Below, in pieces: positions 1 to 64,000 of a DNA stretch of 64,000 nucleotides. Within the stretch, counting starts at the first letter, position 1. Each line of letters begins with the position of its first letter. Position numbers and translations under genes: made by a program. Source of the DNA: Malacoraja senta (Eukaryota). The DNA lies in assembly GCA_038087875.1 (NCBI GenBank), contig CM075988.1:4402001-4466000 (forward strand). The letters run 5' to 3'. Under the pieces are notes generated by a model. That model had not been told where the DNA came from. It searched no databases and saw only the letters and a program-made list of their open reading frames with translations.

Positions 1-439
1 TTGTCTACAGGTGATTCCATACATAGGTTTTCACTTTTCACCATTTTTTTATATTCAATAAATCTGAGCATTACAGTAATGTCCACATCCTGTGAATGAA
101 TGATTAAATAACTTAGCTTGTGGCTATATTTGGTTTAGTTTAGTTTAGTTGAGAGATGCAGTGCGGAAACAGGCCCTTCGGCCCTTCGGCCCACCGTTCA
201 ACGCTGACAAGCGATCCCTGCACATTAACACTACCCGACACACACAAAGGACAATTTTACATCTATACCAAGCTAATTAACCTACAACCCTGTACGAAGG
301 GCCAGTGTGGAAAAAGGCCCTTTGGCCCACCGAGTCCGTGCCGACCAGCGTTCCCCTACACTAACCTCTGCCCACAGTCCCCCCTGCAGCCCAACACTCT
401 CCCCCTCAATCCCCCTAGTCCACTTCCTCTGCCCTTTCT

Positions 440-2090
440 TTGGTGAGTCTGACCACCAATGCTGAGCAGATGAAGAAGGAGGTGAGCAGACTCCGGCGAG
501 GCCAAGGTGCAGGTCCCGATGGTGTCACTCTAGGGTGCTCAAGGCATGTGTTTAGGAAGGAACTGCAGATGCTGGAAAATCGAAGGTAGACAAAAGTGCT
601 GGAGAAACTCAGCGGGTGCAGCAGCATCTATGGAGCGAGAAGGGTTTCGGCCCGAAAGGTTGCCTTTTTCATAATAGGCAATGTTTCGGGCCGAAACCCT
701 TCTTCAGACTGCTTAAAATTTATAGTGGATGTCGGTCAGAAGTCTGTCACCTGCGATGGAGATAGTGAGGTCAAGAAATGGTAGGGAAATGTCGGAAATG
801 GTGCAGGTGTATTTTGAGTGCCGGATGGAAGTTAGTGGTGAAGCGGATGAAGTCAGTCAGTTGTGTGTGGGTGCAGGAGGTGGCACCAAAGGAATCGTCG
901 GTGTAGCGGAGGTAGAGGTCGGGAATAGGGCCCTGGCATGCCTCGAACAAGGTTTGTTTGACATACCCGACAAAGAGGCAGGCGTAGCTGGGGCCCATGC
1001 ATGTGCCCATAGCTACGCCTTGTATTTGGTGGAAATGGGAGGAGTCAAACGAGAAGTTATTGAGGGTAAGGACCAACTCCGCTAGGCAGAGGAGAGTATC
1101 AGTGAACGGGTATAGGTTGATTCTCTGGTCAAGGAAGAACCGGAGGGCATGGAGACCATCCTGGTGGGGGATGGAGGTGTAGAGTGACTGGACGTCCATG
1201 GTGAAGATGAGCGGATGGGGGCCTAGAGAATGGAATGCCTGGAGACAACGGAGAGTGTCTGAGGTGTCTTGAACATAGGTAGGGAGGGATTTAACCAGGG
1301 GGGATAGGATGGAGTCAAGGTATGTGGAAATAAGTTACCAGGACACTCTGAACAAGGGTTTCGGCCTGAAACGTTGCCTATTTCCTTCACTCCATAGATG
1401 CTGCTGCACCCACTGAGTTTCTCCAGCACTTTTATCTGCTCAAGGCATGTGCCAGCCAGTTGTGCGGAGTACTCCAACATACCTTCAACCTGAGCCTGAG
1501 CCTGGAGAAGGTTCCCGTGATGTGGAAGACATCCTGCCTGGTTCCTGTACCAAAGAGGACGCGTCCCAGCTCCTCCAATGACTACAGACCGGTGGCGCTG
1601 ACTTCACACATCATGAAGTCCCTGGAGAGGCTGGTGCTCACTTACCTGGTGACCCCTGGTTAAACCCTACCTGGACCCCCTGCAGTTCGCTCACCAAGCA
1701 AAGTTGGAGGTTGAGGACGCCATCACCCACCTGCTCCATCATTCCTATGCTCACCGGGATAAGCCGGGAAGCATTGTGAGAATCATGTTTTTTGACTTCC
1801 ACAGTGCTTTTAACACCATCCGGCCTGCACTGCTAGGGAGCAAACTGACGAAGATGCGGGTGGATACTCCACTGGTGTCTTGGATCACCAACTACCTGAC
1901 TGGACGACCACAATATGTCAGGCAACAGAACTGTGTCTCGGACATGGTGGTGAGCAACACAGGGGCCCCACAGGGATGGTCCTTTCTCCATTCCTGTTCA
2001 CCATCTACTCCTTGGACTTCAGATATAACTCGAGCTCCTGCCACCTGCAGAAGTTTTCAGATGACTCTGCAATTGTGGGTTGCATCACCG
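440..2090 (+). mobile_element. Rex1/Babar-clade LINE RT fragment (degenerate), split by a Penelope insertion at 551-1436
   Basis: Peptides [56 protein letters not shown] across frameshifts; host sequence resumes after duplicated tgctcaaggcatgtg. Confidence 0.85.
551..1436 (-). mobile_element. Penelope-like element fragment (RT motifs A-C) bounded by inverted pLTR pieces, 15-bp TSD
   Basis: ORF 771-1199(-) MDVQSLYTSIP..QIQGVAMGT..RYTDD, near-identical to 15498-16856; TSD tgctcaaggcatgtg at 536-550 and 1437-1451. Confidence 0.9.
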
Positions 2091-2139
2091 AACATACTCT
2101 TCTTCCAATGTATCCTGCTGCAGTCTTTAGACTCTACTT

Positions 2140-2415
2140 TGCTTCAGAGATGCAGAGCGGAAACATACCCTTCGGCCCACCCCTCCAGTAACACTCTCCT
2201 ACACACACTGGGACAATTCGCAGAAGCCAATTACCCGACAAAACCTGCACGTCTTTGGAATGGGGAAAGAAACTGGAGCACGCGGAGAAAACCCACACAG
2301 TCACAGGGAGAACGTACAAAATCCAAACAAACAGCACCCGTAGTCAGGATCGAGCCTGGGTCTCTGGTGTTGTAAAGTGGCAACTCTAGCACTGCGCCAC
2401 CGTTGCCGCCCTGTG
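2140..2415 (-). mobile_element. tRNA-derived V-SINE (HE1-like)
   Basis: Minus strand ggtggcgcagtgctagagttgcc...gctcgatcctgactacgggtgctg (Pol III A/B boxes); body shared with many copies in the window. Confidence 0.8.
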
Positions 2416-3642
2416 GGCCTCGCACGGTTTTTGACTATACTTTCTCCGAGGCTCCAACACTATATTCTGCACTCAATTAATTCTATTTTTTAGACTCCCT
2501 GTTGTGTTCGTGCATGTAAATCATGAACAGTATGGCTTGCCTAAGGTTTGATGAAGGGCCCCGACCCAAAACGTCACCTATCCATTTTCTCCAGAGCTGC
2601 TGCTGGAGCACGAGGTACTTTAATGTTTGTGTCCATAAGTGGCAGGAGCAGCATTAGGCCATTCAGCCCATCTAGTCTACTCCGCCATTCAATCATGGCT
2701 GATCTATCTCTCCCTCCTAACCCCATTCTCCTGCATTCTCCCCATAACCCGTGACACCCGTACTAATCAAGAATCTATCTATCTCCGCCCTTTAAAATAT
2801 CCATTGACTTGGCCTCCACAGCCTTCTGTGGCAAAGAATTCCACAGATTCACCACCCTCTGACTCAAGAAACCCCTCCTCATCTCCTTCCTAATAGAACA
2901 TCCTTTAATTCTGAGGCTATGGCCTCGACATCTAAAGTTTTTCACTGCAGCTCGGAGCACGTGGCAAAAATAAACCAATACTAATGTCAATACACTGCCT
3001 CTTACTTTAACTTGCTCCTTTTTTCTATCTGCATCAAAAATGGTCATCTCAGCCTAACATTAGTTAGGCCCTTTTGCTTTTCATTTCCTACTTTGAGCTC
3101 TAAACTGCAGGGCATATTCCACAGCCTGACATAGAACAGCACAGGAATATCTGAAGAAGGGTCTCAACCTGTAACGTCACCCATTCCTTCTCTCCAGAGA
3201 TGCAGCCTGTCCCGCTGATTTACTCCAGCATTATGTGTCTATCACAAGGAAGGAATAGGCCCTTCAGCCCATAATGTCTGTGCCGAACATGATGTCAAGA
3301 TACTGTACACTAATCTCATCTGCCTGCACCACTGCCCAGTTCATCATCAGCTCTGACCTCCCCACCATTGAAGGGATCTATCGCAGTCGCTGCCTCAAAA
3401 AGGCTGCCAACATCAGCAAGGACCCACCCCATCCTGGCCACACACTCATCTCTCCATTGCCATCGGGAAGAAGGTACAGGAGCCTGACATCTGTAACATT
3501 CAGGTTCAGGAACAGCTACTTCCCCACAGCCATCAGGCTATTAAACACAACATCATGAAGCTCTGAACAATAACAATCTATTATTATTATTGCACTTTAT
3601 CTGTTTATTTATTGTATACATTTGGTCTATGGTCTATAGACA

Positions 3643-5227
3643 CGGTACCCGGACGTGGCACCGACAGACAAGAATCCGAAGCAAAGAAGTCAAAGCCAAA
3701 GAACCAAATGGAAATGAACCGAAACGCCAATAAACCGCAAGAGTCCGAAGATGAAACGCCTACTAACCGAAAGGATGGGACGCCTAAATGCAAACTAACC
3801 GAAAGGGCGGGACGCCTAAAAGCCAATGAACCGAAAGGCTGCGTCGCCTAAAAGCAAACTTATCGAATAGCCGCTCTGTCGAAACGCCACCCACCCGAAA
3901 GGCGGCGTCGCCTACAGGCCAAAGGACCGACAGCCGCTCAACAGAAACGTCCAATAACAGACATGACGTTGCCGGGGGGCGGGACTTGTCAGCGATTGGT
4001 CCAGACCCCCGCGTCCACCACATCACTGTGAAGTCCCAAACCTCCGCTCCACCCGACCCGCAGCCCGCGGAGGGTGGCGGTGGGAGAGTGGGGGCTGTCC
4101 CGAGTGATGCGCACCTTCGGCCGCTTTCAACTTGGTGCTTGGGTTCAGATTGCCCAGTCACCTATAGCTTGTGTGGGAAAATGAACCCCACGCTCCCGTC
4201 TCCCCCTTCTCTCTCCCCTCTTCTCTCTCCCCCCTCTCTCTCCCTTCTCTCTCTCCCCTTCTCTCCCCCTTCTCTCGCTCCTCCGTCTCCACCCGCGGGA
4301 GCGTCCCACAGTCACTGACTGTGATGCACCGCCATCAGTGACTGTTGTCAGTGACTGCGGGACGCTCCCGCGGGTGGAGACGGAGGAGCGAGAGAAGGGG
4401 GAGAGAAGGGGAGAGCGAGAAGGGAGAGAGAGGGGGAGAGAGAAGGGGGGAGAGAGAAGGGAGAGAGAGAAGGGGAGAAAGAGAAGGGAGGGAGAGAGAA
4501 GGGAGAGAAAGGGGGGAGAGAGGAGGGGAAGAGAATGGAGAAGAGTGGAGAGAGAGGGGGAGGAGAGAGAAGAGGGGAGAGAGAGGAGGAGAGAGAAGGG
4601 AGAGAGAGAAGGGAGAAAGAGAGGGGGAGATAGAGAAGAGGAGGAGAGAGAAGGGGAGACGGGAGCGTGGGATTCATTTTCCCACACAAGCCATAGGTGA
4701 CTGGGCAATCTGAACCCAAGCACCAAGTTCAAAGTGGCCGAAGGTGTGCATCCCTCGGGACAGCCCCCACTCTCCCACGGCCACCCTCCACGGGCTGCGG
4801 GTCGGGTGGAGCGGAGGTTAGGGACAATGTTCCTGCCTTCACAGTGATGTGATGGATGCGGGGGTCTGGACCAATCGCTGACAAGTCCCGCCCCCCGGCA
4901 ACGTCATGTCCGTTATTGGACGTTTCTGTTGAGCGGCTGTCGGTTCTTTGGCCTGTAGGCGCCGCCGCCTTTCGGGTGGGTGGCGTTTCGACAAAGCGGC
5001 CATTCGGTAAGTTTGCTTTTAGGCGACGCAGCTTTTCGGTTCGTTGGCTTTTAGGCGTCCCGCCCTTTCGGTTAGTTTGCATTTAGGTGTCCCATCCTTT
5101 CGGTTAGTAGGCATTTCGTCTTCGGACTCTTGCGGTTTATTGGCGTTTCGGCCACGTTTCCATTCGGTTCTCTGGCTTCGACTTATTTGCTTCGGCCTCT
5201 CGTCCGTCGGCGCCACGTCCGCACACG
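3643..5227. mobile_element. Non-autonomous foldback DNA transposon (long inverted arms, about 27-nt spacer)
   Basis: 3643-4319 is the reverse complement of 4347-5227 apart from substitutions and a GA/CT microsatellite length difference; flanked by atagaca(c) at 3636 and 5228; internal ccgaaagg..cgcctaa subrepeats. Confidence 0.85.
4390..4660 (+). repeat. Purine-only (GA/GGA) low-complexity tract; its mirror is the CT tract at about 4197-4275
   Basis: Directly visible. Confidence 0.95.
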
Positions 5228-6229
5228 ATAGACACACTGAACTTTATTTCCTGTTCTGTATTATGTTTACATATTCTGTTGTGCTGAAGCAATGTAAGAA
5301 TTTCATTGTCCTATCTGGGACACATGACAATAAATTCTCTTGATTCTTGACTCGTGAAGTACCTTTCCATTCCAAGCACATCCATATGCCTGTCTAAAAG
5401 CCTCTTCAACATCACTATCGAATCCGCCTCCACCACCACCCAGGCACTCACCACTCTCTGTGTAAAAAACTTACCCACACACCTCCTTTAAACTTTTCCC
5501 TACCTGCGATCCCCGCACATTAACACTATCCTACACACATTATGAACTATTTTACATTTATACCAACCTTATTAACCCACAATCTTCGAGGTCTTTGGAG
5601 TGTAGCGGGAAATCAAAGATCTCAGAGAAAACCCACGCAGGTCACTGGGAGAAAGTACAAACTCCGTACAGACAGCACCTGTAGTCGGGATCGTTCCTGG
5701 GTCTCTGGTGCTGAACTTCTGCCCACAATGTCTGTGCCAAACATGATGCCAAGATAAACTAAACTGCACATAATCCATGTCCCTCTATTCCCTGCATATC
5801 CATGTGCCTATCTAAAAATCTCTTAAATGCCACTACTGTATCTGCTGCCACCACTACCCCTGGCAGTGTATTCCAGAAATTCACCATTGACTATCCTGGT
5901 CTATCCTTTACTGGCTTTACCTTGTATGAAACCTGATTCCCTTCTCATGTACCTGTACACTGTCAATAGCTCGATTGTAATCATGTATTGTCTTTCCGCT
6001 GACTGGATAGCACGCAACAATAGCTTTTCACTGTACCTCAGAACATGTGACAATAAACTAAACTAAACCAAACTAAACTAAAATATTGCCGACACATCTT
6101 TAAACTTTGCCCCTCTCTTGTTATAGCTATGCCCTATAGTCATTGACATTTCCACCCTGGGGAAACAAGGTCTGACTGTCTATCGTATCTATGGCAAAGA
6201 GTGGCAAAGGCAGTCACGCTCTTCATTTT

Positions 6230-7090
6230 AATCTAGGAGTCTACTTCAATGTTTTTTAATGAAACAATGTTCTCACTAATTGTATCCTGCTGATTCTGGC
6301 TCCTCTTCCCAAGCTCATAGTTTTCGGCTATTTGTAATGGCCTGAGGATCCCATGGGATCTGACGTTCCAGAGCAGCCTACCATGCTGAACTTCATCAAC
6401 CTTTTTAGTTACCTCCTCAAAAAACTCAATCAGATTCATGAGACGTGATCTCCCACATACAAAACCATGCTCACTATTCCGAACCTGTCCCTGTCTATTC
6501 AAATGCATAGATATCTTATCCCTCACAATAGTAATAATAATAATAATAATAGATTTTATTTATATAGCGCTTTTCAGGACTCAAAGTCGCTTACTCTCCA
6601 TCTATACGGACACACCGGAAGAACCATCAGTAATATCATCTTTGACAACTGCTATGACCTTGTCCTTAATCAATAAGGCAACACCTTCTATTTTACCCTC
6701 CCCTCCACCCCTCCTACTATCTTTAGTGAAGCATCTGACCCTGGAACAAAAAGCTGCCAGTCCCGAGAGGAGATTTAGCAACTGGTGTTGCACCTCCTGA
6801 AGTTGATGGGGAAAGTACCTGGGGAGGGGGTGGTTTTGATGTGAGTGACGTGTGAACTAATGAGTTGCGAAATGGCCCTACAACTAAATGGCCTGCCCCT
6901 TATTCTTAAACTGTGACCCCTGGTTCTGGACTCTTCCAACATTGTTAACATTTTTCCTGCATCTAGCCTGTCCAATCCCTTCAGAATCTTATATGATTTT
7001 CCCCTCTCCTCTTTCTAAATTCCAGTGAATAAAAGCCCAGTCAATCCATTCCATCATATGTCAGTCCCACCATCCCGGGAATCAATGAAG
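6230..7090 (-). mobile_element. CR1/HER1 LINE fragments (RT, endonuclease and 3' pieces) with a short L2-type tail at about 6530-6595
   Basis: SEHGFVCGRSRLMNLIEFFEEVTKKVDE; GVALLIKD; ESRTRGHSL. Confidence 0.7.
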
Positions 7091-7624
7091 AGCCTTACCC
7101 TGCAGTATTAGAGGCCCAGTCAGGTTTGGAGATGGGGTCGGATGGGTCGGGGAGTACTTTGTAAACTGGCATGACAAATTCATGACATGGCTTCATTTTT
7201 ATTTGATCTCATTATTGTGTTGTAGTCTTCCAAGTATTAAAGTTATAATTTCATTCGTCGTTTTTGGAAATTCTGGGAATTCGACGAAGGTAGGAAATGG
7301 GCAGCACAGTAGACCAACTCGTTCCCTATCAATCCCATTCTCCGGCCTTCTCCACACAACCCCTGATACCCATACTAATCAAGAATCTATCAATCTCCAC
7401 CTTGAAAATATCCATTGACTTGGCCTCCACAACCCTCTGTGGCAATGAAGTCCACAGATTCACCACCCTCTGACTAAAGAAATTCCTCCTCATCTCCTTA
7501 GTGTCAGGGGTAAAGTACTTGGGAAGTACTGGGCTCAGGAAAGGTGCTTCATTTCTACAAGCCCCTGGAGCTTTGAATTCAGGTTTCTTTGTGTTGCTGG
7601 TAAAGTAGTGGGCAGTAGTGTAGC

Positions 7625-8230
7625 GATGTAATGCTGAGGCTCTTCAAGACGCTGGTCAGGCCATATTTGGAGTATTGTGAGCAATTTTGGGCGCCATATC
7701 TGAGGAAGGATATGCTGGCTCTGGAGAGGTTCCAGAGGAGGTTTACAAGAATGATCCCAGGAATGAGTGTGTTAACATATGATCAGGGTTTGACGGCACT
7801 GGGCCTGTACTCGCTGGAGTTTAGTAGAATGAGGGGAGACCTGATTGAAACATACAGAATAGTGAAAGGCTTGGATAGAGTGGATGCGGGGAAGATGTTT
7901 CCACTAGTGGGAGAATCTAGGACCAGAGGCCATAGCCTCAGAATAAAAGGACGCTACTTTAGGAAGGAGATGAGGAGGAATTTCTTTAGTCAGAGGGTGG
8001 TGAATCTGTGGAATTGTTTGCCACAGAAGGCTGTGGAGGCCAAGCCAATGGATATTTTTATGGCAGAGATAGATAGATTATTGATTAGTACGTGTGTCTA
8101 GGGTTATGGGGAGAAGGCAGGAGAATGGGGTTAGGAGGGAGAGATAGATCAGCTATGATTGAATGGTTGAGTAGACTTGATGGGCTGAATAGCCTAATCC
8201 TGCTCCAATCACATGACCTTGTGACCTTAT
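7625..8230 (+). mobile_element. CR1 (HER1-like) LINE 3' end
   Basis: LFKTLVRPYLEYCEQFWAPY..LERFQRRFTRMIPG..RGDLIETY..TRGHSL..FFSQRVVNLWN followed by 3' UTR. Confidence 0.9.
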
Positions 8231-8689
8231 GATAAAGAGAACATCTTCCGCAGATACAGAAGAGCAGACTGTCCATCAGAGAGCACAGCAATTACAGTGG
8301 TGAATTTTTACATTAATTATACGAAGCAAGCAGAATCCATGTTGAGTTTATGAAAATGAGGCCCGTGTTCCTTGTCCCTCTGGTTCTGTGGGTGGCCTGC
8401 CACTGCACAGACTGGTAATTGTACAGCCCTGATCTTTGGAAATTAATTGAATGTGTGACAAACAGCGGCTTTGCTGAGGGAACTGGCTGCATTGATGAGA
8501 AACACGTTCCCGTTGAGCTCACTTATGAACACATAATTAGATCGGGCCGATGATCAGAGGGCCACGCTTTTCATTCACCTCATTCTTTGATTCCTCCTTG
8601 TGCGAAGGCAGTGTGAAACAAAAAGGTTAGCCTTCGGGAAAGTAAGCTGGGAGCTCTGCATACGGTGCACTGGAATTACTTTGGACTCT

Positions 8690-8980
8690 GGTTTAGTTTA
8701 GAGATACAGGCCCTTCGGCCCACTGAGTCCACGCCGACGTGCGATCCCCGCACACTAACGCTATCCTACACACACTAGGGACAATTTAGAATTTACATGG
8801 AGTCAATTAACCTACTAACCCGCACATCTTTGGAGTGTGGGAGGAAACTGGAGCAGCCGGCGAAAACCCACGTGGGTCACGGGGAGAACGTACAAACTCC
8901 ATGTAGACAGCATGCGTAGTCAGGATTGAACCTGGGTCCCTGGCTCTATAAGGCAGCAACTCTACCGCTGCGCCACCATG
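8690..8980 (-). mobile_element. V-SINE (HE1-like)
   Basis: A/B boxes on minus strand and (ctaaa)n tail. Confidence 0.8.
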
Positions 8981-9304
8981 CAGTCTAACCTGCGATTGTT
9001 AGACCCAGTGCAGGAAGCACACAAAATTCATGCTTCCCACATATGGACACTGTTTATCAGCTGAGCAAATGCCCATGCATTCCTTTACTTTACATCAGGG
9101 TGAAGAAAGTGACCTCAAATTTAAACCAGCCCTTTGTCTCTTAAAGGGAGATGGCCATCAATATACTGCTCACTGTTCTAACAGGGCAACATGGCAGTTT
9201 AGGTTTAGGTCTATTATTTGTCATGTGTACAGAGATACAAAGAAAAACTTTGTTTTGCATGCTATTCAATCGGTGATAATGTTATACATGAATATTGGGA
9301 CCTA

Positions 9305-10152
9305 TGAGCACTGAGAGTCAGCTGCCCTGCCAGCAGCATGTTCGTTATTTTGACGTTTTTTGTTCTTTTTAGTATGTCCAAAAGTTTGTTTTAGTGTCTC
9401 TCGGTATGTCTTGCGTGAGGGGTAGTGGGGGGGAAAAGGGGGAAACTGTTTTTCAGTCACTTCCTCGATGGAGAGGCAACTTTTTTCCGTGTTGCTTCTC
9501 CGCCTCCCCTCTCGCGGCCTGGCAGCTTAGATTGGAGTAGCCTTTCCCGGTATCGGGCCCGGAGATTCAGCAGCGGGCGCAGCATGGACTTTTCCATCGC
9601 GGAGTGGGCGAGCTCTTGCCGGGGGTTGCCAGAAAGGAGTGCTCCGATCGCTGGCTTGGTGACTTTGGCATTGTGGGGCTGTGGTCTACGGAGCTTCTAG
9701 CCACGGGCGTGGCATGGACTTACCATCCGGGGTCTGGGATCCCTTGCTGGGGATCGCCGGAGAAGAGCTCCATCCGCCAGCCTGCGCCTATAACATCGTG
9801 AAGCCGCGGTCTCCGGTGGGAGGGTGGCCGATTCGGGCACTCCAGGCCGCGGAGTGTGTTGAGCCGTCCCGACGTTGGCGTTTCGATTATCCCGACGAGA
9901 GGGCATGTACATCTGGCCATCCGTAGCGGCGACTATGGAGGGTTCATGGCCCCGACCACGGGTGAACAAAGGAGGAGGACTGGCTGAACTTGGTTGCCTT
10001 CCACCACAGTGGAGAATGCTGTGGTGGATGTTTGTGTTGGATTCTATTGCGTACTGTGTGTTCTTTATTCAATTGTATCATTGCTGGCAAATTAATTTCC
10101 CTGTGCCTTAGTTGATGCATGTGATGAATAAATTTGTATTGTATTGTATTGA
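9305..10152 (+). mobile_element. Non-coding, GC-rich non-autonomous retroposon of about 0.85 kb with Rex1-like tail
   Basis: Same architecture as 18755-19545: T-rich leader, CpG-rich core, ccttccaccacagt...tgtggtggatg hairpin, aataaa plus (ttgta)n tail. Confidence 0.55.
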
Positions 10153-11269
10153 ATACACTCAAGCAAAGAGAAAAAATACCAGAGCGCAGAATAGACTTTC
10201 ATTGTTGTGAAACAGTTTGAAAATGATAAGGATGATGATAGTTTATAATCTTTTCAACCCAGCAGTTTACATAGCCGGGGATGCGTGATGGGCAAAATGG
10301 CCAACATAGGGAACCTAGCGATGTTCGTGAGGCAATGAATATATTTATCAAGGTGCTTGGGTTCAACAACACACCTAGTTTGGTTAAAATAAACATTGGG
10401 GCTTGTAAGCAGCTGAGGATAATAAAACTACTCGGGAGTACTGGCATTTATGGTACCTATTTGTTATACAAATGGGAAGAGTGGTATACTAAGTAACAGC
10501 AAGCATAACATTAAAGATAACTCTGGGGAAAGACTAAGAGAACAGGTTACAGAGACATTGATCCATGATGACTTATTTTAAAAATGTAGAATCCACAAGT
10601 AGCCATTGTGTCGTGAGAATATAAAAATGCTGTAGATGCTGTGGTCTTTGAAACACTTTGGGTTCTCTCAGAGTGCACAATGCGCACTGTTAAGGTCTTC
10701 AATAAACCGAATTGTTCGAGAGACTCACCGCTGGTCTACAAGATGTTTCATTTTGTGTCTGTGCCTATCTGTCACGGGACTTTCAGTAGTCTGATAACTG
10801 AGGATTAGAACCTGTTCCTAAGTCTGGTGTACGTACTTTCACTATCTTTGTGATAGAGATTCTCAATACTTGTTTTCCTCTCTCAATCCTCTTTTTTTCA
10901 GTTATACATTTCTTTGGGATCAGGGCATGAAAGGCAAGGCCAGTATTTACTGCCCATTCCTATTTCCCCTTGGCAAAGTCATGGTGAGCTGCCTTAGACA
11001 GTTGCATTTATACTTCTTATGGACATAAGTGGAGAGTTAGCCTTTCCAGTCATAAGTTTATAAGTTCTACGAGCCCATCAAGTCTATTCTTCCATTCAAT
11101 CATGGCTGACCTATCTTTCCCTCTGAACCTCATTCTCCTGCTTTTTCCCCTGACACCCTTACTAATCAAGAACCTATCAATCTCCAACTTAAAAATACCC
11201 AACAGCTGTCTGTGGCAATGAATTTCACAGATTCACCACCCTCTGACTAAAGAAATTCATCCTCATGCC

Positions 11270-12970
11270 ATCTTAAGTCCATGCCAGTTCTCAAGGTCAA
11301 GGCATCAATCCTATTCTTCAACTTGTAACCTTCTCGAGCCCCCATTCGCTGTGATGGTACTTCAGTCACAGTCACAGAGGCCTGCGTCAGAAAATCCTTC
11401 AGAGGGGTGAACCCTCGAAAAGTGCCTGGACCTGATGGTATAACCGGTCGTGTTCTAAAAACCTGTGCGGACCAACTGGCTGGAGTTTTTGCAGACATTT
11501 TCAACCTCTCACTTCTGAGGTCCGAGGTTCCCACCTGCTTTAAAAGGGCATCAATAATACCGGTGCCCAAGAAGAGCAAGGTGACGTGCCTCAACGACTA
11601 TCGACCAGTGGCACTAACGTCAGTGGTGATGAAGTGCTTCGAGAGGTTGATCATGGTGCAAATCAACTCCTACCTCAAGAAAAATCTGGACCCACTGCAG
11701 TTTGCTTACTGCCACAACAGATCAACAGTGGATGCGATCTCGTTGGCTCTCCACTCCACTCTGGACCACTTGGACAACAAAAACTCATATGTCAGGCTGT
11801 TATTCATTGATTACAGCTCGGCATTTAATACAATCATCCCCTCCAAGCTGGTTACCAAATTCTCAGATCTGGGTCTCTGCGCATCCCTCTGCAATTGGAT
11901 CCTCGACTTCCTCATTCAAAGACCACAGACTGTTCGTATTGGTGGAATTGTGTCAGCCTCGATAACAATCAGCACGGGAGCACCTCAAGGCTGCGTGCTC
12001 AGCCCCCTGCTGTACTCACTCTATACTCATGACTGCGTAGCCGGTCATAGTGCGAACTCCATCATCAAGTTCGCTGACGACACTACTGTTGTGGGACGTA
12101 TCACTGATGGGGACGAGTCAGAGTACAGAAGAGAGATCGACCGACTGACCAAACGGTGCCTGCACAATAACCTGGTCCTCAATACCAGCAAAACCAAGGA
12201 ACTGATTGTGGACTTTGGAAGGGGTAGGATGGGGACCCACAGTCCCGTTTATATCAACGGGTCGATGGTGGAAAGGGTCAAGAGTTTCAAATTCCTGGAC
12301 GTGCACATCTCTGAAGAACTCACCTGGTCCGAGAACACTGATGCTATCATAAAGAAAGCACATCAGCGCCTGTACTTCCTGAGATTACGGAGAGTCGGTA
12401 TGTCAAGGAGGACTCTCTCTAACTTCTACAGGTGCACAGTAGAGAGCATGCTGACCAGTTGCATCGTGACTTGGTTCGGCAACTTGAGTGCCCAGGAGCA
12501 AAAAAGATTACAAAAAGTAGTAAACACTGCCAGGTCCATCATCGGCTCTGACCTCCCTACCATTGAGGGGATCTATCGCAGTCGCTGCCTCAAAAAGGCT
12601 GGCAGTATCATCAAGGACCCACACCATTCTGGCCACACACTCATCTCCCTGCTACCTTCAGGTAGAAGGTACAGGAGCCTGAAGACTGCAACGTCCAGGT
12701 TCAGGAACAGCTACTTCCCCACAGCCATCAGGCTATTGAACTCAACTCAAACAAAACTCTGAACATTAATAGCCCATTATCAGTTTATTTGCACTTTATC
12801 AGTTTTATTTATTCATGTGTGTATACATTTATACAATGGTATATGGACACACTGATCTGTTCTGTATTCATGCCTTCTATATTCTGTTGTGTTGAAACAA
12901 AGTAAGAATGTAATTGTCCTATCTGGGACACATGACAATAAACTCTCTTGAATCTTGAATCTTGAATCTT
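11270..12970 (+). mobile_element. Rex1/Babar-clade LINE, 5'-truncated, young
   Basis: Uninterrupted RT ORF, 3' UTR, tgacaataaa and (cttgaat)n tail at about 12946-12969. Confidence 0.92.
11407..12762 (+). CDS. Non-LTR reverse transcriptase, C-terminal part (Rex1/Babar), 451 aa
   Basis: [57 protein letters not shown] motifs. Confidence 0.9.
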
Positions 12971-13293
12971 ATCCAATTCTCTCTCACATGGAAGATAGAC
13001 ACAAAATGCCAGAGTAACTCAGCGGGACAGGCAGCATCTCTGGAGAGAAAGAATAGATGACATTCTGGTTTGAGACCCTTCTTCAGACTGAGTGTCTCCA
13101 TCGACTGATGTACACGAGGAGTGAGTTACAAAAAAAACACAATTAAACAGCCGCACAACTATTCTTGGAGATGCGGGAGGAAACAAAAATATCTTGGGAA
13201 ACCCTTGCAGCCACAGAGAGAATGCACAAACCCCAGTGATAACACTGGATGTGATGAATGGGAGTGCACTGATTCAGTTAGACGGATACACAC

Positions 13294-13436
13294 CAGTGTT
13301 GCAACTGTCTTGGAAAATCCTATTGGGAGAGTAGTTAGTTCAGGAACAACGGTCATCATTTCCATAGCTGGGATGTTTTCTGGTCCCATATTCTTTGCCT
13401 CATCCCGTGCACTGAGCTGTTGCTTGGCATCAATTA
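13294..13436 (-). other. Candidate 143-nt coding exon of an unidentified gene
   Basis: tttaattcacag acceptor, CTG/gtgtgt donor; open frame IDAKQQLSARDEAKNMGPENIPAMEMMTVVPELTTLPIGFSKTVATL. Confidence 0.35.
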
Positions 13437-13659
13437 CTGTGAATTAAATGGGCTGACAATATGCTTTTGTGATGACGGGATCTCAGGATGAAGCCAGGAT
13501 AGTTCATGTTCATAAGTGATAGAAGCAGAATTAGGCCATTCGGCCCATCAAGTCTACTCCACCATTCAATCATGGCTGATTTATCTTTCCCTCCTAACCC
13601 CATTCTCCTGCCTTCTCCCTAGAACCCCCGACACTGGTACTAATCAAGAATCTATCTAC

Positions 13660-14055
13660 TTCTCCGTGGATTGTCACCTTGTCGTGGTGGAGAAGCTTGT
13701 GTGGACCTGAGATCCTGAGAGCGAAGCCGTCTGGAGCTATGCTCCTGGTAGGGCCACCCATGGCAGTAAGGTCGAGGGGTAGGCCTCTGACACAGAGCAA
13801 TCCAACCAAGACCTCAATGGTGGAACAGGCGGAGGACGATGGCTGACCCTAGTGGAGCGTCACAACGGCTGGGAAGGCGGATGAAGGCTGCAGCAGAAAA
13901 GGGTCTCCGGTCGTCTTGGACTCCATGCCACTGGATCCTGACCCAGATCTGTCAAGGACCATGGGGTGGCTGTCTGTGCACCAGTCTCCCCACGTTAAAC
14001 AAAGTCATGCATTGGCGTCCTCCATATAGGGAATAGCACCCTGGAGACACCCATG
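13660..14055 (+). mobile_element. RTE-clade-derived short element (RTE/BovB-like 5' UTR)
   Basis: Starts cacct(tgtcgtgg)tg..gcttg..gagctatgc..agggccaccca..tctgaca, which resembles RTE 5' UTRs as I recall them; not verified by search. Confidence 0.55.
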
Positions 14056-14079
14056 GTCAGCCATGACTGAAGGGGGTTT

Positions 14080-14600
14080 AAGAAGATCTACCTTTGCCAT
14101 GGTAATATCCTTTGAATTGGCCTATAAAGCCATTCAAAGCTTCTGGATGAACCTGTTCGCCAAGGCTTCAGCCTTATCTACTACAGTCAAATGTTGGGCT
14201 TCTTCATCACTGAGACTTTTAGACTCCTCTGTCTGTTTAATCGTCCACTTCCAATCGCAACTAAATGTGGTGGTACACCAGACCATCTAACTGTTGTGTT
14301 GGTCGTGAGATCACTGAGCTCAGTTTCTTGCACTATTTGTGTCGCTAGCAGTTTTTTATTCCGGCACTTTATTTTTGGGTATGCATGCCATTGCTCCCAG
14401 TTTGGCCTTCTGAGCTCCAAGAGTGAATCCCTTGGCTTGATGGCAATGCTAGAGGAGGGATGTATAAAAGCATGAGCTTACAGATCACAGTGGGATACAT
14501 ATCTGCTGCTGATGATAGTCAACGGATCCTCGTAGATGCCCACTTAGTGTTGTCAGAAATGCCAATGCCATTTATGATTATAGAGGCACATAACACATGG
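14080..14600 (-). mobile_element. Old degenerate LINE remnant (CR1/L2 group)
   Basis: Minus strand KWTIKQ...VVDKAEALANRFIQK resembles the EN-RT linker motif. Confidence 0.4.
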
Positions 14601-15356
14601 AGTGTGTCAAGTCAAGAGTTAAGAGTGATTTATTGTCATGTCCCAGATAGAACCATGACATTCTTACTAGCTGCAGCGCAACATAACATGTAAACATAGT
14701 ACACTGTAAGCAATATCATTAATTACAAGTTCAGTATGTGTGTGTGTATATGTATGTATGTCTATATATGTATGTATATATACATATATAGACATACATA
14801 CATACATACATACACACATACATACACATAAAACAAACAATAATAGTGCAAAAAGGCAAGACCAATGCCCCCATCTATGCAGTTCATTAGTAACAGTGTG
14901 AACGGTTATGGGGAGATTATGATCTCAGTGTGGATCTGATGCTTTATCTCCACAAGGACTGTGCAGTCATTACTTCTACCAATATTTTCATGGATAGATG
15001 TATCCGCCAAAGGTATGTTGGTATGAAAGAAGCCAATGAGTAAGTTTATCCCTCATCTTCATTCATTCACTAATCGTCATTGAATTGATCTGGAACATAT
15101 GTCCTTCAGGACTCAGCCAACATCATTGGCGCTGGTGTTACCAGGATGTTATTTTCAGTGCTTCCTCCATATGTTGCTCATCTTGGGAGAGAATTGATTC
15201 ATCAGTAGGAGAGGTGGTTATCAGGAAGAGGTTTGATTTAAAAGCATGAGACTTCACATAGTGTGGAGTTAATGTTGAAGACTGTGAGGTTAGGTTACTT
15301 CCCCCCTGTATTGCATGGCATTTGCTGCTGTGGTGAGTCTGCCCTGCCTGGAGGAG

Positions 15357-15391
<35 letters not shown>

Positions 15392-15476
15392 GAATGTTTC
15401 ATCAACAATACAATTGAATGAATTGCTCAAGACTGGCACAAAAATGCAGGAGTAACTGAGTGGGACAGGCAGCATC

Positions 15477-17066
15477 CCTCACCCCCTCATCTTCACCATG
15501 GACGTCCAGTCACTGTACACCTCCATCCCCCACCAGGATGGTCTCAAAGCCCTCCGTTTTTTCCTCGACCGTAGAAGCAATCTATACCCGGCCACTGACA
15601 CCCTCCTCCGCCTAGCGGAGCTGGTACTTACACTTAATAACTTTTCATTTGACTCCTCCCATTTCCTCCAAATACAAGGCGTAGCTATGGGCACACGCAT
15701 GGGCCCCAGCTACGCCTGCCTCTTTGTCGGGTACGTAGAACAATCCTTGTTCAATGCGTACCAGGGCCCCATCCCCGACCTCTACCTCCGCTACATCGAT
15801 GATTGTTTTGATGCCACATCCTGCACCCACACACAACTGACTGACTTCATCCGCTTCACCACCAACTTCCATCCGGCACTTAAATACACCTGGACCATTT
15901 CCGACACTTCCCTACCATTCCTTGACCTCACTATCTCCATCGCAGGTGATAGACTCCTTACCGACATCCACTACAAACCTACCGACTCCCATGGCTATCT
16001 GGACTACACTTCTTCCCACCCTGCTTCCTGTAAGGACTCCATCCCCCACTCCCAATTCCTCCGTCTACGCCGCATCTGCTCCCAGGATGAGGCGTTCCAC
16101 ACCAGGGCATCTGAAATGTCCTCATTCTTCAGGGAACGGGGGTTCCCCTCCTCCACCATAGATGAGGCTCGCACCAGGGTCTCTGCCATACCCCGCAACA
16201 CTGCTCTCTCTCCCCATCCCCCCACTCACAACAAAGGCAGAGTCCCCCTAGTCCTCACCTTTCACCCCACCAGCTGTCACATACAACAAGTGATCCTCCG
16301 TCAGTTTCGCCACCTCCAACGTGACCCCACCACTCGCCACATCTTCCCATCTCCCCCTATGTCTGCCTTCCGCAAAGACCGCTCCCTCCGTAACTCCCTT
16401 GTCAATTCTTCCCTTCCCTCCCATACCACCCCCTCCCCTGGTACTTTCCCTTGCAACCGCAAGAGATGCAACACTTGTCCCTTCACTTCCCCCCTCCACT
16501 CCATTCAAGGACCCAAGCAGTCGTTCCAGGTGCGACAGAGGTTCACCTGCATCTCCTCCAACCTCATCTATTGCATTCGCTGCTCTAGATGCCAGCTGAT
16601 CTACATCGGTGAGACCAAGCGGAGGCTTGGCGATCGTTTCGCCGAACACCTCCGGTCGGTCCGCAATAACCAACCTGAACTCCCGGTGGCTCAGCACTTC
16701 AACTCCCCCTCCCATTCCGTATCTGACCTCTCTGTCCTGGGTCTCCTCCATGGCCACAGCGAGCAACACCGTAAATTGGAGGAAATGCACCTCATATTCC
16801 GCTTGGGCAGTCTACATCCTGGTGGCCTGAACGTTGAATTCTCCCAATTCTGCTAGCCCTGGCTGTCCCCTCCCCTTCATCAGCCATCTGGTTGTCTCCT
16901 CCCCTCCCCCAGCCCTCGGGCTCCTCCTCCGCCTTTTCCTTTTTTCCTCTCTTCTCCCCACCCCCTATCAGTCTGAAGAAAGGTTTCGGCCCTAAACGTT
17001 ACCCATTTCCTTCGCTCCATAGATGCTGCTGCACCCGCTGAGTTTCTCCAGCATTTTTGTGTACCT
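15477..17066 (+). mobile_element. Penelope-like retroelement, 5'-truncated, with 3' pLTR
   Basis: RT+GIY-YIG ORF followed by C/T-rich UTR and hammerhead-like pLTR; 6-bp TSD agcatc at 15471-15476 and 17067-17072. Confidence 0.93.
15498..16856 (+). CDS. Penelope RT plus GIY-YIG endonuclease (N-terminally truncated), 452 aa
   Basis: MDVQSLYTSIP, QIQGVAMG, RYIDD, FLD, YKPT; CNRKRCNTC; NLIYCIRCSRCQLIYIGETKRRLGDRFAEH; terminal GLN. Confidence 0.93.
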   Translation: MDVQSLYTSIPHQDGLKALRFFLDRRSNLYPATDTLLRLAELVLTLNNFSFDSSHFLQIQGVAMGTRMGPSYACLFVGYVEQSLFNAYQGPIPDLYLRYIDDCFDATSCTHTQLTDFIRFTTNFHPALKYTWTISDTSLPFLDLTISIAGDRLLTDIHYKPTDSHGYLDYTSSHPASCKDSIPHSQFLRLRRICSQDEAFHTRASEMSSFFRERGFPSSTIDEARTRVSAIPRNTALSPHPPTHNKGRVPLVLTFHPTSCHIQQVILRQFRHLQRDPTTRHIFPSPPMSAFRKDRSLRNSLVNSSLPSHTTPSPGTFPCNRKRCNTCPFTSPLHSIQGPKQSFQVRQRFTCISSNLIYCIRCSRCQLIYIGETKRRLGDRFAEHLRSVRNNQPELPVAQHFNSPSHSVSDLSVLGLLHGHSEQHRKLEEMHLIFRLGSLHPGGLNVEFSQFC

Positions 17067-18154
17067 AGCATCTTTGGAGAGATGGACTAGGTGACGTTTC
17101 GGGTCGAGAACCTTCTGCGGACTGACTGGGCAATGACTTGCTCGGCCATTTCAGAAGGCATTTAAGGAACAATCACATTGATGGTGTCTAGAGTCACTGT
17201 ATGAGTTAGGTTGACAGATTTTCTGCCTGAACAACATTAGTGTGCCAAATGGGTTTTTATAAAGACGTTTTTTTTGTGGTCAGCATTGCTCAGATTCATT
17301 GTTTCTATCAAATTCTAGGTTATTCATTAAATTTAAATTCCCCCGCTGCCTGTTGCAAATCATTGATTTATTGTGGTGTGGGTCTGGTCCAATCAATATA
17401 TTCAAGAAAAATAGCTTTATTGTGCAATTTAAAAAAAACACAAAAAAAATCAGTTTATGATCACATCCTAGGGCTCTTCCTAGCAACAGCAAATGTAAGA
17501 GCCCTCGACACCACTCAGCCACCAGTGGAGTTTGAAGGCAAAGTCTTCTCAATCAGTCCAGCAAATAAACAATTGTCGAGGGAAAACAAACAGTTCTCTC
17601 ACGTCCCTTCTGCTCTTTCAACTCCCTGGTGAAACCTAATGAAAATGCATCTGCTCTGTTTGTGGTCTTTGGCACCACTCACAACTCCGGTTCAAAGAGG
17701 TTCTCTCCATCTACAGCACAATCTCCATCTTTTACACACACACACGTCGAACAATCTCCTTCAGAGACTTTAGAGATGCAGAGCGGAAGCAGGCCCTTTG
17801 GCCCAACAAGTCCGTGCTGACCAGCGATCACCCCGTACACAAGCAATATCCTACACACTAGGGACAATTTACAAATTTTACCAAAGCCAATTAACCTACA
17901 AAACCCTGTATGTATTTGGAGTGTGGGAGGAAACTGACACTAATTTCCTGTTACATGACAAATCACTATAACAACCAGTTTAGTGCATTCATGACGCATT
18001 ATCGCACAAGAGTTCTTTCCAAAATTCGCCGCATATGTCCCCAAGTTTGAATACACTAAATGAAATGTATAATATTGCATTTCTAACAGATTACGTTCTT
18101 TCAAATCAGACTAAATTGCCACGGTAGGATGTGAACTGAAACCTCAAAATTGTT

Positions 18155-18475
18155 CGTTTAGTTTAGTTTTGCTTAGTTTAGAGATACAGTGTGGAAACCG
18201 GCCCTTCGGCCCATTGAGTCCGAGCCAACCAGCTATCCCCATACACTAACACTATCCTACACACACCAGGAACTATTTACAATTTTTACCAAACCAATTA
18301 ACCTAAAAACCAATACATCTTTGGAGTGTGTGAGGAAACGGGAGCATCCAGGAAAAACCCCACACATTCATGGGGAGAAGGTACAAACGCCGACAGAGAG
18401 CACCCGTTGTCAGGTTTGAACCCGGGTCTCTGGTGCTGTAAGGCAGCAACTCTACCGCTGCACCACCATGCCACC
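18155..18475 (-). mobile_element. V-SINE (HE1-like)
   Basis: A/B boxes and (aaact)n tail. Confidence 0.8.
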
Positions 18476-18754
18476 ATTGTTAATCCATCCATGTAAATGA
18501 CTAGAATGGTAATTTAACCAGCGCTACATCTACATTCTCTGGATCCCCAGTTGCAGCAAGGGTCAAACAACATGGTTGGGAAATGTACAGCAAACCAGTG
18601 GTGGAGTGAAAGACAAAGATGGATTCACAGAGACATAAACAAGATTGTAGATGTTGGAATCTGGAGCAAGAAACAAACTGGTAGAGGAACTCAATGGGTC
18701 AGGCAGCATCCATGCAAGATAATGGCATACAAAGTTTTGGATCAGGACCCTTCT

Positions 18755-19545
18755 GTAGTGTGGCGGCGCCTAATGGCAGCGGCTCGACTGCAGTCCGTCT
18801 GTCTTTATTTTATTTTTGTTCCGTTAGATGTATGTTATTGGTTTTAATTGTTATTATTTTTTAGCTGTGTATATGTGGGGGGTGGGGGGAAACCATTTAA
18901 TCTCTTCCCTGTATGTCGTTGGGCCTAACGTCGTGGAGCCGGCGGCGGCCTCCAACCGGAACCAACCTGAGGGCTCCAGTCGCAGAGCCTGCAGACTCGC
19001 CATCGCGGAGCTGGCCGACTTCGGAGCGGGGAGAGCTGTGGTGGCGCGTGGCTGCGACCCGACTTCAGAGCTTCAGAGGCTCCGTCCGCAGGCCCGGTGG
19101 ACAGGAACATCAGGAGCTCGCATGTCCCTGGTGGGAGACCGCTTTTCGGAGCTCCTGCAACGGCAACTTCTCCCGCCGGAATCGCAGGGTTTAAATGACT
19201 CGGAGCGGGGCCTAACATCGCCCGGCGTGGCTTAAACGGCCGGAGGACCTACCATCGCCCACCGAGGGCTTTAACATCATGAGCCCCAGTCGCCTTGACT
19301 CTGCAGTTGGACTGCTGGACCGTGGGAGAAGAACAAAGGGAAGAGATAAGACTTTTGCCTTCCATCACAGTGAGGAGGTGTTGGAGATTCACGGTGATGG
19401 ATGTTTGTGTAAATTGTGTTAAGTGCGTGTCCTGGTTGTTGTTTTTTTGTAATGTCATGACTTCAGGAATGAAATTTCGTTCAAACCTTGTCTGTTTGAG
19501 TGACAATAAAAGGCATTCTATTCTATTATATTCCATTCTATTTTT
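18755..19545 (+). mobile_element. Non-coding, GC-rich non-autonomous retroposon with Rex1-like tail
   Basis: Related to 9305-10152; ends tgacaataaa plus (ttcta)n. Confidence 0.55.
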
Positions 19546-22500
19546 CACAGACGGCTATGGAGGCCAAATCATTGGGTATTTTTAAAGCAGAGATTGACAG
19601 ATTCTTGATTACGATGGGCATCAAAGGTTATGGGGAGAAGGCAGGAGAATGGTTTTGAGAGTGAAAGATAGTAAGATTAAATGAGAACTTACCAGTTTGA
19701 AGTTTGATCTTTATTTTATGAGGAGTTACGATGAGCAATTACGTGAAGAAGGCCGTCAGACCCCATGCACGTCAATCTTCAAAGCAGCGGTGTGAAATCA
19801 CAGATAACAGTTGTTGAACTGAACATAGTAAGATTAGGGAGGACTAGAACTACCAGATGACCTTTATGATACGAGGGTTGGGAGCGGAGGGCACGTAATC
19901 GCTCATCGTAACTCCTCATAAAATAAAGATCAAACTTCAAACTGGTAAGTTCTTGTTTAATCTTACTATTTTAGTTTGGAGTCACGTGAATGACTACGTG
20001 AAGATTTCAAAGCTCTGTGATTTCATGCCGTGGAAACGAGTCCACACAAGCACAACTGCATCAGTTGACCACAGATAAGGGAAACATTCATAATGCATAC
20101 AGACATGACATAGATTTAAAACATGCTGATGCTTTTTAATGAACAACTAATAATAATAGTAACCCCTCTCATCCGGGAGGAAACTATAAAATAGAACCTA
20201 AAATAGAGTTGGCAAATACCCCTGGTCTGGCAATGGGTTATTATAAAATGTTTAGAAAACTCGTTCGTTAGACCATCCTGCAGTCGCTAGGATGTGGTCC
20301 AGCGGACCGTACATGACCCTTGCTGCTGATGTTGTAGCAGCCCTGGTGGAGTGAGATTAGAAAAATATTAGTATCTACTCCTGCATAAGCCCCGTTTTAA
20401 CCACGGTTCAGATGGTCTGAACTGATACCTTCTTATGAGGTTTTTTGTAACTAACAAACATTGCTAGTATCAGAGCCTCTAAGGCTCTAGGTGACCTTGA
20501 CGTATTGTTGTAAATGTGTGACCACACATAACCGAAGGTCCATGGGGTATGCCATGAGAACTAGTTTGAGACCTGACGCCGCTGGGCTGCTCTGCTTAAC
20601 TAAATCATAAATATTTATATTATTTGCAGGTGTAACCATCCTGTCCAGTCGCAATTTATGTAATGACTGGACCCGTTACGCTGAAAGCAGCGCCGTGAGG
20701 ATAACTACCTATGAGCGCCGGGCCAAAGATAAGGATGTAGCTGGAGCCCCCTGGTGAAGTAGTGTTAACACAATGTCAATATCCCATACTTCCGTGTACT
20801 TGGGTCTGGGAGAACTTGTGTTAAAGATATCCTTTAAAAACTGGATATCAGAGGGTGAGACCCGAGAGAGCGGGTCCCGCTCGCTGCAGCAAATATGATG
20901 AGAAGGCACGTTGGGCACAGTTAATGGCACTATAACTTATTTAATTGTCAAGGACCCATTTGAAAATGAACCCCAGGACATCAGTATCCGTGCCGTATTA
21001 TATGTAACATAGCATTTAAACAAAACGCTTCCCATCTCCTGAAGTGGAAATGTACTGCTTTTTTGGTGCTATCCCTGCACTCTTCTGTGAGCACATACAT
21101 GGATCGGTCAGACAACCCGAGCCGCAGGAGCAGTCTTCTCAGATTCTGCAAGTCAATGAATTGATTTTATCATGCAGAGGCTAGTTTCCCGAGTCACAGG
21201 CTGAACCAGCAAAGTTTTATGTTTAGAATACCCATATAAGGTTCTATTATTATTCACAACATAAGCGGGAACCATGGCTGCATAGGCCAGTCAGACAGTA
21301 CGAAAACCCTGAAGCGGGATCTTGCTGAATTTATTGCAAGACCCGATTGATGATGCAAAATGGAGAAAAGACATAAAAGAACATTCCTCCCCCGTGTAGT
21401 GAGAATGTATCACTCGCCACTGTGATGCCACATGATTTTTGCTAACGGTGAATGAGCCTGGATGTAAACATCGATATTCGGTGTTCCATCGAGCCATAAT
21501 GTCATAAAATACTTTGTGATCCAACATCCATTCTGTGTTGTCATTGATTTTACGTGATGATACACCAGCGCCAAATGAGGTTAGGTAAATTATGACAGGA
21601 TACTTTGCCTTGATTGCACCCATGTGACTAACATATACCACCACCACAGTGTATCAACTTGGAATTGAGCATGCAGATTATGCATATTCGCACAATAACC
21701 CTTTAACCGATAGAATGCACCTAGTGTCTATAGGTAGTTGATATCAATAACTGAAGAATTGATAACTCATGCAAATCCCATCCGCCTCCGTAACTAGAGA
21801 TGGCATTCGTAATTTTCCATCTTTGAGCACTAGCATCAGTTTGTAATATAACTGAAGGTTTACTGACCATAAACTACTGGAGCAATACTGAATAGTGTTC
21901 GTCCACCATTGTGACTTTGGTAGCTTCAGCTGGTAATAGCATAGGTCTGTTAACAATTACCTACATGGCACATGAGAGGTTACTACTTTGCACATTGTAA
22001 ATTCTGATAATGCAAAGGCCCAATTTGCACAGCTGAAACACAGTTACCAGATTGCCAATTACTCTTGATGAATAGAAGGTTGCTACATAACAACAGGCTT
22101 CTATTAATTCCAATCTCTTGCCCCAGGGCGGAGTCACAGACAATTAATAGTTAAAGGTAAATCCAAATAATCAATAACTCTAGTTGGTATCAACTTAAAT
22201 TTAACTGGATGGGTGAGGAACCTCAATTTCTCAAATATAATTTGCGGCTGAAACAGTTGATTTTAGCAAAATACAGTGTTTAGAATATCATCCAGGTAAG
22301 CCATAACAATTGTTTTTGAGCTCTGAGCAGTCCAAGCACCGGTTTAGTAATTTGGTAAATGACCTGGGAGCTGAAGTTAGCCCATTTTGCAACACATTAA
22401 CTGTTATCATCACCCCATCCAGATCAATTTCAAATGTCTCCAGTGATCCCTGTGAATGGGACCTGAATAGTATGCTTCTTTGAGATCGATGCATGCCATA

Positions 22501-22637
22501 AAGATCCTATGGAATTCACTTTAGACAGTAATGAAGTTCCATATTCTGAAAAGTCTATGTTGCACATGCTAGTTAAATCAAGGATGAACCAACATCCTCC
22601 ATCTTTCACAATGAACAGGCCACACCTGCCGTAATCC

Positions 22638-22961
22638 CGTGCCTGCCTCGAACGACAACTCTGGCCAGATTCCCGAGCCTGTCTCGAAAGGTAATCCTGG
22701 CCATAATACTGAGCCTGCCTCGAAAGACAACTCTGGCCATAATTCTGAGCCTGCCTCGAAAGACAACTCTGGCCTTATTTCTGAGCCTGTCTTGAAAGGC
22801 AATCCTGGCCATAATACTGGGCCTGCCTTGAAAGACAACTCTGGCCATAATTCTGAGCCTGCCTCGAAAGACAACTCTTGCCATATTTCCGAGCTTGTCT
22901 CGGAAGGCAATCCTGGCCGTAATACTGGGCCTACCTCGAAAGACAACTCTGGCCCCAATTC
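22638..22961. repeat. 36-bp minisatellite, 9 units, with a 108-bp higher-order pattern
   Basis: Units gagcctgcctcgaaagacaactctggccataattct (A) and gagcctgtctcgaaaggtaatcctggccataatact (B) in the order A B A A B A A B A. Confidence 0.9.
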
Positions 22962-23946
22962 CAAGCCATGCTTGGAACCCTTGTATACTGTGCAGAATAA
23001 ACCAATCACATGTTATCATTGTCATTTGTACAAAAAACAAGTGTAAATATTACCAACTTGTAAATGGTCCACATACCCCATGTTTCGGAAGAACCAGACC
23101 CACCTACCTCCATGGTTACCGATGGTCTTATGGTAAGCCCAAAGGCCCCTGATGCTGGTTCTATTTCCGTCCTTGATTGGAGAGTAGGACTGGTAGGGTG
23201 CGTGGGTTCCATATTTTTCCTGAGACCGGCTTGGACCTTGGCCTGAAAGACCTCTGCCCAGCTTTCAAGCTGCCACCAGCTTCAGTGAACTGCTTACTGC
23301 CGATGAAGGCATGGGGTGTGTCGTCGCTGAAACAATGAAGCTTTGCTCGTCGTCGGTACCTTGATTAGTCCGACAGCTTTTGCTTCCTCATCCAGGTATT
23401 ACCTGTTGGATAAGTCTTACCTGAAGAGAAGATTCGGCGGCTGGTTTAATTTCCTGGATTTCATGCCCCCTCCAATGTCACCCCTGATAGCGCTGTTCAC
23501 TGCCGGCACTTGTAGCGTGAGGGGAACTCTGGCCCCTTCCGGGTTTTCTGCCAACGGCTGGAACCAACTCTTCCAGCATTAACCCCTTCGTTTGCGAGTA
23601 TTTCCTTGAAGCCATATGCATGTGCTCCAGTATGTTCCACGGACATACTTTCGAATTTAAAGTCAGTTACACACTGACCACTCGCACTCCCCTCCACAGA
23701 GAGGGAGATTCGTAGGCGGCCCTGAAAACAGGTGCTGCCGCAGGCCCCCGAGGATACCTGCGCTGATATGGCCCCTCCTACGGACCTATATCAGGAGCAT
23801 CATATTTGTGGGATAAAACGCCCGTGAGCGCTATCCATGCTCCATCTGGGTTAAACGTCCGAGGACGTACCCAGGTATGTTGGAAGAGAAGCCTCCTGGC
23901 CTGACTCATCTGAGTCCATAGGCCTGACTGACTTATTCCTGGATTT

Positions 23947-24275
23947 AATAATAATCATAATAATGGATGGGATTTAATACTCAAGGCGCTTTACATCGCA
24001 TTATTCATTCACTCCTCAGTCACACTCAGTGGTGGTGAGCTACTTCTGTAGGCACAGCTGCTCTGGGGCAGACTGACGGAAGCGTGGCTGCTAATCTGCG
24101 CCTACGGCCCCTCCGACCACCACCAATCACTCACACACATTCACACACATTCACACGCAGGTGGGTGAAGTGTCTTGCCCAAGGACACAACGACAGTATG
24201 CACTCCAAGCGGGATTCGAACCGGCTACCTTCCGGTTGCCAGCCGAACACTTAGCCCATTGCGCCATCTGTCGTC
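23947..24275 (-). mobile_element. tRNA-derived CORE-like SINE with L2-type tail, inserted in DIRS copy 1
   Basis: Minus strand gatggcgcaatgg (A box), ggttcgaatcc (B box), ccttgggcaagacacttcaccc, aagcgccttgag, (tta)n tail. Confidence 0.7.
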
Positions 24276-25168
24276 CCCCTTTTTACCCCCTTCCTGGGGA
24301 ACCATAGCGGTCTGGGAGCCGCTGACCGCACTGTCATCAACTCGGGTGGCGAGACCGACTTACTATTGGCTTTACCCTCCTTTCTGAGGAACCACAGCGG
24401 TCTGGGAGCCACTGACCCCATTGTCAGCGACTTAGGTAGCGAACCCGACGGAAGCCGGCTGCACGCGCTTCCGCGGGCCGGACCGGGATCTCCCCACGGT
24501 CCATAACCGGTTTCCCCGTGGCCCGTCCGGACTTCGCCCCGAAATTGAATCCAGCAGGCAAACTCTGTAACAGAGCTTCCTGCAAGACAAAAAACAGAAC
24601 CTGGAAATAAGTTTTAAAACTTACCTGCAGGTTTAAACTTACCGCTGGAAGGAGCGTCGCGCCTGCCAGTCAGTTGTTGCGCAATGCGTTAGACGTAAAT
24701 GACGCGCATGCGGGCTGACGGCCTTCTTCACGTAGTCACTCACGTGACTCCGAAGTAAAATAGATCAGCCATCATTGAATGGTGGAGTATACTTGATGGG
24801 CCAAATGGCCTAATTCTGCTCCAATCACATGAACATGAACTTCAGGTCGATGAAGAAATAGACACTCCGATTTTCATCCTGGCACGGATGAGGAGTTAGA
24901 GTTTTTCAATTAACTAATTGGACCAAGGTAGTCAAGAATCAAGATTGTTTTATTGTCATATAACCCGAAATGAAACAATTAAATTCTTGCTTGCAGTAGC
25001 ATTACAGCAGACTCAGTAAACACAGTAACTCAATAGATAAAACAACACACAAACAAGCCATCAAAGCCAACAGTGCAGTCAAGCTGAAAGAGGTTTCAGT
25101 CAAAGATAGACAAAAATGCTGCAGAAACTCAGCGGGTGAGGCAGGATCTATGGAGCGAAGGACTAGGT

Positions 25169-25196
25169 GACGTTTCGGGTCGAGACCCTTCTTCAG
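25169..25196 (-). ncRNA. Minimal type I hammerhead ribozyme core in a Penelope pLTR-derived short element
   Basis: Minus strand CTGAAGA-A-GGGT(CTCG)ACCC-GAAA-CG-TC. Confidence 0.65.
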
Positions 25197-26984
25197 AGGT
25201 TTCAGTCAAGATCAGCACCAGCAGTGAATTTCCATGAACATATAATGAACATACATGTAAGTATAGAAACATAGAAAATAGGTGCAGGAGGAGGCCATTT
25301 GGCCCTTCGAGCCAATACGATCATGGCTGATCATCTAGAATCAGTACCCCATTCCTGCGTTTTCCCCACATCCCTTGATTCAAGAGTCAAGTCAAGAATC
25401 AAGAGCGTTTGCCCCAAGAGTTATACCTAACTCTCTCTTGAAATCATCCAGTGAATTGGCCTCCACTGCCTGCTGTGGAAAAGAATTCCCACAGATTCGC
25501 AACTCTCTGGGTGAAAACATTTTTCCTCATCTCAGTCGAAACAGCCTACCCCTTATTTTTAAACTGTGACCTCTGGTTCTGGACTCTCCCAACATCGGGG
25601 ACATTTTTCCTGCATCTAATCTGTCCAATCCCTTAAGAATTTTATATGTTTCTATAAGATCCTCTCTCATCCTTCTAAATTCCAGTGGAGTTGGCTGAGG
25701 TCTGTGATAATATGATCCGCCACCATCTCCAAACCAACGCTACTTGAGATTAACACGTAAGAGTCATAGTGATAGAATGTGGAAACAGGCCTTTAGGCCC
25801 ACACCAGCCAACATGTCCCAGCTACACTAGTCTCACCTGCCTGCTCTTGTTCCATATCCTTCCAAACCTGTCCTATCCATGTACCTGTCTAACTGTTTCT
25901 TAAACGCTGGGATAGTCCCAGCCTCAACTACCTCCTCTGGCAGCTTGTTCCATACACCCACCATTCTTTGTGTGAAAAAGTTACCCCTCAGATTCTTATT
26001 AAATCTTTTTCCCTTTACCTTGAACCTATGTCCCCTGGTCCATGATTCCCCTACTCTGGGCAAGAGACTGTGGATCTACCCGATCTATTCCTCTCATGAT
26101 TTTATACACTTGGTGCATGCAATGCGCCCTCATTACACAACAATGCAGTCGCCAAGATTCAGCATTCCTGTTTTATCCAAATTTATGAAACCCAACGCAC
26201 TAACATTTGCAGATAAACACAAAATGCTGGAGTAACTCAGCGGGACAGGCAGCATCTCTGGAGAGAAGGAATGGTTGAGGTTTCAGGTTGAGACTCATCT
26301 TCAGTCTGAGAGTCAGGGGAGAGGGAAATGAGAGATATGGAAGGGTAAGGTGTGAAAAAGGAAAATGCAGAACAGATCATTGTTAGATAGGAGGAGCTGA
26401 CAACAAGGCATACAATGTATGATACACCAACACTTGTACTTCCCTAATATAAACTGACATTCCTGGAGGTACTCAGCAGGTCAGGCACGATGTAGAAGGA
26501 AACAGAATCAATAATAATCAATCACTTTTCAACGGAATTGCAAATGTGGAAAAGAAACATGTGTTAAGTTACAGAAATGGAGAGGGGCGGAGAGAATGAA
26601 CTGCGTCACTTGTACGACCTTGATCTTTACCGTAACACCAGCCAGCAGGGGACTGAAATGTGACGGAGATCGAGATAGTTAAAATGACACAATTCCTTTC
26701 AGCGCATCCTAGAGAAACGAATGAGCTATAGTGTCACCACACTGCACAGCACAGAAACAGGCCCAACATGCTGCAGTAACTCAACGGGGCAGGCAGCATC
26801 GCTGGAGAACATGGATAGCTGACGTCTTGGGTCAGGACTCTTCTTCAGACTGATTGCAATGGGGGGTGGGGGAGAAAGCTGGAAGAGAACAGGGGCAGGA
26901 CAAAACCTGGCAGGTAATAGGTGAACACAGGTGAGGGAGCTTTTTGATAGGCGGAGAGTTGGACAAAGTTACTGGAGAGTATTC

Positions 26985-27620
26985 TGAGGGATAGGCTATA
27001 TAGGCATCTGGATGGGCAAGGGCTGATGAGGGATAGTCAGCATGGTTTTGTACGTGGGATGTCGTGTCTCACAAATCTGATTGATTATTTTGAAGACGTG
27101 ACCAAAAAGGGCGATGAGGGCAGAGCTGTAGATGTTGTATACATGGATTTCAGTGAGGCCTTCAACAAGGTTCCGCATGGTAGGCTGCTCTGGAAGGTTA
27201 GATTGCATGGGAACCAAGGAGAGATAGCTGAATGGATAGCAAATTGGCTCCATGGAAGGAAGCAGAGGAAGATGGTGGAAGGTTGCTTCGAAGCCTGGAG
27301 GCCTGTGACTCGTGGTGTGCCTCAGGGTTCGGTGCTGGGCCCGTTACTGTTTGTCATCTACATCAATGATTTGGATGAGAACATACAGGGTAAGATTTGC
27401 AAGTTTGCTGATGATACAAAAGTGAGTGGCTTTGCAGCTAGTGAGGATGGTTGTGAAAGATTGCAGCAGGACCTGGATCAGTTGGCCAGGTGGGCGGAGG
27501 AATGGTTGATGGAATTTAGATACAGAGAAGTGTGAAGTGTTGCATTTTGGGATGTCGAACAAGGGCAGGACCTACACAGCAAATGGTAGGCCTCAGGGTA
27601 GTGTTGTAGAGCAGAGTACA
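26985..27620 (+). mobile_element. CR1 LINE RT fragment
   Basis: SQHGFVRGMSCLTNL, DVVYMDFSEAFNKVPH, GVPQGSVLGPLLFVIYINDL, KFADDTK. Confidence 0.9.
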
Positions 27621-27780
27621 GTTTTTATTTTTTATTTTTAGAAGCTACTGTAATGCGCCCTTTTAAATTGCCCCTCGGGGACGAATAAAGTGCTTTGTAT
27701 TGTATTGTATTGTATAGTTCTTTGGTCGAGTCGCAGGTACATAAGGTGGTCAAAAAAGCTTTTGGCACATTGGCCTTCAT

Positions 27781-28325
27781 AGAAACATAGAAAATAGGTG
27801 CAGGAAGACGCCATTCGGCCCTTCAAGCCAGCACCGTTATTCATTGTGATCATGGCTGATCGTCCAAAATCAGTAACCCGTGCCTGTCATCTCCCCATAC
27901 CCCTTGATTCCGCTAGCCCCAAGAGTTTTATCTAACTATCTTTTAAATTCATCCAGTTAATTGGACTCCACTGCCTTCTGTGGCAGAGAATTCCACAATT
28001 TCACAACTCTCTGGGTGAAAAAGGTTTTTCTCATCTCAGTTTCAAATGGCCTCCCCTTTATTCTTAGACTGTGGCCCCTGGTTCGGGACTCCCCCAACAT
28101 TGGGAACATTTTTCTTGCATCTAGCTTGTCAAGTCCTTTTATAATTTTATATGTTTCTATAAGATCATCTCACATCCTTCTGAACTCCAGTGAATACAAG
28201 TCCAGTCTTTCCAATCTTTCCTCATATGACAGTCCCGCCATCCTGGGGATTAAACTCGTGAACCTACGCTGCACTGCCTCAATAGCAACAATGTCCTTCC
28301 TCAAATTAGGAGACCAAAACTGCAC
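27781..28325 (-). mobile_element. CR1 LINE 3' end inserted into a plus-strand CR1 (which resumes 28330-28835)
   Basis: Reverse-complement CR1 tail; flanks join as gccttcat/cagtcagagtattgag and continue MLQLYKTLVR..LEYCVQFWAP. Confidence 0.75.
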
Positions 28326-31300
28326 TTCGCATCAGTCAGAGTATTGAGTATAGAAGTTGGGAGGTCATGTTGCAGTTGTATAAGACGTTGGTGAGACTGT
28401 ATTTAGAATATTGTGTTCAGTTCTGGGCACCATGTTATAGGAAAGATATTGTCAAGCTTGAAAGGGTTCAGAAAAGATTTACAAGGATGTTGCCAGGACT
28501 AGAGGGTGTGAACTATGGGGAGAACTTGTGCAGGCTGAGTCTCTATTCCATGGAGCGCAGGAGGAGGATTTTATAGAGGTGTACAAAATCATGAGAGGAA
28601 TAGATCGGGTAGATGCACAGAGTCTCTTGCCCAGAGTAGGGGAATCGAGGACCAGAAGACATAGGTTCAAGGTGAAGGGGAAAAGATTTAATAGGAATCC
28701 GAGGGGTAACTTTTGCACACAAAGGTGGTGGGTGTATGGAACAAGCTGCTAGAGGAGGTAGTTGAGGCTGGGATGATTAATCCCATCGTTTAAGAATCAG
28801 CTAGATAGGATAGGACCAGTTTGGAGGGACATGGAGAATTGTGAAACTAGAGGAAGACCTTGAAGGCACTGGAGGCTTTACCCCAGTTCACCCTCCTACC
28901 ATTCACCCTCCCAGTTACATCGGCAACCCAGAGAAATCCCATGCGGTCACAGGGAGCAGGTACAAACTCCATACAGACAGCACCTGAAGTCAGGTTCAAA
29001 CCAGAGTCTCTGGCGCTGTAAAGCAACAACTCTACCGCTGTGCCACCCTTTTTGGGTATATGGAAGGAGCTGCCAGATAAAGTAGTTGAGTCAGGCACAA
29101 TATAACAACACTTATAGGACATTTGGACAGATAAGAAAAGTTTAGATGGATATGGGTCAGGCACAGGCAAATACGATTACCTTAAATGGGGATCTTGCAT
29201 GCATGTACAGTACAAGTTGGGCCAAAGGGCCTGTTTCCCTGCTGTATGACTCTATGACTGCAGGGCAGCACAGTGGCGTAGCGGTAAAGTTACTGCCTTA
29301 CAGCGCCAGAGACCCGGGTTCGATCCTGACTATGGGTGCTGTCTGAACGGTCCCTTCTGAATGTCAGAGGGAAGGATGAAGGCGGTAGAAACTTTGAGGG
29401 GGACCCATCAGATATGAAGGTTGGTGGGGTGGAGAGTGAGAGGATGAGTGGAACTCTATCCTTGTGGAACCTATTGAGGTGCTACACAGTGGAGGCCACT
29501 CCGTGATGCCGCAGCCACCGTGCCTGCCCTGAAAACCCAAAGGCTCAGCGGATGATGTCAAGATTCAAGAGAGTTTATTGTCATGTGTCCCTGATAGGAC
29601 AATGAAATTCTTGCTTTGCTTCAGCACAACAGAATATAGTAGGCATAAATAAATACAGAACAGGACTGATCAGTGACCATATACCAATGAATATATATAT
29701 ACACACATAAATAAACAGAATAAGTGCAGTGGGCTATAAATGATCAGAGTTTTGTTTGAGTTGAGTTTAATGGCCTGATGGCTGTGGGGAAGTAGCTATT
29801 CCTGAACCTGGATGTTGCAGATTTCAGGCTCCTGTACCTTCTACCTGAAGGCAGCGGGAGATTAGTGAGTGGCCAGGATGGTGTGGGTCCTTGATGAGGC
29901 TGGCAGCCTTTTTGAGGCAGCGACTGCGATAGATCCCCTCGATGGTAGGGAGGTCAGAGCTGATGAAGGACTGGGCAGTGGATCGCTATGTACTGTAACT
30001 GGGATAATGCCTCCAGCGCCTTCAAACTCGGGCTACAGGGGGTACCCCGGGACACAAAGATGAGGAGAGGAGAGGAGGGATGTTGGTTCGCGGGCCGATC
30101 CAGTAATCATAAGGTTATAAGTGATCGGAGTAGAAAAGGGCTGTTCGGCACATCAAGTCTACACCATTCAATCATCACTGATCTATTCTCCCCTCTTAAC
30201 CCCATTCTCCTGTCTTCTTCCCATAACCCCTGACATCTGTAGAAGGTGGAAGGTGACAGGGGAAGGTGACGGAGGAAGGCCCTGCAGGAGCCTGGGGCTC
30301 ACCTGGAACAAAAACCGTGCAGACCGGATTGTGGACTTTAGAAATTGCGCCAAAACATGGCAGTGCCTGCAAGTGCAATTATGCAAAATGAAATTCATTG
30401 TACAGTTGCACGTGACAAATAAAGCGCCATTGAACCATTGCTCTGGCTGAGAGATCAGAAGAGAAGATTGGACACAGACAAATATAGTTGAGAGAAGGCC
30501 ATGTTGAGGGATGGGTAGATACGTCCAAAGCCATGGTGCGGAGTCTTGTCTTGGCAATGGGATGCAGCAAAGCCAGAGAACGGAATGAAGTCTTCATGAG
30601 GAGCTGGGCAGGAGGAGCGACAGTGGAGAGTTATAGCTGTCTGTGGGCTCGTCGTGGATATCAGTCTCACACCTATCCACTGAGATGAAGATAGGGAAGT
30701 CACATTTGAGAAGGGAAAAGTCAAGTATTAATTGGAAGTGTGTGAGGGCAGGGTGGGAATGTGTGAACACGCTCAAGGAAAAAGCACAGATACAGACATC
30801 AACGGACGCAAGGCTCCCAGGAGCCTTCCTGTCAACACAATCATTCCTCTTGAAAACACATGAACTGCTTGGCCACTCAGCACGGCATGGTGGCGCAGTG
30901 GAACAGTTGCTGCCTTACAGCACAAGAGATCTTGTTCGATCCCGATTACAGGTGCTGTCTGTGCGGAGTTTGTACGTTCTCCCTGTGACCGTGTGGGATT
31001 TGCTCCATGTGCTCTGGTTTCCTCCCACACTCCAAAGACGTACAAGTTTGTGTGTTAATTGGCTTCTGTAAATTGTAAATTGTCCCTAGTGTGTGTTGGT
31101 TAGTGCTGGTGTACAAGGTGGTCGCTGGTCGGCATGGACTCAGTATCTCTAAAGTGTAAAGTCACACTTCCCCCAATTCATTCTTTCACTTAATATAGAA
31201 GCTGATTAGCACATAAAACCACATCTTTGGAATGTGGGAGGAAACCAGAGCACTTGAATGAAATCCACACGGTCACAGAGAGAACATGCAAACTCCACAC

Positions 31301-31418
31301 GGACAGCATGCAAGGCCAGGATTGAACCTGGGTCTCTGGCACTGTAAGGCAGCAGCTCTACTACCTGTGCCACTGTGCTGCCCGGCAATGGAGATATAAC
31401 ATAAACGTTAGTGTGTAA

Positions 31419-31937
31419 AGGGGCTGTCCCACTGCGGCAACCTAATTGGCGAGTTTAGAAGAGTTTGCCCTTGACTCATACTCGCAGCATGGTCGACACG
31501 AGGTCCTTGTAATTCTCCTTCATGCTTGAGAGTAGTCCCCGCGTACTCGAGGCCTCAGCTAGGTTGCGGCGTATTTTTGAATGCCCGCGAGTAAAAAAAG
31601 GTTGCCATGGAAAAAAATCGATATTTTTTTTACGCGTAGGTTTAGTCGAAGTAGGTCGTAGTAGGCCGGCATGTTATTCGTAGGTAGTCGAGGGTAGTCG
31701 AAGGTAATCGAAGGTAGTCGAAGGTAGTTGCAGGTAGTCTTGAACATAGTCGAAGGGAGGTTGAAGGAGGTCATCTTCACTCTCTACTATTCGGTGTCCA
31801 ATTTCCCCGAAACTAGTCATAGCTAATCGAAGCTAGTCTTCAACATAGTCGAAGGAGGTCTTAAACATGACACTTTTACAAACTCTCCTAAACTCTTCTA
31901 AACTCGCCAATTAGGTCGCCGCAGTGGGACAGCACCT
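31419..31937. mobile_element. PIF/Harbinger-type MITE (copy 1)
   Basis: TIR of about 48 bp aggggctgtcccactgcggcaacctaattggcgagtttagaagagttt; TAA on both flanks; internal gaaggtagtc decamers. Confidence 0.85.
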
Positions 31938-32232
31938 TAAGCCTAAAAGTACGAACAGTACAACGATGCAACAGGGAGTGTAGGCCGATACCTCGCTGCT
32001 CCAGTGAGCAGTGTATGATCTCCATCCCTGGTACCATCTGTGTGTCAAGTAGAGCTTGGGTATACACAGTAAATGATAGGGCACTAAGGAAGTCCATGAA
32101 CAGAGAGTCTTAGGGTTCAGGTCCATAGTTCACTGAAAGTGGGACACGTTTGCCTTCGTAGGTCAGAGAATAATATTAAGTGCAGGGACATTGTGCCTCA
32201 ACTTTACAAAATACTAGATAGGCCACACTTAG

Positions 32233-33178
32233 ATTTTACTTCGGAGTCACGTGAGTGACTACGTGAAGAAGACCCGTCAGGGCGCATGCGCGTCATTACG
32301 TCGGTCGCTTTGGCGCAGACAGGCTGGGAGGAACACAGTTCTCCAGCGGTAAGTTTTAAAAATCCTGCAGGTAAGTTTAAACTTACTTTTCAGGTTGTCC
32401 ATTGCAGGAATCATTTTCCCAGGTTCCTGCTGGACATGGAAATTTCAGTAAAAACCCAGTGGACCGCGGAGAAATTGTGGACCGCGGGGATGCCGGCTTC
32501 GGACCGCGGGAGTGCGGTAGCAGGCTGCCGGTGGGTTTTGCTGGTGGAGTCGCGGACAAAACGGTCCGCGACTCCCGAGGTTTAATTCAGGCCGCGGGTT
32601 TATTTATAGACCGCGGGTTGAAGCAAGCTGCGGTCACAATAGAGGTGGCTGTTAGGCTTGCTGTTTCGAGTCGCTGACAGGCAGGTCAGCGACTCCAGAG
32701 ATATGGGCTGCGGGGTTCTCTAGACCGCGGGGATACCGGCTACGGTCCGCGCTAAAGTGAGGAGCCGGTGGCCGTTGGACTTCTTGAGAGAGTCGCTGAC
32801 AGTAAGGTCAGCGACTCCCGAGGTGGGGTGCAGACTGAGCATGGTCGTTGGGTTACTACCCGGCTCATTGAGGAAGGACCTGACTTTGGCAGCCCATATA
32901 TGTTTGAAATATGTGGAGCCTGGCCAGGAGGGTCCCCTCTGTTATATGTGTATGTCCTAAGTGGAGAGGAGTAAGGCTCAGGGCTGCTTATCACTTTTTT
33001 CAGTGGAGAGGAGTACAAAGGGTCAGTGTGTGGCTGACTCCAACCACAACTCAGGAAGAGAGGTTAGTGGTTTATCACCCTTATGTGTCGAGGTGAAAAA
33101 GTAACAATTTCTGCTAATTCTGAGGAGGTTTCAGGTTGCCCTCCAAATTAAAGACGAACGCAATTTTGAGAAGCGTTC
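32233..33178 (+). mobile_element. Orphan DIRS 5' end created by the tandem duplication
   Basis: Left ITR attttacttcggagtcacgtgagtgactacgtgaag; truncated at the duplication junction. Confidence 0.85.
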
Positions 33179-36100
33179 AAAAGGTTTTTCTCATCTCAGT
33201 TTCAAATGGCCTCCCCTTTATTCTTAGACTGTGGCCCCTGGTTCGGGACTCCCCCAACATTGGGAACATTTTTCTTGCATCTAGCTTGTCAAGTCCTTTT
33301 ATAATTTTATATGTTTCTATAAGATCATCTCACATCCTTCTGAACTCCAGTGAATACAAGTCCAGTCTTTCCAATCTTTCCTCATATGACAGTCCCGCCA
33401 TCCCGGGGATTAAACTCGTGAACCTACGCTGCACTGCCTCAATAGCAACAATGTCCTTCCTCAAATTAGGAGACCAAAACTGCACTTCGCATCAGTCAGA
33501 GTATTGAGTATAGAAGTTGGGAGGTCATGTTGCAGTTGTATAAGACGTTGGTGAGACTGTATTTAGAATATTGTGTTCAGTTCTGGGCACCATGTTATAG
33601 GAAAGATATTGTCAAGCTTGAAAGGGTTCAGAAAAGATTTACAAGGATGTTGCCAGGACTAGAGGGTGTGAACTATGGGGAGAACTTGTGCAGGCTGAGT
33701 CTCTATTCCATGGAGCGCAGGAGGAGGATTTTATAGAGGTGTACAAAATCATGAGAGGAATAGATCGGGTAGATGCACAGAGTCTCTTGCCCAGAGTAGG
33801 GGAATCGAGGACCAGAAGACATAGGTTCAAGGTGAAGGGGAAAAGATTTAATAGGAATCCGAGGGGTAACTTTTGCACACAAAGGTGGTGGGTGTATGGA
33901 ACAAGCTGCTAGAGGAGGTAGTTGAGGCTGGGATGATTAATCCCATCGTTTAAGAATCAGCTAGATAGGATAGGACCAGTTTGGAGGGACATGGAGAATT
34001 GTGAAACTAGAGGAAGACCTTGAAGGCACTGGAGGCTTTACCCCAGTTCACCCTCCTACCATTCACCCTCCCAGTTACATCGGCAACCCAGAGAAATCCC
34101 ATGCGGTCACAGGGAGCAGGTACAAACTCCATACAGACAGCACCTGAAGTCAGGTTCAAACCAGAGTCTCTGGCGCTGTAAAGCAACAACTCTACCGCTG
34201 TGCCACCCTTTTTGGGTATATGGAAGGAGCTGCCAGATAAAGTAGTTGAGTCAGGCACAATATAACAACACTTATAGGACATTTGGACAGATAAGAAAAG
34301 TTTAGATGGATATGGGTCAGGCACAGGCAAATACGATTACCTTAAATGGGGATCTTGCATGCATGTACAGTACAAGTTGGGCCAAAGGGCCTGTTTCCCT
34401 GCTGTATGACTCTATGACTGCAGGGCAGCACAGTGGCGTAGCGGTAAAGTTACTGCCTTACAGCGCCAGAGACCCGGGTTCGATCCTGACTATGGGTGCT
34501 GTCTGAACGGTCCCTTCTGAATGTCAGAGGGAAGGATGAAGGCGGTAGAAACTTTGAGGGGGACCCATCAGATATGAAGGTTGGTGGGGTGGAGAGTGAG
34601 AGGATGAGTGGAACTCTATCCTTGTGGAACCTATTGAGGTGCTACACAGTGGAGGCCACTCCGTGATGCCGCAGCCACCGTGCCTGCCCTGAAAACCCAA
34701 AGGCTCAGCGGATGATGTCAAGATTCAAGAGAGTTTATTGTCATGTGTCCCTGATAGGACAATGAAATTCTTGCTTTGCTTCAGCACAACAGAATATAGT
34801 AGGCATAAATAAATACAGAACAGGACTGATCAGTGACCATATACCAATGAATATATATATACACACATAAATAAACAGAATAAGTGCAGTGGGCTATAAA
34901 TGATCAGAGTTTTGTTTGAGTTGAGTTTAATGGCCTGATGGCTGTGGGGAAGTAGCTATTCCTGAACCTGGATGTTGCAGATTTCAGGCTCCTGTACCTT
35001 CTACCTGAAGGCAGCGGGAGATTAGTGAGTGGCCAGGATGGTGTGGGTCCTTGATGAGGCTGGCAGCCTTTTTGAGGCAGCGACTGCGATAGATCCCCTC
35101 GATGGTAGGGAGGTCAGAGCTGATGAAGGACTGGGCAGTGGATCGCTATGTACTGTAACTGGGATAATGCCTCCAGCGCCTTCAAACTCGGGCTACAGGG
35201 GGTACCCCGGGACACAAAGATGAGGAGAGGAGAGGAGGGATGTTGGTTCGCGGGCCGATCCAGTAATCATAAGGTTATAAGTGATCGGAGTAGAAAAGGG
35301 CTGTTCGGCACATCAAGTCTACACCATTCAATCATCACTGATCTATTCTCCCCTCTTAACCCCATTCTCCTGTCTTCTTCCCATAACCCCTGACATCTGT
35401 AGAAGGTGGAAGGTGACAGGGGAAGGTGACGGAGGAAGGCCCTGCAGGAGCCTGGGGCTCACCTGGAACAAAAACCGTGCAGACCGGATTGTGGACTTTA
35501 GAAATTGCGCCAAAACATGGCAGTGCCTGCAAGTGCAATTATGCAAAATGAAATTCATTGTACAGTTGCACGTGACAAATAAAGCGCCATTGAACCATTG
35601 CTCTGGCTGAGAGATCAGAAGAGAAGATTGGACACAGACAAATATAGTTGAGAGAAGGCCATGTTGAGGGATGGGTAGATACGTCCAAAGCCATGGTGCG
35701 GAGTCTTGTCTTGGCAATGGGATGCAGCAAAGCCAGAGAACGGAATGAAGTCTTCATGAGGAGCTGGGCAGGAGGAGCGACAGTGGAGAGTTATAGCTGT
35801 CTGTGGGCTCGTCGTGGATATCAGTCTCACACCTATCCACTGAGATGAAGATAGGGAAGTCACATTTGAGAAGGGAAAAGTCAAGTATTAATTGGAAGTG
35901 TGTGAGGGCAGGGTGGGAATGTGTGAACACGCTCAAGGAAAAAGCACAGATACAGACATCAACGGACGCAAGGCTCCCAGGAGCCTTCCTGTCAACACAA
36001 TCATTCCTCTTGAAAACACATGAACTGCTTGGCCACTCAGCACGGCATGGTGGCGCAGTGGAACAGTTGCTGCCTTACAGCACAAGAGATCTTGTTCGAT

Positions 36101-36578
36101 CCCGATTACAGGTGCTGTCTGTGCGGAGTTTGTACGTTCTCCCTGTGACCGTGTGGGATTTGCTCCATGTGCTCTGGTTTCCTCCCACACTCCAAAGACG
36201 TACAAGTTTGTGTGTTAATTGGCTTCTGTAAATTGTAAATTGTCCCTAGTGTGTGTTGGTTAGTGCTGGTGTACAAGGTGGTCGCTGGTCGGCATGGACT
36301 CAGTATCTCTAAAGTGTAAAGTCACACTTCCCCCAATTCATTCTTTCACTTAATATAGAAGCTGATTAGCACATAAAACCACATCTTTGGAATGTGGGAG
36401 GAAACCAGAGCACTTGAATGAAATCCACACGGTCACAGAGAGAACATGCAAACTCCACACGGACAGCATGCAAGGCCAGGATTGAACCTGGGTCTCTGGC
36501 ACTGTAAGGCAGCAGCTCTACTACCTGTGCCACTGTGCTGCCCGGCAATGGAGATATAACATAAACGTTAGTGTGTAA

Positions 36579-37097
36579 AGGGGCTGTCCCACTGCGGCAA
36601 CCTAATTGGCGAGTTTAGAAGAGTTTGCCCTTGACTCATACTCGCAGCATGGTCGACACGAGGTCCTTGTAATTCTCCTTCATGCTTGAGAGTAGTCCCC
36701 GCGTACTCGAGGCCTCAGCTAGGTTGCGGCGTATTTTTGAATGCCCGCGAGTAAAAAAAGGTTGCCATGGAAAAAAATCGATATTTTTTTTACGCGTAGG
36801 TTTAGTCGAAGTAGGTCGTAGTAGGCCGGCATGTTATTCGTAGGTAGTCGAGGGTAGTCGAAGGTAATCAAAGGTAGTCGAAGGTAGTTGCAGGTAGTCT
36901 TGAACATAGTCGAAGGGAGGTTGAAGGAGGTCATCTTCACTCTCTACTATTCGGTGTCCAATTTCCCCGAAACTAGTCATAGCTAATCGAAGCTAGTCTT
37001 CAACATAGTCGAAGGAGGTCTTAAACATGACACTTTTACAAACTCTCCTAAACTCTTCTAAACTCGCCAATTAGGTCGCCGCAGTGGGACAGCACCT
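36579..37097. mobile_element. PIF/Harbinger-type MITE (copy 2, from the duplication)
   Basis: Same as 31419-31937 shifted by 5160. Confidence 0.85.
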
Positions 37098-38940
37098 TAA
37101 GCCTAAAAGTACGAACAGTACAACGATGCAACAGGGAGTGTAGGCCGATACCTCGCTGCTCCAGTGAGCAGTGTATGATCTCCATCCCTGGTACCATCTG
37201 TGTGTCAAGTAGAGCTTGGGTATACACAGTAAATGATAGGGCACTAAGGAAGTCCATGAACAGAGAGTCTTAGGGTTCAGGTCCATAGTTCACTGAAAGT
37301 GGGACACGTTTGCCTTCGTAGGTCAGAGAATAATATTAAGTGCAGGGACATTGTGCCTCAACTTTACAAAATACTAGATAGGCCACACTTAGATTTTACT
37401 TCGGAGTCACGTGAGTGACTACGTGAAGAAGACCCGTCAGGGCGCATGCGCGTCATTACGTCGGTCGCTTTGGCGCAGACAGGCTGGGAGGAACACAGTT
37501 CTCCAGCGGTAAGTTTTAAAAATCCTGCAGGTAAGTTTAAACTTACTTTTCAGGTTGTCCATTGCAGGAATCATTTTCCCAGGTTCCTGCTGGACATGGA
37601 AATTTCAGTAAAAACCCAGTGGACCGCGGAGAAATTGTGGACCGCGGGGATGCCGGCTTCGGACCGCGGGAGTGCGGTAGCAGGCTGCCGGTGGGTTTTG
37701 CTGGTGGAGTCGCGGACAAAACGGTCCGCGACTCCCGAGGTTTAATTCAGGCCGCGGGTTTATTTATAGACCGCGGGTTGAAGCAAGCTGCGGTCACAAT
37801 AGAGGTGGCTGTTAGGCTTGCTGTTTCGAGTCGCTGACAGGCAGGTCAGCGACTCCAGAGATATGGGCTGCGGGGTTCTCTAGACCGCGGGGATACCGGC
37901 TACGGTCCGCGCTAAAGTGAGGAGCCGGTGGCCGTTGGACTTCTTGAGAGAGTCGCTGACAGTAAGGTCAGCGACTCCCGAGGTGGGGTGCAGACTGAGC
38001 ATGGTCGTTGGGTTACTACCCGGCTCATTGAGGAAGGACCTGACTTTGGCAGCCCATATATGTTTGAAATATGTGGAGCCTGGCCAGGAGGGTCCCCTCT
38101 GTTATATGTGTATGTCCTAAGTGGAGAGGAGTAAGGCTCAGGGCTGCTTATCACTTTTTTCAGTGGAGAGGAGTACAAAGGGTCAGTGTGTGGCTGACTC
38201 CAACCACAACTCAGGAAGAGAGGTTAGTGGTTTATCACCCTTATGTGTCGAGGTGAAAAAGTAGCAATTTCTGCTAATTCTGAGGAGGTTTCAGGTTGCC
38301 CTCCAAATTAAAGACAAACGCAATTTTGAGAAGCGTTCAAAAGGGTAGACATTATAGTTACCACTTGGTCACATTGTGACTATTATACTGAGATAGATGA
38401 ATATCATTTATTAAATTAAGGAGATGGGAAGCCTTGTAGAGCGGTATTATCAGTCACCTGTGGGAGTTACACCAGGTGGCGTCATAGTAATTGCTGCTCA
38501 TTAAAAGGGATTGTGCACGGTTTCTTCCCCAAGACGCCGGTTTACTCATAGTAAAAGTAAATAAAGCCCAGGTTTAACTGGGATGGGTGTCTTCATTCAC
38601 ATAAATGTCTTTGGCCATGACAAATAATTGTTAAGATTGTTCCAGCATTTCCCACTATGTCTGATGTACGGGGTCCAGAGGCGCTCCAATTCTTCCCTAT
38701 AGACGGAGTTGGCATCGGGAAGGAGCACGATTTGGAGTCGCTAGCACGTGCAGCCTGTTTGGGGAAGGAGGATACCAACAGAGTATCGAATTGCATGGCT
38801 AGTCCTGGCGGTTGCTGTAGGCAGCGACCTGATAACCCCAACTCAGAGTGAGTGCCAAGCCAGGGGAATCAATGTCAGACAACATTGCGTCTTGTTGCAA
38901 TTCAAGAACGCTCCATCGTAAGGCATGTCAGGCAGCAACA

Positions 38941-39320
38941 CCTAGTAAAGGGTTGCAAAGGTCCCCCCACTCAAGGGTCGGAGTGGTCGAGAGAGTGCAC
39001 ATGTGCCTGAAGCAACACCTGTTGGTAGGGTTGCCATTACTCCCACTTGGTGCACCACAGTGGTCGAGATAGTGCTAAAATACATGCACACATGCCTAAG
39101 GTGACGCCTAGTAAAGGGTTGCCAAAATTTCTCCCATTCAAATGGTGGAGTGGTCGAGAGAGTGCTACAGGAGTATGCACATGGGCCTGAAGCAACACCT
39201 GTTTGCAGGGCTGCCATTACTCCCACTCGGTTTCCCCGTAGTGGTCGAGATGGTGCTAAAATACATGCACACAGGCCTGGGGCAGCTCCTGTTGCAGGTT
39301 GCATAAGTCCTCCCACGTGG
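38941..39320. repeat. Degenerate tandem array (about 80-90-bp monomers, about 166-bp dimer period) inside DIRS copy 2
   Basis: cctagtaaagggttgc at 38941 and 39107; agtggtcgaga four times; cctgaagcaacacctgtt twice. Confidence 0.75.
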
Positions 39321-42172
39321 ATGTATAGTGGATGAAGATGGAGCCACACACACATATGTGATAAGATTGTGGGGAATGGAGTCAAACAACATGCTTGGTA
39401 CAGAGGCATGTACAAGCAAATGGAGGAGATGGATGGTGATACCTGCTTCAGCTTCGAAAAGTCCCACTCTAAAAGTGTGTCTAAGGTTAGTATGGATTAA
39501 CTCCAAACAGGAATCCAAACATGGCTGTGTGCCGGGACCCCATGCTGAATGCATGAGGGTAAGCAGTGGACGTTTGCCTCTAAAATTGCTGCTCAGTCGC
39601 TGATTGCTGATCCATCCAGAGAAATCCAAATGAACACCTGACTATTTGGGTCACAATTGATTCAATTAAGTGACTCTGCCCAGGGAAAAAACGGTAGAGC
39701 TAATTGGCAGCTGTATCAAGCTAATTGAGGCATTAAGGATACATTAGTGTCATTATAATAGACCTCTGCAGTTATCAGTAAAGACTATGCTAATTTGCAA
39801 TGGTTTCACCATGTGTCCAGGAGTTATAGCAAGGTAATGCTTGACCAGCCTTCCATGATTTTGCAGATGAATGTCAGTGCACTCGGGTGGGGTGTCACGG
39901 ATACGAGTTTCAACTGTGGAGGCAGATGGACTGAGCAAGAGGCATCGTTTCTGCAGACATGGGCAATTAAATATTAAGAGGTTTTAAGGACAAGGCTTAT
40001 TGCTCTAACAAATGTATCTGCATGTTCAGTTTCAGATTGACAATACAACGCAAGTGGCATATATATTAATCACATCGGTGGAATCAAGTCGGTAATTTGT
40101 GACAGATTGGCTAATCAAATTTGGGCCTGGTGCATTGGAAAAGATATTTCAGCTATTTATCTACCAGGTAGATTCTATATAGTAGCAGCCGCCAAGTCAC
40201 GAACATTCCATGACAACATAGATTGAATGTTCAACAAGGAGGTGTTCAATAATATAGTACTTGTATATGAATGCCAGATATCGATTTGTTTGGCATCAAG
40301 GTCAACCATCAGATGCCTAAATAGGTTTCATGAAAACCAGACCAGGTGGCAGTTGCAATTAATACTTTGACATTGAGGTGGTGTGTATATATATTTCCTA
40401 CCATTTTGCCTAATATGTCGGAGTCTGCAAGAAATCAAGCAGGATGCCACTTTGGGGGTGCTTGTAATACCTAATTGGCCGAATCAAGCATGGTTTCCCT
40501 TTGATGTTACAGTTAGGGATCCAACCTCTTTTTGGTGGTTCATAAGCGTAGGAATTGACTGGAGCATCCGCTAACATGGGAAAGTCATCTGTTATGTGAT
40601 TGTATTGACTTGTTCATTTGCAGGTTTTTAAGAAGGCCATAACTGGAGCAAGGACTGTCTGGGTTTATGGTGGACATGCTCACTGTAGCCTGGAGAAAGA
40701 GTACTCAAAAGGGGTATATTACTTATGTAAAAAAATGGGAGCAATATTGTGTACAAAATAATATTGACTGTAATACTACAGGTATTGTGGATATTTTAGA
40801 GTTCCTGTTGACCCTCTATGATGATGAGGGGCTCAGTTATAGCACCATTAATACAGCTTTAAGTGCTTTGTCATCCTGTGGGTTGGATGGGGTCAGGAAA
40901 GATCCTATTGAGTTTCATCATATCATAGCTGGATTGATGAAAGGAATTTCAACTCTAAACCTCCTAAACGCAGGTATATGGCGATCTGGGATGTAAGTGT
41001 GGTCCGCAAGATGTTTCGACATGTCTCTGGCATGTCGCTGGCATGTCTCTGAATTTGCCAAACTAATCATGAAAGGGGTTATGCTCTTGGCATTGGTTCA
41101 GCATAGCAAGTGCAGATTTTGAAAAAACTTCTAGACAGGATGGAAGTTGCTGAAGAGAATGTTATGTTATATAATTGCGTACTGCTTAAGCAGAGCAGGC
41201 CAGGTGTCACAGGTTTGTTAAAATTGTATTTCAGCATAACCTACTGATTCATGTTTATGTGTAATGGCACATTTATTTTCATTATATTAAAGCTATAAAG
41301 ATCTTAAGGAATGTGGAAACAGCATTGTTTATCAGTTACATGAAGCCACACAGGAGAGTGTCAGTGCAGACTATCTCAAGGTGGTTTAAAGCAAATGTTG
41401 ATTAAGGCAGGTATTAACACTGAAGTGTATATATCCATTTTCCACTAGAGCAGCAGCAATGTCGTCGGCTAGGACGATGGATGTTCACAGCGGCCATATT
41501 TTATAGGTGCCGGGTGGTCAAATGAATTATTTTTAAAAAATTGTTTTTACCATCGGCCGATCGGAGAGAGGCTGTTTGCAAATTCAGTATTAAGTCCTGT
41601 TTAGTTCCTCTGGGATAGACGGGTTACTGTTTGTTTTGATGATTCAAATCAATTGTTATTGCATGATATTACCATTTCATGTTTAAGGCATTATTGATTG
41701 TTTCTCATCGAAAATCAATCAATGCAGTGAGGCTGGGATTTGGATCTGCGGCATAAAATCACAGAGCTTTGAAATCTTCACGTAGTCACTCACGTGACTC
41801 TGAAGTAAAATAGTAAGATTAAACGAGAACTTACCAGTTTGAAGTTTGATCTTTATTTTATGAGGAGTTACTGTAGATGATATATGCATGTGCCTTTAAC
41901 ATAGTGACCTCATACCTACTAACCACTCCCCATATCACAAGTATAACTACAACCTCCCCACCCACAGATCGCTCTCTAGTTCCTGTGACAGACCACGTAC
42001 AGCTAGTGCAATATGTAATGCTCCAGTATGAATAAAGATAGTAAAGTAGCGATGCCTCGTTATAGAGTCTTTACATGGTGTCAGACCACTTACCTTGCGC
42101 CTCCTGTCTATCGGTTTATCATTTAATTTTGTCCCAGTTTTTTTGTTTCCCCCGCCCTCCTATTTCTTTGTT

Positions 42173-43970
42173 ATGGCCTCTTCTGCCCGTAAGCCTGATG
42201 TGCTCGTTTTCGATTTAGACATCGCCCTTCGATGGGACGTATTCAAACGTGACTTTGAACACTATGTCACGATCGCTCATCCTGCCGCCACCGCTGATCT
42301 CAAAGCCTCTCTGCTTCTCAACTTGGCTGGTCCCGAGGCCCTGACTCGCTCTGACTTCTTCGTCTACGCTGCTGGAGAATCAGCTCAGGACCCGGTATGT
42401 CTGGTGGCTAAGTTTGATGCTATTTGTGATATCCCAACAAACTGCATCTTAGAACGTTTTAAACTGTTCGCGCGGCATCAGCTCCCTGGGGAAAATGCTG
42501 AGAACTATGTCTCTGCGCTGCGCCACCTGGCCAGGCGCTGCCGCCTCCACACGTTGACCCCCGAGGAGATTATCAGGGACCTTCTAGTTTACGGTCTCCA
42601 CGATGATAAGCTCAGGGCCGAACTTCTGCGCAAGCCGGATCTGACTTTTAACGATGCGATGCACGCCACTCGCTTAGCTGAAGCTGTCACCTCGGCGGTG
42701 TCACCGGCTGAACAGGCGATTAACTTTGCCAGCACTCCCAGTCATCTGATGAACACGCCCCGGTCGCGGCCCCCGGGGTCGCTCGCTGCTCGAGGGGGAC
42801 GTGCCCCGGGGTTCGGTACTGCTCCCGGGGGAGGTACCCGGGAAAGGTGCCCTAATTGCAACTTCACCACTCATCAATACAATGTGTGCCCTGCCTTGGG
42901 TAGAACGTGTAATGTCTGCAAGAAATTGAACCATTTTGCTGCGGCCTGTCGCTCCCGTGGGAAGCCTGTCGCTGCTCTGAGGGGAAATTTAAACAACCTT
43001 CTACAAACTGATAGTGAGCTCAGCTCCCAGTGCTATTTCGATGAACAGTCTGTTTCTGCATCCGACTCCTCTCAGGGGGAGAACAGCTTGTATACTGTGT
43101 TGGGCGCACCTGCTTTGATAACGGACCCTTCTGTGCGAGTCACTGTGAACAACTCGACCTTCACTGCTAAGATTGACACGGGGGCAGTTGTGAACGTAAT
43201 GTCAACATCTCTCTTCAAACAGATAAGGACTAATGAGCAGATTTTTTCTCAGAACTCAACCTTGCATGCCTACGGGGGGGAGATTCTTACTCCTGTGGGC
43301 AAGGCCACGCTACGCTGTAAGATACTAGAGACCTCTCGGCCCCTCACCTTCTATCTCCTCGATCAAAAATGCATTCCCCTGCTGGGCATCCGGGCATGCC
43401 AGGAAATGAGACTAGTATCCTTCCACCGTGACATCCACCAGGTGCAGGCCCTCATGGACCCGCTGGCCGATTATCCCGACCGCTTTGATGATGAGCTAGG
43501 CAAACTACCCTGCAGCTACAAGATTGTAGTGGACCGTAAGATCGATCCAGTGGTCAATGCTCCTCACCGTGTCGCCTTCGCCATGAAGGACAGAGTGGAG
43601 TCGACACTACACAGTATGGTACAAATGGGCATCCTAAAGGCGGTCATCGAGCCCACAAGGTGGGTCTCTTCCATGGTTGTTGCTGCGAAAAAGGACATGA
43701 GCGAGATGCGCATCTGCATCAACCCCAAAGACCTCAACCTGGCCATTAGACGCCCGCACTACCCCATGAGAACGGTAGAAGAAGTCGCTGCACAGGTTGG
43801 TCCGGCAACGGTTTTTTCTGTCCTCGATGCCAAAAGCTCCTTCTGGCAGATACCACTGGACGAGCAGTCGTCCATTTTGACAACTTTCGCCACCCCCTAC
43901 GGGAGGTTTCGGTTCCTCCGAATGCCATTCGGAATCAACTCTGCCAGCGAGGTATTCAATCGGACAATGG
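42173..43970 (+). CDS. Gypsy gag-protease-partial RT (single reading frame)
   Basis: Zinc knuckles CPNCNFTTH and CNVCKKLNHFAAAC; protease IDTGA; RT LDAKSSFWQIPL..YGRFRFLRMPFGINSASEVF; stops short of YxDD. Confidence 0.9.
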
Positions 43971-44856
43971 CAGCCAGTTCACGAGCTCCGAGTTTAAAGC
44001 GTTCACTTCCAGATGGAACTTCCGCCATTTCACCAGCAGCCCGGAGTACCCGCAAAGCAACGGTCTGGCCGAGCTTGCCGTCCGCAGCGCGAAGCACCTG
44101 CTGGAACAGTGTGGTGGCATTAACTCCGACTTCCATCTGGCCCTCCTCAACCTCCGCAACATTTCCCGCGACTCTGCCATGGGTTCCCCTGCTCAGCGGC
44201 TCATGTCTCGCGCTACCAGGCTCCCGCTCCCAGTGGCCCAGCGCTCCCTCATACCCTCCGTCCTCCCACCTGCGGCGGTTCAGAAACGCATTGCCTTCAG
44301 GCACAATGTCCAAAAGCGTTCCCATGACAGGTCCTGCCACCCGCTGCCGCGCCTCTTCCCCGGTCAAGTTGTCCGTATGCAGACCACTTCCGGTCACTCC
44401 AAGCTCGCCACCGTCGTCGGCTCTGCGGGGTCGCCCAGGTCTTATCTCGTCGACCATGCGGGAGCCATTTACCGACGGTCCCGCCAGCACCTTCGGCTCG
44501 TCAACGAGCCGCGTCCTCCTGCTGCGGATCCCTTTGCTCCCCCACTGCCGGCTTCGCGTCCGGGCGTTGCTCTGCCCGTCCTTCCTAACATGCAACGTTC
44601 TGCACCTCCTCAACTCCTTCCGTCCCACCCTGCTCCGACTAGTCCTCGCTCGCCTGCCCGCGCACTGCCCGCTCCTGATCCCGCATCACCTCCGGGTTTG
44701 GTGCCGCGGTCTCCTCCGTCTCCTCCCGTTTCCCCGTTTCAGGTTCGTCTGTCCTCATCGGTGCCTCTTCCTCCTGCCGGAAGGGAGGATGGCGAGACGC
44801 GAACCCGGTCGGGACGTCTTGTCAAACCGCCTGTCCGCTATGGCGATTTTGTTTAA
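43963..44856 (+). pseudogene. Gypsy integrase core and C-terminus, out of frame with the upstream ORF
   Basis: DNGSQFTSSEFKAF..WNFRHFTSSPEYPQSNGLAELAVRSAK..LLNLRN..SPAQRLMSR..TRSGRLVKPPVRY. Confidence 0.9.
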
Positions 44857-47743
44857 CCATTCTAGCGCATGAGCCGTGGTCGCCCTGTCACCATTGTATT
44901 TGCCTGTCGATTCGGAGGGGAAGGATGTAGATGATATATGCATGTGCCTTTAACATAGTGACCTCATACCTACTAACCACTCCCCATATCACAAGTATAA
45001 CTACAACCTCCCCACCCACAGATCGCTCTCTAGTTCCTGTGACAGACCACGTACAGCTAGTGCAATATGTAATGCTCCAGTATGAATAAAGATAGTAAAG
45101 TAACGATGCCTCGTTATAGAGTCTTTACAGTTACGTTGGTGATTACGTGCCCATCACGCCCAACCCTCTCTCATAAAAAAGGTTGTATGGTAGTTCTCAT
45201 GTTGCTCATCTTAATATGTTACTTCAATTATTGTGTTGTCTGTGATTTCATTCCGCTGCTTTGAAGATTGACGCGCATGCGCCCTGACGGTTCTTCTTCA
45301 CGTAATCACCAACGTAACTCCTCATAAAATAAAGATCAAACTTCAAACTGGTAAGTTCTCGTTTAATCTTACTATTATTGTGTGCAGTTCTGGTCAGTAC
45401 ACTGTAGAAGGAAAGTGATTGTGCTGGAGAGAGTGGAAATTTACTAGAATATCGTCTGGATTGGAGGACGATTTAAGGCGAGGGATTTGGAGGATTTGAT
45501 TTAAGGAGAGAGATTGGATAGGATTGGCTTCTTTTGGAGTCAGGGAGGCTGAGGGGTGATGTGTAAGCTTATGAGAGACAGCGAGGCAACATGCTCAGTA
45601 GAGAGCATATTGACTGGTTGCAACATGGCCTGGTTTGGCTACTTGAACGCCCGGGAACAAAGGAGACAGCAAACACTGGTGAACGTCCATCACGGTTACT
45701 GACCTCCCCACCATCGAAGGGATTTACAGGAGTCACTACCTCAAAAAGACAGCCAGCGTCATTAGAGACCCACACCACCCTGGCCATGCACTCATTTCAC
45801 TCCTGCCATCGGGAAGAAGATGCAGGAGCCTGAAAACTGTAATATCCAGGTTCAGGAACAGCTTCTTCCCAACAGCCTTTAGGCTATTAAACACCTCAAC
45901 CTCCAAATAAGCTCTGAATTACATAGACTTGGGGGCATTGGTTTTGTCTTTTTACACTATTATTGTTTATTTGATGTGTGTGTGTGTATGTATATGTGTG
46001 TGTGTATGTATCTATGTACTGAACTTCTTTTTGCTTATTATATTGTTTACCTATTCTGTTGTGCCGGTACAAGAATGTTATGGTTGTGTTTGGGACATAT
46101 AAAACACTCTTGACTCAAGAGAGGCAGCTGATCAAAATCCCTTTGCTTAGATAATGGTATTAAACATAAGAGGAGGTAGGTTTAAAATGAGAGCTATGAG
46201 ATTTAAAGGGGATGTTAAAGGGTAATTTTTTTGCAGGGGAGATGATATCTTGAATGCTCTGCCAGAGAAGGTGAGGGTATCAGATGCAATTGCTATGCAT
46301 AAGAGACATTTAGACAGACACTTGCTTGGGTGAGGCATTGAAAGATATGGATCTAATGCAGAAGAATTGGATTAATATAGATGGAATAAAAGGTCAGTAT
46401 GGACATGGAAGGGGGGTGAGGGTGAGGAAGCAGGGCGGGGGGTGTGAAGGGATGTACAACTCTATGAGTCTGTGAATGGAGTTATTCATCGAATAGTGAA
46501 AGGCTTGGATAGTGTGGATGAGGAGTGGATGTTTCCACCAATGGGAGTGTCTAAGACTTTCACCTCAGAATTAAAGGATGTCCCTTTAGGAAGATGAGGA
46601 AGAATTTCTTTAGTCAGATGATAGTGAATCTGTGGAATTCATTGCCACAGAAGGCTGCGGAGGCCAAGTCAATGGATATTTGTAAGGCAGAGATAGACAG
46701 ATTCTTGATTAGTACGGGTGTTAGGGGTCACGGGGAGAAGGCAGGAAAATGGGGATAGTGAGAGATAAATCAGCCATGATTGAATGAAGGTGCTGACTGG
46801 ATGGGTTGAATGGCCTAATTCTGCTCCGACCACTTATGACCTTATGAGTCTGATATGGTGGTGATCATTGGTTATTTCAAGTGTGTCCAAATGGCCACAA
46901 AGAGGAGTCTGCTTCCTGGCTCTCACTGTCTCTGTAGTGATTTGGGACAAGAGAGTGCATAGAACACAGAACAATATAGCCCAGGAACAGGCCCTTCAGC
47001 CCACAAGGTCCATGTCAAACATGGTGCCAAGTTAACTTAATCCCCTCTGCCTGTGTGTGCTCCATATCCATCTTTTCTCTACATTTCTATATATCGAGAA
47101 GTCTCTCAAACGCTATTCTTGAATCTGCCTCCACCACCACCCCTGTAGCACATTTTAGGCACCCACCACCCTCTGTGTAAAAAACTTGCCCCGCACATCT
47201 CCTTTAAACTTAGCCCCTCACACCTCCTGCTGTGTCCTCTGGTCTTAGATATTTCCACCCTGGGAAAAAGGTTCTGACTGTCTACCCTATCTATGCCTCT
47301 CCTAACTTTATATACTTCTATTGGGTCTCCAGAGAAAACAATCAGTTTGTCCAAACGTTCTCATGTTCTCAATGCAAGTAGTCCATGCACATGAAGATAG
47401 ACACAAAGTTCTGGAGAAATACAACGGGTCAGGCAGCATCTCTGGAGAAAAAGTATGAGTGGCGTTTCAGGTCGGAACCCATCTTCTGGCTCATTATTTT
47501 GCTTAATTCTCAAATGCTCCCTCAAAAAGTGAAATATTCTTTTAACCCCCTTTCTCTCTGCTGGAAGGTATGATATCGTGGAATTCCCTCTCTGAATATT
47601 TGAATCATTTGTGTGCATACAATCTCTAGTTACAAATGGGATTCTAATTCAGGGTTAATGCAGCAATCATAGGGCAGATATAGCAATTTTTTTTTCATGC
47701 ATCATAAAATCTCATGAATAATGGCCAGAATATAAGAAACAGT

Positions 47744-48072
47744 GGGCAGCATGGTGGCGCAGCGGTAGAGTTGCTGCCTTACAGCACCAGAGACCCAGGT
47801 TCGATCCTAACTATGGGTGCTGTCTGTATGGAGTTTGTACATTCTCCCCGTGACCTGCATGGGTTTTCTGCAAGATCTTCGGTTTCCTCCTACACTCCAC
47901 AGACGTATAGGATTGTACGTTAATCGGCTTGGTATGAATGTATAACTGAAAAGTTGTTCCTCTTGTATGTAGGATAATGTCAGTGTGCGGGGATCGCTGG
48001 TCAGTATGGACTCGGTGGGCCAAAGGGCCTGTTTCTATGCTGTATTAGTAAACTAAATTAAACTAAACTAAA
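47744..48072 (+). mobile_element. Full-length V-SINE (HE1-like); further copies at about 130-295, 5500-5715, 17765-17935, 28930-29048, 30878-31160, 31205-31385, 49612-49885, 50648-50902, 61340-61650 and 62590-62922
   Basis: tggcgcagcgg A box, ggttcgatcc B box; tail gggccaaagggcctgtttc..gctgta shared with CR1 3' ends; (aaact)n. Confidence 0.85.
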
Positions 48073-50049
48073 CAGAAATGTAAATAGGATTGAAAGCTCT
48101 GGGCTGCAATGAGTGTATTTATGGTAACTATATTAGGGCCTTCACTTGGTTTACTGAGCAGTAGGATGACTATGACACTATGACTCTAATAGCTTGAATA
48201 TCATTTGATTTACCTCTGGATATGCCCTTGAGATATGGTTGAACTTCAGAGAGTCTAATTGACTTTCTGATTGGTCTGAGTACAACCAATTAATCTTAGA
48301 TCACATTTTCGTTTCCAGGCACTGAAATCAATCTTGTGGATTGCCATTGTCGGAGTAAAATTATCAGAGCTTCAGGAGTCAATGCAGGAGTTCCTTGTGG
48401 TAACATTCTTGACTCGTCTATCTTCAGCTGCTCCATCAACAACGTTCTCTCTGTCATCAGGGTGAAGTAACATTCACACCAGATGATAAACCTGCACAAG
48501 AGAAAGTCCAGTCACTATTTAATGATCCCCAGTGTCCACACTGAGTCATTGCCTTCAATAGATTGGGTGTCACCACAACCAGAGAGCAGTGCTGAACCTA
48601 TCTCCCTCACTGGCGACCCTCGGACTATCCTTGATCGGACTTTGCTGGCTTTACCTTGCACTAAACGTTATTCCCTTATCATGTATCTATACACTGTAAA
48701 TGGCTCAGTTGTAATCATGTGTTGTATTTCGAGAGCATGCAACAAAAGCTTTTCACTGTACCTCGGGACAGGTGACAATAAACTAAACTGAACTGAACTG
48801 AACACCAGGGAGTTGTTGATAAAAAATAACACATCGTCACCGGGGACAGGGCAAAGTGTGACATCTATGATGGGTGGCTCATGTCCTGATCTAGCAATGT
48901 GCAGCAGTCCACCATGAATAAGACATCAAGAGTGTACTGAAATAGTAAGTTTAATTTATTGTCACGTGTACCGAGGTAGAGTGAAAAGCTTTTGTTGTGT
49001 GCTATCCAGTCAGCGGAAAGACAATCCTTGACTGTAATCGAGCCATTTATAGTGTATAGATTCATGATGAGGGAATAATGTTCAGTGAAACCCAGCACAG
49101 GATCAGTCCGATCAAGGATAGTCCGAGGGTCACCAATGAGGTAGATAGTAGTTTGGCACTGCTCTCTGGTTGTAGGAGGAGGATTTAGTTGCCTGATAAA
49201 ATAAAGCAACTTATTAAAATTAAAATAAATCGGTCAATGGTTGAGGATGGTTCTCCTTCAAGGAATAATGTTCTTTCGAGTCTGATGGTGCCAAATTTGG
49301 CTGATCTGACATTGACCACCTGCTGAAACTTGGACATGTTTGGCCAGGTGGGAAGGCTACCTGCATTATTTTCCAGTAACTATTTTGTGCAGGATGGAAC
49401 TGCAGATGCTGGTTTAAACCAAAGATAAACACAAAATGCTGGAGTATCTCAGGCACCATCTCTGGAGAGAAGGAATGGATGACGGTTTGGGTCTAGACCC
49501 TTCTTCAGACTGTTTCTATGACATGGTTTTTCCCAGTGAAGTTACTGTAATGTGAAACACATGGTTAGTCTCCATGGCAGAGTGGCTTGGTTGCTAGTGC
49601 CACTCAACTCTAGGGCAGCACGGTGGCATAGTGCTAGAGTTGCTGCCTCACAGCGCCAGTGACCCGGGTTCGATTCTGACTACAGGTGCTGTCTGTATGG
49701 AGTTGTACGTTCTCCCTGTGACCTGTGTGGGTTATCTCCAAGTGCTCCGGCTACCTCCCACATTCCAGAGTCAAGCAGGTTTGTAAGTTAATTGGTTCTG
49801 CAAAAAATGGTCTCTCGTGTGTGGGATAGAACTAGTGGGTGATCGCTGGTCGGCACGGACACGGTGGGCTGAATGGCCTGTTCTCGTGTAGGAAGGAATT
49901 GCAGATGCTGGTTTACACCGAAGATAGACACAAAATGCTGGAGTAACTCAGCGGGACAGGCAGCATCTCCTGATAGATGGAATGGGTGACGTTTGGGTCG
50001 AGACCCTTCGTTCAGACGGGTTTCAAGTCTTGGGTTTAAAATGTTCAGT

Positions 50050-50077
50050 CTGAAGAAGGGTGTCGACCCGAAACGTC
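50050..50077 (+). ncRNA. Minimal type I hammerhead ribozyme core in a pLTR-derived short element
   Basis: CTGAAGA-A-GGGT(GTCG)ACCC-GAAA-CG-TC. Confidence 0.65.
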
Positions 50078-51228
50078 ACCCATTCCTTCTCTCCAGAGAT
50101 GCTGCCTGCCCCGGCCAGTTTCCGTGCTATATCTCTACAGTCTAAAATCTAATGCCACTGAATTTTATGACCACAGTCACTGCCCCCAATATTCTTCCGT
50201 CTACCCTATGGGGTGCACACACTGAGTATGTGCTCACCCTCAATGTCCCCATTGTGCTCTGGTCCAATCTTTGTGAAACATTGCAACAAGTTGCCAAAGT
50301 TACTTCACGCTTTCAAATTATAACATTGAAAGGACAAGATCCTATCTTAAGGACTTGTTGTGAGAACATCACCACAATGTTCGCCTTCAAATCCAATCCC
50401 ACTTTCCCCTTGTTGTGTCTTTGCCATCACTAAGTAATCAATGTCTTGAATTTCCCCAGAGAAGCCAGAATAACCCTTGACACAGACAGTTAGTAGAAAG
50501 CTTGCCAGCACTCCCTGGTGTGAGTGTCTCCTGCAATCTTGCCTGACTCACTCGTATCAGGATATAATAAAGCATGCAGCTTAATGGAAGGCTTTGCCAA
50601 GCTGATAGCTTCAGGGGGCCACAGAGATCACAAATGGAAAGAATCTTAGTTTAGTTTTGAGATACAGCACGGGAACAGGCCCTTTGGCCCACCGAGTCCG
50701 TGCCGACCAGCAATCCCCGCACATTGTCACTACCCTACACACACTAGGGCAGGAAACGAAGATCTCGGAGCAAACCCACGCGGTCACGGGGAGAACGTAC
50801 AAACTCCGTACAGACAGCACCCGTGGTCGGGATCGAAGCCGGGTCTCTGGCGCTGTGAGTGCTGTAAGGCAGCAACTCTACCGCTGCGCCACCGTGCCGC
50901 CCTGTCTAGTTCTTTACTGATATATGTGACTGGCTCACCCATTCCTTCTCTCCAGAGATGCTGCCTGTCCCGCTGAGTTAGTCCAGCATTTTGTGTCTAT
51001 CTTTGGCTGAAAGGAAAGTTACTTGACTGTAGTTTCTAAATTTGCCCTGCATGAGGGAGCAGATCGAAAGTGGAGGACATCTCGATGTAGCACAGAAACT
51101 GCTGGGATCCTTGACACAGTTTACATGGCCAACTCAGCTTTCCCTGTCCTCTACATGATCCTTACTCTTTTTTCACATTACACCTAGCCATGTACACTGG
51201 CACTATCACTCAATCACATACAAAACCT

Positions 51229-54200
51229 AATAGGAAGATTAAACGAGAACTTACCAGTTTGAAGTTTGATCTTTATTTAATGAGGAGTTACGATGAGGGA
51301 TTACGTGAGGAAGCCCACCAGCCTGCATCCGCGTCAATCTTCAAAGCAGCGGTGTGAAATCACAGATAACAGTGTTGAACTGATTATAGGAAGATTCGAG
51401 AAACTAGAACTACCACATGACTTTTATGAGAAGAGGGTTAGGAGCGGAGGGCACGTAATCCCTCATCGTAACTCCTCATAAAATAAAGATCAAACTTCAA
51501 ACTGGTAACTTCTCGTTTAATCTTCCTATTTTACTTTGGAGTCACGTGAGTGACTACATGAAGATTTCAAAGCTCTGTGATTTCATGCCGCAAACACGAG
51601 TTCACACCACACACTGCATCAGTTGACCAGAAATGCTTGAAAACTAATAATGCATTCAGACATGACATAGATTTAAAACATGCTGATGCTAATAATAAGC
51701 AAATAATAAGCAAATTATTGAATAGAACTTAAACGAACCCGGCCTGGCGATCGGTTAATTATAAAAGGTTTGGAAAGTCCGATCATTTGACCATCCTACT
51801 GTCGCTAGGACGCGGTCCAGCAGAACCTCCATGAACCTTGCTGCTGATGTTATCACAGCCTGGGTGGAGTGAGATTTAAAACATCAGTGTTCACTCCTGC
51901 ACAAGCCAATACATATCTAAACCATCTGGAGATGGTCTGCACTGAAACCCTCTTGTGTGTTTTTTTGTGGCTAACGAACATTGCCAGCTCAGTGCTTCTA
52001 AGGTTCTTTGTAGCCTTAAAATATTGATGAATATGTGTGACAACACACAATCTATGGTCCATAGGATATGCCAGAATTCCAGCTTTAGACCCGGCTTGCT
52101 TAGTTTAATAACTCATTTACATAGAATGTTATTTTGTTGGTAGATATAACCATTCTGTTCAGCCGTAGCTTATGCAATGACTGGACGCGTTGCGCTGAAC
52201 CAGGGCCATGAGCATAACTACCTTATATGAGAGCCGGGCCAAATATAAGGATGCAGCTGGAGCCCACCAGCGAAGTAGTGTTAACACAATGTTAATATCC
52301 CATACTTCCGTGTACCTGGGCCTGGGAGAATTTGTGTTAAAGATATCCTTCATAAATCTGGATATCAGAGGGTGAGACCGGACAGAGTGGGTCCTGATCC
52401 CTGCAGCAATTATGATGAGAAGGCACTTTTGGCACATTTAATGGCACTATAACTTCATTTTTTGTCAAAGACCCATTCGAAAATGAACTCCAAGATGTCA
52501 GTTATCTGAGCCGTATGATATGTTATACTAGCATTTAAACAAACACTTCCCATCTCCTGATGAGGAAATGTACTGCTTATTGGTGCTATCCCTCCAAGCT
52601 GCAGTGACCACGTCCACCGTTCGGTCTGACAATCGGAGCCCCAGGAATGGTCTTCTTAGAGTCTGCAAATCAATAAGTTGATTATATCCCGCAGAGGGTG
52701 GGTTTCCGAGTCACGGGATGAACCAGCAAATTTTTGTGTTTAGAGATAACCATATAAGGTTCTATAATCATTCCCAACGTCAGCCGGAGCCATGGCTACA
52801 TAGGCCAGTCAGGCACTACGAAAATGCCTGAAGCGGAATCTTGCTGGATTTTTTGCAAGACCCGACTGATGAGGCAAAATGGAGGAAAGACATAAAAGAA
52901 CATTCCTCCTCAGTGTAGCGAGAATGCATCTAACGCCACTGCCCCAGGGTCTGGCTCCCATGCCACATATTTTTGCAACTGGTGATTGAGCCTAGATGCA
53001 AACAAATCGATATTTGGTGTTCCATATTGAGCAGCAATGTCATTAAATACTTTGTGATCCAACATCCATTCTGTGTTGTCATTGAATTTACGTGACGATA
53101 CACCAGCGCCAAATGAGGTTAGGTAAACTATCACAGGATACTGACTTGATTCCACCCATGTCATTAATATATGCCACCACTGTAGTGTTATCAACTTGTA
53201 GTTGAGCATGCAGATTATGCATATTCGCACAATAAGCCTTTAACCCATAGAATGCCCCCAGTGTCTCTAGGTAGTTGATACCATATAACTGAAGAATTGG
53301 TAACTCATGCACATCCCATCTGCCTCCGTAACTAAAGATGATATTAGTAATTTCCCATCTTTGAGCACTAGCATCAGTTTGTAATATAACTGAAGGTTTA
53401 CTGATCAAAAATGTTACTGGAGCAATGCTGAATACTGTTCGTCCACCATTGTAACTCTAATAGCTTCAGCTGGTAATAGCATAGGTCTGTTAACAATGAC
53501 CTAAATGGTACTTGAGAGCTTGCTCCTTTGCACGTTGTAAGTTCTGATAATGCAAAGGCCCAAATTGCGCAGCTGGAAAAAATAGCCACTATATTGCCAA
53601 TTTAACTAGCCACCTGACGAATAGAAAGCTGCTTCATAACAACAAGGTTGTTACAGGCTTCTATTAATTCTAATCTCTTGCCCCAGGGAGGAGTCACAGA
53701 CAAATTAATAGAGTTAAAGGTAAATCCCAAATAATCAATAATTCTAGTTGGTATCAACTTAAATTTAACTGGATGGATGAGAAACCCCAATTTCTCAAAT
53801 ATGAGTTTCGCAGCTGAAACAGCTAATTTAGCCAAATACAGTATTTTAAAATATCACCCAGTTAGGCCATAACAATGTGTTTTTGAGCTCTGAGCAGCCC
53901 AAGCACCGGCTTTAGTAATTTGGTAAATAACCTGGGAGTTGAAGGTAGCCCATTTTGCAACGCTTTAAACTGCTATCGTTGCCCCATCCAGCTAAATTTC
54001 AAATATCTCCTGTGATCCCTGTGAATGAGAACTGAATAGTATGCATCTTTGAGATCGATGCATGCCATAAAGCATCCTTTGAGAATCAGTTGTTAGACAG
54101 TAACGAAGTTTTCCATTTTTAAATGTCTATACTGCACATGTGAGTTAAGTGTGAGTTAAATCAAGGATGATCCGACATCCTCCATCTTTCTTTTTTGGAG

Positions 54201-56866
54201 GTGCAGGGTGTCGTCGCCGAAACGGTGAAGCTTTGCTCGTCGTGGGTGCTTTAATTAACCCGACAGCTTTGCTTCCTCATCCAGATCTTTTACTTGTTTG
54301 GAAATCTGCTTGTATATTCAAACCTTTTTGTTTGGAATGAAGAAATGCCCAACTTGGTGCATATTGAATGGGTGGCAATGAGTTAAAGGAAATTTCAATT
54401 TGTAACACGTACTCTGTGCAGTATAAACTGATATGATGTTTTTTTTTTGTTTTTGTTTTTTAATTTTTATTTATTAGAAGTACATTACATTACAACCACA
54501 TACATTAATACTCGTCATTTGTATCTTCTTACAATTAATGTACTCCCTTTATTTTTATTTTTTTACACTAAAAAAGGAAAAGATTGAAAGAGAGAAGAAA
54601 GTGAAGGAAAAAGTGAAAGTGTAGAAAAGTGTAGAAAATGTAACAACAAAAAAGGACGAAGACCCTATGAGAGCGAAATTAAAAACAAAAGAAAAAGAGT
54701 TAAGAAATAGGCCCTAGGAAAAAAAAAAGAGAAAAAGAGAGAGGAAAAAAAAAGAAAAACAAATATTTTTTTGAGCATTACGTAAATAGGACATACCAAC
54801 TCTTCAACTATCATCCCCCCTTACCCGACCTCAATTTTTTATTTTTTTTTAAGTACTTTTGCACCCTATGTTTGTAATAATTCTATAAATGCAGACCACG
54901 TCAGGTGGAAGTGATCTGGTTTACCTGCTAGGAGGAGTCTTATCTCTTCTAGGTGTAGTGTTTCAAACATATTTGAAATCCACATATTTATAGTTGGTAT
55001 TGGAGCCTTCTTCCAAAATTTTAGAATTAGCTTTTTTCCAGTTATTAACCCATAGTCCATTAATTTCTTTTGAAACACATTTAGTTCTGGATCATCTTCC
55101 GTTATTCCGAAGATAATCCATTCTGCTTTGGGTATCAGTCTTGTTTTAAATAACTTTGTAAAGATTTCAAAAATTTCATTCCAAAATTTTTGAATTTTTG
55201 TACAGAAGACGAATGAGTGCGCTATAGTAGCTTCTTGGGAAACTGATATGATGTTATCCTTTTATTTTATAAATGGATCTGATGTTATCCATTGCCATTC
55301 GTGCAAAAAACAAATGTAATGTATCACCAACTTGTAACTGGTCCACACACCCCATGTTTCGGAAAGAACCAGACCCACCTACCTCCATGGTTACCGTTGG
55401 TCTTATGGTAAGCCCAAAGGCACCTGATGCGGGTTCTATTTCCGTCCTCGAGATTTTGAGGGTAGGACTGCTGGGGTGCGTGGATTGCGCATTTTCCCTG
55501 AGGGCCGGCTTGGGCCTTGGCCTAAAAGACCTCTGCACAGAGAATCAGCTTTCGAGCTGCCACCAGCTTCAGTGAACCACTTACTGGCGATGGAGGCGTA
55601 GGGGTGTTCTCGCCGAAACGGTGAAGCTTTGCTCGTCGTTGGTACCTTGATTAGTCTGACAGCTTTTGCTTCCTCATCCAGGTCTTTTACCTGTTTGGGT
55701 AGGTCTTCCCCGAAGAGAAGATTCGGCGGCTGGACATTGCTGGCCTTACATAAGATTGCAAATTTGGGATTTAAGGCAGGTCTGATGGCGTTCTTCTGAA
55801 AGCAGTTCATTTCGAAGTGTGCATTGCACATCAGCGCCAGGGCATCATGCTGGACGTCCGATAAGAGCCCGCCATCCACAGGTCTGGCAAATGCCGTGAT
55901 GCCTGAGGCCAGTAATTGTTTTAATTTGTTGGCGTTTCATTTCCTGGGTTTTGATGCCCCCTCCAATGTATCCCCAGATAGCGCTGTTCACTGCCGGCAC
56001 TTTGAGGAATGCACAATTTACAGGTGTATGGTATTTTGCAGCCGTCACCTGTTCCTGTAATGATGTGACGTGAGCTAGTTGATGCTGGAAGCCAACTCTT
56101 CTTGCAGCGGCTCCTTTGTTTGCGAGGGTATCACATACCTTGATGCCATGGCAGACAATTCTTGAACCTCACGCATGCATCCCAGTATGCTCCACGGACA
56201 TACTTCTGAATTCGGAGTCAGTAATTCACTGACCCCTGGCACTCCCCTCCACAGAGAGGGAGATTTTAAAGCAGCCCTGAAAACAGGCGCTGCCGCAGGG
56301 CCCCGAGGAGACCTGCGCTGATATGGCACAGTTTTACGGAGCATATCATGATAGAGCATCCTCTGTGGGTTGAACGCCCGAGGACTCTATCCATGCTCCA
56401 TCTGGGATAAACGCCCGAGGACGTTACCCATGTTTGTCGGAGGGGAACTCTCCTGGCCTGACTCGTCCGAGTCCACAGGCCTCTTCAGACTCCGTTTGGC
56501 TTTGTCCCATTTCGGGGTTGCCAAAGCCTGAAGTCGCTGACCGCACTGTCAGCGACTCGGGCAGCGAACCCGCCGGCCGCTGGCTACCCGCACTCTCGCG
56601 GTCCTCCATAGCCGGTTTCCCTGCGGCCCATCTGGATTTCGCCCTGGATTTCCATATCCAGCAGGAAACTCTGTAAAAGAGATTCCTGCAACCAAAAAAT
56701 ACAACCTGAAAATAAGTTCAAAAACATACCTGCAGGGTTTGAAACTTACCGCTAGAGGAGCGACGCGCCTCCCAGCCAATCGTTGCGCCATGCGTTAGAC
56801 GTATTGACTCGCATGCGGGCTGGCGGGCTTCTTCACGTAGTCACTCACGTGACTCCGAAGTAAAAT
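51229..56866 (-). mobile_element. DIRS retrotransposon copy 3 (best preserved)
   Basis: gag-like 55436-56600; RT (LGFLIHPVK..YLGF); RNase H QTDAS..INYLE..DNTTVVAYIN; methyltransferase PNIDLFASRLN..DAFSL; YR PRPRYTEVWD; ITR and ICR at 51229-51565 and 56805-56866. Confidence 0.92.
54441..55239 (-). mobile_element. L1-clade LINE 3' fragment with poly(A), 16-bp TSD, inside DIRS copy 3
   Basis: TSD aaactgatatgatgtt at 54425-54440 and 55240-55255; ORF2 end ..GKKLILKFWKK..W..EEI..W; T-run on the plus strand. Confidence 0.88.
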
Positions 56867-58779
56867 CTATGGAATTCATTGCCACAGCAGGCTGTGGAGG
56901 CCAAGTCAATGGATATTTTTAAGGCAGAGATTGACAGATTCTTGATTAGTACGGGTGTCAGGGGTTATGGGGAGAAGGCATGAGAATGGGGTTAGAAGGG
57001 AGTGATAGAGCAGCCATGAATGAATGGCAGAGTAGATTTGATGGGCTGAATGGCCTAATTCTACTCCTATCACATGAAATTATGTACTTAAAGATGTCCT
57101 AGAAGGGATATTTACAACATTCTAGAACCTCATGCGACTTCAAATGCTCATTCAAATGGTAAATGCTGTAATGTGCTTAATTAATGCCCAATAAAGTCAT
57201 AGTGTCATACAGCAGAGGCACAGGCCTTTCGGCCCAACTAGTCCATGCCAACCAAGTGCCCATCTATGTGAATGAAGGAACTGCAGATGCTCGTTTACAA
57301 TGAAAATAGACACAAAAAGCTGGAGTAACTCAGCAGATCATCGGCTCTCTGTCTGAAGAATGGTTTCAATCACCTATTCCTTTACTCTAGAGATGCTGCC
57401 TGACCTGTTGAAATACTCCAGCCTTTTGTGCCCATCTATGCGAGTTCCATTTACGCATATTTGACCATATCCCGCAAAAACATTTCTGATCATGTAACTG
57501 TCCAAAACTCCTTTCAATGTAGTTATTCCACCTTCTATCTGCTTCCTCTGGCAGCTCATTCAATTCCTTCAGCTCTGACAATCTGCATAGGCAGCTTATC
57601 GTATCCCCATGTCAGGTAGCCTTGACCCATTTACAGTTGATGTGGTGGTTTGGTTTGTTCTCATGTCCCTTCTCTCATTCTGTACCACTTCAGTCGTGAA
57701 ATACTTCATTTCCAGCTGACTCACTGCCCCTGAGGGACACTGTGGCTTCTTTCACTTAGATGCTCCGTCCCTGAGTGAGTACCCATGGAGGTACGTGTGG
57801 TGAAAGTCTTTTCATGTCTTTTCTTTCAGCTATCCTGTTCCGCTCGAGGCTTCACTGTGAGTGCGGGCGTGGTACTGAATCACCAGACTATATTCAGCAG
57901 CTTTAAAGTATTCTCATATTTGAAAGAACCAAAATCAAAAAAATAAGTGTGTTTAGGGGAGAAGGCAGGAGGATAGGGGTGAGAGGGAAAGATAGATTGG
58001 CTATGATTGAATGCCGGCATAGACTTAGAGTCATAGTCATACAGCATGGAAACAGGCCCTTCGGCCCAAGTTGCCCACGCCGACCAACATGCCCCATCTA
58101 CACTGATCCCACCTGCCTGTGTTTGGCCCATATCCCTCTATCCGTTGTGATAGTCTCTGCCTCAACTACTTCCTCCAGCATCTCATTCCTTACACCCACC
58201 CCCCTTTGTGTGAAAAAGTTACCCTCAGGTTCCTATTAAATCTTTCCCCTCTCCTCAACTTAAACTTATGTCCTCTGGTTCTCGATTCCCCTACTCTGGA
58301 CAAAAGACTCTGTGCATTTACCCGATCTATTCATAGTCATGGTCATAATGGGTCGAATGGACATGATGGGCTGAATAGCCTAATTCTGCTCCTATGACAT
58401 GAATTTATGAAAATAAAAATATCAAGAAAATAGGCCAATTATCTTCCATGAACATGCTTGTTTAAGACCAGAGTTAATGTTTACACCACCTTCTCTGCAG
58501 AATAAAAAGCAAAGCGCGTTCTTTTCTGAGAATTGCAAAGTATGATATTTGTGTATTTAAATGTAGCTTTGGTTAGTGGAAACAAAGAATTGCAGATGCT
58601 GGTTAATTCGGGTCTGAAGATATGTTCCAACCCGAAACATCACGTATCCATGTTCTCTGAGGATAGACACAAAATGCTGGTGTAACTCAGAGGGGCAGGC
58701 AGCAGGAATAGGTGACATTTCGGGTGGAGACCCTTCTGCAGACTGATTCTCTGGGGATGCTGCCTGACCCGCTGAGATA

Positions 58780-59960
58780 CTGGTGGTGGGCGTCAGTCAT
58801 ATTGCCCTGCAGAGAATGTCCAGGTTCTACCGGGACCTGCTCAGAGTCTGAAACTTGGTCGCCTACGACCTGGGCCCCCCTCCGCTGGCGTTGGGCGATG
58901 GCCCGGCAGCGAGAGCGGGCAGCCGTTGTCCTTTCCCACTAGGTGTCGGGGAGGCTCGAACATGTGGAGTAATTCTGACTGAGCTGACGAGAACTCAGCC
59001 GGATGTACTCATTGGACAAAAGGTATAGAAGTGTGAAAACGCACAACGCCTGATTCAGGGGCAGTTTCTACCCAGCTGTTATCCGGCAACTGAATCATCC
59101 GACCACAACCAGAGTGCTGAGCTAAACTACTATCTACCGCATTGGTGACCCTTGGATAATCCTTGATTGGACTTTCCTGGCTTTACCTTGCACTAAATGT
59201 TATTCCCTTATCATGTATCTGTACACTGTAAATGGCTCAATTGTAATCATGTATTATCTTTCTGCTGACTGGGTAGCACGCGACAAAAAGCTTTTCACTG
59301 TACCTTGGTACACGTTACAATCAACTGAACCGAACTGAACTGACCCCGACCCCAGAATCTTTCACGGGAATCGGTTCCACACAACCTGAGCCATTTTTCC
59401 TCAACACCTCCGTGCCCTTCCGAAATGCAGGGATCTGTCTCCGGTATGGAATGTTCCCCCACTCCCTACACTTTCACCCCCTAGTCCACCGTCCGGACAC
59501 GCCATCTATTTTAATATCGGTCAGGAGAGGGGTTCCCAGTGGAGGTCCCTGCAAGCAGGGATTCTTCACATCGGGGACTTGGGGTGGAGGTACTACACCG
59601 AGCTGCCCCATGTAACAAATTCCTGAAGACAGACACAAAAACCTGGAGTAACTCAGCGGGACAGGCAGCATCTCTGGATGGAAGGAATGGGTGACGTTTC
59701 GAGAGATGCCGCCTGTCCCGCTGAGTTACTCCAGCATTTTGTGTCCACCTTCGATTTAAACCAGCATCTGCAGTTCTTTCTTACAGAGTCACCAGTTGCC
59801 TGCCACTTCTGAGGTCTGGAAAAATCTGTATACGCATATATGGTATGTGTGAGCCTACCCCTCTTCCAGGGTTATGTCCGTGCCCAGATACGTGGTGTTC
59901 ACTCACACCAAGGTGTGGTTCCGGGACCATGGGGCACCGGGGGGGGGATTGACTAAACCC
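58780..59960 (+). mobile_element. Old Tx1/L1-like ORF2 remnant interrupted by Rex1 tail and pLTR pieces
   Basis: LHFHPLVHRPDTP and IGDLGWRYY motifs resemble Tx1 ORF2 C-termini. Confidence 0.45.
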
Positions 59961-59984
59961 TGGATCAGGATTGTAATTCAGTAC

Positions 59985-60998
59985 AATAATGCTCAACACT
60001 GGTGCCCCGCAAGGATGCGTTCTCACCTCCTTTCTTTACTCCTTCCACACCCACGACTGTGCCGTCGCGTACAAATTTAACTCAATTTACAAATTCGCAG
60101 ACGAAACCACCATTGTGGGCCGGATGTCAAATAATGATGAGACGGAGTACAGGAAGGAGATCGAGATCCTCGTGTCCTGGTATCAGGACAACAACCTTTC
60201 TCTCGATGTCAGCAAGACAAAGGAGATAGTGATCGACTTCAGCAAGTGAAGCGGTACACATACCCCAGTTTGCATTGACGGCGCCGAAGTAGAGACGGTT
60301 GAAAACTTCAAATACCTAAGAGTAAATATCACCAACAACTTCTCCTGGACCACCCATATTGAAGCAACGAGCAAGAAAGCACACCAATGCTTCTACTTCC
60401 TCAGAAGGCTTAGGAAGTTCGTCATGTCCCTAACAATACTCACCAACTTCTACAGATGCACCAGAGAAAGCATTTTATCAGGATGCATCACAGCTTGGTT
60501 TGGGAACAGCTCCATCCAAGACCGCAAGAAATTGCAGCGAATTGTGGACGCAGCCCAGACCATAACACAAACCAACCTCCCTTCCATTGTCTCCATTCAT
60601 ACCTCATGCTGCCTCGGCAAGGCCAGCAGCATAATCAAGGACAAGTCGCACCCCGGCCACACTCTCTTCTCCCCTCTCCCATCGAGCAAAAGGTACAGAA
60701 TTGTGAAAATTCACACATTCAGATTCAGTTTCTTCCCAGCTGTTATCAGACCACTGAACCATCCTACCACAAATAGAGAGCAGTCCTCAACTACTATCTA
60801 CCTCATTGGTGACCTTCGGACTATCTTTGATCGGACTTTACTGGCTTTATCTTGCAATAAATGTTATTCCCTTATCCTGTATCTGTGCACTGTAAATGGC
60901 TCGATTGTAATCATGTATTGTCTTTTCGCAGACTGGTTAGCATGCAACAAAAGCTTTTCACTGTACCTCAGTACATGTGACAATAAACTAAACTGAAC
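59985..60998 (+). mobile_element. Second Rex1-like LINE family, 3' part; solo tails also at about 5880-6080, 48575-48800, 48945-49195 and 59015-59340
   Basis: [42 protein letters not shown]; tgacaataaa(ctaaa/ctgaa)n tail. Confidence 0.85.
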
Positions 60999-62249
60999 TG
61001 TTGCCTCCAGTTTCAAGTAACCCCTGCATTCCCTCTCTCCCCACCCCTCCGCCACCCTCCCTGTCCTGCTAGTTCCACTGTTCACATCCATATATCCCTT
61101 TGTTATCACCTCTTCTGCAGCCACCAATGGACAAGTGTGGGCTCTGCCTTTCTTTGGTCATTGGTGCCAGCTCTGATTTGTTCTGAAACTTTTCATACCT
61201 CTAGTTTTCCTCTCTGCTGAGTTCTCATTCTGAAGAAGGGTCTTGACCCAAAATGTCACCTATTTCTTTTCGCCAAAGATGCTGTCTGACCCGCTGAGTT
61301 CCTCCAGCATTTTGTGTCCACCTCCTTTCTTAACCTCAATAGTTTAGAGTTACAGCGTGGAAACAGGCCCTTCAGCCCACCGAGTCTGTGATGACCAGCG
61401 ATCCCCGCACATTAACACTCTCCAGCACACCATGGACAATTTTACAATTGTAACAAGCCTGTACAATTACAGGGTCTACAACCCTGTACATCTTTTGGAG
61501 TGTAGGAGGAAACCGGAGCTCCCGGAGTAACCCCACACAGGTCGTGGGGAGAACATATAAACTCCATGCAGACAGCACTCGTGGTCAGGATAGAACCGGG
61601 GTTTCTGGCGCTGTAAGGCAGCAACTCTACTGCTGCGCCACTGTGCTGCCTAATTCTCGAGCTCACACCAGGATCTCAAACCACGGTGCACCCTAACCTT
61701 ACACTTTGAACTCAATTTGAACACTGTGAGCGGGTAAAATCATCTCTGACCCCTCTCACCCTGGCCACAAACCCTTTGAATCACTTCCCTCTGGAAGGCG
61801 ACTCCGGACTGTCAAAGTCACCACAGCCAGACATAAAAACAGCTTTTTTCCATGAGTTGCAGCTCTACTCAATAACCAAAAGTCTGTAGCATCATTTTGC
61901 GCTGGTGTTTTATTTCATTCACATGTTTAAACTGTAATGTTTTATTAATAATGTTTAATTGGCCCCGACCACGGGGTGTGCAAGAGGAAGAGGACTGGAC
62001 TTTGTTCCCTTCCCTCACAGTGGGAACCATTGTGGGGGGATGTTTTTATGTTTTATGTTCTTCTTTAATGTAGTGTCTCAAAGATGGCTGCCAGAAGTGA
62101 GAATGAACGCTGGCGCCATTAGCTGCCGCTGCGCTCTCTCCGAATTATGTATTGTTGCTTTTGTTTCAATTTATTTATATGTTTGTAATTTGCTTGTTTT
62201 GACTGTTAGGTATCCTTGAGTGTCCTGAAAGGCGCCCATAAATAAAATG

Positions 62250-62285
<36 letters not shown>

Positions 62286-63036
62286 TTTATGTGTCATTTT
62301 TAATTGTTACTGTATGTCGTGTTGTTACTTGCGAGCAGAGCACCAAGGCAAATTCCTTGTATGTGTACATACTTGGCCAATAAACATTCATTCATTCATG
62401 ACTTTAAACCTCTTCCTCACTCTATGCCATCTCACCTTGAGCTCACACTGAGACAGCACATCAAAATCTTACACTGTCATCTTTCTGACTTCAACACATT
62501 GAACATGGTCATTGGGCCTTTCACAGTACTGTACCCAAAGATGCACAGTAATTTGCTACAGGAGGGTTATGCCACTTATACTAGTTTAGGTTAGAGTTTA
62601 GTTTATAGGTACAATGCAGAAAAAGGCCCTCCACAGCACCGAGTACATGCATGATCCCCATACACTAGCATTACACCAACTATGATCCCACACACTAGCA
62701 CTACCCTGCACACCAGGGACAATTTACAATTGTTACCCAAGCCAATTAACCTACAAACTTGTACGTTTTTAGAGTGTGAGAGCAAACCGAACACCTGGGG
62801 AAAACCAATGCAATCGCATGGAGAACATACAAACACCATACAGACCGCACCCATAGTCAGGATCGAACCAGGGTCTCTGGCGCTGTAAGGCAGCAACTGT
62901 ACCACTGCGCCACTGTGCTGCCACTTATGCTAATGGGGCTTTAGGTGACCTGCATGAAAAAATTAATAGTCCATGAAAATTATTGGGCCATCAACAGAAA
63001 AGCTCTTCAATCAGTATTTTCCCGGTTTGCTTGCAG

Positions 63037-63122
63037 AAATAGTAAAAGTTAAACACTCAGAACATCTTCCCTGTGGTGTCGCAGACAAGTTCATGTTTCC
63101 AGATACTCAGCATGGAACAGAG
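63037..63122 (+). other. Candidate 86-nt exon of an unidentified gene
   Basis: ttttcccggtttgcttgcag acceptor, GAG/gtaagt donor; one open frame IVKVKHSEHLPCGVADKFMFPDTQHGTE; unique sequence. Confidence 0.4.
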
Positions 63123-63423
63123 GTAAGTTGTGCTTGCGGCCACGATTTCTGGTAACTTTGACCAAGTTATGAAGTCAGGAGAGGAAGGATTACTTTTTTT
63201 TCTCAGGAGTGGTCCCTTCACCTGGAGTGTGGGAATCTGCAGAGCTCAGTTCGACCCAAAAGGCATAGTTACTGAATATATTCCAGATAAGAGACATTGC
63301 CAGAATAAGGCCACATGCAAACTAGAGCAGTGGTTCTTAACCTGGGGGTCATGACACCCTAAGAGGGTCGTTTGGAGCTTTGCCAGGGGGTCATGAAGGG
63401 GACACAAATAACATATCAATTTG

Positions 63424-64000
63424 TTTAAGAAGGAACTGCAGATGCTGGAAAATCGAAGGTAGACAACTCCTTCTGGTAGATACTTCTTCTCACCCTCCCA
63501 TGGCTATCTGGACTACACTTCTTCCCACCCTGCTTCCTGTAAGGACTCCATCCCCTACTCCCAATTCCTCCGTCTACGCCGCATCTGCACCCAGGATGAG
63601 GTGTTCCACACCAGGGCATTCGAGATGTCCTCATTCTTCAGGGAACGGGGGTTCCCCTCTTCTACTATAGATGAGGCTCTCACCAGGGTCTCTTCTATAC
63701 AAGTTGACTCTGCTCTCACTCCCCATCCCCCCACCCACAACAAGGGCCGAGTCCCCCTTGTCCTCACCTTCCACCCTATCAGCCGTCACATACAACAAAT
63801 AATCCTCCGACATTTTCGCTACTCCAACGTGATCCCACCACTTGCCACATCTTCCCATCTCCTCCCCTGTCTGCTTTCCGCAGAGACCGCTCCCTCCGGA
63901 ACTCCCTGGTCAATTCGTCCCTTCCCACCCAAACCACCCCCTCTCCGGCCACTTTCCCTTGCAACCGCAAGAAATGCTACACTTGTCGCTTCACCTCTCC
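63424..64000 (+). mobile_element. Penelope-like fragment (RT C-terminus/linker) preceded by an inverted pLTR piece; runs off the window
   Basis: HGYLDYTSSHPASCKDSIPYSQFLRLRRIC, near-identical to about 15990-16490. Confidence 0.88.

What the first reader, a model, noticed from the sequence alone, without database searches (positions are those of the whole stretch)
551..63470. About 20 dispersed short Penelope-pLTR elements, many carrying minimal hammerhead ribozyme cores (retrozyme/SINE-like family)
Seen: a 100-170-bp unit (consensus ctgaagaagggtctcgacccgaaacgtcacc...agatgctgcc..cccgctgagttactccagcattttgtgtct..cagcatctgcagttccttc) recurs at about 552-709, 1347-1436, 2545-2600, 3148-3240, 12990-13090, 16970-17125, 25100-25197, 26215-26310, 26765-26850, 47395-47490, 49395-49510, 49890-50110, 50935-51000, 57275-57420, 58585-58780, 59625-59780, 61230-61320 and 63424-63463. 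Its 5' end has the hammerhead core CUGANGA, helix II, GAAA, UH, with an extra A before helix II and helix III reduced to the palindrome ACGU. The cleanest cores are 50050-50077(+), 25169-25196(-) and 680-707(-). Helix II stays paired across variants (GGGT/ACCC, GGGT/GCCC) while the loop varies. Established: Penelope-like elements carry minimal type I hammerheads in their pLTRs that are thought to act as dimers. Inference: most copies here have no ORF and many begin at the ribozyme, so they may form an independently amplified non-autonomous ribozyme retroposon mobilised by the local Penelope RT/GIY-YIG.
Basis: partly seen in the sequence, partly recalled or inferred. Interest (0 to 1): 0.72.

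Follow-up and report, generated by a model that had tools for sequence, protein, structure and literature searches.

The report
Penelope (Neptune) terminal-repeat fragments with hammerhead
These scattered short repeats are the tail ends of a known type of jumping gene in a shark or ray. They carry its already-described minimal self-cutting RNA motif, mostly broken; the one odd point is that most copies start exactly where that motif starts.

Summary
The repeat is real: 29 profile hits at about 19 loci, covering all 18 listed intervals. It is the 3' pseudo-LTR of a Neptune-type Penelope-like element (PLE) of a cartilaginous fish. It follows an RT/Zn-linker/GIY-YIG ORF at 16968, ends at two points about 35 nt apart (the PLE 'tail'), and forms inverted pairs with 13-15-bp target duplications. 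Its hammerhead is the published minimal PLE type; ORF relatives carry the published Acropora Neptune motif at the same place. Only 3 of 19 copies keep the core plus helix II, and private mutations hit the core at a rate not distinguishable from the rest. It is not a retrozyme: no tandem copies, and ends are not at the cleavage site. Best reading: direct products of Neptune RNA, running from a fixed 5' edge (probably the transcription start) to the internal RT start. An independently amplified PLE-SINE is not excluded (about 20%).

The parts
15456..16856 (+). 5'-truncated Neptune-type PLE ORF (RT with YIDD, CX4CX2C linker, GIY-YIG); element sequence starts near 15477
16857..16967 (+). pyrimidine-rich 3' UTR of the PLE
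   Evidence: pyrimidine fraction 0.88
16968..17066 (+). the unit as the 3' pLTR of the ORF-bearing copy (subfamily A, G12 mutated, no tail)
17067..17125 (-). partial B-type unit abutting the 3' end; an 11/12 duplication bounds the 15436-17125 block
550..1438 (.). one insertion: tailed pLTR 550-711(-) with internal inverted duplication 638-672, RT fragment 719-1334(-), inverted tail-less pLTR 1344-1438(+); perfect 15-bp TSD
25100..25197 (-). solo unit, intact core and helix II, perfect 15-bp TSD
49885..50122 (.). head-to-head pair: tailed unit 49885-50019(-) and partial unit 50045-50122(+), the latter with the most complete hammerhead (core 50050-50077)
57268..57440 (.). ORF-less inverted pair (tailed and tail-less) with 13-bp TSD
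58581..58781 (.). composite of four pieces in both orientations
59623..59785 (.). ORF-less inverted pair, both pieces 5'-truncated (start at model positions 26 and 50)
63423..64000 (.). inverted tail piece 63423-63465(-) at the 5' junction of a PLE ORF fragment 63495-64000(+)
26207..26400 (-). B-type unit with pyrimidine-rich upstream UTR remnant (upstream boundary approximate)
26758..26900 (-). older-type unit with pyrimidine-rich upstream remnant (upstream boundary approximate)
61150..61334 (+). unit with upstream UTR-like remnant; 8-bp duplication, p about 0.013 uncorrected
2547..2638 (+). old solo unit (25% diverged)
3150..3245 (+). solo unit
12990..13091 (-). solo unit
47387..47489 (-). 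solo unit
49387..49513 (-). solo unit with tail
50935..51006 (+). partial solo; the only piece starting within 2 nt of the predicted cleavage site

Best explanation
The unit is the 3' pseudo-LTR of Neptune-clade Penelope-like retrotransposons of a cartilaginous fish, in several subfamilies of different age. SHOWN: it directly follows the RT/GIY-YIG ORF and its pyrimidine-rich UTR, has two alternative 3' ends about 35 nt apart, occurs as inverted partners inside single TSD-bounded insertions, and carries the standard minimal PLE hammerhead. FROM ESTABLISHED KNOWLEDGE (Poseidon of Anolis, in vitro): the PLE protein cuts both DNA strands and starts reverse transcription at two internal sites on its RNA, which define the tail; ribozyme cleavage is not needed for insertion. 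INFERRED: short copies are made by that machinery from Neptune RNA. RT starts at the short end or the tail end and stops at a fixed edge 4-5 nt upstream of the ribozyme core. I think that edge is most likely the transcription start of the pLTR promoter, so priming in the first pLTR of a transcript yields a 'start-to-tail' mini copy (about half of my weight). The alternatives are RT fall-off at the fold/pyrimidine-tract border (about a third) or an exonuclease-protected RNP edge. Once inserted, copies decay and most ribozymes are dead passengers; they show up in RNA mainly by read-through.
For: Unit at 16968 follows the ORF end at 16856. Best named protein relatives are shark and ray proteins at 63-68%; the CX4CX2C linker fits the Neptune/Nematis motif (PMC8557442). 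28 of 46 related loci with an ORF end and at least 150 nt downstream have a minimal hammerhead there, versus 1 of 920 shuffles and 0 of 46 antisense. Their motif reads as the published Acropora digitifera Neptune motif. Spacing from C3 to the TTTTGTG end is 95 nt in 34 of 65 coral-type copies and 87-89 nt in 8 of the 12 window copies where the motif was found, of 19 tried. 3' ends: 14 of 27 pieces at model positions 91-106, 6 of 27 at 133-138; 1901 RNA reads continue into the tail at 17066. TSDs: perfect 15, 15 and 13 bp and one 11/12, among 22 boundary sets tried; null maximum score 10 in 400. Solo and UTR-bearing copies are interleaved on the tree. Private substitutions: core 8/155, non-core 104/1351, Fisher p 0.33; G12 lies in a CpG and reads A in 6 of 20. 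In polyA reads both strands are about equal over the unit (2522 vs 2202) and no start pile appears at the cleavage site. Coral-type loci show a TATAAA about 38 nt upstream of the core (seen), which would put a start just before the core.
Against: Overall identity of the non-CpG core is higher than the flank (179/195 vs 1231/1489, permutation p 0.0055), so source elements were probably selected on the core; shared variants hit 1 of 10 core versus 26 of 73 other positions (p 0.16). The commonest (B) type has no ORF-linked copy in the window. The tree has 93 columns and only 2 of 15 well-supported branches, so it cannot exclude a solo-only lineage. Copies keep the C before the A that would be +1 of a TCAGT initiator (10 of 15; consensus recalled), an imperfect fit to a start site. 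No start pile at 16968 (only read-through RNA was likely sampled). Coral-type relatives do not show the sharp edge (1 of 13), so it is not a general Neptune property in that biased sample. 18 of 22 boundary sets gave no duplication at p<0.01.
Confidence: 0.65

Rival explanations
1. An independently amplifying non-autonomous PLE-SINE: solo units hold an internal promoter plus the RT start site, are transcribed from their own loci and are re-inserted in trans by Neptune RT/EN.
For: Sharp 5' edge; a TSD-bounded 98-nt solo insertion at 25100-25197; unit depth about 10-fold or more above ORF depth in RNA reads and a step rather than a gradient in contig depth (not a copy number, and other subfamilies may add only to the unit); no ORF-linked B-type copy in the window; pLTRs can mobilise foreign sequence in trans (PMC3846280).
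Against: No solo clade (weak); B-type copies with UTR remnants exist (26309, 61225); solos occur in young and old subfamilies alike (2-32% from the subfamily majority); RNA is unstranded over the unit.
Confidence: 0.22
2. Plain random 5' truncation of 3' pLTRs; the apparent edge is a detection artefact.
For: 8 of 27 pieces start inside the unit (positions 26-93); PLEs are heavily 5'-truncated (PMC8557442); the UTR references in the window are few and divergent.
Against: Match to UTR-bearing copies drops to chance at -5/-6 in 15 copies; their upstream pyrimidine fraction is 0.28-0.60 versus 0.70-0.88 in the 4 UTR-bearing ones; 13 of 18 versus 1 of 13 in coral-type loci, p 0.0007 (different reference quality); 252 reads clip at 16967.
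Confidence: 0.08
3. Monomers of a non-LTR retrozyme that self-cleaves, circularises and reinserts.
For: A hammerhead core is present; retrozymes are proposed to derive from pLTRs and leave dispersed monomers, and were counted in one chondrichthyan genome (bioRxiv 10.64898/2026.07.22.740005).
Against: No tandem array of the unit; unit 98-137 nt versus repeats of 150-450 bp; minimal, not canonical, ribozyme (PMC7229834); only 1 of 27 pieces starts near the cleavage site; none of 5 copies folds into the hammerhead at minimum energy, and 3 core homodimers did not show the hammerhead dimer by eye; 3' ends are the PLE tail ends.
Confidence: 0.05

Closest known systems
Minimal hammerheads in pLTRs of metazoan PLEs (Cervera and De la Pena 2014, PMC4209133), esp. 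Acropora digitifera Neptune
   Same: CUGANGA + one extra nucleotide + G-C opening helix II, GAAA, palindromic 15.2-16.2, short helix I; located in the pLTR; most motifs dispersed as single copies; inverted second copy at the 5' end of truncated elements (their Fig. S4A).
   Different: No cartilaginous fish in the parts I read or searched; helix I is only 2 bp here; a sharp 5' edge of solo copies at the ribozyme start is not described in what I read.
Poseidon of Anolis carolinensis (Frangieh et al. 2024, PMC11167929)
   Same: Two 3' ends separated by a 30-40-nt tail; both-strand priming fits the inverted pairs; no RNA reads ending at the cleavage site.
   Different: Other PLE clade; there the ORF starts inside the ribozyme, which could not be checked here (no 5' end of the ORF in the window).
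Solo and inverted pLTRs of Adineta vaga Penelope (PMC3846280)
   Same: Inverted pLTRs, optional tail, TSDs, solo pLTRs, Inr-like motif in the pLTR.
   Different: Solo pLTRs there are few and ascribed to recombination or deletion; here they are the majority and one has a perfect 15-bp TSD.
Non-LTR retrozymes (PMC7229834; bioRxiv 10.64898/2026.07.22.740005)
   Same: Type I hammerhead, no ORF, proposed PLE origin.
   Different: They are tandem arrays expressed as cleaved linear and circular RNA; this family is dispersed, inverted and bounded by PLE RT start sites.

Membership tests
EN+ Penelope-like element (Neptune/Nematis type) | single ORF with RT and C-terminal GIY-YIG | tested here: met
   (RVT_1 and GIY-YIG, both below curated cut-off on the truncated ORF)
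EN+ Penelope-like element (Neptune/Nematis type) | CX2-5CxxC linker between RT and EN | tested here: met
   residues 333-341; definition
EN+ Penelope-like element (Neptune/Nematis type) | pLTR, inverted 5' copy, optional 30-40-bp tail, TSD | tested here: met
Neptune clade specifically | RT phylogeny with reference Neptune elements | not tested
   No tree with Repbase references; assigned from the linker and from relatives carrying the published Neptune hammerhead
PLE minimal hammerhead | core, extra nucleotide between 9 and 10.1, G10.1-C11.1, palindromic 15.2-16.2 | tested here: met
   core and helix II complete in 3 of 19 copies
PLE minimal hammerhead | covariation in helices I and II | tested here: inconclusive
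   two-sided changes only against the coral-type rows; not above shuffles
PLE minimal hammerhead | self-cleavage (dimer or protein-assisted) | not testable with these tools
   needs a bench assay; no read-start pile at the site in one RNA run
Non-LTR retrozyme | head-to-tail tandem units each with a ribozyme | tested here: not met
   (window only)
Non-LTR retrozyme | canonical type I hammerhead with 6-bp helix I and a helix III stem | tested here: not met
Non-LTR retrozyme | circular RNA intermediates | not testable with these tools
   only polyA reads of another organism were available
SINE-like non-autonomous family | own lineage separate from the autonomous partner | tested here: inconclusive
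   4 changes for 4 rows, 2 forced by supported branches, 93 columns
SINE-like non-autonomous family | fixed 5' end | tested here: met
SINE-like non-autonomous family | own promoter active at solo loci | not testable with these tools
   needs CAGE or a reporter assay

The most novel reading that the evidence does not exclude
In this fish lineage the roughly 100-135-nt segment from the ribozyme's first base to the RT start site has become a self-contained mini-retroposon: promoter, hammerhead and RT-start signal in one unit. It outnumbers its autonomous partner several-fold and is re-mobilised from solo copies, making it a dispersed, non-tandem Penelope 'SINE' whose fixed 5' edge maps the PLE transcription start onto the ribozyme's 5' border.
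Probability: 0.22. Interest if true: 0.58.

Novelty: new member of a known kind. Interest (0 to 1): 0.3.

Why it matters
As it stands, it extends a known ribozyme-retrotransposon link to cartilaginous fishes. My searches listed no paper on this family, but the library lacks most subscription papers and Repbase/Dfam were not searched. The useful residue is the boundary pattern: a fixed 5' edge at the ribozyme start plus two fixed 3' ends, in a family dense enough to give about 19 insertions in 64 kb. It offers a statistical handle on an open question (where PLE RNA starts and what the hammerhead does in transposition), and a test of whether Penelope elements have true SINE-like dependants.

Tried and rejected
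Rfam scan at E<=10 found no hammerhead family among 35 matches; minimal motifs fall outside those models. No genome is held for this window, so no genome-wide count. DNA patterns from the unit found 0 matches in metagenome, viral and prokaryote contigs. Two of the four laid runs (X21, X22) gave 0 reads, so there is no raw-DNA boundary histogram; X1 contig depth is not a copy number. Our own earlier findings: nothing in 3 look-ups. One search had an off-by-one column error and was redone. Rejected: ribozyme cleavage as the cause of the 5' edge (it lies about 30 nt upstream of the site; 1 of 27 pieces starts within 2 nt of the site). Rejected: a splice acceptor as the edge (pyrimidine tract plus CAG is present at 16968-16971, but copies keep the CAG and share no upstream exon). 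Rejected: the 10-bp tandem arrays at 31678 and 36838 as reiterated tail junctions; they share a decamer but sit in an unrelated element. Minimum-energy folds pair the core with the downstream pyrimidines, not as a hammerhead; this is weak evidence, since a related ribozyme needed protein.
Full report
Observation. A profile built from 15 window copies finds 29 pieces (28 at E<0.01), against 3 weak hits (E>=0.45) in six 64-kb controls. By my grouping the pieces make 19 loci: 3 with PLE ORF fragments, 3 with pyrimidine-rich UTR remnants, 4 ORF-less inverted composites and 9 solos. The end and conservation counts below use 27 pieces: the internal duplicate 638-672 and the E=0.18 piece 58581-58606 were left out.

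What it belongs to. The ORF 15456-16856 has RT and GIY-YIG matches (below curated cut-offs because it is truncated), YIDD and a CX4CX2C linker. Its best named relatives are shark and ray proteins at 63-68%, so the host is inferred to be a cartilaginous fish; no genome is held. The unit starts at 16968, after a 111-nt pyrimidine-rich UTR. Among 80 related metagenome loci, 46 have the ORF end and at least 150 nt downstream, and 28 of these carry a minimal hammerhead, mostly about 106 nt after the ORF; controls gave 1 of 920 shuffles and 0 antisense. Their motif reads as the Acropora digitifera Neptune motif printed in the supplement of PMC4209133. The paper also says most such motifs occur as single dispersed elements, probably truncated PLEs.

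PLE signatures. 3' ends fall at model positions 91-106 (14 of 27) or 133-138 (6 of 27); four end early, three of them against a neighbouring piece, and three lie at 87, 113 and 123. The difference is the 30-40-bp optional tail (PMC8557442), shown in Anolis Poseidon to lie between two internal RT start sites (PMC11167929). Coral-type loci have the same layout, with a tail in 26 of 65 copies. Perfect duplications bound 552-1437 (15 bp), 25100-25197 (15 bp) and 57268-57437 (13 bp), and 11 of 12 bases bound 15436-17125. The other 18 of 22 boundary sets did not reach p<0.01. So inverted pairs can be single insertions, and at least one solo is a direct retrotransposition product, not a deletion remnant.

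State of the ribozyme. Of 19 copies spanning the core, 5 keep all 11 core bases and 3 also keep helix II. By inspection only 50045-50122 also keeps ACGU and the 2-bp helix I. The non-CpG core is more uniform than the flank (0.918 vs 0.827, permutation p 0.0055). Once variants shared by three or more copies are set aside, private mutations are 8/155 in the core and 104/1351 elsewhere (p 0.33), and shared variants hit 1/10 versus 26/73 positions (p 0.16). This fits selection in source elements and neutral decay afterwards, with little power. Covariation is not above shuffles. Minimum-energy folds do not give the hammerhead.

The 5' edge. Nineteen of 27 pieces reach model positions 2-7; four continue into a pyrimidine-rich UTR and 15 do not. 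In those 15, agreement with UTR-bearing copies is significant at -1 to -4 (13, 11, 9 and 10 of 15) and at chance from -5 on. In polyA reads of another organism (X23), depth is about 1900-4700 on the unit, 21-44 on the UTR and 74-468 on the ORF. There, 252 reads clip before 16967 with mixed flanks (agreement 0.45), both strands are equal over the unit, and no start pile appears at the cleavage site or at the edge. UTR divergence in that organism could add to the depth step. Coral-type non-ORF copies truncate at scattered points (4 to 110 nt upstream; 1 of 13 within 12 nt, versus 13 of 18 here, p 0.0007), but 12 of those 13 lie opposite to the ORF strand in loci chosen for an ORF, a biased sample. 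The edge is about 30 nt upstream of the cleavage site, so self-cleavage cannot make it.

Mechanism. Shown: pLTR identity, two 3' ends, TSDs, inverted pairs, fixed 5' edge, decayed cores. Inferred: Neptune protein primes at the short or tail end and copies up to an RNA edge at the ribozyme's first bases. A transcription start is my first choice. D. virilis Penelope has an internal promoter (PMC2377424), Adineta pLTRs have TATA plus an Inr-like motif (PMC3846280), coral-type loci show TATAAA about 38 nt before the core, and TCAGT resembles an initiator (consensus recalled). The 550-711 copy is joined at exactly this edge to an internal ORF position, as a template jump from an RNA 5' end would give (one case). 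Against it: copies keep one base more than a canonical +1 predicts. RT fall-off at the pyrimidine tract also explains the contrast with the coral-type family, whose UTR is not C-rich.

Independent family? On a tree of the 18 pieces with at least 70 aligned bases, the four UTR-bearing rows need four changes (two forced by supported branches), so solos are not one clade, but most forks are open. An independent PLE-SINE stays possible at about 0.2. Retrozyme membership fails on tandem arrangement and ribozyme type (PMC7229834).

What I read. PMC4209133: parts 1-2 of 4 of the text and parts 1-2 of 3 of supplementary file 2. bioRxiv 10.64898/2026.07.22.740005: parts 1-3 of 5, no supplements. PMC11167929: parts 1-2 of 4. 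PMC8557442, PMC2377424, PMC3846280 and PMC7229834: matched passages only. Eight searches, seen as listings, showed no paper on this family; repeat databases were not available.

Verdict. Real and correctly recognised, but a new member of a known kind. Interest 0.3, resting on the sharp 5' edge.

Noticed in passing
window 28019-33184 and 33179-38344: A 5.16-kb direct tandem duplication at 99.9% identity: very recent or an assembly artefact.
   Followed up: no
window 42050-44872 (+): 940-aa frame with aspartyl protease and RT matches and an overlapping integrase frame: an LTR retroelement.
   Followed up: no
window 40643-40996 (+); 30518-30812 and 35678-35972 (-): Tyrosine-recombinase N-terminal domain match and weak RT-like matches; possibly DIRS-type fragments (label recalled).
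   Followed up: no
window 1653-2375, 11329-12762, 26951-27535, 60250-60996: LINE-type RT fragments, two with PF09004.
   Followed up: no
e.g. window 2315-2411, 8891-8981, 49613-49704, 50798-50902, 61556-61650: An abundant SINE with at least 16 matches; ARAGORN calls tRNA-like heads at 8912 and 24200. Several pLTR units sit in or beside its 3' part (3150, 49886, 57268).
   Followed up: partly
tailed copy window 49886-50020 (-): An 8-nt segment at model positions 55-62 is complementary to the middle of the tail and pairs in the predicted fold; it may shape the choice between the two RT start sites.
   Followed up: partly
window 719 and 63495: Two independent ORF fragments break within 10 nt of the same ORF position (15977 and 15986 equivalents), an AC-rich stretch.
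   Followed up: no
window 3650-5221: 665-bp inverted arms at 90% around a GA-rich core, with 32-bp tandem repeats.
   Followed up: no
window 19668-22607 and 51230-54190: A 3-kb dispersed repeat at 82% with no ORF scanned or assigned.
   Followed up: no
window 31678-31756 and 36838-36916: 10-bp tandem arrays that share a decamer with the short-end/tail junction but lie in an unrelated element.
   Followed up: yes
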